A DNA stretch of 64,000 nucleotides from an uncultured delta proteobacterium (GTDB lineage Bacteria > Desulfobacterota > Binatia > Binatales > Binataceae): positions 672,001 through 736,000 of the forward strand of contig CAVRVY010000003.1 of NCBI GenBank assembly GCA_963724765.1. Reading direction: 5' to 3'. The notes under the pieces were generated by a model, which saw only the letters and a program-made list of their open reading frames with translations, did no database searches and was not told where the DNA came from. Of the stretch, positions 1 through 64,000 are shown piece by piece. The stretch's first letter is position 1, and every line of letters starts with the position of its first letter. Position numbers and translations under genes: made by a program.

Positions 1-332
1 GCGTCTTTATCCTCGATTGTTTTCTTGGCCGGCCTGAATTTGAAGAGCCATTCAATACTTACTGGCATACTCGAATAGGTACCACTGCGGAGTATCTCGG
101 TTCAGCGCGCAACGAAGGTTTTCGACTATTTTCGGTACATGACCTCTCCCGGCGCGTTAAGCACTTCTGGACCGCGACACTGGCACTGATGGAGGCAGAG
201 ACCCGGGAGAAGAATCGCGGTCCGGCCGAAACAGCGCGCTGTGACTCATCCATGCAGGCGCATAGGCTAGTCGCGATGTGATGAGACCTTGGCCACGTCA
301 AGTGTATTGAAACGGCTTTGTGCGGCATCTAC

Positions 333-544
333 TCAGGAGCCCGCGACGAAGACTTCCAGCAGGCGATCAAGGCAGGTATGATCATCGTCCACGTTAATAC
401 CGAAATGTGTCTTCATGGGGCCGCCGCCTTGAGAATGCGCTGCAAACGCATCCGAAAGATCCCGCCCTATGAAATATTGCCGGCGGCGTCCAGCCAATGA
501 GTGAGGTAGTGGAAAGGCGATTGCGTCTGTTCAACTTCTTCTAG
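333..544 (+). pseudogene. Class II fructose-bisphosphate aldolase, C-terminal remnant, frameshifted
   Basis: SGARDEDFQQAIKAGMIIVHVNTE resembles the class II aldolase HGGSG...AI.AG..KINxNTE region. Further pieces (PYEILP, EVVERRLRLFN*) need frame changes. No N-terminus present. Confidence 0.6.
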
Positions 545-548
545 CGAC

Positions 549-1280
549 ATGGATCCAAAAGGCAAAGTGGCGCTAGTCACCGGTGGGGCCCGCATCGGAC
601 AGGTTGTCGCTCACAGCCTCGCGGCGCGCGGGTGTGATCTGGCGCTGATCTACCGCGGCTCGCGCGAGGCGGCGGAAGCTTCGGCCAAAGCCGCGATCAA
701 CGCAGGGGTGCGGGCGATCACCATCCGGGCCGACGCGACCGATGAGGATCAGATCGCAGCGGCGGTCAAGGAAACACATCGCGCGCTAGGACGCATCGAT
801 ATCCTGCTTAACATGGCATCGATCTATCTGAGCACGCCGGACCCCAAGGAGGCGGATTGGTCGAATACGATCGATGCCAACGCCCGCAGCGTCTTTCTTT
901 TCTCGACCGCTGCAGCGCCGATTATGAAGCAAAGCGGTGGAGCGCGAATTATTAACTTCGCGGACTGGCTGCCCGTAAGCGGCCGCCCCCGCTACAGAGG
1001 CCTTGTGCCTTACTATTCGTCCAAAGCCGCCGTTGTCGGCCTGACCGAAAGTCTCGCGCTGGAACTGGCTCCAGAAATTCTGGTCAATGCGATCGCGCCC
1101 GGGCCGATTCTTGAGCCTCCGGGTCTGACTCCCGAGGAGAACATGGAGGTGATCGAAGCCACACCGCTTCGGCGATGGGGCGGTGCTGCGGAAATCGCCA
1201 AAACGATACTCTTCCTAGTCGACAGCGATTTCATCACCGGTGAATGTATCCGCGTCGATGGCGGCCGGCATCTCTTTTGA
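549..1280 (+). CDS. SDR family oxidoreductase (pteridine reductase/FabG-like)
   Basis: ALVTGGARIG Rossmann motif, YxxSK (YYSSK), NAIAPG, C-terminal ITGECIRVDGG. Confidence 0.92.
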   Translation: MDPKGKVALVTGGARIGQVVAHSLAARGCDLALIYRGSREAAEASAKAAINAGVRAITIRADATDEDQIAAAVKETHRALGRIDILLNMASIYLSTPDPKEADWSNTIDANARSVFLFSTAAAPIMKQSGGARIINFADWLPVSGRPRYRGLVPYYSSKAAVVGLTESLALELAPEILVNAIAPGPILEPPGLTPEENMEVIEATPLRRWGGAAEIAKTILFLVDSDFITGECIRVDGGRHLF

Positions 1281-1717
1281 CTGTACATCTGCTCGAGCGT
1301 GTTAGCCCGCAATGTAGCTCTGCGGTCACGCACAGGAATATATGTTAAGGCCGATGACGCCGTGATAAGGACGTTGCACATGTCCAAACGAGAATCCTGG
1401 CTCAAGGTCAAGTACTCGAAGTAGGGAAGGAGGCCCACAATGTCAGGATCTGCCACACCTGTTATTGCTCAAATCGTCGAGACCATGCGGGTTAAGATCA
1501 TTACTTCCGAGACCAACGTAGGCGAGCTGCGCCGCGAGAAGCTCGGGTTCAGACTTCCGAAGGAATGAAATCAGGGCTGCGATGGCCAAGGTGTAAAACA
1601 CTTCTGCTGAGGGATAGGAGTGCATAATGTGGGTGAAGGTCGCACCGCGCTCAAGAGCAGGGCGACTTCGAGAACCCCAAGTTTACGCCGCCCGAAGGTG
1701 CGCGGCCTACCCAGGGA

Positions 1718-2557
1718 ATGGTGGGCGGTCCGATGGGGTACGGCGGGCGGAACATCCATTTCGGCATTCGCGAGCACGCCATGGCCGGAATCGCCACAGG
1801 TCTGGCCCTGCACGGCGGCGTCCTGCCCTTTGCCGCGACCTTCTTTGCGTTTTCCGACTACATGCGGCCGAGCATCCGGCTGGCGGCTTTGAGTAAGGCC
1901 CACGTGATCTATGTGTGGACCCACGACAGCATCGCATTGGGCGAGGACGGACCCACCTATCAGCCGGTGGAACAACTGGCAAGCCTGCGCGCGATTCCCG
2001 ATCTGATGCTGCTGCGCCCGGCCGAGGCCAACGAGACTGTGGAAGCGTGGAAGATTGCGGTGGCGCATACTGAGGGGCCGGTGGGGCTGGTGCTTACGCG
2101 CCAGAAGTTGCCCATTTTGGACCGCAGCACGCCGGCCCCCGCTGCGGGAACGGCAAAAGGAGCTTACGTCCTTGCCGACTGCGCCGCAGGTCCGCCCAAG
2201 CTTATCCTCATCGCTACCGGTTCCGAAGTGTCGGTCGCGCTCGAGGCGCACAACCAACTGACTCGTGAGGGAGTTGCAAGCCGGGTAGTCTCGATGCCGT
2301 GCTGGGATTTGTTTCAGGCGCAGCCGCAATCCTACAAAGACACGGTTCTTCCGCCCGGCGTCAAAGCGCGAGTCAGTGTTGAGGCAGGCTCCACGCTAGG
2401 ATGGGAGCGCTACGTGGGCCTCGAAGGCGCAATCATCGGGCTGAACCGCTTCGGTGCTTCAGCGCCGGGTGAAATCGTGATGCGTGAGCTGGGCTTTACT
2501 TCAGAGCACATTGTCAAAGTTGCCAAGTCTATCCTGGCCGGCTACCGCCCTGGGTAA
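1718..2557 (+). pseudogene. tkt: Transketolase, C-terminal portion only
   Basis: [33 protein letters not shown] and FGASAPG motifs; the N-terminal ThDP-binding domain is absent. Confidence 0.85.
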
Positions 2558-2688
2558 GGCATCGGTAAAGCTCGTTAACCCCCCACTCAAACACGAAAAT
2601 GTCTTTTATCAGGCTAGAAACGGCGTCTTAATGGACGAACTTAGCAGGGATGACGGCAACCAGGCGTGCAGGCGCTTCGGCCAAAGGG

Positions 2689-3140
2689 TCACGATGAAAG
2701 TACGCCGCAGGTCCAAATATTAAGATGTGGCTTTGGCTCGATATTCTGGTTGCCCCGGAAAAAGTTGGACGGATCGTATTTCGCCTTGACCGCAGCGAGT
2801 CGATCATAGTTCCGCCCATAGGCTTCTCGTACCCGCGATAATTCACCTCGATCGAGTGAGTTGACGTAAACCTCGCCCGAAGAAAGGGCCATGTCGCCGC
2901 AAAGAAATCGGTAACCCAAGTGCGGTTCGCTTCAGTCGTCGCCGGATCCTCCCAGAAGCCGATGATTTCAAAGTGGAACGGGCTCTGGCGCAGCCCGAAA
3001 GCCGTTGCGTCGGGTGGAACGCGCGCAATCGCTCCGTGACAATGCTCAATGATTGCCACAGAAAGAGGCGATGGCGCGCGGGCGAACTGTTCCACAATCG
3101 CAGAGAGCGCGCCGTCTGAGAGTTCGGGCAGGAAATGCGA
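2689..3140 (-). pseudogene. FAD-binding oxidoreductase with BBE domain, C-terminal fragment, frameshifted
   Basis: RVPPDATAF in one frame; YVN...AYGRNYDRLAAVKAKYDPSNFFRGNQNI (BBE motif) in another. Confidence 0.8.
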
Positions 3141-3379
3141 ATTAACATAAATGTAGGTCTGTTTGGCCAGCCGAAATACCCTTTACAGAGTGTGACGATG
3201 ACCTTCGGGGACGATATTGTATCCTATCCCTTGACGGGTATATCCTTACACGGTCCGGACTTTACGGATTGAATCACACCTATACCATGCCGGTGTGTTT
3301 ACGGTCGAGTGTGTAGTTGATGATGGAGCAGGCGTTCACGCAACGACAGCGATCCAGAATTGAATATATTGAAGCTCGA

Positions 3380-5692
3380 TCACCCCTCGATGCGTGAGGC
3401 GCGTCGTGAGGGGCTGGGAACATCCGCCAGATACCGATTCAGCTCGGAGAATAGAAACTCAAGTCGTCGCATCGACTGGAGTTCCGCGATCATCGTGCGG
3501 CGCGGCTCGAGCGGCCACGATTCCAATCGGGCGAACCCTCCCTCCTCCAAGTGTGAACTGAACTCGTTGAGCGGTTCCGCCAACTCACCGGCTGAGTGTT
3601 TCTGCGCGATCGCACGAGCAGCGGAAGCGCTGAACCATTCAGCGCCGCTAAAGAAATCCAGCCACGAGATAAGCTGCCCACGAATCGCGTTGAAGACCCG
3701 CTCACGCGCAAACTCCGTCACAGGGTCGAGTTCCGGCATTTGAGTAAGAACCCGCGCTGTCGCGATCGAGGACAGCCGGTTCGCAATCCGGCGAAGAGTC
3801 CCGGCCGCTTCGACGATCCCGTTATGGTAGACGGCGCAGGTGCGTCCTTCCATCCGCGCGTCATCGGCGATCTCGAGGAACTCGGTTAGCACGCGCATCG
3901 TTTCCGAGTGCGTCTTCAGGATTTGATCCTCGCTGCTCGAAGCTGAGCCGCTCGGCGCTAGCGCGAGCATATTGGCAATGACTCTTCGCAGTCTGGGCAC
4001 CAGGGAATCACCGGCGTATTCCGGCCACAGGGTAAAGAAGACCGTCGCCACGACAAAATCACCAAGCAGAACGCCCCAAATGCGCCAAAGAGGCTCGTAG
4101 ATATTGACAGATGGGCTCAACCCAACGAACACCAAGGAAAAAATGATTCCCATTTGCTTGCCCGCGTACGACATCCGCGTATTGCCGAGCGAAGAGTATG
4201 CAAACGGATAGAAGACCGCGAAGGCCGCAAGCATATAGGTTGGGAGCGTTTCGAAGTTAGGCGAAACTATGATGATAGCGAGAAGGGAAACCGCTCCTCC
4301 AATTATAGCTCCGGTGATCCGGAGGTACATCTTGTGCAGGGTTGCGCCATAGGTGGGAGTGGCGGTTGTTATTACGGTCACCAGGATAATGAATAAGTCC
4401 GGACGCTGGCTAATGAGGCCGATTATGTAGCCGACCACGGTGCACAAGCCGACTTTCAAGCAATAGCGCACAAGCGCGGGATCTGCAGGATCGCTCAATC
4501 GAGGGACACCACTGTTCCGAGGGACAGCACGGTTCGACGGATCCGTGGTCGGTGGCCCCGGAGGTTCATCCAGCGGGCGCTCGATGTGCCTGGTCAGCAC
4601 AGCCAGCGAATCGATGAATTCCGCGAAATTTTCGATTTCCGCCGAACTGGTTTTGCCGATGTATGCTGGTCTGATCTGAATGACGCGCGCGGCCAGATTG
4701 TCCATCGCCAAGCGCACATGCGTCCGCGTAGCGGGAGCCTGCTCGTCCGCGCCTACAACAATGCGCGCCGGTAGTTTGTGAGAGATCTCGTCAAGCGCGG
4801 CAGCGATCGCATTTACCGCTCTTTGAATTTCGCCCAGGACCATCGTGCGAATATCTCGAGGTAGGTTCTCGCGCGCCGTAGTGATTAGGCGATCCACTTC
4901 GAGACTGATGCGAGCCGCGCGCGTGATCGCAGCAAGCAGGATCTCCCGGCGATGCTCGGACGCGCCCTCGGCCAACGCTTGATTAAGAAGCGCCATATGT
5001 GCGGGCAGGTCGGAAGTCGGTGCTGGCAATGGCGGTCGAGGTACGCTTTCGCCAGCGAGAAAAAAGTTCGAAGCCCCGAGAAGCTGCGAACGGGCACGCG
5101 CGACGCTCGCTCCGAGAGACTCCATCAAGATCGGTTCGCCCGGGTCCGGCCATAACCAGTTGTCGAACAGAACGATCACGCCGAAGGCAATCGCGCTACC
5201 GTCGAACGAGGCCGCTGCGTTCCAATCGATTTCCTGAGGTCCAAACACGACGCCGTAGAATGTAATGAGGCATATTATCTGTATAACGAGCAGGCCCGCG
5301 CCGAGCTTGCGCGTCGTTCCCACGTAGGTTGAAAGTGAAATCCATACGAAGACAAACGGCAGCATCAACCACGGCGTCTCCGCGAATGCGCGCGCCATCA
5401 CCACCGACGTGATTAGAGCGAGCATCACCGCGATTTGCCATGCCAGCGCCTTGCGAATGGACATCATCGGTCCTGCGCCCGCTAGGAGCCACACAATTAC
5501 CGCGCCCAGCTGAGTGTTGACGTGACAGCTCGCGTCTAGTCCAATTGCGATTGTCACAATCGTGGAGATGCGCAAGGCGGTGCGGATCTTCCGGACGCTA
5601 GGAGCAAGTTCGCGTGCGACTAGCGCTCCGAGTCGATCCAACCAGGCAAGTGGCGGTTGGATGCCGAACTGTTGCTCTATGAATCCTGCCAC
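3380..5692 (-). CDS. FUSC-family (aromatic acid exporter-like) inner membrane protein
   Basis: 770 aa with two multi-TM halves separated by helical cytoplasmic regions; RYCLKVG...LRITGAIIG...LWRIWGVLLG pattern. Confidence 0.8.
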   Translation of the reverse strand: MAGFIEQQFGIQPPLAWLDRLGALVARELAPSVRKIRTALRISTIVTIAIGLDASCHVNTQLGAVIVWLLAGAGPMMSIRKALAWQIAVMLALITSVVMARAFAETPWLMLPFVFVWISLSTYVGTTRKLGAGLLVIQIICLITFYGVVFGPQEIDWNAAASFDGSAIAFGVIVLFDNWLWPDPGEPILMESLGASVARARSQLLGASNFFLAGESVPRPPLPAPTSDLPAHMALLNQALAEGASEHRREILLAAITRAARISLEVDRLITTARENLPRDIRTMVLGEIQRAVNAIAAALDEISHKLPARIVVGADEQAPATRTHVRLAMDNLAARVIQIRPAYIGKTSSAEIENFAEFIDSLAVLTRHIERPLDEPPGPPTTDPSNRAVPRNSGVPRLSDPADPALVRYCLKVGLCTVVGYIIGLISQRPDLFIILVTVITTATPTYGATLHKMYLRITGAIIGGAVSLLAIIIVSPNFETLPTYMLAAFAVFYPFAYSSLGNTRMSYAGKQMGIIFSLVFVGLSPSVNIYEPLWRIWGVLLGDFVVATVFFTLWPEYAGDSLVPRLRRVIANMLALAPSGSASSSEDQILKTHSETMRVLTEFLEIADDARMEGRTCAVYHNGIVEAAGTLRRIANRLSSIATARVLTQMPELDPVTEFARERVFNAIRGQLISWLDFFSGAEWFSASAARAIAQKHSAGELAEPLNEFSSHLEEGGFARLESWPLEPRRTMIAELQSMRRLEFLFSELNRYLADVPSPSRRASRIEG

Positions 5693-5866
5693 GCGCTTCG
5701 CTTAGCAATCGCCTCGATTTTTACAACCGCGGTCGCACGCAGCCGAGACAGAAAGAAACGCGTAGTTGATTACATATTCCGTGACCCAGAGATTTCCTCA
5801 GCAACTGATGCGGCGGACGATGAATCCACCGGGACCGCCTAGGTGATGTCCTCTCAGGCTCTTTAG

Positions 5867-7141
5867 CAGGGTGCGGAAAAATGCCGAGTAGTCATGAGTT
5901 GCTCTGTTTCTACGACTCGATATCTTCTGGGTCGAGAGGCGCGTGAGGGCCGAGTGCGTCCGCGGCTCGCAGCTTCGCGACTCCTGTTCAGGTAGTGACC
6001 ACGGTCAGGGTGCGCATCCGCACCAGGTTGTAGGCTGCGGCGGCGAAGGTGAACATCCAACCGACCCGAGCAACTCCGCGATGACGAGTCTTGCGCAACA
6101 AAGCAACGGTCTTGAGCCAACCGAAGGCTTCTTCGACCCGCTTGCGCCGCCACTGGCTCAGCGCGTAGCCGGGGTGGCGGCTGGTACGCCGGTCGATCGC
6201 GGTCGCCGGCTTTTGCGCCACGTGCGGCGTGACTCGGTGGTCGCGCAGCTCGCGCACAAGCTCTTTGGCGTCGTAACCCTTGTCGGCACCGAGCGTCACC
6301 CGTCCAAAGCCCGGGAGCTTTTCCACCATCGCCAGCGCGGCCTCGCGTTCGGCGCGGCCAGTCGCCTGGGTCAGCCGCGTGTTCACCACCAGACCGTTGC
6401 GATTCTCCATCAGCACATGCCCCAGATAGCAGAGCCTGGCCTCGCGGCCGCTGGCCTTCCTATACAGTCGCGCCTGCGGGTCGGTAGTCGATTGGTGGGT
6501 TGCGTTGGAGCGCCGCTCACCGTGGAAGTCGACGCTCGGATTGCCGGGATCATCCGGCGGAGTCTGCTTGTGGTCCTTGGGCTTGAAGCTCTTGTGTCCG
6601 GCCCAGGCCTCGATCAGGGTTCCATCGACCGTGAAGTGCTCAGCCGAGAGCAGATCCTGAGCTTGCGCCTGCGCCACCACTTGTTGAAAAAAGCCTTGCG
6701 CCACTTCGCCCGCGAGCAGCCGCTCCCGGTTCTTGGTGAACACCGTGACATCCCACACCGCATCGTCCATGCTGAGTCCCACGAACCAGCGGAACAGCAG
6801 GTTATAATCAAGCTGCTCCATCAGCATGCGCTCGCTGCGCACCGTGTAGAGCACTTGCAGCAAAAGCGCGCGCAACAGCTTCTCCGGCGGGATCGACGGC
6901 CGCCCGCTCTTGGCGTAGAGCGCATCGAAACGCGGCCCCAACTCCTTAAGCGCCGCATCGACCATCACTCGAATCGCGCGCAGCGGATGATCCGTGGGCA
7001 CACGGCGTTCTGCCGAAATGTAGCTGAACATCCCGCTCTGCTCGTGGTCCGTCCCGCGCATCACCACATCCTCCTCCGACGACGGTTACCCATTCCTCTA
7101 CATGCCATCAAAAAGAAATGCGATCCTTTTTCCGCATCCTG
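5867..7141 (-). mobile_element. IS5-family insertion sequence, 1275 bp
   Basis: Terminal inverted repeats CAGGGTGCGGAAAAA / TTTTTCCGCATCCTG; TTAG target duplication at 5863-5866 and 7142-7145. Confidence 0.92.
5988..7067 (-). CDS. IS5-family DDE transposase
   Basis: GRPSIPPEKLLRALLLQ (DUF772-like), VDGTLI, GADKGYD, RKRVEEAFGW. Confidence 0.95.
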   Translation of the reverse strand: MVMRGTDHEQSGMFSYISAERRVPTDHPLRAIRVMVDAALKELGPRFDALYAKSGRPSIPPEKLLRALLLQVLYTVRSERMLMEQLDYNLLFRWFVGLSMDDAVWDVTVFTKNRERLLAGEVAQGFFQQVVAQAQAQDLLSAEHFTVDGTLIEAWAGHKSFKPKDHKQTPPDDPGNPSVDFHGERRSNATHQSTTDPQARLYRKASGREARLCYLGHVLMENRNGLVVNTRLTQATGRAEREAALAMVEKLPGFGRVTLGADKGYDAKELVRELRDHRVTPHVAQKPATAIDRRTSRHPGYALSQWRRKRVEEAFGWLKTVALLRKTRHRGVARVGWMFTFAAAAYNLVRMRTLTVVTT

Positions 7142-7391
7142 TTAGATTTTCCTTGCCTTGTATTCGTTCACCCGATTGCGGATATTCGCAGACCGCGTTC
7201 TCTTGATGGATGTCACGTTCCGCGTCCAGATCACCGGCCGCAGAAGCCGACCCATGCTGCTCCAGAGCTGTTCGGATCTGTTGCTCTCTCATAGCCATTG
7301 GGATCCACTTCGACTCTTCCTAGAAGGAAGCAAGAATTGTGCGACCGGTGAACAAGGAAAAGTGATCGCGAGTCGGGCGGCGCGCTCGTGT

Positions 7392-7892
7392 TCAAACTTT
7401 GACTTCCCGTAATCTGCCCGTGTCCACGTCGAAAATGAAGCCGCGCACGGGGATGTCTTTGGCAATCCAGGGATGCGACCTGACTTTCTTGATCTGCTCC
7501 CGAGTATTTTGCTCGGGGTCCTTATAGGAGAAGAAGCGCATTGGAGCCGGCGAAGCATCTCCGGTCGAAGCGCTCAGCTTAGCGTTCAGCTCGTCATCTG
7601 TGAATGTCGTGAACCCGCAGCCGGTGTGGTTGAGAAGCAGTATCTCTGTGGTTCCGAGTACACGGTTGGAAACAACAAGTTCCCCAAGAACATCTTCTGT
7701 TACCGCGGGTCCGCCGGTTCGGATAACGTCTATATCGGCCTGCGGCAGACCCAAGATTCCAGGGAGGTCTGAGAGCCGTGGATCCATGCAGGTTACAACC
7801 GCGATTTTGGGGGCCGGACGCTTCCCCAGCGTTGGATCATAACTTTTTGCATAGTTGCGGTTTGCTTCTAGCGCCTTATCGATAATGCTCAT
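7392..7892 (-). CDS. Beta-class carbonic anhydrase
   Basis: TCMDPR and HTGCG zinc ligands; start MSIIDK preceded by an AGGAGG RBS. Confidence 0.9.
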   Translation of the reverse strand: MSIIDKALEANRNYAKSYDPTLGKRPAPKIAVVTCMDPRLSDLPGILGLPQADIDVIRTGGPAVTEDVLGELVVSNRVLGTTEILLLNHTGCGFTTFTDDELNAKLSASTGDASPAPMRFFSYKDPEQNTREQIKKVRSHPWIAKDIPVRGFIFDVDTGRLREVKV

Positions 7893-8263
7893 CGTCTTCC
7901 TCCTGACGAGCGAACGGTGCGGCCAAGCCCATTTTTTATTAGTGTCGCTCTTCCGCTCGCGACGGTCAAATGCTGCTAATCGGGATCGGTTACGGCGGAC
8001 GTCACTGTAACCTTCGGCATCGCCCGTCATCAGAAGAGGCGCAAATTCTCCTGACCACTCGGCTCGGTATGTAAGGGACGCCGCAGAACCAAAGGGTCAC
8101 GGATCCCGCGCGCGAAGACTTTCCCGTGTCGATCATCAGGCTCCCGGCCTGAACCAACGATTGTGGAGCGTGCTGAGCTCGTTGGCTGGCAACGATTCGT
8201 CATTCCTCGGAGAGCTTTGTTACAATCGACTCAGAATGCGATTCCCAAGGAGGTAATGGTTTT

Positions 8264-9205
8264 ATGAGTGACACCGACGGCCTTCGCTATATAAAGATAC
8301 CGCTCAACAATGGCTCCGATGAGATTCCGGCACTCGGCTTTGGCACGCTGATTCCTGATCCGATCGCAACAAAAGAGGCAGTTAGGATCTCTCTGGAGGT
8401 GGGCTTTCGTCAATTCGATTGCGCTGAGCGGTACCGAAATGAAGAACAGGTGGGCGAAGCAATGCGGGCGGTGTTCAAGGAGGGCGAGGTCAAACGGAAG
8501 GACGTTTTTGTAGGTACGAAGCTCTGGAACAACAATCATCGTCCTGAACGCGTTAGACCCGCCTTCGAGGCAAGTCTGAGAAGACTGCAACTGGACTATG
8601 TCGATCTATATAGCATCCATACTCCATTTGCTTTCAAAGCCGGGGATGAGCAAGACCCGAGAGACAAGAACGGTAATGTGATTTATGACGATGCGGCGAC
8701 TCTGACGAATACCTGGAAGGCTTTGGAGAGCCTGGTGGACGAAGGTCGGTGCAAGGTGATCGGATTGTCGAACATCAGTTTGGGACAGCTGAAGAAGGTG
8801 TTCGATATCGCTCGCGTAAAGCCAGCTGTTGTTCAGGTCGAATCCCATCCATATCTCCCTGAATGGGATTTGCTCGACTATTGCAAGAGGAATGGCATCG
8901 TGATGCAGGCCTTCGCTGCTTTGGGTCATGGTGTTGAACCCAAGTTGATCGACGATCCTGTGATCACCGTCATTGCGAAGCGCGTCAACAAAACCCCTGC
9001 TCAAGTCCTACTGGCCTGGGCGCTGCACCGCGGCACGGCTCCTCTCACCACAGCTACAAGCATCCGCCACATCGAGGAAAATTTTGATATCTCGGCTATT
9101 CCCGATGACGCCATCGAGGAGATCACTCAAGGGATCAATACGCGAGTCAGACTCAATTCGGTTGTTGACACGGGCATCCCGGGGTTCATTCCCAGGGGAA
9201 GATGA
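8264..9205 (+). CDS. Aldo/keto reductase
   Basis: PALGFGT, FDCAERY, TKLW, LDYVDLY.IH.P, IGLSN, QVESHPY. Confidence 0.93.
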   Translation: MSDTDGLRYIKIPLNNGSDEIPALGFGTLIPDPIATKEAVRISLEVGFRQFDCAERYRNEEQVGEAMRAVFKEGEVKRKDVFVGTKLWNNNHRPERVRPAFEASLRRLQLDYVDLYSIHTPFAFKAGDEQDPRDKNGNVIYDDAATLTNTWKALESLVDEGRCKVIGLSNISLGQLKKVFDIARVKPAVVQVESHPYLPEWDLLDYCKRNGIVMQAFAALGHGVEPKLIDDPVITVIAKRVNKTPAQVLLAWALHRGTAPLTTATSIRHIEENFDISAIPDDAIEEITQGINTRVRLNSVVDTGIPGFIPRGR

Positions 9206-9238
9206 ACGTCCCAGCCGGAATTTCCCGCTGAGCTGAGC

Positions 9239-9350
9239 ATGCCGCGATTTGGCGTTACAACATTCCCGACCGACTATGGTCTTTCGGTCGTAGACTTAGC
9301 CACAGCTGTCGAAGAGCGCGGTCTCGACTCGATATTTTTCAATGAACACA
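9239..9350 (+). pseudogene. LLM-class F420-dependent oxidoreductase, N-terminal stub
   Basis: Manual translation MPRFGVTTFPTDYGLSVVDLATAVEERGLDSIFFNEH, after which the resemblance ends. Confidence 0.6.
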
Positions 9351-9478
9351 GAAGGGTTTGTGAAAATCACGGAATGAAGGGGTTTACCGCGACTTCCGTC
9401 TGATCCCCGGCGAGTGCATCCAGGCGGCATACGTGTTCGGGTTGATGTGCGGACACCTTCCGCGCCTCTACACATACT

Positions 9479-10881
9479 CTAGCTGTTGGATTTCAACCCG
9501 AAGAGGTTCTTTGTCTTGATCGCCTCGGCCACAACGGCAGGGACCATCGCTTCCCAGGTTGGGTCTCGTCGCTGGATCCGTTCTAGAACTTCCGGCGTGT
9601 GAATCGACAGCAGAAATTCGTCGTAAACGTGAATGGGCACGAGGCGCCCGATCTCCAGCAGCAAGTCACGCAAGTGATTCCACGGTGGTGGAATCGGTGC
9701 TTGCAGCACCGTATGGATCTCGTTAGTAGCGGGATCGCGAGTCGGATAGACGTACATCTTCACCGAACGTTTGAATAGGCGTCCCGCGGATTCAAGCACG
9801 CCACCTGGCAGGTCCGTGAAATACCGCTCGTCCGCCACTTGTCGAAGCGCAGGCAACCCAACCGCGAACCCGATGAGGCCGTCAGTGTAGCCGGCCAGGT
9901 ACTCGGCCAATTGGTAGTAGGGCTCGAACCGCGAGATGAGAACGTCGAAACCAAGGGCGCCGAGGATTTCCGCCCAGGCGAGAAAATCCTCGCGACCGAG
10001 GCCTTGGCTCGCGCTCAGGCTCCGCAGCGTCATCTCGGCCAGCACTACGGGCTTTTGTCCTTCAACGCCTGGCTCCTGCAAAAACTGATCGAGCGCCCTG
10101 GCGAGGAGGTCGAGCGTGAGCTTCGTCGCGGGCCTGAAGCTGCCTCGCTCGACGAGGATTGGTTTCTTGTAAAGGACCTCCGACGGCTGCACGACCCCAC
10201 CGTCCGCTGTGAACATTGCGGCGTCGGTCAGTCCGCGCTCCACCAGTCGGCTAAGCAAGCGATTGTTCACACTCGCGAAGGTTGGTCCGGTGAGCTTGAT
10301 CATGTCGATGTCGATCCGTTCGCTAGACAGTTCGTCCACCAGTGAATCGAGCAAGTCCGCAATACTCGCGCGTCGCAAGAACGCGCCATGAATCAGGTTG
10401 ACGCCGAGCACACCGAGCGCGTCCTGTTGGTATTCGGTGGTTGAGTCCAAGCGGTGGGCATGAATGATGATGCTGGACGGTTCCTCGCGAGGACGGGACT
10501 GAAATCGGACTCCGAGCCAGCCGCGTCCTTTGCCGGATTCCCCGTAGCGGCTGGTGGCCACAGTGTTGGCGAAGGCGAAGAACCTCTTCGTATCGCCACG
10601 GGAAGGACCGAGGCGTTCGAGCAATGGGCGAACTCCAGTCTCAGCATTGCCTCCAGGCGTTCCCGGCTCACATAATGCTTTGCTGGACCATAAAGGTAAT
10701 CACTGACCGACATGTCATAAGCCGAGAGCGTCTTCGCCACGGTTCCGGCGGCGCCGCCGGCCAGGAAGAACCATCGTGCGACCTCCTGGCCGCCGCCAAT
10801 CTCGGCGAATGTTCCATACGTCGTGGCGTCGAGATTTACCGCCAACGCCTTTTGACGCGTGGTCTAGTCGCTCTTATCCAT
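9479..10881 (-). pseudogene. Conserved hypothetical protein (family often labelled nicotinate-nucleotide adenylyltransferase or TonB-dependent receptor), disrupted
   Basis: YGTFAEIGGGQEVARWFF..GGAAGTVAK and ERGSFRP motifs; in-frame TAG at codon 6 (10864-10866) and a frameshift near 10625. Confidence 0.7.
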
Positions 10882-10943
10882 GATCGGGCGCCTCCGCGCG
10901 GGCATGTCGCGCTACTTTACCGGCTGAGTTGAACGAGAACTGG

Positions 10944-12551
10944 CTACTCCCCACCAATGTGTGCCCCCTTCTCCGCTACCGAACGACGCATGAGCAGGAT
11001 AAAAAATACCAACATCAAACCGACCGCAGCCGAAAAGGAGAAGACGTCAAAATAGGCCAGTGACGAGGCCTGCTGAGCTCGCGACTCGTCGAGAACGCCC
11101 AACGCCATTTGATGTGACAATACGGCATCGCCGTTGTGCTGCAGAAAATATGCCTGGCCCCGTGCCAAGAGAGAATTGACCGGAGGGTTCAGGGGATCGA
11201 GGCTTTCATTCAGCCGCAGGGTATGAAACTGCTCGCGCCGTTGTTGAATGATTTGGGCGACAGAGGTCCCCACACTGCCACCCTCGTTGCGCAGCAAAGC
11301 TAGCAATCCGACGGCAGCGCCGCGGATTTCCTTCGGGAGATAGATAAACGCGGCCACGTTAAGTGGGGCGAATAGCATCGAGAGTCCCGCGATCACCACC
11401 ACTCTCGGCCAGACCACCTGCCAAGGACTGATCTCCAGGTTGAGGAGAGCCATCCAGTAGCTTCCCAGCGCCATTGTGAGTAATCCGCCCGCCATCAGGT
11501 ATCGGGCATCGACTCCGCGCGATAGCAGGGCGCCGACGACAACGAGCATGATGATCGCGAAGATTCCTGATGGCGATAGAACCAACCCCGAGGTTGTGGC
11601 GTCGTAGCCAAAAAGGGACTGCAGCAAGGCGGGAAGCGAAATGGTGTTGGCGTAGAGCACCGCATAGGCGCAGAAGATAATGACGCAGCAGGTGCCAAAG
11701 TTTCGGTCGGCCGTCGACCGGAGCGCGACTAGTGGATTGCGCAGCTGCAATTCGCGATAGATCAAGCCGCCCAAGCCGAGCAAGAACAGGATCAACAGCC
11801 CCTGCACGCGATAGAACGGATCGCCGAGCCAGTCCCACTCCTGCCCCTTGCTGAGCATGACCTCCCAGCAAACCATGGTCACAGTTAGCAGACAGAGGCC
11901 GAGCACATCGAAGGGTTCGCGTCGATTTTGATTCTTGGCCCGTTCAACTTTTAAATATTCCGGATCTTCGACCACAGCGCGGCACATCAAATAGGCCAAC
12001 AGGCCGACGGGCACGTTCAGATAGAAGATCCAGCGCCAGCCGTAGTTGTCGGTGATATAGCCGCCGAGCGTTGGCCCGACAACCGGCGCGAGGAGTGCCG
12101 CCATCCCAAAGATTGTCATCGCCTGGCCTTGTTTCTCTTGCGGGAACGCATCCAGGAGCACGGCTTGGCTCGAGGGTTGGAGACCACCCCCGGCCACACC
12201 CTGAAGCGCTCGAGATGCGATTATAAAACCAAGGCTTCCGGCCATTCCGCACAAAGCGGACGCCAAGGTAAAGATGGCTATCGAGAGCAGGAAATAGTTT
12301 CGCCTGCCGAGCCGCAGCGCGAGCCATCCGGAGATCGGCAAAACGATCGCATTGGATGCGAGGTAAGTGGTGATGACCCACTCGCTGTCAACATTGGCAG
12401 CCGACAAACCGCCCGCAATGTAACGCAAGGAAACATTCGCGATCGTGGTATCCAGAACCTCCATGAAGGTCGGGATTACCACAGCAAACGCTATCAGCCA
12501 GGGATTGACCGATCGCCTCGCGAGCGGAACTTGGAGCGCTGCAGCACTCAT
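10944..12551 (-). CDS. DHA2-family MFS efflux permease (EmrB/QacA-type)
   Basis: FMEVLDTTIANV, WVITTY, GPTLGGYITDNYGWRWIFYLNVP, GQEWDW. Confidence 0.92.
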   Translation of the reverse strand: MSAAALQVPLARRSVNPWLIAFAVVIPTFMEVLDTTIANVSLRYIAGGLSAANVDSEWVITTYLASNAIVLPISGWLALRLGRRNYFLLSIAIFTLASALCGMAGSLGFIIASRALQGVAGGGLQPSSQAVLLDAFPQEKQGQAMTIFGMAALLAPVVGPTLGGYITDNYGWRWIFYLNVPVGLLAYLMCRAVVEDPEYLKVERAKNQNRREPFDVLGLCLLTVTMVCWEVMLSKGQEWDWLGDPFYRVQGLLILFLLGLGGLIYRELQLRNPLVALRSTADRNFGTCCVIIFCAYAVLYANTISLPALLQSLFGYDATTSGLVLSPSGIFAIIMLVVVGALLSRGVDARYLMAGGLLTMALGSYWMALLNLEISPWQVVWPRVVVIAGLSMLFAPLNVAAFIYLPKEIRGAAVGLLALLRNEGGSVGTSVAQIIQQRREQFHTLRLNESLDPLNPPVNSLLARGQAYFLQHNGDAVLSHQMALGVLDESRAQQASSLAYFDVFSFSAAVGLMLVFFILLMRRSVAEKGAHIGGE

Positions 12552-14059
12552 TGAGGGCCGGGCGCAGAAACGGGACCAGTCGCGGATACTGAGGCTTGAA
12601 GCATCTTGCCAGCGTTCGGACCGGTAGGCGTCTCGTGGATGTACACGTACGGAGTGACCGATAGCCCTATGAACAGTGGAGCTACGTCAGGATCGTAGTT
12701 GGTCAACTCGATTCGCACCGGCAGCCGCTGCACAACCTTGACGAAGTTTCCGGTCGCATTCTCGGCCGGCAAAAGCGCCAGCGTAGATCCGGTACCCATC
12801 GTGAATCCGGAAACGCGACCCTGAAAATGCCGGTGACTGCCGTACATGTCGACGTCGAGCTCCACCGGTTGACCGATGCGCAGATTCGCCAGTTGCGTCT
12901 CCTTGAAGTTAGCGTCGACCCAAATATCGGTGAGAGATCGCAACGCCATCAGCCCCTGCCCGGCGATAACCTGATCGCCTGGGTTGACGCTGCGACGCGT
13001 CACGACACCGTCAATGTCGGCCACGACATCGCAATAGGAAAGGTTCAGCTCGGCTTGATGGAGATTGGCTTGAGCCTCATTCAACTTGGCCTCAGCCTGT
13101 TTGACGTCGGGTGCATTCTTGGAAATCTCAGCGAAGATCGCATCGATATTGCCGAACGAGTCGCGCCTGTAGAACTCTGCGAGCATCTCGTCGGGAGACT
13201 CCTTGAATGAATGAAAAGACCCGAGCTCGGCCGCGGTCTGCATGAGTCGCGTCTGGGCAGCCTTGACCGCCGAATAAGTTTGGTCGAGATTCGCGGGGAT
13301 GCCGCTCAGCTCATCGCCGTTCTTAGGTGTGGGTCGCAGCCCAAGTTCAGCACGAACCTGGGCGACATCATATTGAGCCTTCTGCTGCTGTGCCTGTGCT
13401 ACCGAAAAGGCTTCCTGGAAGGCATCGAACTCAGCTTTTGATATAACCTGCTGCTGGTACAGCTGCTGTTCCCGCCCGTAGTCGGCCCGGGCCTTGATGA
13501 GCGTAGCATTCGCGGCTTGAAAAGCGTCTGCTTTGGAGTGCAGGTCGGCGACCTGGTTGTTGAGGTTGTGCATCGCATTTGCCAGCTCGAACCGTTGGCT
13601 GCGGGCGAGACTCTCAAGGCCCCGAACTTTCGTTTGTGCTGTGACAATGCCGGCCTTCGCAACCGACAGCGCAGCTTGCGCGATTTCGACTTTGACCTGG
13701 TACGGTTCCTTGTCAAGCTGCACAAGCAGGGTGCCCTTGCGCACCCGATTGTTGTCGTCCACCAGGACACGCACGACCTGACCAGGCACCCGCGGCGCCA
13801 CAAACGTCACGTGTCCGTTAACGTAGGCGTCGTCTGTTGATTCTGTTCTGAACGCAGTGATGCCCCAGGGAATGGCCTCGTATAGCGCCAAAAGGACCAG
13901 CGCTCCGCCGACGATCCACATCCACCAGGGCTTCTTTTCGGCCGGCTTCACCGTCGATGGATTGGCGATTGGCGGTTCGACCTCCAGCGTCTGCCCAGAA
14001 GGCGTTATCTGGTGTGGTTCATCCGCCCGCTCCGCTGACTTTGGATCAGCCATTGGCAC
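12548..14059 (-). CDS. HlyD/EmrA-family membrane fusion protein
   Basis: STDDAYV, WVDANFKETQL, LLPAENATGNFVKVVQRLPVRI; 4-bp overlap with the MFS gene. Confidence 0.92.
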   Translation of the reverse strand: MPMADPKSAERADEPHQITPSGQTLEVEPPIANPSTVKPAEKKPWWMWIVGGALVLLALYEAIPWGITAFRTESTDDAYVNGHVTFVAPRVPGQVVRVLVDDNNRVRKGTLLVQLDKEPYQVKVEIAQAALSVAKAGIVTAQTKVRGLESLARSQRFELANAMHNLNNQVADLHSKADAFQAANATLIKARADYGREQQLYQQQVISKAEFDAFQEAFSVAQAQQQKAQYDVAQVRAELGLRPTPKNGDELSGIPANLDQTYSAVKAAQTRLMQTAAELGSFHSFKESPDEMLAEFYRRDSFGNIDAIFAEISKNAPDVKQAEAKLNEAQANLHQAELNLSYCDVVADIDGVVTRRSVNPGDQVIAGQGLMALRSLTDIWVDANFKETQLANLRIGQPVELDVDMYGSHRHFQGRVSGFTMGTGSTLALLPAENATGNFVKVVQRLPVRIELTNYDPDVAPLFIGLSVTPYVYIHETPTGPNAGKMLQASVSATGPVSAPGPQ

Positions 14060-14747
14060 GGCACTCCTTAAGTCACAACCACAATCCGCATGCAGGATGT
14101 TGTCCTTCGCATGCCGCGATCACTGCAACAGCCGTTCGCAGATTGTGGCATGCGCATACGGGGCGAATCGCATGAAGAATGCGCGGCTGCACGACCCGGC
14201 GCGCTCGAGAAGCAAGTCGAGATGAGCGTGATCGCTGGGCCAGAAATCTCCAAATAGGACCTTGCGAGATCGCATGGCTTTTATCCATCACTTCGATCCG
14301 CAGCGTCGAACCGGAATCCAAAGCAAATGGGGCTAATAAGGACTAAGATTATGGCTGGTCTAGTTTGTGAAGGAACACCACGTTTTCCCCGATAGGCTCG
14401 CGGCCGCCATAGCCAGTTGGGCTCGGGCGATTTCGAGATACCCGCTAGTCGTTAGCCGCGGCGATCGTCGCGAAGTCTACCGCCACCACATGACTTGCGG
14501 CAAGTCAATGCATACGCCCGCAGTTTCTCTATCGGCAGCGCCTGCTGCTGCCGAAGACAACTCGCGCAGCGTCAACCCGCTACGCTGCCAGTGCGCCAAC
14601 ATCCAACCGCATCTGGCCTGTCCACACTGATGTCGTCCCCCATGGATTCGTACCTCTGAACCCATTCTGTGCTATCAGCTGCTCGCCGGAGGATGGAGTT
14701 GGTCACGGTTATCATTTATGTGGCCGGAAAATTTGCCGATGTGTAGC

Positions 14748-16028
14748 TCAAAGGTTCCAAGGCATGAGAGCCTGCTGATTTTTAATCAGTAGGTTGTCAG
14801 TTCGATTCTGACCATCGGCTTCAGAAAAATCGTGTAAATTAGCGGCTTTTTCAGAGGCGTCGCGGGACGGATCGACGTCCAATTCGGGATTGGTGCCAAA
14901 TTGGTGCCAAGTCGATCCGGTTGGCACTTCGGAGGCGTCGAGGCGATCCACGAATCCCGCGTCGGCTTGCGGGAGCCAGCGCGCATACCACTGAAGCGTC
15001 GTCGAGGGCTTCGCGTGGCCAAGCTGGGCCGCGACGTAGGTGATGGGCGCGCCCTTCGCCAAAAGGAGCGTCGCGAAGGTATGGCGTAGATCATAGAGGC
15101 GGTGTCCACTGACGCCGGCCTGCTTCATCGCGCGGGCGAACTGCTTGCGGACGCGCGAGTCGTCCAGGGGCTTGGCGTCGCGGTTGATGAACACCCACTC
15201 GGGCACGTCGCCCCATCCGCGGCGCAGGGTTTCGGCCTCGCGTAGCTTGTAGAGCGCCGTCAGGCTGTGGGCGAGATCGCGGGACATATCGACTGTGCGA
15301 ATGGAGTCGGTTTTCGTCGTACCCAATTGGCCGGCGGAGATAGCGCGCTCGACGAGGATCTTGCGCTGGGTGAAGTCGAGGTCGCTCCACTTGAGCGCGA
15401 GGGCTTCGCCGGGCCGCATGCCGGTACGGGCGAGGAGCAGGAAGATCGCGTCTGAGGAGCCGCTGAGGATCCGCGTCAGTTCCGCCTCGCTGAAGGGACG
15501 CACGGCTTTCGCGCGCTCGCTGGCGGACATCGCGCCGTTGCCCTTGTGGCCGCGCCGCCGTGAGGGTAGCGCGGCAGGGCTCGTCTTGAGGAGGCCGTCA
15601 TCGACCGCATCGGCGAGCATGACGGACAACGTGGCGCGGATGAGGCGGACGGTGCTTTTCGACAGCCCGGATTCGTGCTTTGCGGCGAGCAGGCCCTTGA
15701 CGTGGACGCGATGGAGATCGCGCAGCTTCGAGGACCGGAGCGCCGGGGCGATGTGCGTCGAGTAGAGATAGCGGTAGCTTTCGATGGTCCTGGGCTTGAT
15801 GCTGCCGGCGGCTTCGAGATGGGCGAACCAGCGCTCGGCGTAGACGGCGAGGGTGAGGTCGGGATCGACAACGGCGGGAGAGTTGTCGCGGGAGTCCACA
15901 TTGCGGTCGGCGAGGAGGTCGTCGGCCGCCTCGCGGGTCTTCGCGTGCAGGCGATGGCGCACACCCGCAGCGTCGCGGTAGTCGGCAGTCCACCCCTTGC
16001 GCAGCTTCCGCTTCCAAACTTTTGCCAC
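14748..16028 (-). CDS. Tyrosine recombinase/integrase
   Basis: TGMRPGEALALKW, TKT, YDLRHTFA, LGHA...TT..WY catalytic motifs; the C-terminus crosses the left att site. Confidence 0.95.
   Translation of the reverse strand: MAKVWKRKLRKGWTADYRDAAGVRHRLHAKTREAADDLLADRNVDSRDNSPAVVDPDLTLAVYAERWFAHLEAAGSIKPRTIESYRYLYSTHIAPALRSSKLRDLHRVHVKGLLAAKHESGLSKSTVRLIRATLSVMLADAVDDGLLKTSPAALPSRRRGHKGNGAMSASERAKAVRPFSEAELTRILSGSSDAIFLLLARTGMRPGEALALKWSDLDFTQRKILVERAISAGQLGTTKTDSIRTVDMSRDLAHSLTALYKLREAETLRRGWGDVPEWVFINRDAKPLDDSRVRKQFARAMKQAGVSGHRLYDLRHTFATLLLAKGAPITYVAAQLGHAKPSTTLQWYARWLPQADAGFVDRLDASEVPTGSTWHQFGTNPELDVDPSRDASEKAANLHDFSEADGQNRTDNLLIKNQQALMPWNL
14778..14823 (+). repeat. Left att site with a tRNA(Thr-like) 3' half
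   Basis: Core 14778-14794, then T-arm GTCAG-TTCGATT-CTGAC and acceptor strand CATCGGC-T-TCA; no D-arm or 5' half upstream. Confidence 0.8.
14890..14927. repeat. Putative integrase arm-type sites (left)
   Basis: TTGGTGCCAA twice with 11-bp spacing (14890, 14901) plus inverted TTGGCAC (14921). Confidence 0.6.
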
Positions 16029-16090
16029 GGCTGAATCCTCCCTCCCTCGCTCACTGTTCCACCGCAGCGCTAGCTCGGTAGCGCTGGGAC

Positions 16091-16300
16091 CTACAGCAGA
16101 TCGCGCACCGCAACGCCGAGCGCTTCGGCAAGCCGCCTCAACACGTCGAGCGAAGGATTCAGCCTTACGCCCGATTCAAGCTGCGCGAGATAGGGTTGCG
16201 TGATGCGTGCCTTGGCCGCCAGCTCGACTTGCGTCAAACCTTTACGCTCCCTCAATCGCTTGATCTTCCCGTCCATCTCCGGTTGTGCGGCGTTGATCAC
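16091..16300 (-). CDS. XRE-family HTH transcriptional regulator
   Basis: IKRLRERKGLTQVELAAKARITQPYLAQLESG..NPSL..L.RLA.ALGV; start is GTG at 16300 or ATG at 16276. Confidence 0.88.
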   Translation of the reverse strand: MINAAQPEMDGKIKRLRERKGLTQVELAAKARITQPYLAQLESGVRLNPSLDVLRRLAEALGVAVRDLL

Positions 16301-16306
16301 ATTTGG

Positions 16307-16349
16307 AATATAGCGCAAGGCTATACGATTGTCAATAGCCTTGCGCTAT
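16307..16349 (-). promoter_or_regulatory. Sigma70 promoter with two ATAGC-N5-GCTAT operators
   Basis: Minus-strand TTGACA (16335-16330), 17 bp, TATATT (16312-16307); perfect 15-bp inverted repeat 16310-16324 / 16335-16349. Confidence 0.8.
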
Positions 16350-16367
16350 TTTAAATTGTGGCTCGAC

Positions 16368-16781
16368 TCACCGCGAGGCGGTTTCGTGCTGGGCGATCCA
16401 CTCGGCGAGGGCCGATTCCGTGACGCGGCGGTACTTGCCTACCTTGACGGCGCGCAACGAGCCCGAGCGGATCAGCTCATAGACGTAGGACAAGGCGAAT
16501 CCGGTGCGCTGGGCGATATCGTGCGCTGCGAGGAGGCGCGGCGGTGAGGTCGGCGCGGGCGCGGCGGGAGTAGTAGCGGCTCGCCCGGTGATCGCGATTT
16601 GGATCGCGGACTGGATAACGGCACAGCGCCCGGCCAGCACCGCGAGCGCATCGGGCGACAACTGCGACAACGCCTCGGTGGGCGACGCCGCGGCTGCGAT
16701 CGCGTCGAGCGATAGCGTCGGCGAGTCGCGGGTGAGCGGCGCGTCGAGCGGAGCGCCGTTGTGATGTGGCGAGACTTGCAC
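16368..16781 (-). CDS. Excisionase-family (HTH_17) DNA-binding protein
   Basis: C-terminal LLAAHDIAQRTGFALSYVYELIRSGSLRAVKVGKYRRV. Confidence 0.78.
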   Translation of the reverse strand: MQVSPHHNGAPLDAPLTRDSPTLSLDAIAAAASPTEALSQLSPDALAVLAGRCAVIQSAIQIAITGRAATTPAAPAPTSPPRLLAAHDIAQRTGFALSYVYELIRSGSLRAVKVGKYRRVTESALAEWIAQHETASR

Positions 16782-16944
16782 CTAGAAGAACTGTATCGCG
16801 ACTTGTTGGCTGACAAACGGGGTGCAAAAAACGTGTCGCGATCCGGGAATCACGACAGCATCCGGCGCAAGTCGCTTCAGCGCCGGTGAAATTTTAGCGG
16901 GATCAGGGCGCCGAATTTTTCATGCGTCGGCGAGCCCAGCGGGT

Positions 16945-17436
16945 TTATTCGGCAGTTTCCGTAGTTTCGGGTATCTCGACGGGCGATTCGGGCGTCTCGA
17001 CGGGCTCGGCGTCGATCACTTCCTCGTCGTCTGTCGCGATCCCGTCGATATTGATCGCCGTCGCGTCGCCCTCGGTGCTCGCCGTGCCGTCCGCCTCGCC
17101 GTTCGTCTCGCCCCTCGCCGTGGATGGCCCGAATGCGGCTGAGAACCGCACGATCTCACCGCGCACCTCGCTGAGCGTGCCGTTGAGCGCCAGCGCGCGA
17201 TCCGGTGAGGGTGAGCCGAAAAGCCAGTCGCGCAACTCGCACGCCGCTTTGAGGCGCACCGATTCCTGCTTGCCGTTGCGCATGAGGGCGATGAGGCGCT
17301 CGGCGATCTCCTTGCCGTCCGAAGTTTCGGTCATCGCGTGCGCCAGGGCGGCTTTCGACGAGGGACGGCCGCCGGGATTGGGCGATGGGCCGCCCGGCTT
17401 CCAGCGGTGGGCCAGGATGTTTTCGACGTTGGGCAC
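16945..17436 (-). CDS. DUF5681-like protein, possible small terminase-like
   Basis: RWKPGGPSPNPGGRP motif, helical core (VRLKAACELRDW), acidic tail. Confidence 0.55.
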   Translation of the reverse strand: MPNVENILAHRWKPGGPSPNPGGRPSSKAALAHAMTETSDGKEIAERLIALMRNGKQESVRLKAACELRDWLFGSPSPDRALALNGTLSEVRGEIVRFSAAFGPSTARGETNGEADGTASTEGDATAINIDGIATDDEEVIDAEPVETPESPVEIPETTETAE

Positions 17437-17577
17437 TGCGCAGCTTGCCTCGCTGTTTACTCGGTGATCTCAACGGCGATCATAACATTGTTTTGCGGGC
17501 GCAAAAACCCATATAATCAACGCATGATGCGGATCGCGCAATTCGTCAAAGACACGATCACCGGTAGGCGGTTCCGC

Positions 17578-18393
17578 ATGACTACTACCCGCAACGGAGT
17601 ACCAAAGGACATGCACAATTCAGCCTTCAACGAGGCCGCCCGCGAACTCGAAGATCTCGTCAAGTCGCGCCGCTCCCAGGTCGGCACGATGGCCGACGCG
17701 AAAGACTACATGGAGTCGGACATCGACGATTTTGGTCGCACGCCGCAAGGCGTGCGAAGGCGCGACATGCGCGAGTCCAGCCGCGACTGGCGCGGAATTC
17801 AAGCGCTCGATGACGACGAACTATTCGCTTTGGGCGACGAGCTTGCCGAGGAGTCGCGCGCGATGTTGGTCAGTGGTAGACCCGCCAAGATTCGCTTTCC
17901 CGGCGCGAAGGGCGACAGCACGATTGAGCCATTCGATCGCGAGCGCTACGTTGCCGATGCGGATGACGATCTCGATAGCGACTTTCCCGAGGGCCGCAGT
18001 GCGGTGCGTCAGCGCTATCAACGGCTGCGCGGCACGCTGGGCGGTGATTCGATGAGCTGGAGGTCGCAGGCGTCGCGGCGTGGCGTCGGCGAAGATTCGT
18101 ATGCGAATAGTAAGTCCCTGGGTGGCCGCACCATCGGCCCGCTCGCATTGCTCAAGAGTTTCGGCGCGATCAAGTCGAAGCTCTCGCGTGCGATGATGGA
18201 CGAGTGCCTTGATCCCAACATCTTACTGAACTATGACGCGGCGGGCACGGAACCGCGCCTCGGCGTAGATCTGAGCGCTGCGATGAGAGCGTTGGCACAA
18301 GTGCCGCCCGCCGTGCGACAGGCTTATAACATCCCGACCATCGCCGAGAACCGCTTTGAGGAGATGGGCGCCATCAGACGCGGCCTCGCGTAA
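17578..18393 (+). CDS. Hypothetical charged protein (possible scaffold/head-associated)
   Basis: Long open frame, D/E/R-rich, TATAAT at 17513-17518 upstream; start uncertain (17524, 17578 or 17611). Confidence 0.6.
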   Translation: MTTTRNGVPKDMHNSAFNEAARELEDLVKSRRSQVGTMADAKDYMESDIDDFGRTPQGVRRRDMRESSRDWRGIQALDDDELFALGDELAEESRAMLVSGRPAKIRFPGAKGDSTIEPFDRERYVADADDDLDSDFPEGRSAVRQRYQRLRGTLGGDSMSWRSQASRRGVGEDSYANSKSLGGRTIGPLALLKSFGAIKSKLSRAMMDECLDPNILLNYDAAGTEPRLGVDLSAAMRALAQVPPAVRQAYNIPTIAENRFEEMGAIRRGLA

Positions 18394-18566
18394 ATCGTTC
18401 ATAGTGGAGGCGGCGCGATCGTTTTGCGTCACGATCGCAAGCTTCCCGGCCGGAGCCAGACGGAGATTTGTAGTGATTTCACCGTTTGAGCTTCGGCCTT
18501 TTTTTTGTGCTGCGTTAATAGCCAGTAGCGTCGAGTCGCTAGTAGCTAGTAGCCGAGAAACGCCGA

Positions 18567-18728
18567 ATGAACATCATCCGTAAAATGGACGAGATGCGGC
18601 GCCGCGAGAAGGCCGAAGCTAAGCGCAAAGTGCGTGAGATGCGGCGCAAGCTGAGGGCCGATGCGACACAGGCCGAAGCCGCGGCTACAGGGCTTTCGGA
18701 GCTAGCCGCCCTTCTCACTCCACGCTGA
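18567..18728 (+). CDS. Small basic helical protein (53 aa), hypothetical
   Basis: Manual translation MNIIRKMDEMRRREKAEAKRKVREMRRKLRADATQAEAAATGLSELAALLTPR. Confidence 0.35.
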   Translation: MNIIRKMDEMRRREKAEAKRKVREMRRKLRADATQAEAAATGLSELAALLTPR

Positions 18729-19056
18729 CGCGCATCCTGCCTTGTGCGGGGGCGCCCCTGACCGTCCTGTGGCTTTTCTCGTGTACCCGGATATCCACGT
18801 CACAACCCAGCAGGGTCAGAAGGCCCGTGAGCCGGTCCAGTGAGAATTTCTCCAGGTGGCCGCGCACAATCGCCGATACTTTGGGCTGGTCGATCCCGAG
18901 GATCTTCGCGGCCTGAGTTTGGGTCAGCCCGCGCCTGCCGATGATCTGTGCAAGCTCGATCGCGAGGTTCGCTTTTACGTCTAGTTCATCCGCGCCGGCG
19001 AGGCCGAGATCGCGGAAGACGTTGCCGCTGCCCACTTCATAATCAACAGATCTCAT
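18715..19056 (-). CDS. HigA-type XRE HTH antitoxin
   Basis: GSGNVFRDLG...GLTQTQAAKILGIDQPKVS...FSLDRL; directly downstream of the toxin gene. Confidence 0.88.
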   Translation of the reverse strand: MRSVDYEVGSGNVFRDLGLAGADELDVKANLAIELAQIIGRRGLTQTQAAKILGIDQPKVSAIVRGHLEKFSLDRLTGLLTLLGCDVDIRVHEKSHRTVRGAPAQGRMRVSVE

Positions 19057-19073
19057 AATACCTGACCCCTGCC

Positions 19074-19436
19074 CTAGACTCTTTGATTGTGGATTTCCCG
19101 CGCGCGCTTTAACCGCTCCTCGATCAGCGTGAGGTCGTGGCGCGGCGTGGCGTTCCCGTGCCTCGACTTCTTCTGGAAAGCGTGAAGTACGTAAACCGCC
19201 TCGGCAAATTTCACCGTATAGACCGCCCGATAGGTGTCGCCGTCGAAGTCCTCGACGATCTCTATGACGCTCGCTCCATGAAAGCCTTTCAGCGGCTTTG
19301 CGTCCTCGTGCTTTCCGCCGAACTGGGCGACCTTCAGCGCGAAGCCGATGTGCCTCTGGGCGGTTTCGGGGAAGCGCATGAGATCGTCCTTGCTGCTGCG
19401 AACCCATGTGATCGGCTTCGGCGGTTTGCCCTGCAT
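19074..19436 (-). CDS. RelE/ParE-superfamily (HigB/Gp49-like) toxin
   Basis: AKPLKGF.GA.V.EI..DFDGDTYRAVYTVKF..AVYVLHAFQKKS. Confidence 0.9.
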   Translation of the reverse strand: MQGKPPKPITWVRSSKDDLMRFPETAQRHIGFALKVAQFGGKHEDAKPLKGFHGASVIEIVEDFDGDTYRAVYTVKFAEAVYVLHAFQKKSRHGNATPRHDLTLIEERLKRAREIHNQRV

Positions 19437-19487
19437 CAGCCCCTCACCTCTCTCACCCTTTCGCCGTCACCGCCCTGCACGAAAGAG

Positions 19488-19516
19488 AATTTATGCCCCT
19501 TTTGGCATTATGTCAA
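19488..19516 (-). promoter_or_regulatory. TA operon promoter with palindromic operator
   Basis: Minus-strand TTGACA, 17 bp, TAAATT; ATGCC-N6-GGCAT palindrome (19493-19508) between the hexamers. Confidence 0.7.
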
Positions 19517-19853
19517 TAGAGGTATATAGGAGGCGCATCGAGCGCGGTGCTTTGGCAATGGGCTACGCTTCAGGCACAAAAGTGCCTTCCGCTTCGCCCA
19601 TTGCACTAGGGGTGACCCTAGGCGTTAGCGGGCAGTCGGCTATGCGGCATGGATCATCGGGTCGCATCGCGAGCACGATCGAGCACTTCGCGCAGCGCGG
19701 CGCATCGCGCATCGCGGCGGCGAGTTGTTGCAGTTCGCGGGCATGGGCGAGGCGCGCGTCGCGGTATCGCGCCCAGGGCGTCGCCGTGGGTGATGCGTTG
19801 TTGTTGCTCATGCGGCGATGAACCTCTCGCATCGTTAAGCGCAGGCTGCGATT

Positions 19854-22090
19854 TTATTTAGGCGAATAGTGCTTTTTGTCCGGGCGCGACGGCGACGGCA
19901 GCGCGGGTGTGGGCGACGGCAGGCTCGCGGGCGGCAAGCTATAGCCGGTACTGCCCGCGATCAACGCGGCGAGGGTGTTGATCGCCGTCACGATCTCGAT
20001 GCCCACGCTCTGCAAAGTGCTGTCGCGTGCCTCATCGCCGCCCGCCGCAGTCGCGGTCGCGGGTGCGCCGCCCATTTCCGCACGCAACATCGGCGGGAGA
20101 TTGAAGCCCGAGAGATCGGCGTTGGCGACTCGCGCGGCATCACCTGCGGGAATAGCGGCCATCTCGGATGTGGGTCCGGTGACGGAGGAGGGCGAGATCT
20201 CGCCCGCGAACCGGTTGAGCAGGTTCGCTACGTTGCGGTCGGTGCTGGGAGCGATCGCGAGACGGCGGACCATCGCGGCTTCGGTTCGCTCGATGCCGCT
20301 GAAAGTAGAGAGCGCGGATGCACCAGTAGCACTGCGGGCCATCGCGTGCTCGGCGAGGGCCTTGGTGGCGTCCGGGATGTTCCCAGGGCCGTTCGCTTCG
20401 AGCTGCGACTTGAGCTTGAGATAAGCGGAAACGTCACCGCTCTCGGCGGCGGTGAGCAGCGAGCCCGTAAGCAGCTTGTCCGATGCGTCGCCGACCGGCC
20501 AGCCATACTGCTTTTCCAGGCTCTCTAACCCGTATAGTCCTTGCGACTGTGCTTGCTGGATCTCCGGGGCGACGGTGCTCTGTAAATACATTTTCGCGTT
20601 AGGGCCGGTGAGGCCCTGGGTCAAAATGCGGTCGGCCATTGCGGCCTTGTCGAGCCCGCTCATGCGCTTGAAGCGTCGATCGGTGTTGATCGATTGGAGC
20701 AATCGCGCCGCGCCAAGTGTCGTGTAGGCCGAGCCGACGCTTTGGACACCGAGTAAATCGGCGGGCTGGTTGGCGGCGGTGATTCCGGCGACGCCGGTGG
20801 CGATCGCGCCCGCGCCTTTGAACGCAGCGATGCCGCTGGCGCCGAGCAGCGCGGCCATGCTGGTGACGGTTTCGGCCGCTTTGCGTTCGTCCGCGGTGCC
20901 TAACTGCGATTGTGTTCTTAAGTAGTCGAGCGTGGCGCGCCCGACTTCGCCTTGCAGACCTTTTTGGCCGCCGCGCTCGACGCCTTTCGCGACGATATCG
21001 ATCATGCGCTCGGGATCGATGCCCAGCTTCCCAGCGGCACCACCGATGGCAGAGATGTCCTGATTCGATAGGCCGATGTCTGTGCCCAGCCGGGTGGCGC
21101 GGTACGCCTGCGCTTCGCTTACGTTCGACGCGCCGGCTACCTCGCGCATGCCGCCGGTGACATCGAGCGCGGATTCGCGTCCATCCCAAGCGCGCTGAAT
21201 CGCGAGCCGCGGGTGAAGCTGGAAAGTGGCCCACCACTTTCACCAAATTCGCGGGCGTATCGGTAGGCGCCGGTTTCGCGACCAGCTTCTTCTTGGGAGT
21301 AGCGGCGCGCGTCGAAGATTGCCAACGGCGAGGAAATGAGTCCTTCGGCGATGTCCGGGTGTTTAGCGATCTGATATGCGCCGTAAGCGCCGGCGGCGAG
21401 TGCACCGGCGGCGAGTACCGGGCTGAGCATCGATCCGCTCGCAGCTTCAGCACCTGCACCTGCGGCACCTCCGGCGAGGTCAGTTGCGGCACCTCCGCGG
21501 CACCTGCACCTTCTGCGGCGCCTCCACTGGCGAAGCGTCCGGCGCTGAAGGCGTTGACACCGCCCACGGCGCTGCGGAACGCGCCCGCGGGATTTCCGGC
21601 GAACGTCTGCGACGCGATACCGATGAGTGAGCGCCCGGCTATGGCGAGACGCTGCGCGATATCGATACCGCGTGCGGAGCTGCCGGCATCGCGGCGGCAG
21701 CTTCACTCTTGGCGCCAGTCTCTAGGCGGCCCACCGCGGAGGTTGCGGCGAACGCGCCGGTTAGGTTGCGCGCCTGTTGCTGGAGGAGTTGATCGACGCG
21801 GCCCTTTAGGGCGCTGCGCTCGGACGTGCCGGGCAGCGTGGCTTTGAGCGCGGTGCGGAGTTGCTTGATCTCTTGAGTGAGCGCGCGCTGCGATGAGACT
21901 AATTCGCGTTGAGCGTTCATTTCGGAGCGTGCGCCGGTCCCGGTGCCGCGAACGCGGCGGGCGCGGCGGTGCGCGTGCCGCCGAGCTTGTCGCTGACGAA
22001 ACTCGACGAGGGCGAGGAAGCGGTGAGGCGCTCGCGCTGCGCGCCGCCAGCGCTCGGGCTGATTTTGACTCGGATCGATTCGTCGGCCAT
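19854..22090 (-). pseudogene. Tape-measure-like Ala/Gly-rich protein, split by about 4 frame changes
   Basis: AAGGAG RBS and MADESIRVKIS start; coiled coil, Gly/Ala-rich hydrophobic segments and a long helical region continue across frames near 21920, 21645, 21480 and 21145. Confidence 0.55.
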
Positions 22091-22569
22091 CGGGTTTACT
22101 CCTTGTCGATTATCTCACAAGCCGCTGGTGGCGACCGTAAATCATCCTCGTCTAACACGAGAATGAAATCAGTCAAACCTTCCGCGTCGATTCAGATCGT
22201 CGCCCAGCAAGGCGCTGTCGTCGATGTGGTCCTGGCGATGGCGACGGTGATTGCGCGCGAGCTGGTGCGCGCGGTGATCGAGGCCGCACGAGGGGCAGCG
22301 CGATGAGATGAGGGGCGCATGTCCGCAGCGCCGACAGCGGTGCAGCGGGTTATTGGTTTTAAGCACCAACGTTTTGGCTGTCGGGCCACTGTGGAACTGC
22401 GCCGAGTCAGTCCACTGCGTCCATATTTATCCGTGCCCGGCGACCGCGGCGAACGCGGCGGCGAGGACGATGACGATGATCCCGAACTAGAACTAGATCG
22501 ATTACTCATTGCGATGATGATCCTCAGATATAAGTATACTTAGATTTACGGGTGTATTCGCAGGTTTAT

Positions 22570-22956
22570 TCAGTGATGCTTCGCATCACTGTAATAGAGG
22601 CCGCTCGGAGTTTTGCGCGTTTTCGGGGCTCGCTCGGAGTTTCGCGAGTTTTGAGGGGCGCATGGAGTTTTGCGGGCGCGTGCTTCGGCGTGCGCCCGGC
22701 GCCAGCACCCGACCGCCCAGGTTTGCGCCAAGTCGATCAGCGTGGCCAACGGGGTGGCGGCGCGCTGGCCACCACGAATCTCCAGGGAGAAAATTTCCCA
22801 TTCGTGCACACCGGCTTCGGCGGCGCGCCATGCGGCGCGGGCGTCGCGGAGGCCGATCAGCAAGTCGGCGATGTCGCGGTAATGGTCATCGTCAAAAATG
22901 AATTCAAATTTGGCCATAACGTTTAACCTCCGCCGCTCTGAGTAGGCGGTGCTCAC
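22570..22956 (-). CDS. Hypothetical protein
   Basis: Open frame with a 4-bp overlap to the upstream gene. Confidence 0.4.
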   Translation of the reverse strand: MSTAYSERRRLNVMAKFEFIFDDDHYRDIADLLIGLRDARAAWRAAEAGVHEWEIFSLEIRGGQRAATPLATLIDLAQTWAVGCWRRAHAEARARKTPCAPQNSRNSERAPKTRKTPSGLYYSDAKHH

Positions 22957-23315
22957 TGCGCTTCACCGGTCTTGGAGTCGATATTCACGATCTCACCTTC
23001 GGGCGTGATCATGTCGCCCGCGATCGCGACGTTGCGCTCGACGCCGCGCCGCCTCAAAGATGCGAAGTAGGCACTAGCCACGCGCGTCGCGTTTTCGCCT
23101 ACGAGTAAGGCGGCTAGGTGGCGGCAATCATCATCGTCGATTACGAACGCCAGCGTCACGTCGTTCTGCTTGGCGACGATGCGCGTGTAACCGGTCATGC
23201 CGCTGCGCTCGACGCGGATCGAGTGGATGTTGGTGGGGAACTTTACGATGCCATCCTCGATGTGCTTTGCCTTGACTGCATGGGGGTAAGGTTCGATGGC
23301 GTCTTTCAGTGGCAT
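22953..23315 (-). CDS. Hypothetical protein
   Basis: AGGAG RBS, protein-like composition, coupled to the downstream ORF. Confidence 0.5.
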   Translation of the reverse strand: MPLKDAIEPYPHAVKAKHIEDGIVKFPTNIHSIRVERSGMTGYTRIVAKQNDVTLAFVIDDDDCRHLAALLVGENATRVASAYFASLRRRGVERNVAIAGDMITPEGEIVNIDSKTGEAQ

Positions 23316-23606
23316 AAAAAATCTCCTCGGCGTGTGGAACCACGCACGCGATACGTGGAAACAATTGGCGCAGTTGCAATCGACCGTTCAGCGCGTCGCC
23401 GAACTCGAAGGGCGAGTGACCGAGCTGGAGACCCGTCTGAGGCGTTGCCCCGGCGTAGGCTGCCCAGCCTGCGGCGCGCTTGAGTGGCGCGCAGTGCGCG
23501 AAGAGTAGGGCGGGTTCTTGTACCTGGAATGACGAACGTCGGCGAGAGAGTCCGTCACATGAAATGCCGCGAATGCACCTACGAGGGTGAACTGCCCGTG
23601 CGCTAG
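23296..23606 (+). pseudogene. Coiled-coil/zinc-finger small protein, disrupted
   Basis: QRVAELEGRVTELE coiled coil and CPACG, then stop codons before a second CREC pair. Confidence 0.4.
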
Positions 23607-23657
23607 AAACAACCGTGCGCCCCGCGCACGCGCTCCTTATTAGTCGGGGTTGATCGT

Positions 23658-24005
23658 CCGCCAGCATTTGACCCACTCCAACCCTCTCTCTCCCAACTAC
23701 TTCATACACACGATTCTGGCGGTCCTTCTCTCCCAATAGCCGCCAGAATTGATCGCGACTATCTCCTTGTGTGCGTATGGGCGCCGGAATCGCGATTCTG
23801 GCGGTCCTTGTAGCGCAACAAACGTCAAAATCGAGTGATTGATGGCGTCGAATAGGCCGCCAGAATCGCCCTCTCGCCAAGTCCTTCTCGTACAGGCGTT
23901 GTTGATGCGTCGTTTCCTGCGGCTTAACGGCCCCAATAGCCGCCAGAATCGGCATTGTCAGGCGCCTTCTCCGCGTTGGGTTTTCCGCATGTGAAATGCT
24001 GGCGG
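23658..24005. repeat. Iteron-like array, putative replication origin
   Basis: CCGCCAG(A/C)AT at 23658, 23740, 23857, 23940 (+) and 23713, 23795, 23996 (-), plus a variant at 23781; lies just downstream of the AAA ATPase gene. Confidence 0.7.
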
Positions 24006-24059
24006 AGGATTCTGAGATATATATAGAAGCGGCGGTTTCGCGCGTCATTTCGCAGCCCA

Positions 24060-25181
24060 TCAGGGTGCGACACCGGCCCCGTCGCCGCTGGCGTCGGGCA
24101 GCGGCAACAGGACGATAGGATCGCCCTTTCGGCCGCTTCCCGCTTGCAGCCAATGAACCCCCAGGTTCTTGTCGAGGAGGTCGCGCGCCATGTCGCGCGG
24201 GATACCGGCGTTGACCAGAGCCAACTCGGCCTCTTCGCGCTTGCGGGCGGGCGACGATGCTGGCGTCATTGGCGATGATTCGCTTAAGTTCGCAGATCGC
24301 GACGGCGATAGCTTCCTGATTCGCCTCGACCGCCTCACCGCGGATGCGCGTCAGATCGGCTTCGATCTCGCCGGTTACGTCGCGACAGGACCACGGCGCT
24401 TCATCAGGGAGCTTTATCTCGACGCACCACGGATCGGGCTCAGGGCCTGCGTTCTTCGCCACTTTGATGGGATGAAGGCTAGGCGGTAGGTAGTACGCTT
24501 GCCGCGGCGCTTGGCGTTGCTCGCCCACTCTCGATCGTTCGCATCGGGCAGCGCGTCCCACCAGGATTCATACTTTGAATCGAGCCGCAAGTCGGTGGCG
24601 TCTCGCATTTCATAGACCCCGTCGAGGCGATCGACGATGACCCCGGAGCCCCGGATCGCCTCGCCGTCGCGACGGGTATTGAACAGCACGAGAATCCCGG
24701 GCCCCTTGCGTCCGAGATCCAACAGCGAGGCCAGGGCGGGCGCCATGTCCTCGGCCTGCCTCTCGTCGCTGCTCTCCGTCGAACTTCCGAAGGCGTCGAG
24801 GAAGACCGCCGCGTAGTTCTTGAATGGGAAATCCGCCCAGGCGCGTTGATCGGTGAGCGGCGGTGCTTTGTCGCGAGTCAGGATGTTGAGCCAGGGTGCG
24901 TCTGCCCCGGCCCATTGGCGCAACCGGCGCCGCGTCTCGGTGGGCGGGTTGTCGCGGTCCACTAGCATCACATGCTGCTGCGTCACCACTTCACCACGAA
25001 AAATTGCGCCCGTGGCGAGTTGAACAGCCAGGTGATGAATAAGGTGGCTTTTCCCCAGGCCGCGGGGCGACGCGATGCCGATGACGGCGTGGGGCGCGAG
25101 CAGGTTGCGCGCCATCCACTCGGGCTCGTTGTCGATCTGCTGTAGGAATAGCGGCGCTGAGATGACTTCGGCCCAACTCAT
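24060..25181 (-). pseudogene. RepA/DnaB-like AAA ATPase (replication helicase), two apparent frameshifts
   Basis: Walker A SPRGLGKS, VDRDN, Walker B VFLD, IRGSG; the C-terminal part continues in other frames after ~24460 and ~24250. Confidence 0.72.
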
Positions 25182-25420
25182 TCGGTCACCTCGCGCTTAG
25201 GCGCGCCGGCCAGCGAATCGGCTACGGCGGGACTTTCGAGGATCATCGCCGCGAATTTTCTGAGGCGTCTCGCAAGATCGGCAGGATCGCGCGTCTCGAA
25301 CTCGAAGCTCGCACCGATGAGGCTAGGGTCCGGGTGAAAGTGGATCGCGAAAAAGTGCTCGCCGGGCTTGGGCCTCAAGCATGCGACTAGGAAACGGTGC
25401 TTCGTCGGCCGGTCGCTCAT
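25178..25420 (-). CDS. Hypothetical protein
   Basis: ATGA-type overlaps with both neighbours. Confidence 0.55.
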   Translation of the reverse strand: MSDRPTKHRFLVACLRPKPGEHFFAIHFHPDPSLIGASFEFETRDPADLARRLRKFAAMILESPAVADSLAGAPKREVTE

Positions 25421-25662
25421 CGCTCTGCTCCGGCGCGCACTTCCATCACCCAGTCCGAGGTCAAACGCGTAAATTCCTCGACGCTATAAATCGCGTTCGT
25501 GCGTGTATCGACGATGCACTCCGGGTGCCTCACGTAGACGAAGCATGTATTCATTCGATGCAAGAGGGATTCGAGAGTGGGTAAGCCAGGTAGGGCATCT
25601 CTGTATAGATCGCTAAAGTCAGGACGCGCGATTTCTCGGGGCGCTAGTGATAGTCGTGACAT
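25417..25662 (-). CDS. Hypothetical protein
   Basis: TGATG overlap upstream and ATGA overlap downstream. Confidence 0.55.
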   Translation of the reverse strand: MSRLSLAPREIARPDFSDLYRDALPGLPTLESLLHRMNTCFVYVRHPECIVDTRTNAIYSVEEFTRLTSDWVMEVRAGAER

Positions 25663-26192
25663 CAGAACGCCCTGATGCGCGCCGGGCGCTGCTGACGCAC
25701 GCAAGTGTCGCATTCACACTCGCGCCACATGCCCCGGCGTGCATGCTCGGCGTCCGCCGCGAATTGAGGATTGCGATGGCAGTAGTCGAGGACCGCTTTC
25801 GCGACTTCCAGCGATGGCCGCAACTCGTAGGACTGAAACGGCTTGTGATAGGGGTGGCCGCAGTGCGCGATCCGCGGGCCGAAGAGGCTACCGCCGTGAT
25901 GGTGAATTTTTCGGCAGTAGGGACAGCGCAGGATCAACTCGTGATCAGACCACGCGATGACCGGCGTCCGAAAGGGTTTAGGCCACGCGATCACGATCGG
26001 AAGTCGTTCATCGTCCGCGTCGCTGGAATCGAGATTGGCAGCGTCGGGCCGGCCGTTCGGTGCGGTCGCCTCAGCCTCAGCGGGGGGTATTTGTCCGTTT
26101 CGTGCTTGTGTTAGAGTCTGCATTACATCTCCGTGGTGGTGATGGCGATTGCCTCGATTTCGTTGGAGCGGGTCGAGGCTTTCGCGTTTCAA
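25662..26192 (-). CDS. Hypothetical protein with a Cys/His zinc motif
   Basis: CPYCRKIHHHG...AHC and a terminal CECDTC. Confidence 0.55.
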   Translation of the reverse strand: MKRESLDPLQRNRGNRHHHHGDVMQTLTQARNGQIPPAEAEATAPNGRPDAANLDSSDADDERLPIVIAWPKPFRTPVIAWSDHELILRCPYCRKIHHHGGSLFGPRIAHCGHPYHKPFQSYELRPSLEVAKAVLDYCHRNPQFAADAEHARRGMWRECECDTCVRQQRPARIRAF

Positions 26193-26194
26193 AG

Positions 26195-26395
26195 CTAGGC
26201 CGCGTGCTGCGGCTCTTGTTGGGGATCGATCGTGTGCGCGAGCTGGAACCTCTCCAGCGCAGCGCGACGGTAGACAACCCGCTTCCCAAGCTTCACGTAA
26301 CTCGGACCGCGGCCTTCCATACGCCAGACCGCCAACGTGCCGGGGCGCAGACCCAGGAAAACCGCAGCTTGTTTCGTATCTAGGATCTCTCCCAT
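26195..26395 (-). CDS. AlpA/excisionase-type HTH regulator
   Basis: LDTKQAAVFLGL..GTL..WR..GRGPSYVKLGKRVVY; AAGGAG RBS; first gene of the replication operon. Confidence 0.85.
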   Translation of the reverse strand: MGEILDTKQAAVFLGLRPGTLAVWRMEGRGPSYVKLGKRVVYRRAALERFQLAHTIDPQQEPQHAA

Positions 26396-26477
26396 CTGAT
26401 GCTCCTTCTCGATGTTGCTGATCGCGCGTGTACTGCCCATTTCACTACCTCTCATGCTACATTGTAGTTGGTAGACA

Positions 26478-27431
26478 ATGATGACTAACCATCCCGAATC
26501 GACCCGGACTACCAGCTTGAAGGAATTAAAAAACGACGAAGCTGGTAGTTCTCCGAGCCGGCAGCCGGGCCGAAGGACGCCACGCCCCGCGATAGTTTCA
26601 TGGCCGACAGTCTGCTGCGCGCTGGAACGCTACGATCCGGATGCGTTTGAACGGCTGGCTTCGGCGACGGGCGCATCTTTGTCGCCGCTCAATCGGATCG
26701 TCTACGTTACCCTTCACTGGCCCGACGGGTTCGGCGGCCCCTTTAGCCAGTCGCTTATCCGCAAGCTCGCCCGCGAGAGAAACGAACGCCTAACCGGCGA
26801 CGCGCTTACTACGCTTACGGGAGCACAGCGCCGCAACCGGCTGGCAGCGCTCAAGGCTTTCATCGAAGCCGCAAACTGGATCGGGCGCGATGGGCTACCG
26901 TCGTTTGAGGGCGATTATCTTAAAGTCAAAAGTGAACTGAGCGAGCGGCGAATCCGCTGGCCCGCTTCCGGTGCCGAGGAGTCTGAACGCATGCACTTTT
27001 ACGAGAGCTTCGCGCGAAGCGCCGGATTCGCGGATATGCTCAAAGCTTCCAAGGCGCGGGCGGAAAAGCCCGACGCCGAACCGCTGCGTCCGGCCCTGGC
27101 GCATTTCATCGAAAGCGACAGGCCCGACGCCTGGCGGCTCTATAGCTTACTGCGCAGGATTGGCCTGACTATCCACACAGCCGCTCACGAACATCGCGTC
27201 GCACAAGACGAGGACGACGAAGCGCCGTGCGGGTGGCCGGGAGACACGTGGATCGAGCGAGCTTATGCGACACTGCGAATGATCCTTGAGGACTTGGACG
27301 ATGGTGGCCTCCAGCGCATGCGAGTGTGCCGGAATCCACGTTGCCGTCGCTACTTTTATGCGCTAAAGAAGCACCAGCTGTCATGCTCTACTAAATGCAC
27401 CAACCGCCGTAATCACAAGAGATCGTCATAG
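26478..27431 (+). CDS. CGNR-type zinc-finger domain protein
   Basis: C-terminal RVCRNPRCRRYFY......SCSTKCTNR; divergent from the AlpA-like gene; start uncertain. Confidence 0.7.
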   Translation: MMTNHPESTRTTSLKELKNDEAGSSPSRQPGRRTPRPAIVSWPTVCCALERYDPDAFERLASATGASLSPLNRIVYVTLHWPDGFGGPFSQSLIRKLARERNERLTGDALTTLTGAQRRNRLAALKAFIEAANWIGRDGLPSFEGDYLKVKSELSERRIRWPASGAEESERMHFYESFARSAGFADMLKASKARAEKPDAEPLRPALAHFIESDRPDAWRLYSLLRRIGLTIHTAAHEHRVAQDEDDEAPCGWPGDTWIERAYATLRMILEDLDDGGLQRMRVCRNPRCRRYFYALKKHQLSCSTKCTNRRNHKRSS

Positions 27432-27477
27432 CGAGCGGCGCGCTGCGCGATGGGAAAAACCCCAGAACGCCAGGCCG

Positions 27478-29321
27478 GTGACAGCGGCCGAGGGGATAAG
27501 AATGGTGCTGCGCAGGAGATGGAATGCACTTGTTGCGGCGGTTCTCCTCTTCGAGATAATAGCGACTGCCGTCAGTGCTGAGGCCGCGTGTTGGGCTTCA
27601 AATCCGACAGGTGAGAGAACCTGCCGTAACTTCTACAGTGAGCACGGCCCCACCGCTGTTAGGTTATGCGAGGACCAGCCGGACGACTGCCTAAAGCTCG
27701 GCTACACCTTAGCTGCGCGGCCGACACGCCACACAACGGCACACGCGCACCATAGGCGCGTTCTTGACAGCGACAAGCCTGCAAAGGTGGCACCTGAGCC
27801 CGGCGTGGAAGCCAGTTCTCGGGCCACCGCAGAACCACAAGAGACGCCTTCAGGTTTCGGGTTCTTTCTCTTCCTCGGGGTCGCCACCATCGTCGCGCTT
27901 CCGATCAGTGTCTTCGTTTGGTGGGGGAATAGGTCAAGGGAGATCGCAGTTAACCTGATCAGCCATAACGCTGCCAAGCTGGCAGTGGCGCGCAACGAGG
28001 AACTGTATGGCCTCTGGTCCGACACGATCCCTGACGAGGACGAACTTGAGAAGCGGCGTGACGCTTATCCCGGGCAAGAGCCGAGCCTGAGCCGTTCGTT
28101 CCAGATCGACTTTACTGAGCTGGCTGAACTCCCAGAGAGCATCAAGCTCAACATGGATTACTCCAGGCCGGCGGTTGACGGACCAACTGGGCAGGAGAGC
28201 TGGAGCGAGCGGAAGATGGGCTTCCTGCTCTACGAATTGTCGCCGTCGTTACCCGGTCCAAAATGGCTCTCTCTCAAAATTGATGGTTTGTCAGGAGTGA
28301 TCGACCGCGAGGCCGACGCCTACCTCGCCCGCAAACATTCCGAATTCCATCCAGTCGTGTTTCTGAATGCGATCCATGCCGCGACGAGCTTTCAACTGGC
28401 CTGCGAGATGAGCAGGTGGTTCATCCGACGGCACGCGCGCAACCTCGCCATCCGCCGTTCACAGCTCATCAGTAAAGACATTTATGGTGTCGTCGATAGT
28501 ACAAAGTGGCAACGCGAAAAAGCGTACTTCTTCTCCAAAGTCAATGCTGCCCGACTTAGGCTTCGTGGATAAGCCAAACGATGAGCCGAGCTGGGAATCC
28601 AAGGTTGCGCTGGAGGAAGCCTGGGCGGACGACAACATGCCGATCGATTCGTGGGTTGACCTTGAGTACAAGGATTCCGATCGGTTGTCGAATCTGCTTA
28701 ATGAAGTTTTGCGACAGACGAGCGATAAGCAAGTGCATTACGGTTGGAGCGATTTATTCCCGTTTCAGTGTCGCCGCCTACTGATTACGGAGATGGTGTT
28801 GCCTCGGTTAAGCGATCTCGTATCGGATTGGATTGAAGCGGCAGTTGCTGCTTTGGCCCTACCTGTTGACGGCGAAGAACCCTCGATTGAAGGGGCTTCC
28901 GGGTCTGAGTATGAAGAGCACTGCGCCGAGATCCTACGCACTGCCGGATGGGAAACGAGAAGTACGCCCAAGTCCGGCGATCAGGGAGTGGACATAATCG
29001 CTGAACGCGACGGCATCCGCATCGCGATCCAATGCAAGAACTACAAGCAGCCCGTGGGCAACAAGGCCGTGCAGGAGGTCTTGGCGGGCAAAGTCCTACG
29101 AGCACACGGATCTGGCCGTTGTAGTCAGCCCTGCGCCTTACACTCCGGCAGCGAGAGAGCTGGCATCAGCAACCGGCGTGCTGCTGCTGCACCACCAGGA
29201 ATTATCCGGTCTCGCCACACGCATCCAGAACGACCCGCCAGCAACAACGGAAAGTAGGGATTCGGACGTGCGGCGCGGCAGGATAGTGCGGATCAGTCAG
29301 TTCAAAAAGAATCGATCCTAA
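27478..29321 (+). pseudogene. Membrane-anchored Mrr-like restriction endonuclease, frameshifted near 28545 and 29093
   Basis: Signal-like N-terminus and a TM helix; EYEE.CAEIL...GW......SGDQGVDIIAE...IAIQCK.Y..PVGNKAVQEV, then AVVVS...YT.AA.ELA..TGVLLL in the next frame. Confidence 0.75.
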
Positions 29322-29355
29322 CTGATCAGTAAAGCGCCGGAAGGAGAAAGTGTCG

Positions 29356-29514
29356 ATGGATTCAGCCGTAATCGTACTCGTTATCGCGATTGTCGTCTTT
29401 CTCATATTCCGCGAAGTGTGGTGCTGGTATTGGAAAATGAACGAAGCGATCAAATTGCTCCAAAGCATCGATGAGTCTTTGAAGCAACTTCCGGCCGTCG
29501 CACGAAACAGGTGA
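29356..29514 (+). CDS. Small single-TM protein (52 aa)
   Basis: AAGGAG upstream; MDSAVIVLVIAIVVFLIFREVWCWYWKMNEAIKLLQSIDESLKQLPAVARNR. Confidence 0.65.
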   Translation: MDSAVIVLVIAIVVFLIFREVWCWYWKMNEAIKLLQSIDESLKQLPAVARNR

Positions 29515-29586
29515 AGCGCGGCTTGAGGGATGTTCTGCAAAATCTGGCGCTGAATACCGTGTCACTGGCTCGACATGAACGAGTGA

Positions 29587-30385
29587 GTGATGGCCAAGAG
29601 AGGCAAAACCAAAATGACGGCCCGGTTGATTGCGACCATTCAGACGAAGGGGATCCCAGCGTTCGCGGTTCTTTTTGCGTTGGCTCTACTGTCTGGGTGC
29701 GAGAGCCGTCACGCTCAGCCGGCGCCGGCTTCCCTGCCATCGACCGAAGCTCCACACGCGAAGGTTTCGCACGAACCCGTTGCGGCGGTGGCGCCCAAAC
29801 CGGAAACGCCGATGCCCGGAGTCTGAAGTGCAGTTCTGCCAGGCGGTTGCCGCCGCAAGTAGGGCTTTCGCGGCAGCGTCATCCGAATCCAACGGCTTCA
29901 AGGCGGAGGCCATGAGAGAGGCGGCCATGCGCGAGTTCGTAGGAGATACAACGCCGCTAAGAAGCAGGGCTTACAACTGGATCGGCAAGGTCGACGTTTT
30001 GAATTTTGCTAAGTCGGAGTTTTTTGGAGACGACGCGGCGCAGCTTACGGTGCGCATTCCTTGTCCAACCGAAGCCGCTGTTGAAGTGGGTTCGCCGCCA
30101 CCCGTCGAAGAAGGCGAAGGCAGCCTCGCGTCCGTGATCAGATCGGTCCAACCTCGCCTGTATGCCAAGCTCGCCGACTTCGACCCCGGCGATCTCGTGT
30201 ACTTTGCTGGGACGTTTAACGGGATCACCGAAATAGCAGACTATTCAAACATGGACCTAGAGAGTCTGCCGCGCATGATCGACACCGGCGTGTTCTGGCT
30301 CGACTTCACAGACATGTCCAAGTCTCCGCTTCCCACGAAGCGGCGCATCGGGCGTAAAGAAACGCGGACGCGGCGCACCGAATAG
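29587..30385 (+). pseudogene. Lipoprotein, frameshifted near 29815
   Basis: Lipobox LLSGC and a Pro/Ala linker; the globular part is in another frame. Confidence 0.55.
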
Positions 30386-30426
30386 AGGAAATGTAAACTA
30401 ACGGGACCGCCGTCGGGACAATTCGG

Positions 30427-30558
30427 ATGTTCTGCAAAAAATGTGGGGTTGAGAATCGACAGGCAGCGAAGTTCTGCGATCACTGCGGCGCGCCGATGGG
30501 CTCCGCGCACATCTTGCAATACGCCGCGTGGGCGACGTTCGCTATTCCGCATCGTTGA
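30427..30558 (+). pseudogene. Zinc-ribbon domain stub
   Basis: MFCKKCGVEN...AKFCDHCGA, then an early stop. Confidence 0.6.
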
Positions 30559-30625
30559 CAGTACATGGTAATCGACCTCCTTCATTGTTGGTATAGAGTT
30601 CGGGCGCGCGTCGTAATCGTGCGGC

Positions 30626-31006
30626 TCAGTTTCCCGCCTCATCCGCGATTCGTATGAGCACCGCGCAAGCCTCGCCCTCGGGCATCGAGTTAGGATCTTG
30701 CGTCGCCCTTAGTTGCAAGCCCAAGTCCTCGCCGTCAACGCGAAACTCGAAGGTAAGCGGCCCGCGCTGATGAGCGCGTGAGGGATTGACGAGATCGGCC
30801 TCGATAAAGATTGGCGCAGCGGGATCGATTTCCTCTCCGACGGTGGTCGCTAGCAGCACATCGGAGCGGGAGCGGCGTATGGATGCGGCACCGGCATCGA
30901 CGTAGCCCAGCACCTCGGGCGAGATGATGAACGTCAGCCTTGTGCCCGCGGGAACGCCGATGAAGCCATGCCAGTCTACGGCGACCAGCTTGTCATCTCT
31001 GTTCAT
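30626..31006 (-). CDS. Hypothetical protein
   Basis: ATGA overlap with the upstream ORF; globular composition. Confidence 0.5.
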   Translation of the reverse strand: MNRDDKLVAVDWHGFIGVPAGTRLTFIISPEVLGYVDAGAASIRRSRSDVLLATTVGEEIDPAAPIFIEADLVNPSRAHQRGPLTFEFRVDGEDLGLQLRATQDPNSMPEGEACAVLIRIADEAGN

Positions 31007-31245
31007 CGCGTCGAGCCGTCGTCGCGCCAGTGGGCCTCGACGAAACCCTTGAGCCTTGCGAGCGTCGCCGGCTTGAGGGATTGCGTCCGCTCGATGACCT
31101 CCAGGGCGTCAAGCAACCACTCCTCTGAGACGCTCGCGCGCAGCGACTTCTTGTCGTAGCAGCTAGAGCACAAGCAGCGCGGCGCCGCGCGGAACGCCAT
31201 TGCCTTAGTGGCGAGCTTGCCGCATTCACACTTAGTAGCATCCAT
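31003..31245 (-). CDS. Small Cys-rich hypothetical protein
   Basis: GGAG RBS; CECGK...LCSSC. Confidence 0.5.
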   Translation of the reverse strand: MDATKCECGKLATKAMAFRAAPRCLCSSCYDKKSLRASVSEEWLLDALEVIERTQSLKPATLARLKGFVEAHWRDDGSTR

Positions 31246-31336
31246 AAAAACTCCCATCGTGTACCGAGCGCGCCGGGCGCGCGTTATCGTTTCGTTGCAG
31301 TCGGTTCCGTCGCGAGCATACCCGCCGCGCGCTCTA

Positions 31337-32418
31337 TTAAGTTCTGTATAATATAGTGACAAATGCTCTGGTCGGTGCTAATATGTGGCGCATGGGTAAT
31401 CCAGCGGGTGTGCGGCGGGATTTCGCTGCGTTGGAAGAGCGGCGGATGGAGGCGGCGCGATTACTGCGACAAGGGCTTAGCCAGTCCGAGGTCGCGCGAG
31501 AGTTGGGCGTACACCGCCAGTCGGTTAGCCGCTGGGCGCGGGAACTTGGAGCATCGGGAGTGCGCGGCCTGCGCAAGGCCGGACGCACCGGGCGTCCAGC
31601 GAAGCTCATCCCGGCCCAGTTGCGCGACCTCGAGCGCGCACTCAAGCGCGGACCCGAGGCGTTCGGATTTGCCAGCGGACTGTGGACCGCGAGTCGGGTG
31701 CGCGATCTCATCGAGTACCGGACCGGGGTGCGATACCACGAGGACCACGTCTGGCGCATCCTGCGCAAGCTTAACTGGACCTGCCAGCGTCCCACTGGAA
31801 AAGCGCTCGAGCGCGACGAGCAGGCAATCCGGCAGTGGAAGAAGTACCGCTGGCCGCAGATTAAAAAAAAGCGCTCTGCGAGCGGCGCACCATCGTGTTC
31901 ATCGACGAAAGCGGACTGAGCGAACGGCCGCATCGGGTGCGGACCTGGGCGCCGCGCGGGCAGACTCCGGTGCTGCAGTATCACTTCAACTGGAAGGTGC
32001 TGTCGGCCACAGCCGGCATCACCTGGTGGAACTTTTACTTCCGGCTCTATCCCACAACCATCCGCGCCCCTCAGGTGGTGGACTTCCTCGGCCACCTGTT
32101 GCGTCATCTGCCGGGGAAGCTGTTGGTGGTGTGGGACGGACTGCCGGCGCATCGGGCGCGCTTGGTAACCGAATTTATCCGCGCGCAGCGTGGCCGGCTG
32201 GCGCTCGAGTGGCTGCCGGGTTACGCGCCGGAACTCAACCCGGTGGAGTACATCTGGGGTTACTGGAAACACCACGAACTGCCCAACTTCTGTCCCCGCG
32301 ATTTCACCCAGCTCAGCCATCAGGCCCGCCGCGCGCTGCGCCGCATGCGTCGGCGCCCACGCTTGGTGAGATCCTTCTGGCATCAAGCAAAACTGTCACT
32401 ATAAAATGCAGGACTTAA
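31337..32418 (+). mobile_element. IS630-family insertion sequence, 1082 bp
   Basis: Imperfect 25-bp IRs TTAAGTTCTGTATAATATAGTGACA / TGTCACTATAAAATGCAGGACTTAA; TA duplication at 31335-31336 and 32419-32420. Confidence 0.92.
31392..32404 (+). CDS. IS630 transposase, two ORFs joined by a probable programmed -1 frameshift
   Basis: HTH ORF followed by FIDESG, VWDGL and YAPELNPVE; A8 slippery run at 31863-31870. Confidence 0.88.
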
Positions 32419-32450
32419 TAGGCCGCCGATGGGACCATCGTCATGCGAGA

Positions 32451-33008
32451 CTAGTTCGGGCACTTTTCAAGGACCTCGCGATGGATCCGCACGCGCTCCT
32501 CGTAAACCTGAAACTCCGCGCGCTTGCGCATCCAGCGCTTGCGCGCCCACGGATATCGGCGCTCCACAAGCGCCGCGCTTATCATTAGGTCACCGGCCAG
32601 CGCTCTGCGCACTTGCCGCCACGTCGTAAAAGCGGCCTCGATGGCGATATTGTCGATGGTGTCCGGTAAATCCCTGTGTGGATTGATCCAGTGGGATGGC
32701 GGCGCTAGGTCCGGGGCGCCGAGCGGCGCACCCAGCGCTTTGAGGCGGGTGAGGACCGCGAGGAAGCGGCTTCCATGGCCCCCACCAGTTCCGATGTGGC
32801 ACATCTCGTGTAGCAGCGTCGCTAATACCAACTCGGACGATAGGCCACGCCGGAGGTAAATCGCGCGCGGGGTGCATAGCCCGCTTTGCGGGGCCACTTT
32901 CCAGTCTGCCCGCCGCACGCGCCGCTTTCTCAGATTGCCGCTGAAATACTTTTGGTTCAGTTCATCAAATAGACGATCGAGATTTACTATGGTGCCCATT
33001 GCGACCAC
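32451..33008 (-). CDS. SprT-like zinc metalloprotease
   Basis: LFDELNQKYFSG.L, TLLHEMCH, HG..F. Confidence 0.78.
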   Translation of the reverse strand: MVAMGTIVNLDRLFDELNQKYFSGNLRKRRVRRADWKVAPQSGLCTPRAIYLRRGLSSELVLATLLHEMCHIGTGGGHGSRFLAVLTRLKALGAPLGAPDLAPPSHWINPHRDLPDTIDNIAIEAAFTTWRQVRRALAGDLMISAALVERRYPWARKRWMRKRAEFQVYEERVRIHREVLEKCPN

Positions 33009-33015
33009 TACCTCA

Positions 33016-33387
33016 TCAGCACGCGGGCGCGTCGGTCGCGTCGCCGTGCGCGTTGAGTTGTTGGATCAGATCTCTCAACAGCAACAACGCCCGCGCCACG
33101 GTGATCGCGCCCAGCTCGACTATTAGCTTGTCCACCTCAGCCGGGGCCGTGACGCCGATTGCGATCCGGCGCGCCGCAACCTGTTCCTGCCCAGATACGG
33201 TTTCGCCCTCGTGGAATGGCTGTAGCGCCGCGCTCACGTCGGCGATTCCGCGATCGGCGAACAGATTCCGCGCCTCGTCGATATTCTCGTTGAATGAGCG
33301 GATCGCGTAGGGGAGCACCGCGCGCAGCAACCCTTCGGCGCTTGTGCACCAGCACGTCTCAGTCTCGGTGCGCGTGTCGATTTCCAT
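33016..33387 (-). CDS. Hypothetical protein
   Basis: GGAG RBS within a tandem 15-bp repeat; open frame of 123 aa. Confidence 0.5.
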   Translation of the reverse strand: MEIDTRTETETCWCTSAEGLLRAVLPYAIRSFNENIDEARNLFADRGIADVSAALQPFHEGETVSGQEQVAARRIAIGVTAPAEVDKLIVELGAITVARALLLLRDLIQQLNAHGDATDAPAC

Positions 33388-33691
33388 GCTTCACTCCCTC
33401 CGTCTCGATATTCCCTCCGTCTCGATTAGTCGCGACCGAACCTACCGCCCCTTTTTTCGACCGGGGGTCCCATCCCGCTCAGATCCGAGTTCGGGCAAAA
33501 TTCAGCGTGCGCGTAGACAATAAGCGTGCCGCTAATTAGAGCCCGTGTAACACCCTCCTCGACGACGCCCTCCATCGCGACACCCTCCGCCTCGGCAATG
33601 CCATCCACGATGCACAGGGCGGCTCAGGAACGACGCTGGCTCGCGTGGCCGGTTCGGTTAGCGTGCGAGCCGGCAAGCCACGCGCTGACGC

Positions 33692-34147
33692 CTACACCGA
33701 ATGCAACGGTACGCTGATCCTGTTTGCCATCGTCCAGTCTTCGAGAAATCGAGTGCACATCGCGACACGGCCCAACCCGGCGCCCAAATCCAGGCCACAC
33801 ATCTCGTGGTCCGCGCGCCCGATCACGTACCCAGCCTGCGCGAGTAGGATCAACTCCTCGATGCCGGCGGAGCGCATCCGGTCTACAGCGGCCATCGTGG
33901 CATCGTCGAGCTGGCCGTTTACCGGCGTGTGATATGCACATACCTGCATCAGCCTAACGGCGGTCATAGCGGGCAACGCGACGAAGCATTGCAGGACTAT
34001 GGCGTCGAGCGGCTCGGGCAATTCGCCGATACGGAATCGCGACCAATAGCCTTCGAGCGTCGCGTCATCGAGCGGCGCGTCGCCGTGGCCGCCGTCGCTG
34101 AGCGCGCGCACCAGCTTGAATGCCTCGGACTTGTTACTCGTTCGCAT
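33692..34147 (-). CDS. GH108/peptidoglycan-binding-like protein, degenerate
   Basis: YW....GELP..L...V.......A.R.MQ......V.G....TMAA pattern resembles GH108 lysozymes; the catalytic EGGY motif is missing. Confidence 0.4.
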   Translation of the reverse strand: MRTSNKSEAFKLVRALSDGGHGDAPLDDATLEGYWSRFRIGELPEPLDAIVLQCFVALPAMTAVRLMQVCAYHTPVNGQLDDATMAAVDRMRSAGIEELILLAQAGYVIGRADHEMCGLDLGAGLGRVAMCTRFLEDWTMANRISVPLHSV

Positions 34148-34223
34148 CGTCGTTACTCCCCTAGAGCCCGGTTAAAAGCGGGCGAAATTGCCCGATAATT
34201 CCATTGTTGCGATCACGTTTTTG

Positions 34224-34371
34224 TGGCACCGCGTTGGCACCGTCGCCTGTAAGCCGTTGAAATAATTAGCTTTTCCGTCGAGAGGCTGACTAATAGTCAG
34301 CGGGTAGATCCCTATCGACACGCCAGAAATCGACGCGGAATCGGCGCCACATCGGTGCCAAGCCGGTGCCA
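34224..34371. repeat. Putative integrase arm-type sites (right)
   Basis: TGGCACC at 34224 and 34235; CGG(C/T)GCCA at 34342, 34353 and 34364; 11-bp periodicity and the same motif as at the left end. Confidence 0.65.
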
Positions 34372-34488
34372 AAACCAGCCGAACGCAGCCGCACCACGAT
34401 CCCGCCATCGAGTTGATAGCCATCGGCTTCACGCGGATTTCTTTGACGGTGTTGCGGGATGGATCGGCGTGTTACGATCCGACGGGCT

Positions 34489-34505
34489 ATTTTTAATCAG
34501 CAGGT
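34489..34505 (+). repeat. Right att core
   Basis: ATTTTTAATCAGCAGGT, 16/17 identical to 14778-14794. Confidence 0.8.
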
Positions 34506-34572
34506 AAAATTCAAAAAGGTCAAATAAATCAAGCTGTTATGCGATTAAAGCGAAAAGAGCCTGACCTCGCTG

Positions 34573-34617
34573 TTCGTAATCAGCAGGTCGTCGGTTCGAA
34601 TCCGACGGGTGGCTCCA
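34573..34617 (+). pseudogene. tRNA-Thr(CGT) 3' half, an att remnant of a separate island
   Basis: TT-CGT-AA loop, TCAGC, T-arm GTCGG-TTCGAAT-CCGAC, GGGTGGC-T-CCA; no 5' half. Confidence 0.85.
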
Positions 34618-34676
34618 AAGAAATCAAGCAAAACCAACGCCTTTGCTGATGTCATCACGGCAGTTCGACTCGCTTA

Positions 34677-34811
34677 ATGGAAGCGCCACAAGCGGCCCTC
34701 AAGGGCCATGAAGTCTACCAGTTACTTGCGCTGGTAGACGCGCTGCGCGATGGGAGCGCGAGAGAGCGCGAACTCGCGAAACGTGAGCTTTCCGCGCGGT
34801 TCAAGAATTGA
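34677..34811 (+). pseudogene. C-terminal remnant of a conserved island protein
   Basis: YQLLALVDALRDGSARERELA resembles a recurrent C-terminal motif of putative type IV TA antitoxin-like proteins (recalled, unverified). Confidence 0.35.
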
Positions 34812-35240
34812 GCCTGTAATCGAATTGGATTTACATCTCGCGAGGTTTGTAGATTTTGCTATTTTCTCATTGTGATGCAGGATATTCAGCCTTTCTTAAA
34901 CCGGACCAGATTCCAAGCTCGAGATTGAATTCCTTCCAAGTGGCTGTCAGCACTTCTCCACGGCGCTCCCGTTAATAGTATCAACCGAATTGCATTCGCT
35001 GCAGCTTGACTTGGGTGCTGGTCGAGTGCGTCGCAAAGGCGATCAATTTCCGCCGTCGAGAGCCAGCGAGGGCACGTCCTCGGCCGAGCCCATGAGCAAG
35101 GTCGTCGAAGTCGGCAGCGCGGTCAAAAAATTTAAAGCCGGGTAAATGCCTGAGCCTGAGGCGTGAGAAATCTTCGCGCTCATGTTGTTCGATTGGAATC
35201 GTGACTCGGGCCTGCGTAAAATTGCATTTGGAGCTAATTC

Positions 35241-37925
35241 GTGGCGGCGAACAGCAGACTTTTCCGCTATCAAGCCAAGCGCGATTTCAGCAAAACCGCC
35301 GAGCCCAGCGGCGACAATCGTGTCGCGCCATCGGAGGTCCGCCGCTTCATAATCCAAAAACATGCCGCCACGCGGCTTCACTACGATTTCCGCCTCGAAC
35401 TTGACGGCGTATTAAAATCGTGGGCCGTCACCAAGGGTCCGTCGATCGATCCGCATGTTAAACGCCTCGCCGTCGAGGTCGAAGATCACCCGCTCGACTA
35501 CGGCGACTTCGAAGGGACTATTCCGAAGGGTCAATATGGCGGTGGCTCGGTCCAGCTATGGGATCGCGGCTACTGGATGCCGGAAGGTAGCGATCCTGCG
35601 GCCGCGATCAAAAATGGCGAGTTGAAGTTCGTGGTCGAAGGCGAACGGTTGCACGGCGGATGGGTTCTGGTGCGAATCAAAAACCGCCGCCCCGGCGACA
35701 AGAAGAATAACTGGTTGCTCATCAAGCATCGCGATGAATTCGCGCGCGACAACGACGGGGGCGCTCTGCTGGCCCAAGATCGCTCGGTCGCGTCGGGCCG
35801 CACGATGGCTGATATCGCCGAGGGCAAGGGCCGTGGCCCTAAGCCCTTCATCCTCGCCACCAAGCATCAGGCGCCGCCCGACGCGAACTGGAACTCGAAC
35901 AGCGGCAGCGCCGCGGATCTGCGGGCATTCGGTGCGACCAGCGCGAAGCCCGCGGCGCATGCTAAGGCGATATCGAGCAAACGCAAGCGTCGCGGCCCCG
36001 ACCCGATGCCCGAATTTGTCGCGCCCGAACTATGCAAGCTGATCGATCGGCCGCCCTCGGGAACGGGATGGGTTCACGAGGTCAAGTTCGACGGCTATCG
36101 CATTCAGGCGCGGGTCGAGGACGGCCAGCCAGTGCTGCGCACGCGCAAAGGCCTCGACTGGACGGCCAAGTTCGGCGCGATTGCGCGTGCGACGGCGAGC
36201 CTGCCCGACGGAATCTACGACGGTGAGGTGGTTGCGCTCGATAAGAAAGGGGCACCCGACTTTGGGGCTTTGCAGGCGGCGCTTGCGGCGGCCAAGACCG
36301 AAAACCTCGTCTATTTTGTTTTCGATTTGCTGTTCGCCGAAGGCGAGGATTTTCAAAAGGTTCCGCTGCGCGCGCGCAAAGCCGCCTTGAAGCGCATCAT
36401 CGAAAAGCTCGACGACGATTCGCTGATCCGCTACGTCGAACATTTCGATGCTTCCGGAGAATCAGTGCTTGACACCGCCAGCAAGATGTCGCTCGAAGGT
36501 ATCGTCTCGAAGCAACTCGACGATATCTATCGTCCAGGCCAGCGCGACTGGACCAAGACCAAGTGCCGCGCTAGCCAGGAAGTCGTGCTCGGCGGGTGGA
36601 CCAGCGAAGGCAGCCGCTTCCGCTCGCTGCTCGCGGGAGTCTATCGCGATAAACATCTTGTCTATATTGGACGCATCGGCACGGGCTTCGGGGAAGACGT
36701 CGTCAAGCGAATCCTCCCACGGCTTAAGGAACTGACGGTTGACCAGAATCCGTTCGAGGATCAAAGGGCGCCGCGCAAACAAATCGGCGTCCATTGGCTG
36801 AAGCCCGAGCTGGTCGCTCAAATCGAGTTCGCGGGATGGACCGGCGATGGCATGGTGCGGGCAGGCGCGTTCAAAGGACTGCGCGAAGACAAACCTGCGC
36901 TCGAAATAGTCGCCGAACTCCCGGCGACCGCGCAGCGGGCTGAAGTCGCTGAACCGGCGCCCACAAAAACCAGTTCCAACACGTTCGCATCGCCCAAGTT
37001 GAAGGCCGGTGGCACTGCGAGCGTGATGGGTATTCAGATTTCTAATCCCGACAAAGCGATGTGGCCCGATGCTGGTGACGGCAAACCTGTCACCAAGTTC
37101 GATCTGGCTCATTATTACGAAGCTGTCGGCGATTGGATGATCGAGCACATCAAGGGACGCCCATGCTCGATCGTGCGCGCGCCTGATGGGATCGGCGGCG
37201 AACATTTTTTTCAACGCCACGGCATGCAAGGAATGTCGAAGTTGCTCAAGCTCGTGAAGGTCTCGGGCGATCATCAACCTTACCTGCAAATCGACACCGT
37301 CGAGGGACTGATCGCTGTCGCCCAGGTTGCCGCGCTGGAGCTGCATCCGTGGAACTGCGAGCCTGATGCGCCTGAAGTACCGGGACGATTGATCTTCGAT
37401 TTCGATCCGGCGTCTGACGTAGATTTCAGCGCCGTCATCAAGGGTGCGCGCGAACTCCGGGACCGCCTCGAGACGCTCGGCTTGATTAGCTTCTGCAAAA
37501 CGACTGGCGGCAAGGGCTTGCACGTAGTGACTCCTCTCTCTCAGCCAAACAAGGAAAAGCTGGACTGGTCGGCAGCGAAAGCTTTCGCCCATGAAGTGGT
37601 GATACAGATGGCCGCCGACAGCCCGGCCCGTTATCTGACCACGATGGCCAAGAAAGATCGTAGCGGAAAAATCTTTCTCGACTATCTGCGCAACGATCGC
37701 ACGTCCACCGCGGTCGCGGTGCTGTCGCCACGTGCGCGAGCAGGCGCGACGGTCTCGATGCCGCTTGATTGGACGCAAGTCAGGGCGGGTCTGGATCCAC
37801 GGCGCTTTACAGTCCGCACCACCCCCGCGCTACTCTCAAAGAGTAAGGCATGGAAGAACTACGATGATTCCGAGCGCTCACTCGAGAACGCGATCGAGCG
37901 GCTGACAAAATCCACGGCCGTTTGA
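35241..37925 (+). CDS. ligD: DNA ligase D (phosphoesterase-ligase-polymerase)
   Basis: [55 protein letters not shown]. Confidence 0.95.
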
Positions 37926-38034
37926 ATCTGGCGCAGCCTGCGCGAGGCCGTTCTCCTCTGCAACTTCTAAAAGCCCCTTCCTTTCCGAGGCTTAGCGCGA
38001 AGATTTGATCGTAAGGGAAGGCTTGAACGTAGGA

Positions 38035-38259
38035 ATGGTCTGCACTGCCTTTCTGAATCTGAAAACCATGTACCAGCTCGCCCCGATCGATCATCTTATT
38101 TTCGGAAACACAATAGATCCTTTCTTGTATTCTACTGTTGTCCTTCGCATGAAGCAGATTGAAGTGTACAGCCTTCGACACTGTGGCTGGAAATAACTCG
38201 ACTGGAATCGACACCAGCCCAAAAGATATGCTGCTACGAGATATTGCTCGCGAGGGCAT
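38035..38259 (-). pseudogene. ku: Ku protein, N-terminal ~75 aa only
   Basis: RAI...ISFGLVSIPVELFPAT...VHFNLLH.KD.SRI...ELV.GF; similarity then ends. Confidence 0.8.
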
Positions 38260-38373
38260 TCTGACAGGCCTCCGCGTTTGATCCGGACAACGATGCTTTC
38301 AGGGAGTCTGGGCCGCGGACTGAGTGCTCATGCATCTCACCCCAGAGGCGCCGCGCTATCTCTGTCCGCAGAA

Positions 38374-40575
38374 TTAAGCGGGCTCGCGGCGAGTTACGTC
38401 ACGCGACAAATCAAAGGCGATTCGCCGTACCACGCGGGCTGGTTCGCCACCGGTCAACGCTGCGAACAACAAGAGCGAACGGCCGGTAACTTCGTAAGTG
38501 TCCCCTGTCTTTAGAGTTGAGGTTTCGCCCCGCTCCGGATCGTTCGTATCAATAAACGTCAGCCATTGGTTGCCGCCAACAAATTCAGGCAAAGTGAATT
38601 CTACTACATCGTGATACGCATTGACGACGACCAGCAGGGTAACGTCGGAAGCCCGCCGCTTGATACCGCTGGTTTGGGCTCTTCCGTCAATGAGCATACC
38701 GAAACAACGCATATTGCCGTCTTCCCAGCCGCCTTTCTGCATCTCACTTCCCGCTGCATTGATCCAGGTTACGTCCTTTACCTCCAGCTCCGGGTTATGC
38801 TCGGCGGTGAGGAAGCGGCCGCGCCGCAGAATGGGCAGAGAATGGCGCAGACGGATCAGACTTCGGGTGAACGCAATCAGCGAGCGTCCCTGCTTCCCTA
38901 TGCTCTCCCAATCCACCCAGCTGATTTCGTTGTCCTGACAATAAGCATTATTGTTGCCCTTTTGAGTTCGGCCGAACTCATCCCCGGCGAGAAGCATCGG
39001 CGTCCCTTGCGACAACAACAGCGTCGCGAGGAAGTTGCGCTTCTGTCGCTCGCGTAGCTTGTTAATCGCCGGATCGTCGGTGGGACCCTCGGCGCCGCAG
39101 TTCCATGCAAGGTTATTCGAGGTTCCGTCCTGATTGTTCTCGCCGTTGGCTTCGTTATGCTTGTCGTTGTAGGAAACCAGGTCATTTAGCGTAAACCCGT
39201 CGTGAGCAGTAACAAAATTAACGCTCGCCCACGGTCTGCGCCCCCTTTTGTTAAACAGATCGCCTGAGGCCGCAAGGCGCGAGGCCATCTCAGCCGCTTT
39301 TCCTTCGTCGCCCTTCCAAAAGCTTCTGACGGTGTCGCGATACCGATCGTTCCATTCGGCCCATCCCGGTGGGAAAGACCCCACCTGGTACCCTCCAGGT
39401 CCGCAATCCCATGGCTCCGCGATTAGTTTCACCTGACTCAGCACCGGATCCTGGCGACAGCTATCCAGGAATCCACCGCCCTCATCGAAGCCACTGACTT
39501 CGCGACCAAGAATGGTTCCCAGATCGAACCGAAAGCCATCGACGTGCATTTCGGTTATCCAGTAGCGCAAGCTATCGGTGGCCATTTGCAATATGCGCGG
39601 ATGGCTCATGTTGATGGTATTGCCAGTGCCAGTGTCGTTGATGTAGTAGCGCGGTTTATCTGGCAGCAAACGATAGTAAGAGGCATTGTCTATGCCCCTA
39701 AAGGAAAGAGTAGGTCCGCGTTCATTTCCTTCGGCGGTGTGGTTATAAACTACGTCGAGGATGACCTCCACACCCGCATCATGGAAATGAGCAACCATTT
39801 GCTTGAATTCCGTGATCGCTCCGGTCGCGAAATAACGCGGGTCCGCCGCAGAGAACCCGATCGTGTTGTATCCCCAGTAATTCGTTAGCCCTTTATCTAG
39901 CAACGAGCTGTCGTTGACAAAGGAGTGGATAGGCAACAATTCGACTGCGGTTACGCCAAGGCTTCTGATGTAATCGACGATATCTGGATGTGCCAGGCCT
40001 GCGAAGCTGCCGCGAAGGCTTTGCGGCACCCTTGAATTTTGCCTGGTAAAACCTCTGACGTGCAGCTCGTAAATAATTGTCCGATCCCAGGGTATTGAAG
40101 GCCGGCGGTCACGAGCCCAGGTGAAAGCGGGATCGACCACAACGCACTTCGGCATAAGGGGAGCGCTATCGCGATCGTCGAAAGTTAGATCGTGATCCGC
40201 CGCGCCCAACGTATAGCCAAACAGCTCAGGACCCCACTTGAGTTGTCCAGTGTGGGCCATCGCGTACGGATCCAACACTAGCTTGTTAGGGTTAAATCGA
40301 TGGCCCGCTTCGGGTTCATAGGGCCCATGGACGCGATAGGCATATACCGTCCCCGGTCCCGCGTCTGGCAGATAACCATGCCACACCTCATCGGTGTATT
40401 CGGGCAGCTCAACCCGCTGAAGTTCGTGGGTTCCGGTCGAATCGAAGAGACACAATTCAACTTTCGTGGCGCTCGCTGAAAACAGGCTGAAGTTAACCCC
40501 CAACCCGTCCCAAGCTGCGCCTCGTCGAGTCGAGTCGCCCTCCCAAATACGAATGGAGCGTGCGTCAATTGCCAT
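38374..40575 (-). CDS. glgX: Glycogen debranching enzyme
   Basis: NYWGYNT, DVVYNHTAEG, DGFRFDL, IAEPWD, FVTAHDGFTL, NNNAYCQDN. Confidence 0.95.
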   Translation of the reverse strand: MAIDARSIRIWEGDSTRRGAAWDGLGVNFSLFSASATKVELCLFDSTGTHELQRVELPEYTDEVWHGYLPDAGPGTVYAYRVHGPYEPEAGHRFNPNKLVLDPYAMAHTGQLKWGPELFGYTLGAADHDLTFDDRDSAPLMPKCVVVDPAFTWARDRRPSIPWDRTIIYELHVRGFTRQNSRVPQSLRGSFAGLAHPDIVDYIRSLGVTAVELLPIHSFVNDSSLLDKGLTNYWGYNTIGFSAADPRYFATGAITEFKQMVAHFHDAGVEVILDVVYNHTAEGNERGPTLSFRGIDNASYYRLLPDKPRYYINDTGTGNTINMSHPRILQMATDSLRYWITEMHVDGFRFDLGTILGREVSGFDEGGGFLDSCRQDPVLSQVKLIAEPWDCGPGGYQVGSFPPGWAEWNDRYRDTVRSFWKGDEGKAAEMASRLAASGDLFNKRGRRPWASVNFVTAHDGFTLNDLVSYNDKHNEANGENNQDGTSNNLAWNCGAEGPTDDPAINKLRERQKRNFLATLLLSQGTPMLLAGDEFGRTQKGNNNAYCQDNEISWVDWESIGKQGRSLIAFTRSLIRLRHSLPILRRGRFLTAEHNPELEVKDVTWINAAGSEMQKGGWEDGNMRCFGMLIDGRAQTSGIKRRASDVTLLVVVNAYHDVVEFTLPEFVGGNQWLTFIDTNDPERGETSTLKTGDTYEVTGRSLLLFAALTGGEPARVVRRIAFDLSRDVTRREPA

Positions 40576-41178
40576 CGTGGTAATTCTCCCTGCTCCGTTC
40601 GGAGAAACGGCAAGAAGCGCGCCTAGAAATATGGCAGGACGAATAGAGAAAATGCGCCTGTTAGCACATCGAACTGGCAAGCCGGTGCGGAGCGCTTTTG
40701 TGAAATTTCGACAAGGATGCGCTACAAACCGTCAGAGGCGAATTATTCAGTCAGGATCGCAACAATCGTACAGCGCCGCATGCACCATACCCCGCACCCC
40801 GCAGCCACAGCCGCCCTACATCTACAGCTTTCTTTCCACCCTCGCTTTTTGGCACTTTTGCCCATGGCGGCCTCCTCCTCTTGCCCAGCCCGATCTTTTA
40901 ATCGGCGAGGAGCGCCGCCCCACAAATCTCCAGCGCTCTTCAGAACATCGCCGGTGCGCCGCCAAATGCAGTTGTTGTTGAACCCACCTTGTGGAGCATC
41001 AATGCGCTTAATTTCAAGGCCGCGAGACTATCACGGCGTCCGGAGCAGATAGATCAAATCTGACGAGGACTACATCAACAATGCCGTCGGATCACAGCAA
41101 GGAGCCGTCTCATCGTTGGAATAGCCAACCTCTTGCTGTGCAGGTCTCCTGATCATGCTGTTCGGGTGGCACGTCAGT

Positions 41179-41325
41179 CTACAACCGCCTGGTGACAAGC
41201 AACACGATGAGTACAATGAGGATGATTCCGCCGATCCCGATTCCGCCATAGGGTCCATAGGCGTAATAGCCGCCGCCGCCACCAAACAGCAAGAGTAGGA
41301 TCAGAATCAGTAGCAAAGGGGACAT
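41179..41325 (-). CDS. DUF3309-like small membrane protein
   Basis: MSPLLLILILLLLFGGGGGYYAYGPYGGIGIGGIILIVLIVLLVTRRL; AGGAGG RBS. Confidence 0.75.
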   Translation of the reverse strand: MSPLLLILILLLLFGGGGGYYAYGPYGGIGIGGIILIVLIVLLVTRRL

Positions 41326-41498
41326 GAATCATACCTCCTGGAGACACTAGGACAGTTGCAATCGAGGCTAATTCTGAGTTTGACCAAGGCTGATCTCGCC
41401 ATCATTCCCAGATTGCCATGTTCTTATGCATTTTTGGCGCATCACTCCTGCTGAAGATCGTCGTCGTGGACTCGAGGACTTCTCCGACTGCGGACGGT

Positions 41499-42329
41499 TC
41501 ACACATGAAGCGCGTGATGAGAGCCAACGGCGCGCTGGAAGTGCGGAACAGCGGATTGTTGCCTTTTCGCGGAATGCGCGGGTAAGTCGGCCGTTGTGAA
41601 TAGTCCCCCGTCCGTGCTCGGTAGCGAAACGTTCATCGCGTTTTCAAGCATATCCACGCGGACGATCAATTGGCGGCCTTGACGAATGACCAGCTGCTCG
41701 CGCTCCATTTGAGCCAGGTGCTCGGTGACCCTGGGCCGCGAGGCGCCGACCAGGTCGGCAATGTCCTGGTGGCTGAACGAGACCCGCAAAAGGGCGCCGC
41801 GCGACTCGCTGATTCCGAAGTCGGAAGCCAGTTCGAGCAGGGTAATCCCGATGCGTTCGTGGAGCCCGAGGTTGAGAAAGCTCGAACTGCGCAGCAGCAG
41901 CCGGTAGCACTGCTGCAAATCGTTCTGATGAAAGGTCTTGAACATCGACTGCGAGCGATGCGCGGCGATACCTTCGAAGTTGCTCCAGCTCAGACTGCCG
42001 ATGCGGCAATCATTGTAAGCTTCGCAGCGAAAATCGAAGCGCCTGAGTTGCAACGACGGAAACTCCGGGATCGGACCCGGCGGCAGCAGGGCGATGGTCA
42101 CCCGCTCGCCGCGGGCATTCTGACAAGTGACGCGCGCGATGCCTTGCAACAGGATATGCGCGTCGGAGGTAAGCGCGGCCTCACGGAAAATTATTTGCGG
42201 CCGTTTGAAGTTGGTCAGCGCCAGCGCTCCCGCCAGCACCCCCAGCTCCGCGACCGAGAGCCATGAAAGAGCCTTGAGCCGGGTCAGTTTGTCGAGGTCA
42301 CTGTCTGGGGGATTTCGGGTTCCATTCAA
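41499..42329 (-). CDS. Crp/Fnr-family transcriptional regulator
   Basis: cNMP-like domain; ERI..TLLELA.DFG...SHQDIADLVGASRPRVTE HTH. Confidence 0.88.
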   Translation of the reverse strand: MNGTRNPPDSDLDKLTRLKALSWLSVAELGVLAGALALTNFKRPQIIFREAALTSDAHILLQGIARVTCQNARGERVTIALLPPGPIPEFPSLQLRRFDFRCEAYNDCRIGSLSWSNFEGIAAHRSQSMFKTFHQNDLQQCYRLLLRSSSFLNLGLHERIGITLLELASDFGISESRGALLRVSFSHQDIADLVGASRPRVTEHLAQMEREQLVIRQGRQLIVRVDMLENAMNVSLPSTDGGLFTTADLPAHSAKRQQSAVPHFQRAVGSHHALHV

Positions 42330-42479
42330 CTTTGCACCTTAAAGAGCATGTCACGACCCTATGCCCCTGCGCGGTGATCAAGCAAACGGAATGTTATCTA
42401 TGGAACATAAGCCGTGTCTTATAAAGGACTATCTCGGCGGCCTGCAAAAGGCCAAACCGCCACGGAGTGCCGCGCCGGC

Positions 42480-42665
42480 ACGGTCACCCGCACGCCCTGC
42501 CGATCGGGAACGCCGAAGTTCTCGCTCAGCTCCAGCAGAATCAGTCCTCTTGTTGCTCGGACGCACAGCGGGCGGCAAGTCAGTTCAGCTGTCGCGAGGT
42601 GAGCCAAAACAGATTCTCAAGCTCCGCGATTTTCGGATTCCTGATAATCGTATACTGCGCGTAGC
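42480..42665 (-). pseudogene. Remnant of a second Crp/Fnr paralog
   Basis: LILLELSENFGVPDRQGVRVTVPARH parallels ITLLELASDFGISESRGALLRVSFSH of the adjacent gene. Confidence 0.55.
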
Positions 42666-43121
42666 ATCAATCTACGCGTAGTATCAACTTCACAGAATGC
42701 TGCGCAAGGCAACGATCCGGTTCGACGCACTTGGTGCTTCATGTAACCAAGTCGCGCCAACAGCAAGCCTCTTCTTCGCCTTTCTCGTGCTAACGTTAAA
42801 CTAGTTAATCGGACGACAAGACACTGAGGGCAGCGCTCGGCTTACCGTGGCTTGAAACGAGCGTTAAACCCGGCAACACAATATAAGTCAGTCTTCACGC
42901 TGACGTGACACTACCAGAAGTCGAGGTGCATACAATGCGGTATGGAATAGCATATTTGTTGGGGGTCCCTTTGTCGGTTCTCGTTCTTTGGTATGTGCTA
43001 AGTCATTTACTCTGAGGGCGACATACAGTCTCGGCGCCGTTGGATGAATCTCGCAGCCATACCGGTGGCGATACAACCTGGAATCAGATCGAAGTCAAGA
43101 GATAGCAGTCAGGAAACGCAT

Positions 43122-43637
43122 GTGGCTAAGGCAGTATTCGGAATAGCGAAAGATGAATCGCAGGCCGTCACCATTGCCGACGATCTAAAAGCCGCGGGAT
43201 TTTCGCGCGACGACGTCTCGGTTCTGTACCCCGACACGAGCGGAACGCGAGATTTCGCGCATGCGCAGCACACCAAGGCTCCCGAGGGAGTGGCCACGGG
43301 AGCTGGCACCGGGGCGGTGCTTGGAGGGGCTTTTGGGTGGCTGGTCGGCATCGGCGTGCTGGCAATCCCAGGCGTCGGACCCCTTATCGCAGCGGGCCCG
43401 ATCCTGGCAGCACTCGCGGGCGCAGCTGCCGGCGGCGCGGCCGGGGGAATCACCGGAGGCTTGATCGGGATGGGAATGCCGGAATACGAAGCGAGGCAGT
43501 ACGAAGGGAAGATTAAGGACGGCAACATCCTGATGTCGGTGCACACTGAGGATGGAACACGCCGCGCCCGTGCGAAGGAGATCTTTCAGAACGGCGGCGC
43601 GGAAGACATCTCGTATACCAACGAGGCTTCAGTGTAG
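43122..43637 (+). CDS. General stress protein-like, Gly-zipper membrane protein
   Basis: AGFS..DVSVL, KAPEG.ATGA.TG, IPGVGPLIAAGP, LIGMGMPEYEA..YE; GTG start inferred. Confidence 0.8.
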   Translation: MAKAVFGIAKDESQAVTIADDLKAAGFSRDDVSVLYPDTSGTRDFAHAQHTKAPEGVATGAGTGAVLGGAFGWLVGIGVLAIPGVGPLIAAGPILAALAGAAAGGAAGGITGGLIGMGMPEYEARQYEGKIKDGNILMSVHTEDGTRRARAKEIFQNGGAEDISYTNEASV

Positions 43638-43664
43638 CAGCCTCACCAAGAAACGCTGGGCTAA

Positions 43665-45647
43665 ATGAGTCTGCCTAAGGTGACATCTATCGGATCATCA
43701 GATTCGAACTCAAGGACATCTAAGAACACGCCGTCGAAGCAGGCATCGTCGCTGGTGAAGAGCGATTGCAGCAGAGCCGAGGGCGACGCTCACGGGGGCT
43801 CGCAGCAGATAACCGGCCCCGCGCCCGGTTCATCGCAATTGGACAACGTAGACGAAGCGCTACAGCGAAACACCACCGCTGATGATCCTGACAGCGCCGA
43901 TGGGCTGGCTTTCGTTTGGACCGCGTTACCGATCGTGACGATAGTGTTCGCGACGGCGGTTCTATATCGCGGACGCGACGTACTTCTGCCGCTGACGATG
44001 GCCCTCATACTGGCAGTCATCTTTGGCCCGCTCGCAAATATTTTAGAACGATTTGTAAACCGGATTCTAAGCGCGGCCTTCGTGGTTCTTTTGGTGATCG
44101 TAACTATTGGGGCATTAGGGTATTTTCTCGCGGTTGAGCTTACCACCGTAGTAGACCACGTCGCAGGCTATTCCGATAATATTGGAAACAAACTGGCTGC
44201 TCTCGAAAAAGTTTCGCCGGTATGGCTTCAACATTTCAAGTATGCGGTTTCCGACGTCCAACGCCGGGTTGAGACAAATAATCATGCGCCCGTGTCATCG
44301 AGAACAGTTCAGGCGTTACCTTCTACAAGCATGAGTGACGATTTAAGCCTGGTCTCTCCGGTGCTGAGTGGCGTCGTTGAAGCCTTGCTCATTACGGTAC
44401 TTCTGTTCTTTTTGCTTTACAGTAAACGGGACTTGCGCGACCGCTTTGTACGCTTGGCAGCCCGAGCCCGAATTACTGTGGCGCCGCAAGCGATGGAAAC
44501 CGCAGCGCACACCGTCGGACGCTACCTATTGCTCTTCTCGTTAACAAATCTGGGATTCGGCGTGGCATGCGGTTTGGTAACCTGGCTTCTGGGGCTACAG
44601 AATGCGGTTTTGTGGGGCCTACTCGCCTTCTTACTGAGATTCATACCGTACGTAGGCGCGATGACGGCGGCGATTTTGCCGGCATTGGTGGCCTTTGCCG
44701 TGTTTCCGGGGTGGTCCAAATCTTTGGAGATACTCGGTTTCTTCACATTCTTTGATCAGATCGCAACTCACGTCGTCGAGCCCTTCATAGTCGGACCGGG
44801 CATAGGTGTATCGCCGGTGGCTCTGCTGGTTTCCGCGATGTACTGGTCGTGGCTGTGGGGATTGCCGGGCCTGCTGCTTGCGACGCCGCTGACCGCATGC
44901 CTCAAGGTCGCGGGCGACTATATTCCCGCGCTTGGTTTCCTCTCAGTGTTATTGGGCGCTGATCGAGAGCTCGATGACTCTCATGACTTCTATCGAATGC
45001 TTCTTGAACTGGACTCCATGGGCGCGCGCGACTTGGCTATTCGCTTTTGCGATGAAAATGGTTTGGAGCGGACGTTCGACGACATTTTCATTCCGGTTTT
45101 GTCGCTGGCGGGTGAAGAACGAGCGGAAAACCACATAAGTCAGGACAATCTACAATTTATTCTTAAGATTATTCGAGAGCTGATAAAAGATCTGGGTAAT
45201 CGCTTTATCAGACCTCGAACACGGGGAAGACTCCGGGTATTAGGCCTATGCGCCCCTGGCGAGGTCCATGACTTGGGCTTGTTGATGCTCCTTGAGCTCC
45301 TTCGCCATGCCGGAGCAGCGGCCAAGTTAGCGGACGAAGGCAAATCGCCGGATGAATTGCGGGGTCTCATCAAGGATTTCGCGCCTGAGCTGGTCTGCGT
45401 CTCTTGTACAGTGACCGATTGTATGCCGGCTGCGCTGGAATTGATCGCCGCTATCAAACAGGATTCACCCGCGTTGACAATAATCGGCGGCGGCAGGGCG
45501 GCTCTGTGGGATGCGACTAAGTTCGTCGCTGCCGGGTGCTCCGAGGTTTGCGGGAGTAGGGAAGAAGCGCGCCGCTCCATACGACGTTTCGCGCTAAACA
45601 GAGCAAGATCTCACGTGGCTGGTTCACGCGCGATGGCCCGAGCATAA
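43665..45647 (+). CDS. AI-2E-family transporter with a C-terminal cobalamin-binding-like domain
   Basis: DLRDRFVRL, LRFIPYVG, WSWLWG..GLLLATPLT; C-terminal APGEVHDLGL...GG.A Rossmann fold. Confidence 0.82.
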   Translation: MSLPKVTSIGSSDSNSRTSKNTPSKQASSLVKSDCSRAEGDAHGGSQQITGPAPGSSQLDNVDEALQRNTTADDPDSADGLAFVWTALPIVTIVFATAVLYRGRDVLLPLTMALILAVIFGPLANILERFVNRILSAAFVVLLVIVTIGALGYFLAVELTTVVDHVAGYSDNIGNKLAALEKVSPVWLQHFKYAVSDVQRRVETNNHAPVSSRTVQALPSTSMSDDLSLVSPVLSGVVEALLITVLLFFLLYSKRDLRDRFVRLAARARITVAPQAMETAAHTVGRYLLLFSLTNLGFGVACGLVTWLLGLQNAVLWGLLAFLLRFIPYVGAMTAAILPALVAFAVFPGWSKSLEILGFFTFFDQIATHVVEPFIVGPGIGVSPVALLVSAMYWSWLWGLPGLLLATPLTACLKVAGDYIPALGFLSVLLGADRELDDSHDFYRMLLELDSMGARDLAIRFCDENGLERTFDDIFIPVLSLAGEERAENHISQDNLQFILKIIRELIKDLGNRFIRPRTRGRLRVLGLCAPGEVHDLGLLMLLELLRHAGAAAKLADEGKSPDELRGLIKDFAPELVCVSCTVTDCMPAALELIAAIKQDSPALTIIGGGRAALWDATKFVAAGCSEVCGSREEARRSIRRFALNRARSHVAGSRAMARA

Positions 45648-45790
45648 GCAATGAACACGGCGCCGGCTGAGTGGCTTACTTCTTTATTGGCTCGATCGAA
45701 GCGTCGGCATTGTAGTCTGGCCACCACCGCCACTCGAGCGTGTTCAGTAACCGACCGGGAACCGCGCCCACCAGGCTATCAGCTATGGCC

Positions 45791-46611
45791 TCAATGAGCG
45801 CCCTGGACCACGATCACGCAACGGTCGCCATCCGGAACTTCTTCGAGCGGCAATCCGATTTCGTCGGCGAATCTCTTTCCCACGATCAGCAGCCGTCCGG
45901 GACTCTGGCGGAATAATTGCTGGCGGCTGCGCTGGGTGAGTACGTCGGTGTGAAAAAGCCGCCCCAGGCGCGCCCGCGCGTCGCGAATCATATCGACCAG
46001 GGCGGCATCGGGCTGAGTGGCACTATCGCCAGCGCGTCGTGGGATAGCAGCAGCGCGCGCAACCTGGATCGATTGTTGCGCGCGATGCGGGCGCCAAGAT
46101 GGAGCGCCGCGCGGCCGTCCGGCCCCGCATCGATCGCCGCGAACACGCGCTCGAATGGACGATCGGCCCCCTGGATAAAGGCGCCGACGTTGATGGGCAA
46201 ATTCTTCGCCTTGACGAACACTTCGCGCACGATCCCGCCGAGCGTGTCGCTGCCGGATGCCGCACGGTGGTAGCCCAGGAAAATCCACGCGACCTCGGCC
46301 GTGCGGGCGGCGGTGATGATATCGAGAGCCGGAGCGCTGGAGCGCATCGTCTGCGCGTCGATCGTCACGCCGCGCGGGCGGGCGTACTCGATCGCCGCCG
46401 TCAAGGCGGGCGGCGGGGGAAGCGGTGCCTGCGCCTGTACGCTGGGCGCTTCGGCGACTGATGCGCCGGCGCGCGGCGCTACCAGCGCAAGCACGCGAGG
46501 AGGCGGTTCGTCAGGATCGCTTGCCGCGAGCGCAATCGCCATGAGCGGCGCGACCCCATCGGGATTCGCGACCGCCACCAGGACTCCGCGCTTATGCGTG
46601 GTCGTCATCAC
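45791..46611 (-). pseudogene. Universal-stress-like domain protein (antiporter C-terminal type), frameshifted near 46010
   Basis: VLVAVANP, LGYHR, LGGIVREV, GPDGRAAL; the tail LLIVG...CVIVVQG is in a second frame. Confidence 0.55.
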
Positions 46612-46856
46612 CTGAAGGACTCCATCCAGACTGACCGCCCCTTCTCATCTGGTCAAACGCCGCCCACAGCAACACTGACGCTCCGTCACCAAAGCATATC
46701 CGACGGCGCAGCGCGCCTGTGAGCCCGCGATGCCGTCATCATGCCTGTCTCTCGCCAACCGCTTGTGACAGGCTGGAATTAGCGGAAGCCCACCGCGATG
46801 GCAGGATGCCGGAACGTCCGAAGGCGAGGGCAATGGATGGGGATGCGGGGCTGTAG

Positions 46857-48080
46857 ATGAATCGCGCGCGACGGCTTCTGGCGAGTGCTTGTGCGGCCGT
46901 GCTCGTATGCGGGCTCGGCGCCGCGCGGGCGCGCGCGGATGAACGGCCGCTCGCACGCGTTGTACTGATGCCCGAGCTGATCCCCGACGTTGTGCGGCAG
47001 CTGGCCCCGATAACCGTCGAGCTTGCGGCCGGCCGCATCAGCCCGCGCGCTTCCAAGATCGAGATCGGTGGCCTGGTCTATTGCGGCGGCGATGGGCAAC
47101 GCGGCGCGTGGGCGCTCGGTGTCGCCTATCCTAACTCTGCGGCGGCGAGTTCGAACGTGCTCTCGACCGCCGATTGCCAGGCTCCGCTGTCTAATGTCGC
47201 TCAACGGCTTGCGCATTCGCCCGGCGCCCCCGATTGGGTCGAGGTTATCAAGGCGCATGTCACCTGGACACCGTGGGCGTTGCGCTTCGCGATCGCCGAC
47301 GCGGCCGGTGCGGGTAGGAACGGGCGTCCAGCGCCCTCGCTCAAAGAGCTCGGACAGTTCAAAAGCTTCCCGACCTCGAACCTTCACATCCTGCCGCCGC
47401 CGGGCCAGGAGAACCGGTTCGACGTCGCGGTTGGATTTTCGGAATCATCGATCGTGGTGGCCGTCTTCCGCGCTGGCCGCACCAGCAATCCCGAGCCGTA
47501 TCTGAAGGGCGATCCCCTGCTCGATGCCGAGATTGCCGACGCCCCCGCACGCGCCAACGCCGTGGCCGATGCGCAATACGGATTCATTAACGCACTGCTC
47601 AGGCTATACGCGTCCTCATTCGATATTCCGCTTCAGCTCCAGGGCATGACACAGACGCTGGTGGCCAAAAACCTCAGCGCCTCGGGCGGCGACAACACGA
47701 TGACGGTGGCGGGACAGATAGAACTCGGAAACGTCAGCTACAACGCCGCAGTCCATTGCGAAGGCGCCGATCTCGCAATCCGCCAGGTGACGCTCACCGC
47801 GCCGGCGGCCAACTGCGATACCAACGATGTCGTCGGGCGGCTCCAATGCGAGGGGCAACAGGCGGCCAGCGGCGCGCTGGCCGCGGCCCTGACCAATGCC
47901 TACCAGGGTCAGAGGTTTCATTACTCGACGGGCGATCACCCGTTGCGTTTCACGCTCGGGGAGGCGGAGTTCGCGGCAAAGTTCGACGCGCTGAGATCGA
48001 GCTCACGAGGTTCAACTGTGAGCGAAGATGGAAACGTGACGATCGAGAGAATCGATCGCGCGCCAGTTTCGACGCGTTAG
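46857..48080 (+). CDS. Exported hypothetical protein
   Basis: Signal peptide ending ARA; 407 aa with paired Cys residues. Confidence 0.65.
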   Translation: MNRARRLLASACAAVLVCGLGAARARADERPLARVVLMPELIPDVVRQLAPITVELAAGRISPRASKIEIGGLVYCGGDGQRGAWALGVAYPNSAAASSNVLSTADCQAPLSNVAQRLAHSPGAPDWVEVIKAHVTWTPWALRFAIADAAGAGRNGRPAPSLKELGQFKSFPTSNLHILPPPGQENRFDVAVGFSESSIVVAVFRAGRTSNPEPYLKGDPLLDAEIADAPARANAVADAQYGFINALLRLYASSFDIPLQLQGMTQTLVAKNLSASGGDNTMTVAGQIELGNVSYNAAVHCEGADLAIRQVTLTAPAANCDTNDVVGRLQCEGQQAASGALAAALTNAYQGQRFHYSTGDHPLRFTLGEAEFAAKFDALRSSSRGSTVSEDGNVTIERIDRAPVSTR

Positions 48081-48284
48081 CGAAAACAATTTTGCTCTGC
48101 GCCGTTTCCTGCGGCGGCGCGGAGCCTGCCGCGATTTCTCGCTCGCCTCGATGCAGCAACTGGCCGATTCACGCGGTATGCCATCTCGCCAATCATCACC
48201 GCCTGGCACGTTGATGGCGCGCTCGCTCATACAATCGAGTGCGTCCGCCAGCCAGCTGACGGGCCAAAATCTCCTCGATGCCAT

Positions 48285-49409
48285 TCATAGTTCGCTATCG
48301 AGCCGCCCGTGTTGGTTCGGCCAACCCGCCGCGGCGGCGTTCGAGACCCGCTGTCCGACTTCACGGCGAACGATTGGAATCAACTCGCGGCCATAGTCGA
48401 TCGCGTCCTGGAGCGGATCGAATCCGCGAATCAGAAAAGTGGTCACGCCAAGGTCGTAGTAAGCGAGCAACGACTCCGCGACCTGCTCCGGCGTGCCCAC
48501 CAGCGCAGTGGTACTGCCACGCGCGCCGGTGGCGGCGGCCACGGCGGTCCATAGGCGTTGGTCCAGCACCTCGCCCCGCGCCGCCGCAGCGAGCAGGCGC
48601 TGCGAGCCTACATTCTGCGGCGCTCCCTTCGCCGGACCGAGCATCCCGTTGCCGCGGATCGCGCCGATCGTTTCGCGGATGCGCTCGGCGCGCCGCCACG
48701 CCGCGGCCTCGGTCGGCGCCAGGATCGGACGTGTCGAGAGGCTGAATTTTACGCTGCGCTGATAGCGCGCAGCGGAAGCCCGCACTTTCGCGATCGTCTC
48801 GGCAGCCTGGTCCAGCGGCTCGCCCCACAACGCGTAAACGTCGGCATAGCGGCCGGCGACTTCGATCGCTTCGTCCGAGGAGCCGCCGAAGTAGATTGGC
48901 AGATGCGGCTGCAGGGGTTTTACCTCGGAATATGCCGCGCGGAACTGATAGAAGGGACCGTCGTGATCGACGGGCGCCGCGCCCGCCCAGATGCGCTTGA
49001 GAATCCCGACGTACTCGCTCGTGCGCGCGTAGCGCGCGCGATGGCCCAGGAAGTCGCCGTCCCTCTGCTGCTCGGCGTCGTCGCCGCCGGTAATGATATG
49101 CACGGCGAGACGGCCGCCACTGAAGTGGTCGAGGGTAGCGAGCTTGCGCGCGGCCAGGGTTGGAGCGACGAAGCCCGGCCGATGCGCCAGCATCAGTCCT
49201 ATACGCTCGGTAGCCCATGCTGCGTACGAAGCGACGATAAATCCGTCGGGACCGTTGCCGAAATAACCGATCAGGATTCGGTCGAAGCCGGAACATTCAT
49301 GCGCCTGCGCAAAACGCCGGACGTAATCGACGTCGATCGCAGGATTCTGCGGCGGGTGAATTTCGGAATACTCGCGGGTCGCTATCATGCCGATGAATTC
49401 GACGTCCAT
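48285..49409 (-). CDS. LLM-class flavin-dependent monooxygenase (SsuD-like)
   Basis: AHRPGFVAPTLAAR..ATLD..S.GR, YFGGSS, LWGEP, ALVGTPEQVA. Confidence 0.9.
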   Translation of the reverse strand: MDVEFIGMIATREYSEIHPPQNPAIDVDYVRRFAQAHECSGFDRILIGYFGNGPDGFIVASYAAWATERIGLMLAHRPGFVAPTLAARKLATLDHFSGGRLAVHIITGGDDAEQQRDGDFLGHRARYARTSEYVGILKRIWAGAAPVDHDGPFYQFRAAYSEVKPLQPHLPIYFGGSSDEAIEVAGRYADVYALWGEPLDQAAETIAKVRASAARYQRSVKFSLSTRPILAPTEAAAWRRAERIRETIGAIRGNGMLGPAKGAPQNVGSQRLLAAAARGEVLDQRLWTAVAAATGARGSTTALVGTPEQVAESLLAYYDLGVTTFLIRGFDPLQDAIDYGRELIPIVRREVGQRVSNAAAAGWPNQHGRLDSEL

Positions 49410-49420
49410 TGCGTCTTCTC

Positions 49421-50578
49421 CTAGTTACTGATTGCCGCGAACGCCGCGCGGCCCGCGTTGAGCAGGATGCTGTCGTTCTGCGGAGTATGCACGCGGCTGC
49501 AGAGCACGTCCCGGTAATGCCGCTCCAGCGGATTTTGCCGGCTCAGCCCCGGATTCCCGACCAGCGCGATCGCGCGTTCGACTACGCTGATCGCATTGGT
49601 CGTAACCGTAAGCTTGATAAGTCCGCTTTCGTGAACATCCGGCGGTTTGCCCCAGTCGGTCCGCTCGGCGGCGGTCCGGATCAAGACCTGGTTGGTGAGC
49701 AGTTTGCCGTCGATCTCGCCGATCGCCTCCTGAAAACGCGGCAGCGTCGAAAGCGGCGCACCAAGATTGGACGGAGTTCGCTCGGTGAGATAGCGGGCGA
49801 GCCAGTCGCGCGCGGCCCGCGCGATTCCGTCATACAGCGCCGCGATCGGCAGCGTGAACCATGCCGTCTCGGCCGCGTCCGAAGCCGCCCACTGCGACGG
49901 AAGACGAAGGTCAACCGCATGATCGGCCGGCACCAGGACCGCGCTCAAGATTACTTCATGGCTCGCGCTCGCGCGCATCCCGAGATGATCCCAGCTCTCG
50001 ACCACCTGAATACCCGCGGCGTCGGCAGGTAGCAGCCAGATTCCCACGCGGGGCGTTTTCTCGTCGGTGCGCCCCCAAACGGCAAGCCAGCTCAGCAAAG
50101 GGATGCCGGTGGAATAGAGCTTGTGGCCGGAAATCAGCCAACCCCCGGATTGGAGCGTGGCGGTGGTTGCCGGCAAGCCTCCGCGCGCGGGAGTGCCGAG
50201 TTCGGGCTCAACGCGCAGATGGTTTATGAACGCCCCATGCTCGACCGCGTCGCGTGAGAGGCGTTCGATCAGATGACGCGGCCAGCGCGGATTTAGCGCG
50301 AGCAGCGCGTGCGCGACGTATTGCATGGTAAGGACGAGGGCGGTGGAAGCGTCGCCGCGCGCTATCGCGCCGACCACGGCGCAGGTTTCAAACAGTCCGG
50401 CGCCGCACCCACCATACTCCCGCGGGACCGTCAACGCTGCGAGCCCGGACGCGCACAGCCTGTCGAAGTTCTCGAAGGGGAAAGAGGCCTCGCGATCGTG
50501 CAGCGCCGCGTGCCGAGCAAATTCGCGTCCGAGCGCTTCGGCAATTTCATCCGGGCTGGTCTTCTTGCAGACCATCAA
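49421..50578 (-). CDS. Acyl-CoA dehydrogenase-family protein (SfnB/DszC-like)
   Basis: P.EYGG.G, GHK.YSTG, WD.LGMRASAS, LERHYRD. Confidence 0.87.
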   Translation of the reverse strand: MMVCKKTSPDEIAEALGREFARHAALHDREASFPFENFDRLCASGLAALTVPREYGGCGAGLFETCAVVGAIARGDASTALVLTMQYVAHALLALNPRWPRHLIERLSRDAVEHGAFINHLRVEPELGTPARGGLPATTATLQSGGWLISGHKLYSTGIPLLSWLAVWGRTDEKTPRVGIWLLPADAAGIQVVESWDHLGMRASASHEVILSAVLVPADHAVDLRLPSQWAASDAAETAWFTLPIAALYDGIARAARDWLARYLTERTPSNLGAPLSTLPRFQEAIGEIDGKLLTNQVLIRTAAERTDWGKPPDVHESGLIKLTVTTNAISVVERAIALVGNPGLSRQNPLERHYRDVLCSRVHTPQNDSILLNAGRAAFAAISN

Positions 50579-50746
50579 GCTCTCTCCTTAGGACGCCGCA
50601 CGCGAGCGCCCAATAGCAGGCCGCGCGCGTCGATGCGCCGGGTTCAGGGTCGCAGCAGGCACCGCTGGCCACCCGGGAACCGGGCGCCCCGGCCGCACGG
50701 CCGCGACGCCCTTGTCCGAGTCGGCGATCTCTAACGATGGGTATCC

Positions 50747-52267
50747 TCAACGATGAGTATCCTCGAGCGAAGTCGGCGCCATGATCGATTTCAGGTAGCT
50801 CGGAGAGGGAATCGGATAGCCCCTGCCCCAGTTCAGAATTATCGTGCCGCGGGAATTCTGCACGTCGATTACGATCGGCCCTGGATTGGTGGTCGCCTTC
50901 ACGCCCACGTTCCATTCGGCGAACGGACCGCCGGCGTAGTCTTCCGACCAGCGCTTGGGCCACTGCCATACCTTCCACAGATGGCCTTTGCGATCGAAAG
51001 CCATCGTCCACCACGTGTCCCAGTTCTCCCCGTCCCAGAAGTTGATCACGGCGCTGTATGGATTGCGCGGATCCTTGGGCGTGCGCAGAACCACCGCGTA
51101 CTTGCGTAGCGACCATACGTCGTCGACCAGCAATCCGGTCGGGCCGTACAGATGCGTATCGGGCTGGCGCATGTCGTGGATCGCAAGCACCGTCTTCCAT
51201 CCCAGGAATTTCCAGTTCCAGTTAACCACCCGATCGGCGAAGCCATAGAAGTCCGCGATCGTATGGTCGGTTCCGAGCAATGAGTCGGATTTGATTTCCG
51301 CGGTGACCCGCCGCACGCGCCGTATCGCGGGCAGGTAGGCCCAGGAATCGTCGGCGCGAAATGGATCGTTGTAGCGCCACACGATAAACGCGGTGCCGCG
51401 AATATCGAATGGGGTATAGAAGCCGGTGAACTCCTTGAACTCGAAATCCTTCGCGTCCTGGACTCCGGGCAGCAATCCGCCGGTGCTTGCGTATGGCGCG
51501 AGATGCGAAAGGTAAAAGCGCCAGTACACGCAGCCCATCGTCCGTTGAATCGTGCCGCCGCCGCCGTATTGCGCGGTCACGTCGGTCGGCAGCGTAGAAG
51601 TGTGCGGTATGGTCCACAACCCGAGCGGCGCCGGCAGTGTTATCTTCTCACCGTCATGGTTGCCCGGCAGCCGCACGATCGAGAGCAGCCAGTTGAGCGC
51701 GCCGTGTCCGGCGTTCTGCCATCGATATTCGAAGTTCCACGCCGCCTTGATTCCCGAGTCCGGTTTGTCGGCGCTCAGGGTGTCGTCGGCGAACGGCTGG
51801 CCGCACTTGTAGTTGGCGATCGAACCGTCTTTTTTCAGCACCACCTGGTTCTGATACTTCTCGGTGCAATCCATGAAGTCCTGGCGCGGCAAATGACTGC
51901 GGGTTGCGACGATCCTGACCCGGGCCTCGGGAAAATTGAGCTGTTCGAGATAGCCGGGAACCATGAACGGCCGCAGCCGCTCGAGGTCCTTCGACGTGAG
52001 TACGTCGCCCGGTTTGAAATCGGGAATCGCGTTCTCATATTTATGCAGCCAATCGACGACCGTATTTACCGTGTACTGCGATATGTCCGGAGTCGTGGCG
52101 TCGCCCGCGGCGAAGCTGCACGGTGCATGGAGCAACGCCGCAGCGCTGAACAGGCAGCAGAAAATTAGATGGAGCGCCGGCTTAGACTTTGCTCGGCGAA
52201 CGGGCGATAAGTCGAATTGCCGCTCACGATGCTGCGTTGGGACTATAGCGGAAGCCGGTGATGCCAT
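50747..52267 (-). CDS. DUF1329-family exported protein
   Basis: GQPF, AWNF, P.DIRG, DDSWAYLPAIRRVRR, DRKG.LWK. Confidence 0.8.
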   Translation of the reverse strand: MASPASAIVPTQHRERQFDLSPVRRAKSKPALHLIFCCLFSAAALLHAPCSFAAGDATTPDISQYTVNTVVDWLHKYENAIPDFKPGDVLTSKDLERLRPFMVPGYLEQLNFPEARVRIVATRSHLPRQDFMDCTEKYQNQVVLKKDGSIANYKCGQPFADDTLSADKPDSGIKAAWNFEYRWQNAGHGALNWLLSIVRLPGNHDGEKITLPAPLGLWTIPHTSTLPTDVTAQYGGGGTIQRTMGCVYWRFYLSHLAPYASTGGLLPGVQDAKDFEFKEFTGFYTPFDIRGTAFIVWRYNDPFRADDSWAYLPAIRRVRRVTAEIKSDSLLGTDHTIADFYGFADRVVNWNWKFLGWKTVLAIHDMRQPDTHLYGPTGLLVDDVWSLRKYAVVLRTPKDPRNPYSAVINFWDGENWDTWWTMAFDRKGHLWKVWQWPKRWSEDYAGGPFAEWNVGVKATTNPGPIVIDVQNSRGTIILNWGRGYPIPSPSYLKSIMAPTSLEDTHR

Positions 52268-52429
52268 TTTCGATGTTCCCTCCCTGACTGATGACCATTT
52301 GCGAAAGCGAAAAAGTGAATGAGTGGAAAAAGTGAAAACTGAAAAAAAGAAACTCGTGCGGCGGACTCTTCAGCCGCGCGGTTTCTCCAAGCAGGCGCTT
52401 TTACAGGTAGGTTCGTCTATATTTCGGTA

Positions 52430-52588
52430 AATCGATTGATTTACACGAATAATAGGTAAAAAAAAGGCGAATATAGATTCAGGGGAATCAAGAATCATGC
52501 AATTCAGGTCCCATATTGATGGCGAGTCGGCGAGCAGCTGATTATTTTTGAACATATTGCATTTAATCGATTGATTTACTCGATTAAT
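52430..52588. promoter_or_regulatory. Two copies of a putative Rrf2-type operator
   Basis: AATCGATTGATTTAC(A/T)CGA(A/T)TAAT at 52430-52453 and 52565-52588; the second forms TTAATCGA-N9-TCGATTAA. Confidence 0.6.
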
Positions 52589-52671
52589 GTCGAAACCTAT
52601 CGACGCAATCCTCCGATGTCAAGTCCATGTGAGATGTTCTGCTTTCGCGATGCGCCCGGGGCGTGCCCGAA

Positions 52672-53130
52672 CTAGATCGAAAAGCTCAGCGATTCGCGGC
52701 CGGTCGCCGCGGTTTGCGAGCGCCTCAGTACGTCTTCGAGCGTGGTGGAATCGAGGATGGCGGCGATTGCGTCACGCACTTCCTTCATCAAAATTCTGAC
52801 TCCGCAGGTGCGCTCGTCGACGCATTCCTCGCATTTCTGGTAAGCGGTCCGGCTGGCGCATGGCAGCGGCGCCAGCGGCCCCTCCAGAATTCTCAGTACC
52901 TGGCCGATCGAGATATTTCCCGGCGGCTTGCTGAGCAGGTAGCCGCCGCCCTTGCCTTTGCGGCTATGGAGCACGCCGCGATTTTTCAGCTCGAGGAGAA
53001 TCAGTTCCAGAAATCTGCGCGGGATCTTCTCACGCGCCGCGATATCCGAAATCAGCACCGGCCCATGGCCGTGCTCCTGAGCGAGAACCATCAGCGCCTT
53101 GAGCGCGTATTTGGACTTCTGCGAAAGCAT
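52672..53130 (-). CDS. Rrf2-family transcriptional regulator
   Basis: KYAL.AL, IP..FLE.IL..L, S.KG.GGGY.L, LEGPLAPLPC with Cys cluster. Confidence 0.93.
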   Translation of the reverse strand: MLSQKSKYALKALMVLAQEHGHGPVLISDIAAREKIPRRFLELILLELKNRGVLHSRKGKGGGYLLSKPPGNISIGQVLRILEGPLAPLPCASRTAYQKCEECVDERTCGVRILMKEVRDAIAAILDSTTLEDVLRRSQTAATGRESLSFSI

Positions 53131-53313
53131 CGCTCAAAATGACCTAAGCAATTAACCCCAAGCAAATACTAAAGTCGATAAACCCGAGCGTCTGACCGAC
53201 TTCTATTTTGCACCTTCTTTGTGACTTCGACAAATCACCATTCGACCCCACCAGCGCGCGCGCCCCAAACGTACCTTTGCCCGGACCTATTCATATGAGT
53301 AGGCTTGCTTTTT

Positions 53314-54723
53314 ATGGATAAGACGGCCATCCAGACCTACGTCGAGCGGCTGTGGGATCAATCGATCCTGCCCGAATTGACCGAATACATTCGCATCCCC
53401 AACAAGTCGCCGGCTTTCGATCCTGAATGGCGCGCGCATGGGCACATGGACCAGGTGGTCGCACGCTTCACCGAGTGGGCAAAGCGCCAACCGATCAAGG
53501 GCCTGGCTCTGGAAGTGATGCAGCTGGAGGGCCGCACGCCGCTTCTGTTCATCGATATTCCGGGGGCCTCGCCCGAGTGCGTGCTGCTTTATGGGCACAT
53601 GGACAAGCAGCCGGAGATGACCGGATGGAGCCCAGGTCTGGGAGCGTGGCAGCCGGTGCTAAGGGACGAACGCCTTTACGGACGTGGCGCGGCGGACGAC
53701 GGCTATGCGATGTTCGCGTGCCTGGCGGCGATCGGCGCGCTCCAGGCCCAGTCGATCCCGCACGCGCGCTGCGTGATTCTGATCGAGGCCTGCGAGGAAA
53801 GCGGCAGCTTCGACCTGCCGTTCTACATCGATCATCTGGGCGAACGTATCGGCAAACCGAGCCTCGTGATTGCGCTGGACTCCGGCTGCGCCAACTACGA
53901 ACAGTTGTGGTGTACGACCTCGCTGCGGGGGCTCGCGGGCGGGACGCTCAAGGTCGAGGTGCTCACCGAGGGGGTTCATTCGGGTGACGCCGGCGGCGTC
54001 GTTCCCGACAGCTTCCGCATCGTGCGCCAGTTGCTGAGCCGCCTGGAGGACGAAGCGACGGGCCAAGTGCTGCCGGAGGAGTTTCACGTACAGATTCCCG
54101 AGGCCCGCCGACAGCAGGCCGTGGCGGCCGGCGCCGCGCTGGGCGAGAGTCTCTACACCAAGTTTCCGTTGACGCCGGGCACGCAACCGCTGAGCACGAA
54201 TCCAACCGAGTTGATTCTGAATCGCACCTGGCGCCCGGCGCTCTCGATTATCGGCGCCGACGGTCTGCCGCCGCCGGCGAGCGCGGGCAACGTGATGCGT
54301 CCGATGACCGCGGTAAAACTCTCGCTGCGGCTGCCGCCAACCTGCGACGGGCAGGCGGCGACGCGCAAGCTGCGAAGCCTGATGGATCAGAACCCGCCCG
54401 GCGGCGCGCGCGTGAGCTTCGAGGGCAACTGGGCGGCCAGCGGCTGGGATGCGCCGGCGCTGGCGCCGTGGCTCGAGCAATCGCTGGAGGAGGCGTCGCA
54501 AGCCTATTTTGGCAAGCCGGCCGCGTACATGGGCGAAGGCGGAACCATCCCGTTCACCAACATGCTGGGCGAGCGTTTTCCCGAGGCGCAATTTCTGGTC
54601 ACCGGGGTGTTGGGCCCGCACGCGAACGCGCACGGCCCCAACGAGTTTCTCCATGTACCCACCGGCAAGCGGGTCACCTGCTGCGTGGCCAAGGTGATCG
54701 CGGATCATTTTCGTCGTCGCTAA
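53314..54723 (+). CDS. M20-family metallopeptidase
   Basis: YGHMDKQP, GRGAADDG, CEESGS, VHSG, NAHGPNE. Confidence 0.92.
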   Translation: MDKTAIQTYVERLWDQSILPELTEYIRIPNKSPAFDPEWRAHGHMDQVVARFTEWAKRQPIKGLALEVMQLEGRTPLLFIDIPGASPECVLLYGHMDKQPEMTGWSPGLGAWQPVLRDERLYGRGAADDGYAMFACLAAIGALQAQSIPHARCVILIEACEESGSFDLPFYIDHLGERIGKPSLVIALDSGCANYEQLWCTTSLRGLAGGTLKVEVLTEGVHSGDAGGVVPDSFRIVRQLLSRLEDEATGQVLPEEFHVQIPEARRQQAVAAGAALGESLYTKFPLTPGTQPLSTNPTELILNRTWRPALSIIGADGLPPPASAGNVMRPMTAVKLSLRLPPTCDGQAATRKLRSLMDQNPPGGARVSFEGNWAASGWDAPALAPWLEQSLEEASQAYFGKPAAYMGEGGTIPFTNMLGERFPEAQFLVTGVLGPHANAHGPNEFLHVPTGKRVTCCVAKVIADHFRRR

Positions 54724-54925
54724 GCTCGCCGACGACCTACGCATTACGGCCATTGTCCGACGACGGGGCGATGACGCGGCCGCGGGAACCGTGAGACGCC
54801 GGCACATGTCGGCGCTACGGTTTGCCGCGCTTCCTGCGAGACGGTATATGAATCGTGCGACTGCGTGCGATCGCGTGCTATTGAAACTCCGCTCCGCTCC
54901 AAAATAAAAATGCTCGTGCAGGAGA

Positions 54926-56659
54926 ATGAACATGGCCGGGGCTATTAACAGATCCTCCGAAAGCGCGGCATCTGGCGCGGCCGCCGACGCTGGCCCGAAG
55001 ATTTCGGGTGGCAACCTGGTTGCCAAGGCGCTCAAGAACGAAGGCGTCGAAGCCATCTTCACGCTGTGCGGTGGCCATATCATCGACATCTACGACGGCT
55101 GCCTGAACGAGGGCATCAAGATTATCGACGTGCGCCACGAGCAGGTCGCGGCTCATGCCGCCGACGGCTACTGGCGCATCACCGGCAAGACGGGATGCGC
55201 GGTGGTCACGGCGGGCCCGGGCACGACCGACGCGATGACTGGCGTCGCCAACGCGTTCCGCGCCGAGAGCGCGATGCTGTTAATCGGCGGCCAGGGTCCG
55301 CTCGCGCAACATCGGATGGGCTCGCTGCAGGACTTACCGCACGTCGACATGATGCAGCCGATTACCAAGTTCGCGGCGACGGTGCCCACCACCGAACGAA
55401 TCGCCGACATGGTTAGCATGGCGTTTCGCGAATGCTACAACGGCGCGCCCGGACCGTCATTCCTGGAGATACCGCGCGACGTGCTCGATGCGCGCGTCGA
55501 TCTCGCCAGGACGCGCATCCCGGCCGCCAATCACTATCGTGCGTCGACCAAAAGCGCCGGCGATCCGCGCGATGTCGAGCGTCTCGCCGACATCCTGGTG
55601 AAATCGGCGCGCCCCTGCGTGCTGCTCGGCACCCAGGTCTGGAGCTGCCGGGCGGGCGCCGCGGCGATCGATTTCTGCCGGCGGCTCAATATTCCGGCTT
55701 ACATGAATGGCGCGGCGCGCGGGACTTTCGCGCCCGGCGACCCGCATCACTTTCATCAGACCCGTGGCTACGCCTTCGAGAAAGCCGACACTATCGTGAT
55801 CATCGGCACGCCGTTCGACTTCCGGATGGGCTACGGGCGCAGGCTGCGCGCCGACGCGACGGTGGTGCAGATCGATCTCGACTACCGCACCGTCGGCAAG
55901 AACCGCGACATCTCGCTGGGCATCGTCGGCGACGCCGGCGCGATCCTGTCCGCCGCGACCGAGGCTGCGAGCGGACGCGTCGACAATGGCGCGCGGCGGC
56001 GCGACGGATGGCTCAGCGAGTTGCGCGAGCAGGAGAACAAAAGCGCCGAGGCGATGCGCCCGCGGCTACTCTCCGACGCGAGCCCGATTCATCCGCTGCG
56101 CCTGGCGCACGAGATAAACCAGTTCCTGACCGAAAACTCGATCTTCATCGGCGACGGCGGCGACGTGGTCACTTTCTCGGGCGGTGTGATCCAGCCCAAG
56201 GCTCCCGGTCATTGGATGGATCCCGGACCGCTCGGCACGCTGGGCGTCGGCACGCCGTTCGCGCTGGCGGCGAAGCTTGCGCGGCCGGAAAAGGAAGTCG
56301 TCTGCCTGTTCGGCGACGGCGCGTTCGGACTGACCGGATGGGACTTTGAGACCTGCGTACGTTACGGACTGCCCTTCATCGGAGTGGTCGGCAACAACTC
56401 GCACATGAACCAGATTCGTTACGGGCAGACGTCGAAGTACGGCAAGACGCGCGGCGAGGTCGCAAATTACCTCGGCGACGTGCACTTCGAGCAGTTCGCC
56501 AAGATGCTCGGCGGCTATGGCGAAGAGGTCCGCGAGGCTAAGGATATCGGGCCGGCGCTCCGGCGCGCGCGTGAGTCCGGAAAATGCGCGCTCATTAATG
56601 TGTGGATCGATCCCGATGTTTACGCGCCGGGGACGATGAACCAGACAATGTATAAGTAA
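54926..56659 (+). CDS. ThDP-dependent enzyme, probable oxalyl-CoA decarboxylase-like
   Basis: DVRHEQ, TAGPG, GDGAFG...GNN ThDP motif; adjacent to frc. Confidence 0.8.
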   Translation: MNMAGAINRSSESAASGAAADAGPKISGGNLVAKALKNEGVEAIFTLCGGHIIDIYDGCLNEGIKIIDVRHEQVAAHAADGYWRITGKTGCAVVTAGPGTTDAMTGVANAFRAESAMLLIGGQGPLAQHRMGSLQDLPHVDMMQPITKFAATVPTTERIADMVSMAFRECYNGAPGPSFLEIPRDVLDARVDLARTRIPAANHYRASTKSAGDPRDVERLADILVKSARPCVLLGTQVWSCRAGAAAIDFCRRLNIPAYMNGAARGTFAPGDPHHFHQTRGYAFEKADTIVIIGTPFDFRMGYGRRLRADATVVQIDLDYRTVGKNRDISLGIVGDAGAILSAATEAASGRVDNGARRRDGWLSELREQENKSAEAMRPRLLSDASPIHPLRLAHEINQFLTENSIFIGDGGDVVTFSGGVIQPKAPGHWMDPGPLGTLGVGTPFALAAKLARPEKEVVCLFGDGAFGLTGWDFETCVRYGLPFIGVVGNNSHMNQIRYGQTSKYGKTRGEVANYLGDVHFEQFAKMLGGYGEEVREAKDIGPALRRARESGKCALINVWIDPDVYAPGTMNQTMYK

Positions 56660-56689
56660 TGAGGAAGCCAGCAAGTAGTGAGGAATTAG

Positions 56690-57922
56690 ATGGACAAGGC
56701 GCTCTCGGGTGTGCGGATCCTGGATATGACCCACGTGCAGTCGGGCCCGAGCTGCACGCAGTTGCTGGCGTGGCTCGGCGCGGACGTGATCAAGTTGGAA
56801 TTGCCCGGCCGCGGCGACATCACGCGCGGGCAGCTTCGCGACGTGCCGGACGTCGACAGCCTGTACTTCACGATGCTCAATTGCAACAAGCGCAGTATCA
56901 CACTGAATATCAAGTCGGCGAAGGGCAAGCATATCCTGGACGAACTGATTAAACGCGCCGACATACTGGCCGAAAACTTCGGCCCCGGCGCGCTCGATCG
57001 CGAGGGCTTCACTTGGGAGCGTATTCGCGAGCTCAACCCGCGCCTCATCTTCGCCTCGATCAAGGGTTTCGGCCCCGGCCCATTTGAGGATTGCAAAGCC
57101 TACGAGACCATCGCGCAGGCGATGGGCGGTTCGATGAGCACTACTGGATTTGAGGACGGACCGCCGACCAGCACCGGCGCGCAAATCGGCGACACCGGCA
57201 CCGGAATGCATTTGGCGGCGGCGATTCTCGCCGCGCTCTACCAACGCACCCGCACCGGACGGGGCCAGCGCGTCGAGGTCGCGATGCAGGACTCGGTACT
57301 CAACCTGTGCCGGGTAAAGCTTCGCGACCAGCAACGGATCAAGCATGGGCCGCTGACGGAGTATCCCAACCGCACCTTCGGCGACGAAGTGCCGCGCTCG
57401 GGCAATGCGTCGGGCGGCGGCCAACCGGGCGCCGCGCTGCGCTGCGCACCGGGCGGCCCGAATGACTATTGTTACGTGATCATTCAGCCGCAGATCTGGA
57501 CCGCGCTCGCACGCATCGCCGGCCGCCCTGAACTTGCCGACGACTCGGCCTACGCCACGCCCGAGGCCCGCATCAAGCACCTCGACGAAGTCTTCGGCGC
57601 GATCGAGCAGTGGACGATGCGCCATACGAAGCACGATGTCATGCGCACGCTGATGGAGGCCGACGTTCCGTGCGGGCCAATCCTTTCGATGAAGGACTTG
57701 ATCGAGGACCCGGCGCTCGCCAGGCGCGGGATAGTCGCCGACGTCGAGCATCCGCAGCGCGGCACCTTCAAGACCGTCGGCTGCCCGCTGGCATTGTCCG
57801 ATAGTCCGGTCGAGATAACCTCGTCACCGCTGCTCGGGGAGCATACCGCCGGCATATTGCGCGAAGTGCTAGGATGCGATGACGCGGAGTTGGAACAGCT
57901 ACGCGCCGAAGGCGTTATCTGA
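56690..57922 (+). CDS. frc: Formyl-CoA:oxalate CoA-transferase
   Basis: [53 protein letters not shown]. Confidence 0.9.
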
Positions 57923-57952
57923 TCACGCAACTCACGCCGGCCAACGCGCGCC

Positions 57953-58621
57953 TCACCTGACCCGATCCGGCGTGGCCGATGGCGGCGCGCCGGCCGCGTC
58001 GAGGCCCAAGTGCTGGCGTGTGAGTTCGGCCAGCGCGCGAGCCGCCGGATCGGAACTCCTTTCGAGGCGCTCGACCGTGCCGATTCGGTCCTCCACGGGC
58101 CGATTCTGTCCCATTTTGAACTTGCCCTCGATTCGATCGATCTCGATCGCGAAGCCGACGATCGCTTTGAGCATCGATGCCTTGAAGTCCGCGGGCAACG
58201 TGCCCGGCCACGGCTGCGGCATTCCCGCTTCGTAGATGCGGACTAATCTGTCGACCAGCGCAGCGAGCTGTTCCGCATCATGGATCGCACGGGGAATCCC
58301 GTAGACGTGCACGGTCGCGTAGTTCCAGGTCGGAACTGCGGGCGAGGTTGCGTACCAGCTCGGCGAGACATAGGCGTGCGGCCCGTCGAATATCACCAGG
58401 CATTGCCGATTGGCGTTGAAGGAGCGCCATTGCGGATTGGCGCGTGCGACGTGGCCGAGCAGCGTTCCGTGCCGGCCGCCGCTCCGATCGAGAATCAGCG
58501 GAAGGCGCGTCGCGATTGGCTGCTCGCCGGCAACCGTGACAAGTGTTCCAAAGCTGTAGGTCTCGATGAACTCGTGGAGCGTCGAGAAGTCCGTGACCTC
58601 GAACAATTTGGGTATATACAT
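57953..58621 (-). CDS. FMN-binding PaiB-family protein
   Basis: MYIP..F, GHVARANPQ, GPHAYVSPSWY, VPTWNY, GKFK.GQNR. Confidence 0.9.
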   Translation of the reverse strand: MYIPKLFEVTDFSTLHEFIETYSFGTLVTVAGEQPIATRLPLILDRSGGRHGTLLGHVARANPQWRSFNANRQCLVIFDGPHAYVSPSWYATSPAVPTWNYATVHVYGIPRAIHDAEQLAALVDRLVRIYEAGMPQPWPGTLPADFKASMLKAIVGFAIEIDRIEGKFKMGQNRPVEDRIGTVERLERSSDPAARALAELTRQHLGLDAAGAPPSATPDRVR

Positions 58622-58748
58622 CCGCGGGTCTCCCGGCCGATGGCCTCGGCACAAGTAGACTCGCGAAAGCTCCGGCATTCAATGGCGCCAGCCATGCGCC
58701 TGCCGCGGGCCATCGAAACAGGCCCAACCGCGCGCGCCGGCTGCTGAC

Positions 58749-59843
58749 TCAGGAATTCGCCGCGCCGTGACCGTTGCGCATCGAATAGCAGCGCGGCAGT
58801 ATCGCCCAGAATATGCTTCCCTTGCCGGGCTCGCTGGTGACCCCGACGCTGCCGCCCTGGGCTTCGACGATGCGCCGGGTTAGCGCCAGGCCGAGACCGG
58901 TGCCCTGATGCCGCCTGCTGGAAGATGAATCGAGCTGGTGGAATTCGATGAAGAGCTTCTTCAAATTCTCGGCGCGGATACCTTCGCCGTTGTCTTCGAC
59001 CTCGAGACGAAACCAGTCATTGCCGTCGGAGCGCATCCGAATCGTCACGCGCGTACCATTACCGCTGAACTTAATCGCATTCGATACGTAGTTGTACAAA
59101 ACCTGCCGCAGCTTGGCGGAATCGAGTACCACCTGGCCCAGCTCCGGCGCGACTTCGGCGTCGACCCTGATGTTCTTCTGTGCGGCCACGGCGCGCAGAA
59201 CCCCGCGGACCTCCTCGACCAGCGGCCCCGGCTCCACAGACTCGGGCGTGAATTCCATATTCCCCGATTCGACCTTCGCGAGGTCGAGCACATTATTGAT
59301 GAGGCTCAACAGGTGGCGCGCGCTCGAGAGAATGTCGCCCAGGCTCTGTTTGTATTCGGCGGTAGCCGGATCGATCCCTCCCGAGTAAAGCAATTGGCTA
59401 AAGCCGATGATGCCGTTGAGCGGCGTGCGCAACTCGTGCGACATGTTCGCCACGAAGGCGGACTTGAGCCTTGACCCTTCCAGGGCCTCGTCGCGCGTCC
59501 GCGCCAGCTCGACCTGCGCATCCTCAAGTTTCCGATTTGCATTTTCGAGCCGTGCCTGAGTTGGGACGCCGACCGCCCTGGCCACCAACGGAATCAGCGT
59601 AACGGCGCAGGCGAGCGCGGCAATCACAGTCACGGCCTTGGCCACGCCGGCCACCCAGTGGGTCGGGTACCAAACCGTCAGCAAGTCGAGTACTTGAGTA
59701 GTGCCGCAGGCGAGAACGAGGATTACGAACATCCAGAAGATCGAACGAAACGGGATGTCACGCCGCTTGCTGATGAAGTCGATCAACAACAGCGCAATTG
59801 AGTAATAGGCCAGCGCGACTATCGAATCCGATATTACGTACAC
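58749..59843 (-). CDS. Sensor histidine kinase with an ethylene-receptor-like 3-TM input domain
   Basis: SD...ALAY.SI...CGTT N-terminus; H-box MSHELRTPLN, NAIKF, DNG.GI, GTGLGL. Confidence 0.85.
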   Translation of the reverse strand: MYVISDSIVALAYYSIALLLIDFISKRRDIPFRSIFWMFVILVLACGTTQVLDLLTVWYPTHWVAGVAKAVTVIAALACAVTLIPLVARAVGVPTQARLENANRKLEDAQVELARTRDEALEGSRLKSAFVANMSHELRTPLNGIIGFSQLLYSGGIDPATAEYKQSLGDILSSARHLLSLINNVLDLAKVESGNMEFTPESVEPGPLVEEVRGVLRAVAAQKNIRVDAEVAPELGQVVLDSAKLRQVLYNYVSNAIKFSGNGTRVTIRMRSDGNDWFRLEVEDNGEGIRAENLKKLFIEFHQLDSSSSRRHQGTGLGLALTRRIVEAQGGSVGVTSEPGKGSIFWAILPRCYSMRNGHGAANS

Positions 59844-60119
59844 CAGCTTGCACGCCTAACTCTGAAGATTCCTAGAATGAAGAGTCGCCAGATTAACAGG
59901 CTTCGCTCGCCCGAGGAGTTCGATCGCACCGCAGACTATGAACGCTTCACATCCTGAGACAGCGAGAGTTCACTTCTATCGCTTGACGGCCATTCAAGCG
60001 AGCGAAGATCGGTCGCCTGCGGTACCAGAAGGGAGCATGCGGGAGACTGACGTGATTGGCTTGCCGCAAGCGCAACAATCGCTACGATGCACCGCGACGC
60101 CTCGATCTCGCAGGCTGCC

Positions 60120-60572
60120 TCAAAACAGCGCCGCTCCCGATTTGAGGTCGGAAACCTTGACCTCGACCTTGGAGGCGTCCTCGTGATGGGGCAGGCTGAC
60201 CGGCACACACGAGGCTTCGCCCTTCGTCATGTGATCGATTGGATAGCGGTTGCCGCAGAGCCGGCAGATCAGCATGCCGTGCGCGATGTCGTAGCCCTGG
60301 TGGAACTTGTAACACTGACGGCAGGCGTCGAAGACCGCGCTAACCTTGCCGTCGTTGCCGCGCGCGAGGAGAAAGCGCAACCGCTCGCCGGCCCGGTCGC
60401 GATAACAGAACAGATGCGCCTCACCGCTCTCCAGTTGCGCCATCGAGACCCTCAGCGTCTCGGCGCCCCGCAGCTCGGTGCAGCGTGGATGCAATACTGG
60501 GATCGCGGCCACGATCGCGACCGCCGCGAGAAGCGTTCCGACGGCGAGTTTTTTTGACCCAATCCTTCGCAT
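60120..60572 (-). CDS. DUF2318-like membrane Fe-S protein
   Basis: FDACRQC, ICRLCG, SCVP; N-terminal TM helix. Confidence 0.8.
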   Translation of the reverse strand: MRRIGSKKLAVGTLLAAVAIVAAIPVLHPRCTELRGAETLRVSMAQLESGEAHLFCYRDRAGERLRFLLARGNDGKVSAVFDACRQCYKFHQGYDIAHGMLICRLCGNRYPIDHMTKGEASCVPVSLPHHEDASKVEVKVSDLKSGAALF

Positions 60573-60762
60573 CGCCTACCCTCCGAGGGTTAATCGCCGC
60601 GAGGATAAATGCAAGCCGAGATTAACCCTGCCCGGCGCGTTTGGGGTCCGGACCCCGGTTCGCACTATACTGCGTTTCGAGACGCGCGCGCCGAAGCGGC
60701 GAACTGGCCACTGGACAGGCTCGCGTTAATGCAACGAACCCCGCAAGGAGGAAACGTCACCG

Positions 60763-61704
60763 ATGCGCCTGGTCACATTCGAGGATGAAACCAAACGCCA
60801 TCGCCTCGGCGCCGTCGCCAACGGTCTGGTGGTCGATCTCAACGCAGCCTATCGCGCGCTGCTGGAGGAGCGTGGCGAGCGCCGCGCGGGTGAACTGGCT
60901 ATCGAGGCCGTGCCGCCCGAGATGTTAGCCTTCCTTGAGGCCGGCGAGCGCGCGATGAACGCGGCCAAGGATGCGCTTGAGCTGGTCGCACGCCTGGGCG
61001 CCGACGGCGCGCGCGAGCGCGGGCTGGCACGCCGCGCCGAGTCGGTCCGCGTGCGAGCGCCGGTGCCACGCCCTACCAAGTTCATTCTGGTGGGACTCAA
61101 CTACCGCGATCACGCCGAAGAGGCCGGGTTTAAAATCCCCGAGGTGCCGACCTTCTTCTCCAAGTATTCCAACTGCGTGATCGGACCGGGCGACGCGATC
61201 AAAATTCCCAAGGTCTCCGCGATGATTGACTACGAGGGCGAGTACGCCTTCGTCATCGGGCGCGCCGGCCGCGACATCCCGCCCGATCGCGCGATGGAGT
61301 ACGTGGCCGGCTATACCATCGTGAATGATGTGAGCTGCCGCGATTACCAGATGAAGACCGGTCAATGGATGATCGGCAAGACCTTCGACACCTTCGCCCC
61401 GATGGGGCCGTACCTGGTGACGCGGGACGAAATCGCCGATCCGCATAACCTCGAGATTTCGCTCTATCTCAACGGCCAGCGCATGCAACACTCCAACACC
61501 AGCAACCTGATCTTCAAGACCGGCTACCTGATCGCGTTTCTCTCCCAGGTCTTCACGTTCGAGCCCGGCGACGTGGTCTCGACCGGCACGCCGGCCGGCG
61601 TCGGCTATGCGCGCAAGCCGCCGGTCTTCATGAAGCCGGGCGACCGGGTGCGGATCGAGATCGAAGGGCTGGGCGCGCTGGAGAATCCGATCGAGGCCGC
61701 TTAG
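60763..61704 (+). CDS. Fumarylacetoacetate hydrolase-family protein
   Basis: GLNYRDHA.E, DYEGE, NDVS.RD, GKTFDTF.P.GP, STGTPAGVG. Confidence 0.93.
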   Translation: MRLVTFEDETKRHRLGAVANGLVVDLNAAYRALLEERGERRAGELAIEAVPPEMLAFLEAGERAMNAAKDALELVARLGADGARERGLARRAESVRVRAPVPRPTKFILVGLNYRDHAEEAGFKIPEVPTFFSKYSNCVIGPGDAIKIPKVSAMIDYEGEYAFVIGRAGRDIPPDRAMEYVAGYTIVNDVSCRDYQMKTGQWMIGKTFDTFAPMGPYLVTRDEIADPHNLEISLYLNGQRMQHSNTSNLIFKTGYLIAFLSQVFTFEPGDVVSTGTPAGVGYARKPPVFMKPGDRVRIEIEGLGALENPIEAA

Positions 61705-61819
61705 CGGCGGTGCGCTCGGCGATCTCGCCAGGGAAACAAATCTGATGGATTGAACACCGCGATCGAAACCGGCTGGCGCGCCGTCAGGTCCGCCACGGCG
61801 CGCGCTCACAGGGGGGAAC

Positions 61820-63973
61820 GTGGCCACGATACGAGTCTCGATCATCAACGAGAGCACATCGATCGCAGCGGCCGAAGTACAAGCGGCGGCCGCGGCCTTG
61901 CAGCGTCAGGTGAGCGAACATTTCGCGCCCTCATGGGGCGTCGATGCAGCGCTGAGTCTCGTTGCGCCGGGACCCAAGCCGCTTCCCGGCAGTTGGTGGC
62001 TGGTCATCCTGGACGATTCCGACCAGGCCGGCGCGCTCGGCTATCATGACCTCACCGACGAGGCAATGCCGCTCGGTAAGGTCTTCGTCAAAACCGCGCA
62101 GGCCGCCGGAGTCAAATGGACCATCACCGCGAGCCACGAACTGCTCGAGTTGCTGGCGGACCCGGCGATCAACCTCACCGTGTGCGCGACCGAGAACAAC
62201 AGTCTCGTTCTCTATGCGTATGAAATCTGCGACCCCTGCCAGGCCGACGAGTTCGGTTACGCGATCGACGGCGTGGCCGTGTCCGATTTCCTGTTCCCGT
62301 CGTGGTTCGAGACCTTCCATCGCAGCGGCGCGGTCCCGCTCGACTACTGCGGGCGTATCAGCGAGCCGTTCGCGCTCCTGCCCGGCGGCTACGCCAACGT
62401 GCTCGACACCGGCAATCCCGCGGGTGCGTGGACGGAGAAGACGGGTCCCGCGGCGATGATCGCGGGAGCGCGTTTTGCCCAACAACCGTCGGTGCCAGGC
62501 TCGCGGCGCGAGCGGCGCCGGCGCGGCGCGGCGGTCTGGATGCCGAGCCGGCTGACGAAGGCGCCCGCATCGCCGGCCATGGCGGCGGCCGCAGCAGCAC
62601 CTGCGATGGCGGCGGCGCCGGCGTGGCCACCGCCGCTCAAGATGCCGCGGCTGCTGCGGATCGCCGATGCGGCGGGCAGATCGCTGTTACATCTGGAAGC
62701 TCCAAACGCCGCGACCAAATCCGTACCGGACGAAATCAGCCGGGTGTTGGATAAACTACAGGTCGCCAACGCGGCAGGGATCGCTCCACCGCGTGCCCAG
62801 TCGGTGATCACCGCGCTCAAAGCGGCGCGCGATCAGACCGCGGTGAGCAAACCCACCGACCAGCTCAAGGGCTCGCAGCCGCACGAACTGCAGTTATCGT
62901 TGCTGGCGGCGGCCATGAGTTCCGAAGCAATGATGACTTCCGGAGCGCCGCCGATACGGCCGCTAAGCGCTCTGGACACGACCGATTTTTACCAGTACGG
63001 AAATTTCGATCCGGGATGGCTCGCGACATTCTTCCATCTGCTGGACTCACGGCCTGCGCCGTTCCCGACCCACACCGCGCGCAACATCAGTCCCATCGTG
63101 CGGATCGAAAACGGCGTCACGATTGCGCTCACTGGCGACTGGGGCACCGGCGACGCTTCCTCGCGCAGCATCGCGCAACGCATCGCCGACCTGAAGCCCG
63201 ACCATACGATCCACCTCGGCGACATCTACTATGCCGGCGCCGAAAACGAAGTGCGCAGCAAGTTCCTTGCGTTGTGGCCCACCGGCATCAGCGCGAGCGC
63301 GCCGTCGTTCGCGCTCAATGGCAATCACGAGATGTACTCGGGCGGACTCGGCTACTTCCAGATCGCCCTGACCGACCCCAGGTTCAAGGCGCAGCAGGGG
63401 CTGAGCTACTTTTCGCTACAGAACGACCATTGGACAATAATCGCGGTCGATACCGCCTACTACGCGCGCAACTTCTACCTCAACGGCTACATCGATACCG
63501 ACGTTCAGCTCGCGTGGATGGCGACGCTCACGCGCGCCGCGCGTCAGGCCGGCCGGCGCGTCATCCTGCTCACCCATCACGCCGGCGTCGACGTCGAACC
63601 GGCGGGCGCCGCAGTAACCGTGACCGTCGCGGATATATGGCACCAAGTACTGCACGCGATGGACGGCGGCCCCGACTACTGGTACTGGGGCCACGTCCAC
63701 GCGGGCTATGCGCTGGCGCCGTTTCCGGTTGCGGGCGGGCGCAGCCTGATGGCGCGATGCGTCGGGCACTGCGGCGTGCCGTGGTTGCCGTTCAATGCGG
63801 AGAGCGGGCTTGGAGGCAATGGCTTCACGCTCGAGTGGGCAGAGAACCGCAAGGCCAACAACGTCGACGAACCGGCGCGCGCGCTCAACGGTTTCCTGGT
63901 GCTGCGCCTCAACGGCAATCAGATCGCCGAGGAGTTCCGCGACGAAAACGGCAACCTGCGATGGCGTCGCTAG
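61820..63973 (+). CDS. Fusion of a putative Zn-peptidase-like N-domain and a calcineurin-like metallophosphoesterase
   Basis: N-terminal ALGYH, SHELLELLADP, EICDPC; C-terminal GDWG, HLGDIYY, GNHEM, THH, GHVH. Confidence 0.75.
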   Translation: MATIRVSIINESTSIAAAEVQAAAAALQRQVSEHFAPSWGVDAALSLVAPGPKPLPGSWWLVILDDSDQAGALGYHDLTDEAMPLGKVFVKTAQAAGVKWTITASHELLELLADPAINLTVCATENNSLVLYAYEICDPCQADEFGYAIDGVAVSDFLFPSWFETFHRSGAVPLDYCGRISEPFALLPGGYANVLDTGNPAGAWTEKTGPAAMIAGARFAQQPSVPGSRRERRRRGAAVWMPSRLTKAPASPAMAAAAAAPAMAAAPAWPPPLKMPRLLRIADAAGRSLLHLEAPNAATKSVPDEISRVLDKLQVANAAGIAPPRAQSVITALKAARDQTAVSKPTDQLKGSQPHELQLSLLAAAMSSEAMMTSGAPPIRPLSALDTTDFYQYGNFDPGWLATFFHLLDSRPAPFPTHTARNISPIVRIENGVTIALTGDWGTGDASSRSIAQRIADLKPDHTIHLGDIYYAGAENEVRSKFLALWPTGISASAPSFALNGNHEMYSGGLGYFQIALTDPRFKAQQGLSYFSLQNDHWTIIAVDTAYYARNFYLNGYIDTDVQLAWMATLTRAARQAGRRVILLTHHAGVDVEPAGAAVTVTVADIWHQVLHAMDGGPDYWYWGHVHAGYALAPFPVAGGRSLMARCVGHCGVPWLPFNAESGLGGNGFTLEWAENRKANNVDEPARALNGFLVLRLNGNQIAEEFRDENGNLRWRR

Positions 63974-64000
63974 CCCGGAGTTGTAAATCGGCTTACAGAG

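Follow-up and report, generated by a model that had tools for sequence, protein, structure and literature searches.

A tRNA-integrating, satellite-like island family of Binataceae with candidate small-terminase and tape-measure-like genes

Gene content and boundaries of the island

The window (the whole 64-kb stretch of DNA that was analysed) contains an integrated island of approximately 20 kb, which extends from a tRNA-like gene to a repeat ending at position 34505 (Table 1) and represents one of three related islands (the window copy, A and B) in the genome of an uncultured soil bacterium of the Binataceae. The tRNA-like sequence, whose anticodon loop is TTT and whose D-loop is oversized, was not called as a tRNA by ARAGORN, and is overlapped by the end of the integrase ORF at 14748. 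The att repeat comprises 17 nt with one mismatch; it has just two matches in the window, a number reached in 0 of 100 shuffles, and the distance from the right core to the conserved end gene agrees with the synteny of island A. The att-bounded unit with an integrase, as proposed by the first-pass annotation, is real, though its att repeat is weaker than had been claimed. Two features had been missed, being the 3' half of a tRNA-Thr gene and an insertion sequence, of which four further genomic copies exist (100% identity for three, 99.7% for the fourth).

Table 1 Features of the island and its flanks (positions are those of the window; a dot indicates no strand)
Feature	Position	Strand	Basis or remark
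tRNA-like sequence	14737..14818	+	Rfam RF00005, 35.4 bits (cut-off 29); contains left att core
Left att core	14778..14794		Inside tRNA-like sequence; repeat search
Tyrosine integrase	14748..16028	-	PF00589 Phage_integrase 4.7e-30; phrog_1 2.5e-63
XRE-type HTH regulator	16091..16318	-	HTH_3 4.3e-17; paralog in island A
HTH_17 protein, excisionase (Xis)-like	16368..16781	-	PF12728 6.6e-9
DUF5681-like protein, candidate small terminase	16945..17436	-	PF18932 20.3 bits (cut-off 27.5)
Highly charged conserved protein, no assigned function	17338..18393	+	GC3 phase; likely start near 17527
HTH_37 (HigA-like) DNA-binding domain, C-terminal part	18715..19407	-	PF13744 7.6e-25
Conserved 89-aa ORF	19563..19832	-	Directly downstream of large gene; paralogs 77% and 62% identity
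Tape-measure-like (large) gene, ~740 codons	19854..22090	-	Five segments, four frame changes
Small zinc-ribbon protein (CxxC...CxxC)	22169..22509	-	Just upstream of large gene; alignment, tblastn
Two conserved small ORFs (128 and 120 aa), no assigned function	22570..23315	-	
Three direct repeats, 29-nt period	22599..22674	.	Repeat families D8, D13
42-nt palindromic unit x3, candidate iterons or origin	23711..23952	.	Repeat family D1
AAA_25 (RepA/DnaB-like) ATPase, 255 aa	24414..25181	-	PF13481 6.9e-14; phrog_906 6.2e-9
Three small ORFs between AlpA-like and ATPase genes	25178..26192	-	No family match (Pfam, PHROGs)
AlpA-like HTH_17 regulator	26195..26455	-	PF12728 8e-9; island A copy 87% identical
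Divergent 317-aa protein, CGNR-like zinc-finger tail	26478..27431	+	Translation
Variable cargo region	27478..31362	.	364-aa unknown, Mrr-type nuclease domain, 251-aa unknown, small ORFs
Mrr-type nuclease domain	28484-29257		Mrr_cat 7.1e-16
Insertion sequence, terminal inverted repeats	31333..32420		1088 bp
SprT-like metalloprotease-fold protein, then conserved 123-aa ORF	32451..33387	-	PF10263 7.2e-6
Backbone end gene	33692..34147	-	C-terminal 151 aa left (351 aa in A, 278 aa in B)
Right att core	34489..34505	+	16/17 nt same as left core
tRNA-Thr(CGT), 3' half	34569-34632		

The Xis-like product also matches phrog_66 (‘excisionase and transcriptional regulator’, 2.2e-7). A long row of minus-strand genes is headed by the AlpA-like gene, opposite which lies the divergent 317-aa ORF. 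The product of the latter carries the C-terminal motif C..C...CS..CTNR, yields no Pfam match in its window copy, and has a paralog that matches zf-CGNR at 1.1e-4, being under the cut-off; the divergent AlpA/CGNR pair described earlier is upheld on these terms. The predicted order of AlpA, small ORFs, AAA ATPase and iterons was recovered in full (HTH_17, AAA_25 and three 42-nt palindromic units located downstream of the ATPase gene, the copies of which are 100%, 76% and 69% identical). The ATPase is shorter than those of the sister islands (419 and 404 aa), to which it shows no likeness by tblastn.

The highly charged protein is 53% and 46% identical to paralogs of 283 and 278 aa, and has no match in Pfam, PHROG or the Atlas; its previous designation as ‘scaffold-like’, between the DUF5681 gene and the large gene, found no support, and the gene is located on the opposite (plus) strand. 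The HTH_37 gene occurs in the window copy only, without a counterpart in islands A or B, and the cargo region is likewise not common to A or B, except for a 119-aa ORF (31003-31362); the variable cargo of island B includes a HigB toxin. Near the right end, the 123-aa ORF is 65% identical to a 131-aa ORF of island B.

Sister islands and the state of the window copy

Sister islands A and B measure 16.4 and 19.0 kb, and are bounded by repeats of 51 bp (perfect) and 58 bp (96.6% identity), respectively, which constitute 3' parts of tRNA-Leu genes. All three islands keep approximately 12 backbone genes in one order, and a BLASTP comparison of 16 backbone proteins with all ORFs of at least 50 aa in the genome matched the three islands only, with the single exception of a weak match to a 73-aa ORF over the tRNA end of island A. 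In a fourth relative, from another genus, the large gene is again positioned near an integrase.

As the first-pass annotation had stated, no capsid, portal, TerL or sheath gene was recognised among the ORFs selected inside or beside the window island (39 scanned against Pfam and 35 against PHROGs, out of 186 listed in the window). The possibility that the homologous loci represent full prophages did not hold, as in the tRNA-Leu-bounded islands A and B the backbone recurs while capsid, portal and TerL genes are absent; this reduced backbone, combined with an intact large gene, argues against a deletion remnant. The window copy itself is probably partly decayed or partly mis-assembled, and may be dead, considering its four frame changes, short ATPase, cut-down end gene, insertion sequence and weak att repeat.

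The DUF5681 gene and the large gene

The DUF5681-like gene stands alone without an adjoining TerL gene, and the sister-island paralogs reach 29.8 and 31.3 bits. Elsewhere in the same genome, two strong DUF5681 genes are located directly 5' of Terminase_6N (TerL) genes in prophage-like regions. In a survey of DUF5681 genes on viral contigs 80 loci were kept, 58 of which have a directly downstream ORF of at least 300 aa; 39 of these 58 ORFs match large-terminase families (37 above the curated cut-off), which means that in at least 39 of the 80 contigs DUF5681 immediately precedes TerL; this fraction overstates independent support because the loci include near-duplicates. A match in Acetobacter phage phiAX1 falls within a small gene ahead of a 448-aa gene and a portal gene. 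The island DUF5681 proteins show no BLAST similarity to those of the resident prophages, and fold searches with an AlphaFold model retrieved nothing specific. The likeness to TerS is one of position, DUF5681 genes taking the TerS place in both the resident prophage-like regions and viral contigs.

The large gene can be aligned end to end with intact homologues of 739-748 aa, with frame changes near 21940, 21681, 21493 and 21176; short-read contigs contain an extra G after 21938, which contradicts one of these four frameshifts, and one such contig contains an extra G after 22408, within the zinc-ribbon gene. In the two paralogous islands the gene is intact (724 and 770 aa), the large proteins of the three islands being just 33-36% identical to one another. 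The family is all-helical with glycine/alanine-rich hydrophobic stretches; within the bacterial family its profile found matches in 2 of the 165 genomes (that of the window with three loci), and it retrieved 34 matches from 1.84 billion representatives.

On the evidence of profile searches, the large protein is a remote homologue of the tape-measure and tail-lysin proteins of phage tails, and the large gene of ~740 codons claimed earlier is real. Eleven of the 34 matches were scanned against Pfam and PHROGs, seven of these being remote; five of the seven carry a C-terminal SLT (transglycosylase) domain, and five match, over the stretch common with the large protein, phrog_13572 (‘tail protein with lysin activity’). 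An hhalign comparison of the large-protein family with the SLT-bearing family gave 99.2% (E 1.2e-19, 390 columns). The common region of one remote relative, P0033, matches (E 3e-5) an SPO1-like myophage gene that occupies the tape-measure position, after the sheath, tube and chaperone genes. The top ESM Atlas clusters for the large protein are viral (scores 0.94-0.95); PF10145 tape-measure clusters account for 16 of 30 matches. The tie to tape measures as deduced from these comparisons is transitive: no Pfam or PHROG tape-measure model was matched directly by the family (best phrog_5755, E 0.11), a tblastn search of 50,697 phage records came back empty, and relatives are encoded on none of the IMG/VR contigs.

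Among the small ORFs upstream of the large gene, which specify the zinc-ribbon protein and unknowns, no tail assembly chaperone was found, and the island A homologues of the 128- and 120-aa ORFs have no PHROG match. In island B the large gene is followed by a hub-like gene (phrog_1015, ‘tail protein with lysin activity’, 1.6e-14), which resembles a Yersinia phage gene located between a tape-measure-position gene and a baseplate gene; a second locus in Binataceae has a homologue next to its large gene. While the AlphaFold models for the large and DUF5681 products were poor (pLDDT 43.2 and 58.6), the sequence evidence for both proteins points to virion roles.

Interpretation and comparison with known satellites

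On balance, we favour the reading that the island belongs to a satellite-like, tRNA-integrating family (16-20 kb, Binataceae) with its own TerS-like and tape-measure-like genes, and that this family is probably a new, phage-parasitising satellite. A helper phage, such as a resident prophage with DUF5681 before TerL, would trigger excision and replication of the island, whose TerS-like protein would direct the large terminase of the helper onto island DNA. The tape-measure-like protein would take the place of the helper tape measure inside the tail, some relatives contributing a baseplate-hub-like protein, and the outcome would be chimeric particles as for Vibrio PLE11, the helper thus being hijacked at both packaging and tail assembly.

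It is possible, if rather unlikely, that the island is instead a self-replicating integrative genomic island, perhaps a defence island, which is not packaged by phages, and whose tape-measure-like and DUF5681 proteins might be decoys poisoning phage tail assembly or packaging, or domesticated phage proteins with a cellular role. The Mrr-type nuclease and HigB toxin among the cargo, the remote nature of the tape-measure link, and the failure to find a chaperone, tube or capsid-redirecting gene are consistent with such an element; moreover, PICI-borne defence through interference with tail assembly has been published (PMC11364771), and Rta of PLE11 is reported to block phage tail assembly (PMC12987554). 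However, an integrase, an Xis-like protein and a replication module alongside a stand-alone TerS-like gene make up a typical kit for exit in virions, and in two relatives a hub-like gene accompanies the tape-measure-like one, which suggests tail building rather than blocking.

Less probable still is a decayed full prophage stripped of head, tail and lysis genes, as might be read from the phage-type genes, the damage to the window copy (frame changes, insertion sequence and cut-down end gene) and its 17-nt att repeat, compared with 51 and 58 bp in the sisters. Against this, three anciently diverged copies keep the same reduced set in the same order, and in two of them the genes are intact and the att repeats near-perfect. 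The fourth relative again has its large gene near the integrase, no full prophage was found among the relatives, and at least one ‘frameshift’ is contradicted by the short-read contigs. It is equally doubtful that the large protein of a satellite family is an ejection or internal-virion (pilot) protein rather than a length-setting tape measure: its glycine/alanine-rich hydrophobic stretches would fit, as would the phrog_342 matches (‘internal virion protein with endolysin domain’) that SLT-bearing remote relatives make through their SLT domain. Against this, tail-lysin PHROGs and the myophage gene in the tape-measure position are matched by the homologous region proper, and those Atlas neighbours that belong to a named family are tape measures.

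Returning to a satellite with its own tape measure, phage tape measures with lytic domains (PHROGs 13572 and 1047; the tape-measure-position gene of Exiguobacterium phage vB_EalM-132) resemble the island protein in length (700-900 aa), in having hydrophobic segments and in a common helical core of ~150-390 residues. Unlike these, the island family is without an SLT domain and a direct tape-measure model match, and no sheath, tube or chaperone gene is located upstream.

Vibrio PLEs use a large serine recombinase, as opposed to the tyrosine recombinase acting at a tRNA in the islands; no sequence relationship between the two was detected and the host phylum differs. In addition, unlike PLE11, the islands have a TerS-like gene and no detected tail assembly chaperone. 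The PLEs of Vibrio cholerae, as described for PLE11 (PMC12987554), resemble the islands in size, integrated state and possession of their own replication module and, for PLE11, in encoding a tape measure and no capsid gene. PLE11 builds chimeric tails from its own TMP, TAC and hub, the last being present in some island relatives only, and leans on its helper for the remaining virion, as is proposed here for the islands (PMC12987554).

PICIs as defined in SatelliteFinder (PMC10085698) share with the islands an integrase, an AlpA-type regulator, a replication module followed by repeats, a stand-alone small-terminase-like gene, and the absence of capsid and lysis genes. The islands differ in that the integrase and the AlpA-like gene stand 10 kb apart, at opposite ends of the gene row, and that neither a primase domain nor a capsid-morphogenesis gene was recognised; furthermore, a tail gene is a ‘forbidden’ component of the PICI model (PMC10085698), whereas the islands carry a tape-measure-like gene. 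The cf-PICIs encode capsid, portal and connector genes (PMC12987554), none of which is present in the window island, and EPIPs of Mycolicibacterium encode a serine integrase, a head-to-tail adaptor and stopper, and a scaffold (PMC12822802), unlike the islands. The earlier view that the layout is unlike anything known finds no support, since satellite tape measures have already been published, namely in PLE11, as putative tmp genes in some cf-PICIs (PMC12987554, Extended Data Fig. 10 legend), and in EPIPs (PMC12822802), the last two groups being reported to combine a tape measure with a small terminase, as is proposed for the islands.

Gene content and borders of the window island

The gene set first proposed as the core of the window island (14778-34505), i.e. 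an integrase, an AlpA-like regulator, an AAA ATPase followed by iterons, a DUF5681-like gene and the large, tape-measure-like gene, was recovered by Pfam and PHROG scans, repeat analysis and, for the large gene, alignment with intact relatives. None of the ORFs scanned (39 against Pfam, 35 against PHROGs) matched a capsid, portal, large-terminase, sheath, tube or capsid morphogenesis family, and the same scans detected no primase domain in the island, the AAA_25 ATPase being the sole replication match. The Pfam Phage_AlpA family gave a weak match (0.0021, below the cut-off) in the AlpA-like copy of island B, one of two paralogous islands (A and B) present in the same genome.

Features of the window island, of its two paralogous islands and of the resident DUF5681-TerL pairs
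Feature	Position	Strand	Remarks
AlpA-like HTH_17 gene	26195-26455	-	HTH_17 8e-9; first, in the direction of transcription, of the minus-strand row 26455 -> 14748
Three small ORFs	between AlpA-like gene and AAA_25 ATPase	-	
AAA_25 ATPase, 255 aa	24414-25181	-	partial phrog_906 match
42-nt palindromic unit, three copies (iterons)	23711-23952		3' of ATPase gene
Three small conserved ORFs, one a zinc-ribbon protein	between palindromic units and large gene	-	
Three direct repeats, 19-27 nt, 29-nt period	22599-22674		3' end of 128-aa ORF, upstream of zinc-ribbon and large genes
Large gene, then 89-aa ORF	large gene 22090-19854	-	
HTH_37 gene (HigA-like domain)	18715-19407	-	
Charged protein ORF	17338-18393	+	GC3 phase right; between DUF5681 and HTH_37 genes
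DUF5681-like gene	17436-16945	-	Pfam score below cut-off
Xis-like HTH_17 gene, then XRE gene	between DUF5681-like gene and integrase	-	
Tyrosine integrase	16028-14748	-	PF00589 4.7e-30
Divergent gene, CGNR-like zinc-finger tail	right of AlpA-like gene		
Variable stretch with Mrr-type nuclease domain	right of divergent CGNR-like gene		
Insertion sequence, 1088 bp	31333-32420		terminal inverted repeats
SprT-like gene and two more backbone genes	right part of island		
Island A	contig 1, 94190-110573		perfect 51-bp repeat, 3' part of tRNA-Leu(tag)
Island B	975727-994727		tRNA-Leu(caa) repeat of 58 bp, copies 96.6% identical
DUF5681-TerL pairs (L110, L111)	contig 3, 122544-124639 and 142722-144741		about 20 kb apart, opposite strands

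The label "scaffold-like" given to the charged protein in the first-pass annotation is to be dropped; its gene is located on the plus strand, opposite its neighbours. The sister islands have opposite-strand ORFs in the corresponding position, to which this protein shows 53% and 46% identity. For its 283-aa counterpart in a sister island, the ESM Atlas gave no usable match and IMG/VR no relative. The direct repeats upstream of the zinc-ribbon gene could represent a regulatory or packaging site. The insertion sequence, whose ORFs matched no Pfam family at E 0.01, has four other copies in the genome, all on contig 1 (three 100% and one 99.7% identical). A gene for a HigB-type toxin is present in island B (L009 9608-10009, in the numbering of its locus), and in the window a 120-aa ORF (19074-19436) lies upstream of the HigA-like HTH_37 domain; these genes may constitute toxin-antitoxin cargo. 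PDB profile and sequence searches returned nothing meaningful for the 120-aa ORF or for a 272-aa ORF of island B.

The left end of the window island falls inside a tRNA-like sequence, which scored 35.4 bits with Rfam, has an oversized D-loop and was not called by ARAGORN. The proposed att-bounded unit is delimited by a repeat pair which is the sole match pair in the window (0 of 100 shuffles gave such a pair), and the spacing of the right repeat from the conserved end gene is as predicted from island A; the repeat is short, however (17 nt with one mismatch), and the right border is uncertain by about 130 bases, because the 3' half of a tRNA-Thr(CGT) (34569-34632) is found 64 bases to the right of the right repeat. 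The intact gene, 46 kb upstream at 660755-660830 of contig 3, is 95% identical to this half. There are further copies (contig 1, near 650018; contig 3, near 181830), and other elements may have left these as att scars.

None of the 16 other genomes of the genus offered a clean empty site, since in the three that conserve the left flank the similarity stops at about position 14083 and the LigD flank is located elsewhere. The segment 14084-14740, between an HlyD-like efflux gene and the tRNA-like sequence, is not shared by these three genomes, and within it positions 14559-14706 have 79% identity with a region of contig 4 (near 61727). The LigD gene adjoining the island on the right (35241-37925) is full length, with phosphoesterase, ligase and primase-polymerase domains.

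A family of paralogous islands and the state of the large gene

Islands A and B share with the window island, in the same order, an end gene, a 123-131 aa gene, the AlpA-like gene, the AAA_25 ATPase, small ORFs, the large gene, a 70-103 aa ORF, the opposite-strand charged protein, the DUF5681 gene, an HTH_17 gene and the integrase, the last of which adjoins the tRNA in islands A and B. Since the large proteins of the three islands are only 33-36% identical to each other, this layout is old and maintained. When 16 backbone proteins were compared by BLASTP with all ORFs of at least 50 aa in the genome, relatives were found only in the three islands, with the exception of one weak match to a 73-aa ORF over the tRNA end of island A. 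The first refuting outcome named at the outset, that homologous loci are full prophages of which the window island is a deletion remnant, did not occur: capsid, portal, TerL and head-tail connector or adaptor genes were found in none of the three islands, and all four Terminase_6N matches of the genome lie outside them. Island A contains a second tyrosine recombinase gene (452 aa; L008 5964-7322, in the numbering of its locus) about 1.7 kb from the left att, and may be a composite of two elements.

The large-protein family is rare. Among 165 genomes of the bacterial family its profile matched in two, namely the window's own genome, at three loci, and one genome of another genus. Genome contigs and metagenome contigs each yielded a single related locus, the two belonging to the same Binataceae lineage. 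A collection of 5.8 billion proteins contained 12 members, including that of the window, and a profile search of 1.84 billion representatives gave 34 matches. No relative was present in IMG/VR, and 50,697 phage records yielded no tblastn match.

Intact relatives are 724-770 aa long, with a conserved core at about residues 260-535 of the island A copy, and the window gene aligns with them over its full length in five segments, separated by four frame changes all situated within the first ~300 codons. Contigs assembled from short reads of two public runs, which bridged one of the four sites, have an additional G following 21938, the very position of the first frame change; in one contig a G is likewise inserted after 22408, within the zinc-ribbon ORF. 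Assembly error or strain variation is therefore likely to account for at least some of the damage to the window copy. The last frame change of the window gene (about 21176) corresponds to residue 304/305, a Binataceae relative (L002 2373-4236) changes frame at residues 297-319, and gene calls among the database matches are split into N-terminal-only and C-terminal-only pieces with a break around residues 240-320 (P0008-P0012, P0016-P0021). The clustering of such breaks around residues 260-320 in unrelated members may reflect a recurrent error, a two-gene form or two products, or recoding. As the window copy may be inactive, islands A and B are better suited to further study.

Candidate tail and packaging genes

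The tape-measure reading of the large protein draws on a chain of remote homology. Pfam returned no family at E up to 10 for five members, and the best PHROG tape-measure match had an E value of 0.11. Eleven of the 34 profile matches were scanned with Pfam and PHROGs, of which seven were remote matches; a C-terminal SLT domain is present in five of these seven, and in five of the seven the region held in common with the large-protein family matches phrog_13572 ("tail protein with lysin activity"). Profile-profile comparison of the family with this remote group (99.2%, E 1.2e-19, 390 columns) indicates the extent of the relatedness, which was itself expected as the remote group had been picked from matches to the first. 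The shared region of one remote match (P0033) matches (E 3e-5) the gene that comes after those for sheath, tube and chaperones in an SPO1-like phage of Exiguobacterium. In the ESM Atlas the island A protein adjoins viral clusters (scores 0.94-0.95), with 16 of 30 neighbours in PF10145 tape-measure clusters, and glycine/alanine-rich segments are visible in the family alignment. An AlphaFold2 model of the 724-aa island A protein (9-row alignment) was all-helical and unreliable (pLDDT 43.2), and PDB profile and sequence searches of the large protein gave nothing meaningful.

The genes upstream of the large gene encode a zinc-ribbon protein and small proteins, with no tube or chaperone gene, and no tail assembly chaperone (TAC) was recognised in the islands. 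Two small ORFs preceding the large gene had been considered as G/GT-type chaperones, a reading dropped because one is the zinc-ribbon protein and because the 272-aa gene of island B separates the two. The tape-measure-like designation retains the homology chain and the Atlas neighbourhood in its favour, against which stand the lack of a curated family match and of tube or chaperone genes upstream. The link of the large protein to the virion is indirect but consistent, and suggests a tail gene.

In island B the large gene is followed by a 562-aa gene whose first 160 residues match phrog_1015, "tail protein with lysin activity" (1.6e-14), and whose product resembles that of a Yersinia myophage gene situated between the gene in tape-measure position and the baseplate assembly gene; PDB searches of this hub-like ORF gave nothing meaningful. 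A homologue with 40% identity occurs two genes upstream of the large gene in L002. The hub-like gene was seen only in these two loci and is absent from the window copy.

The TerS-like designation of the DUF5681-like gene is favoured by gene position elsewhere. The window protein scores below the Pfam cut-off, yet is a clear paralogue of two proteins above it. The two strongest DUF5681 genes of the genome (86.7 and 80.8 bits) are directly upstream of Terminase_6N genes of 517 and 540 aa; these pairs mark prophage-like regions (L110 and L111) that are candidate helper phages, and the HK97 capsid family PF05065 had no match anywhere in this genome. In IMG/VR, DUF5681 relatives are encoded on 138 stretches, of which the best 80, several being near-duplicates, were kept. 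An ORF of at least 300 aa, starting no more than 100 nt ahead of or 600 nt past the DUF5681 stop, was present at 58 of these 80 loci; of these ORFs 39 match large-terminase families (37 above the cut-off), two are methylases and 17 have no match. In Acetobacter phage phiAX1 the DUF5681 match is in a small gene preceding a 448-aa gene and the portal gene.

Structural comparison gave no specific fold match: the AlphaFold2 model (31-row alignment) has four helices (pLDDT 58.6), Foldseek against BFVD found no match at E 0.001 or better, the highest Z from VIA-align against 48,161 PDB chains was 5.4, for generic helical hairpins, and PDB profile and sequence searches yielded nothing meaningful. Complex prediction of the window protein with a resident prophage TerL, run without controls, gave no verdict (score 0.00). 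A literature search on DUF5681 found nothing beyond a phage proteome study. Judged from gene order, the island DUF5681 gene probably encodes a TerS; it stands alone, with no TerL beside it, like the TerS genes of SaPI-type satellites that redirect packaging.

A possible satellite and its relation to known systems

The observations behind the proposal of a new phage satellite type were largely right, and the satellite interpretation is plausible. The more specific reading, to which we give somewhat less than an even chance, is that of an undescribed satellite family in the Binataceae, an uncultured soil and peat lineage, which would bring only a TerS and a tape measure (with a hub in some members) and hijack packaging and tail length without a capsid-remodelling gene, the helper supplying capsid, large terminase, tube and fibres. 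To our knowledge, the host phylum has no cultured members and no known phages, and satellite manipulation of tail assembly has been shown only recently, in one Vibrio system. If true, the existence of another family, unrelated to that system and equipped with a tape measure and a TerS, would suggest that the tail-hijack strategy is widespread, and would provide a marker set for satellites excluded by current tools that treat tail genes as forbidden. A likely small-terminase role is moreover assigned to the DUF5681 family.

Within the literature on Binatota satellites nothing relevant was found, titles and abstract beginnings being those of ecology studies only. According to PMC10085698, the PICI model has five core components, namely an integrase, a regulation module with an alpA, merR or stl homologue, a primase-replicase module, a capsid morphogenesis gene and a small terminase; it treats tail and holin genes as forbidden components, and many PICIs lack a capsid morphogenesis gene. 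The window island resembles PICIs in its integrase, AlpA-type regulator and probable TerS. It has an ATPase but no recognised primase, no capsid-morphogenesis gene among the ORFs scanned and a likely tail gene, and is therefore not a standard PICI. The exclusion of tail genes is violated only on the reading of the large gene as a tail gene, and the SatelliteFinder software itself might not reject the element, as no standard tail profile matches directly. Nor is it a cf-PICI, elements which have their own capsid, portal, head-tail connector or adaptor and TerL, since the window island is devoid of a capsid or portal gene.

The first-pass view that the layout matches no recognised P4, PICI, cf-PICI or PLE type is tempered by published satellites with tape measures. 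Searches with island-family queries surfaced no sequence similarity to PLE genes. PLE11 is described in PMC12987554 as replacing the TMP, TAC and hub of its helper, resulting in chimeric tails, and putative tmp genes are pointed out there in PLE-like elements and some cf-PICIs; EPIPs of Mycolicibacterium are reported in PMC12822802 with TMP and TerS. In function, PLE11 is the closest parallel of the window island: a TMP-like gene is present by remote homology, a hub-like gene occurs in island B and L002, and no TAC was recognised. The novelty is that of a satellite variant in an unexplored phylum and not of a new category.
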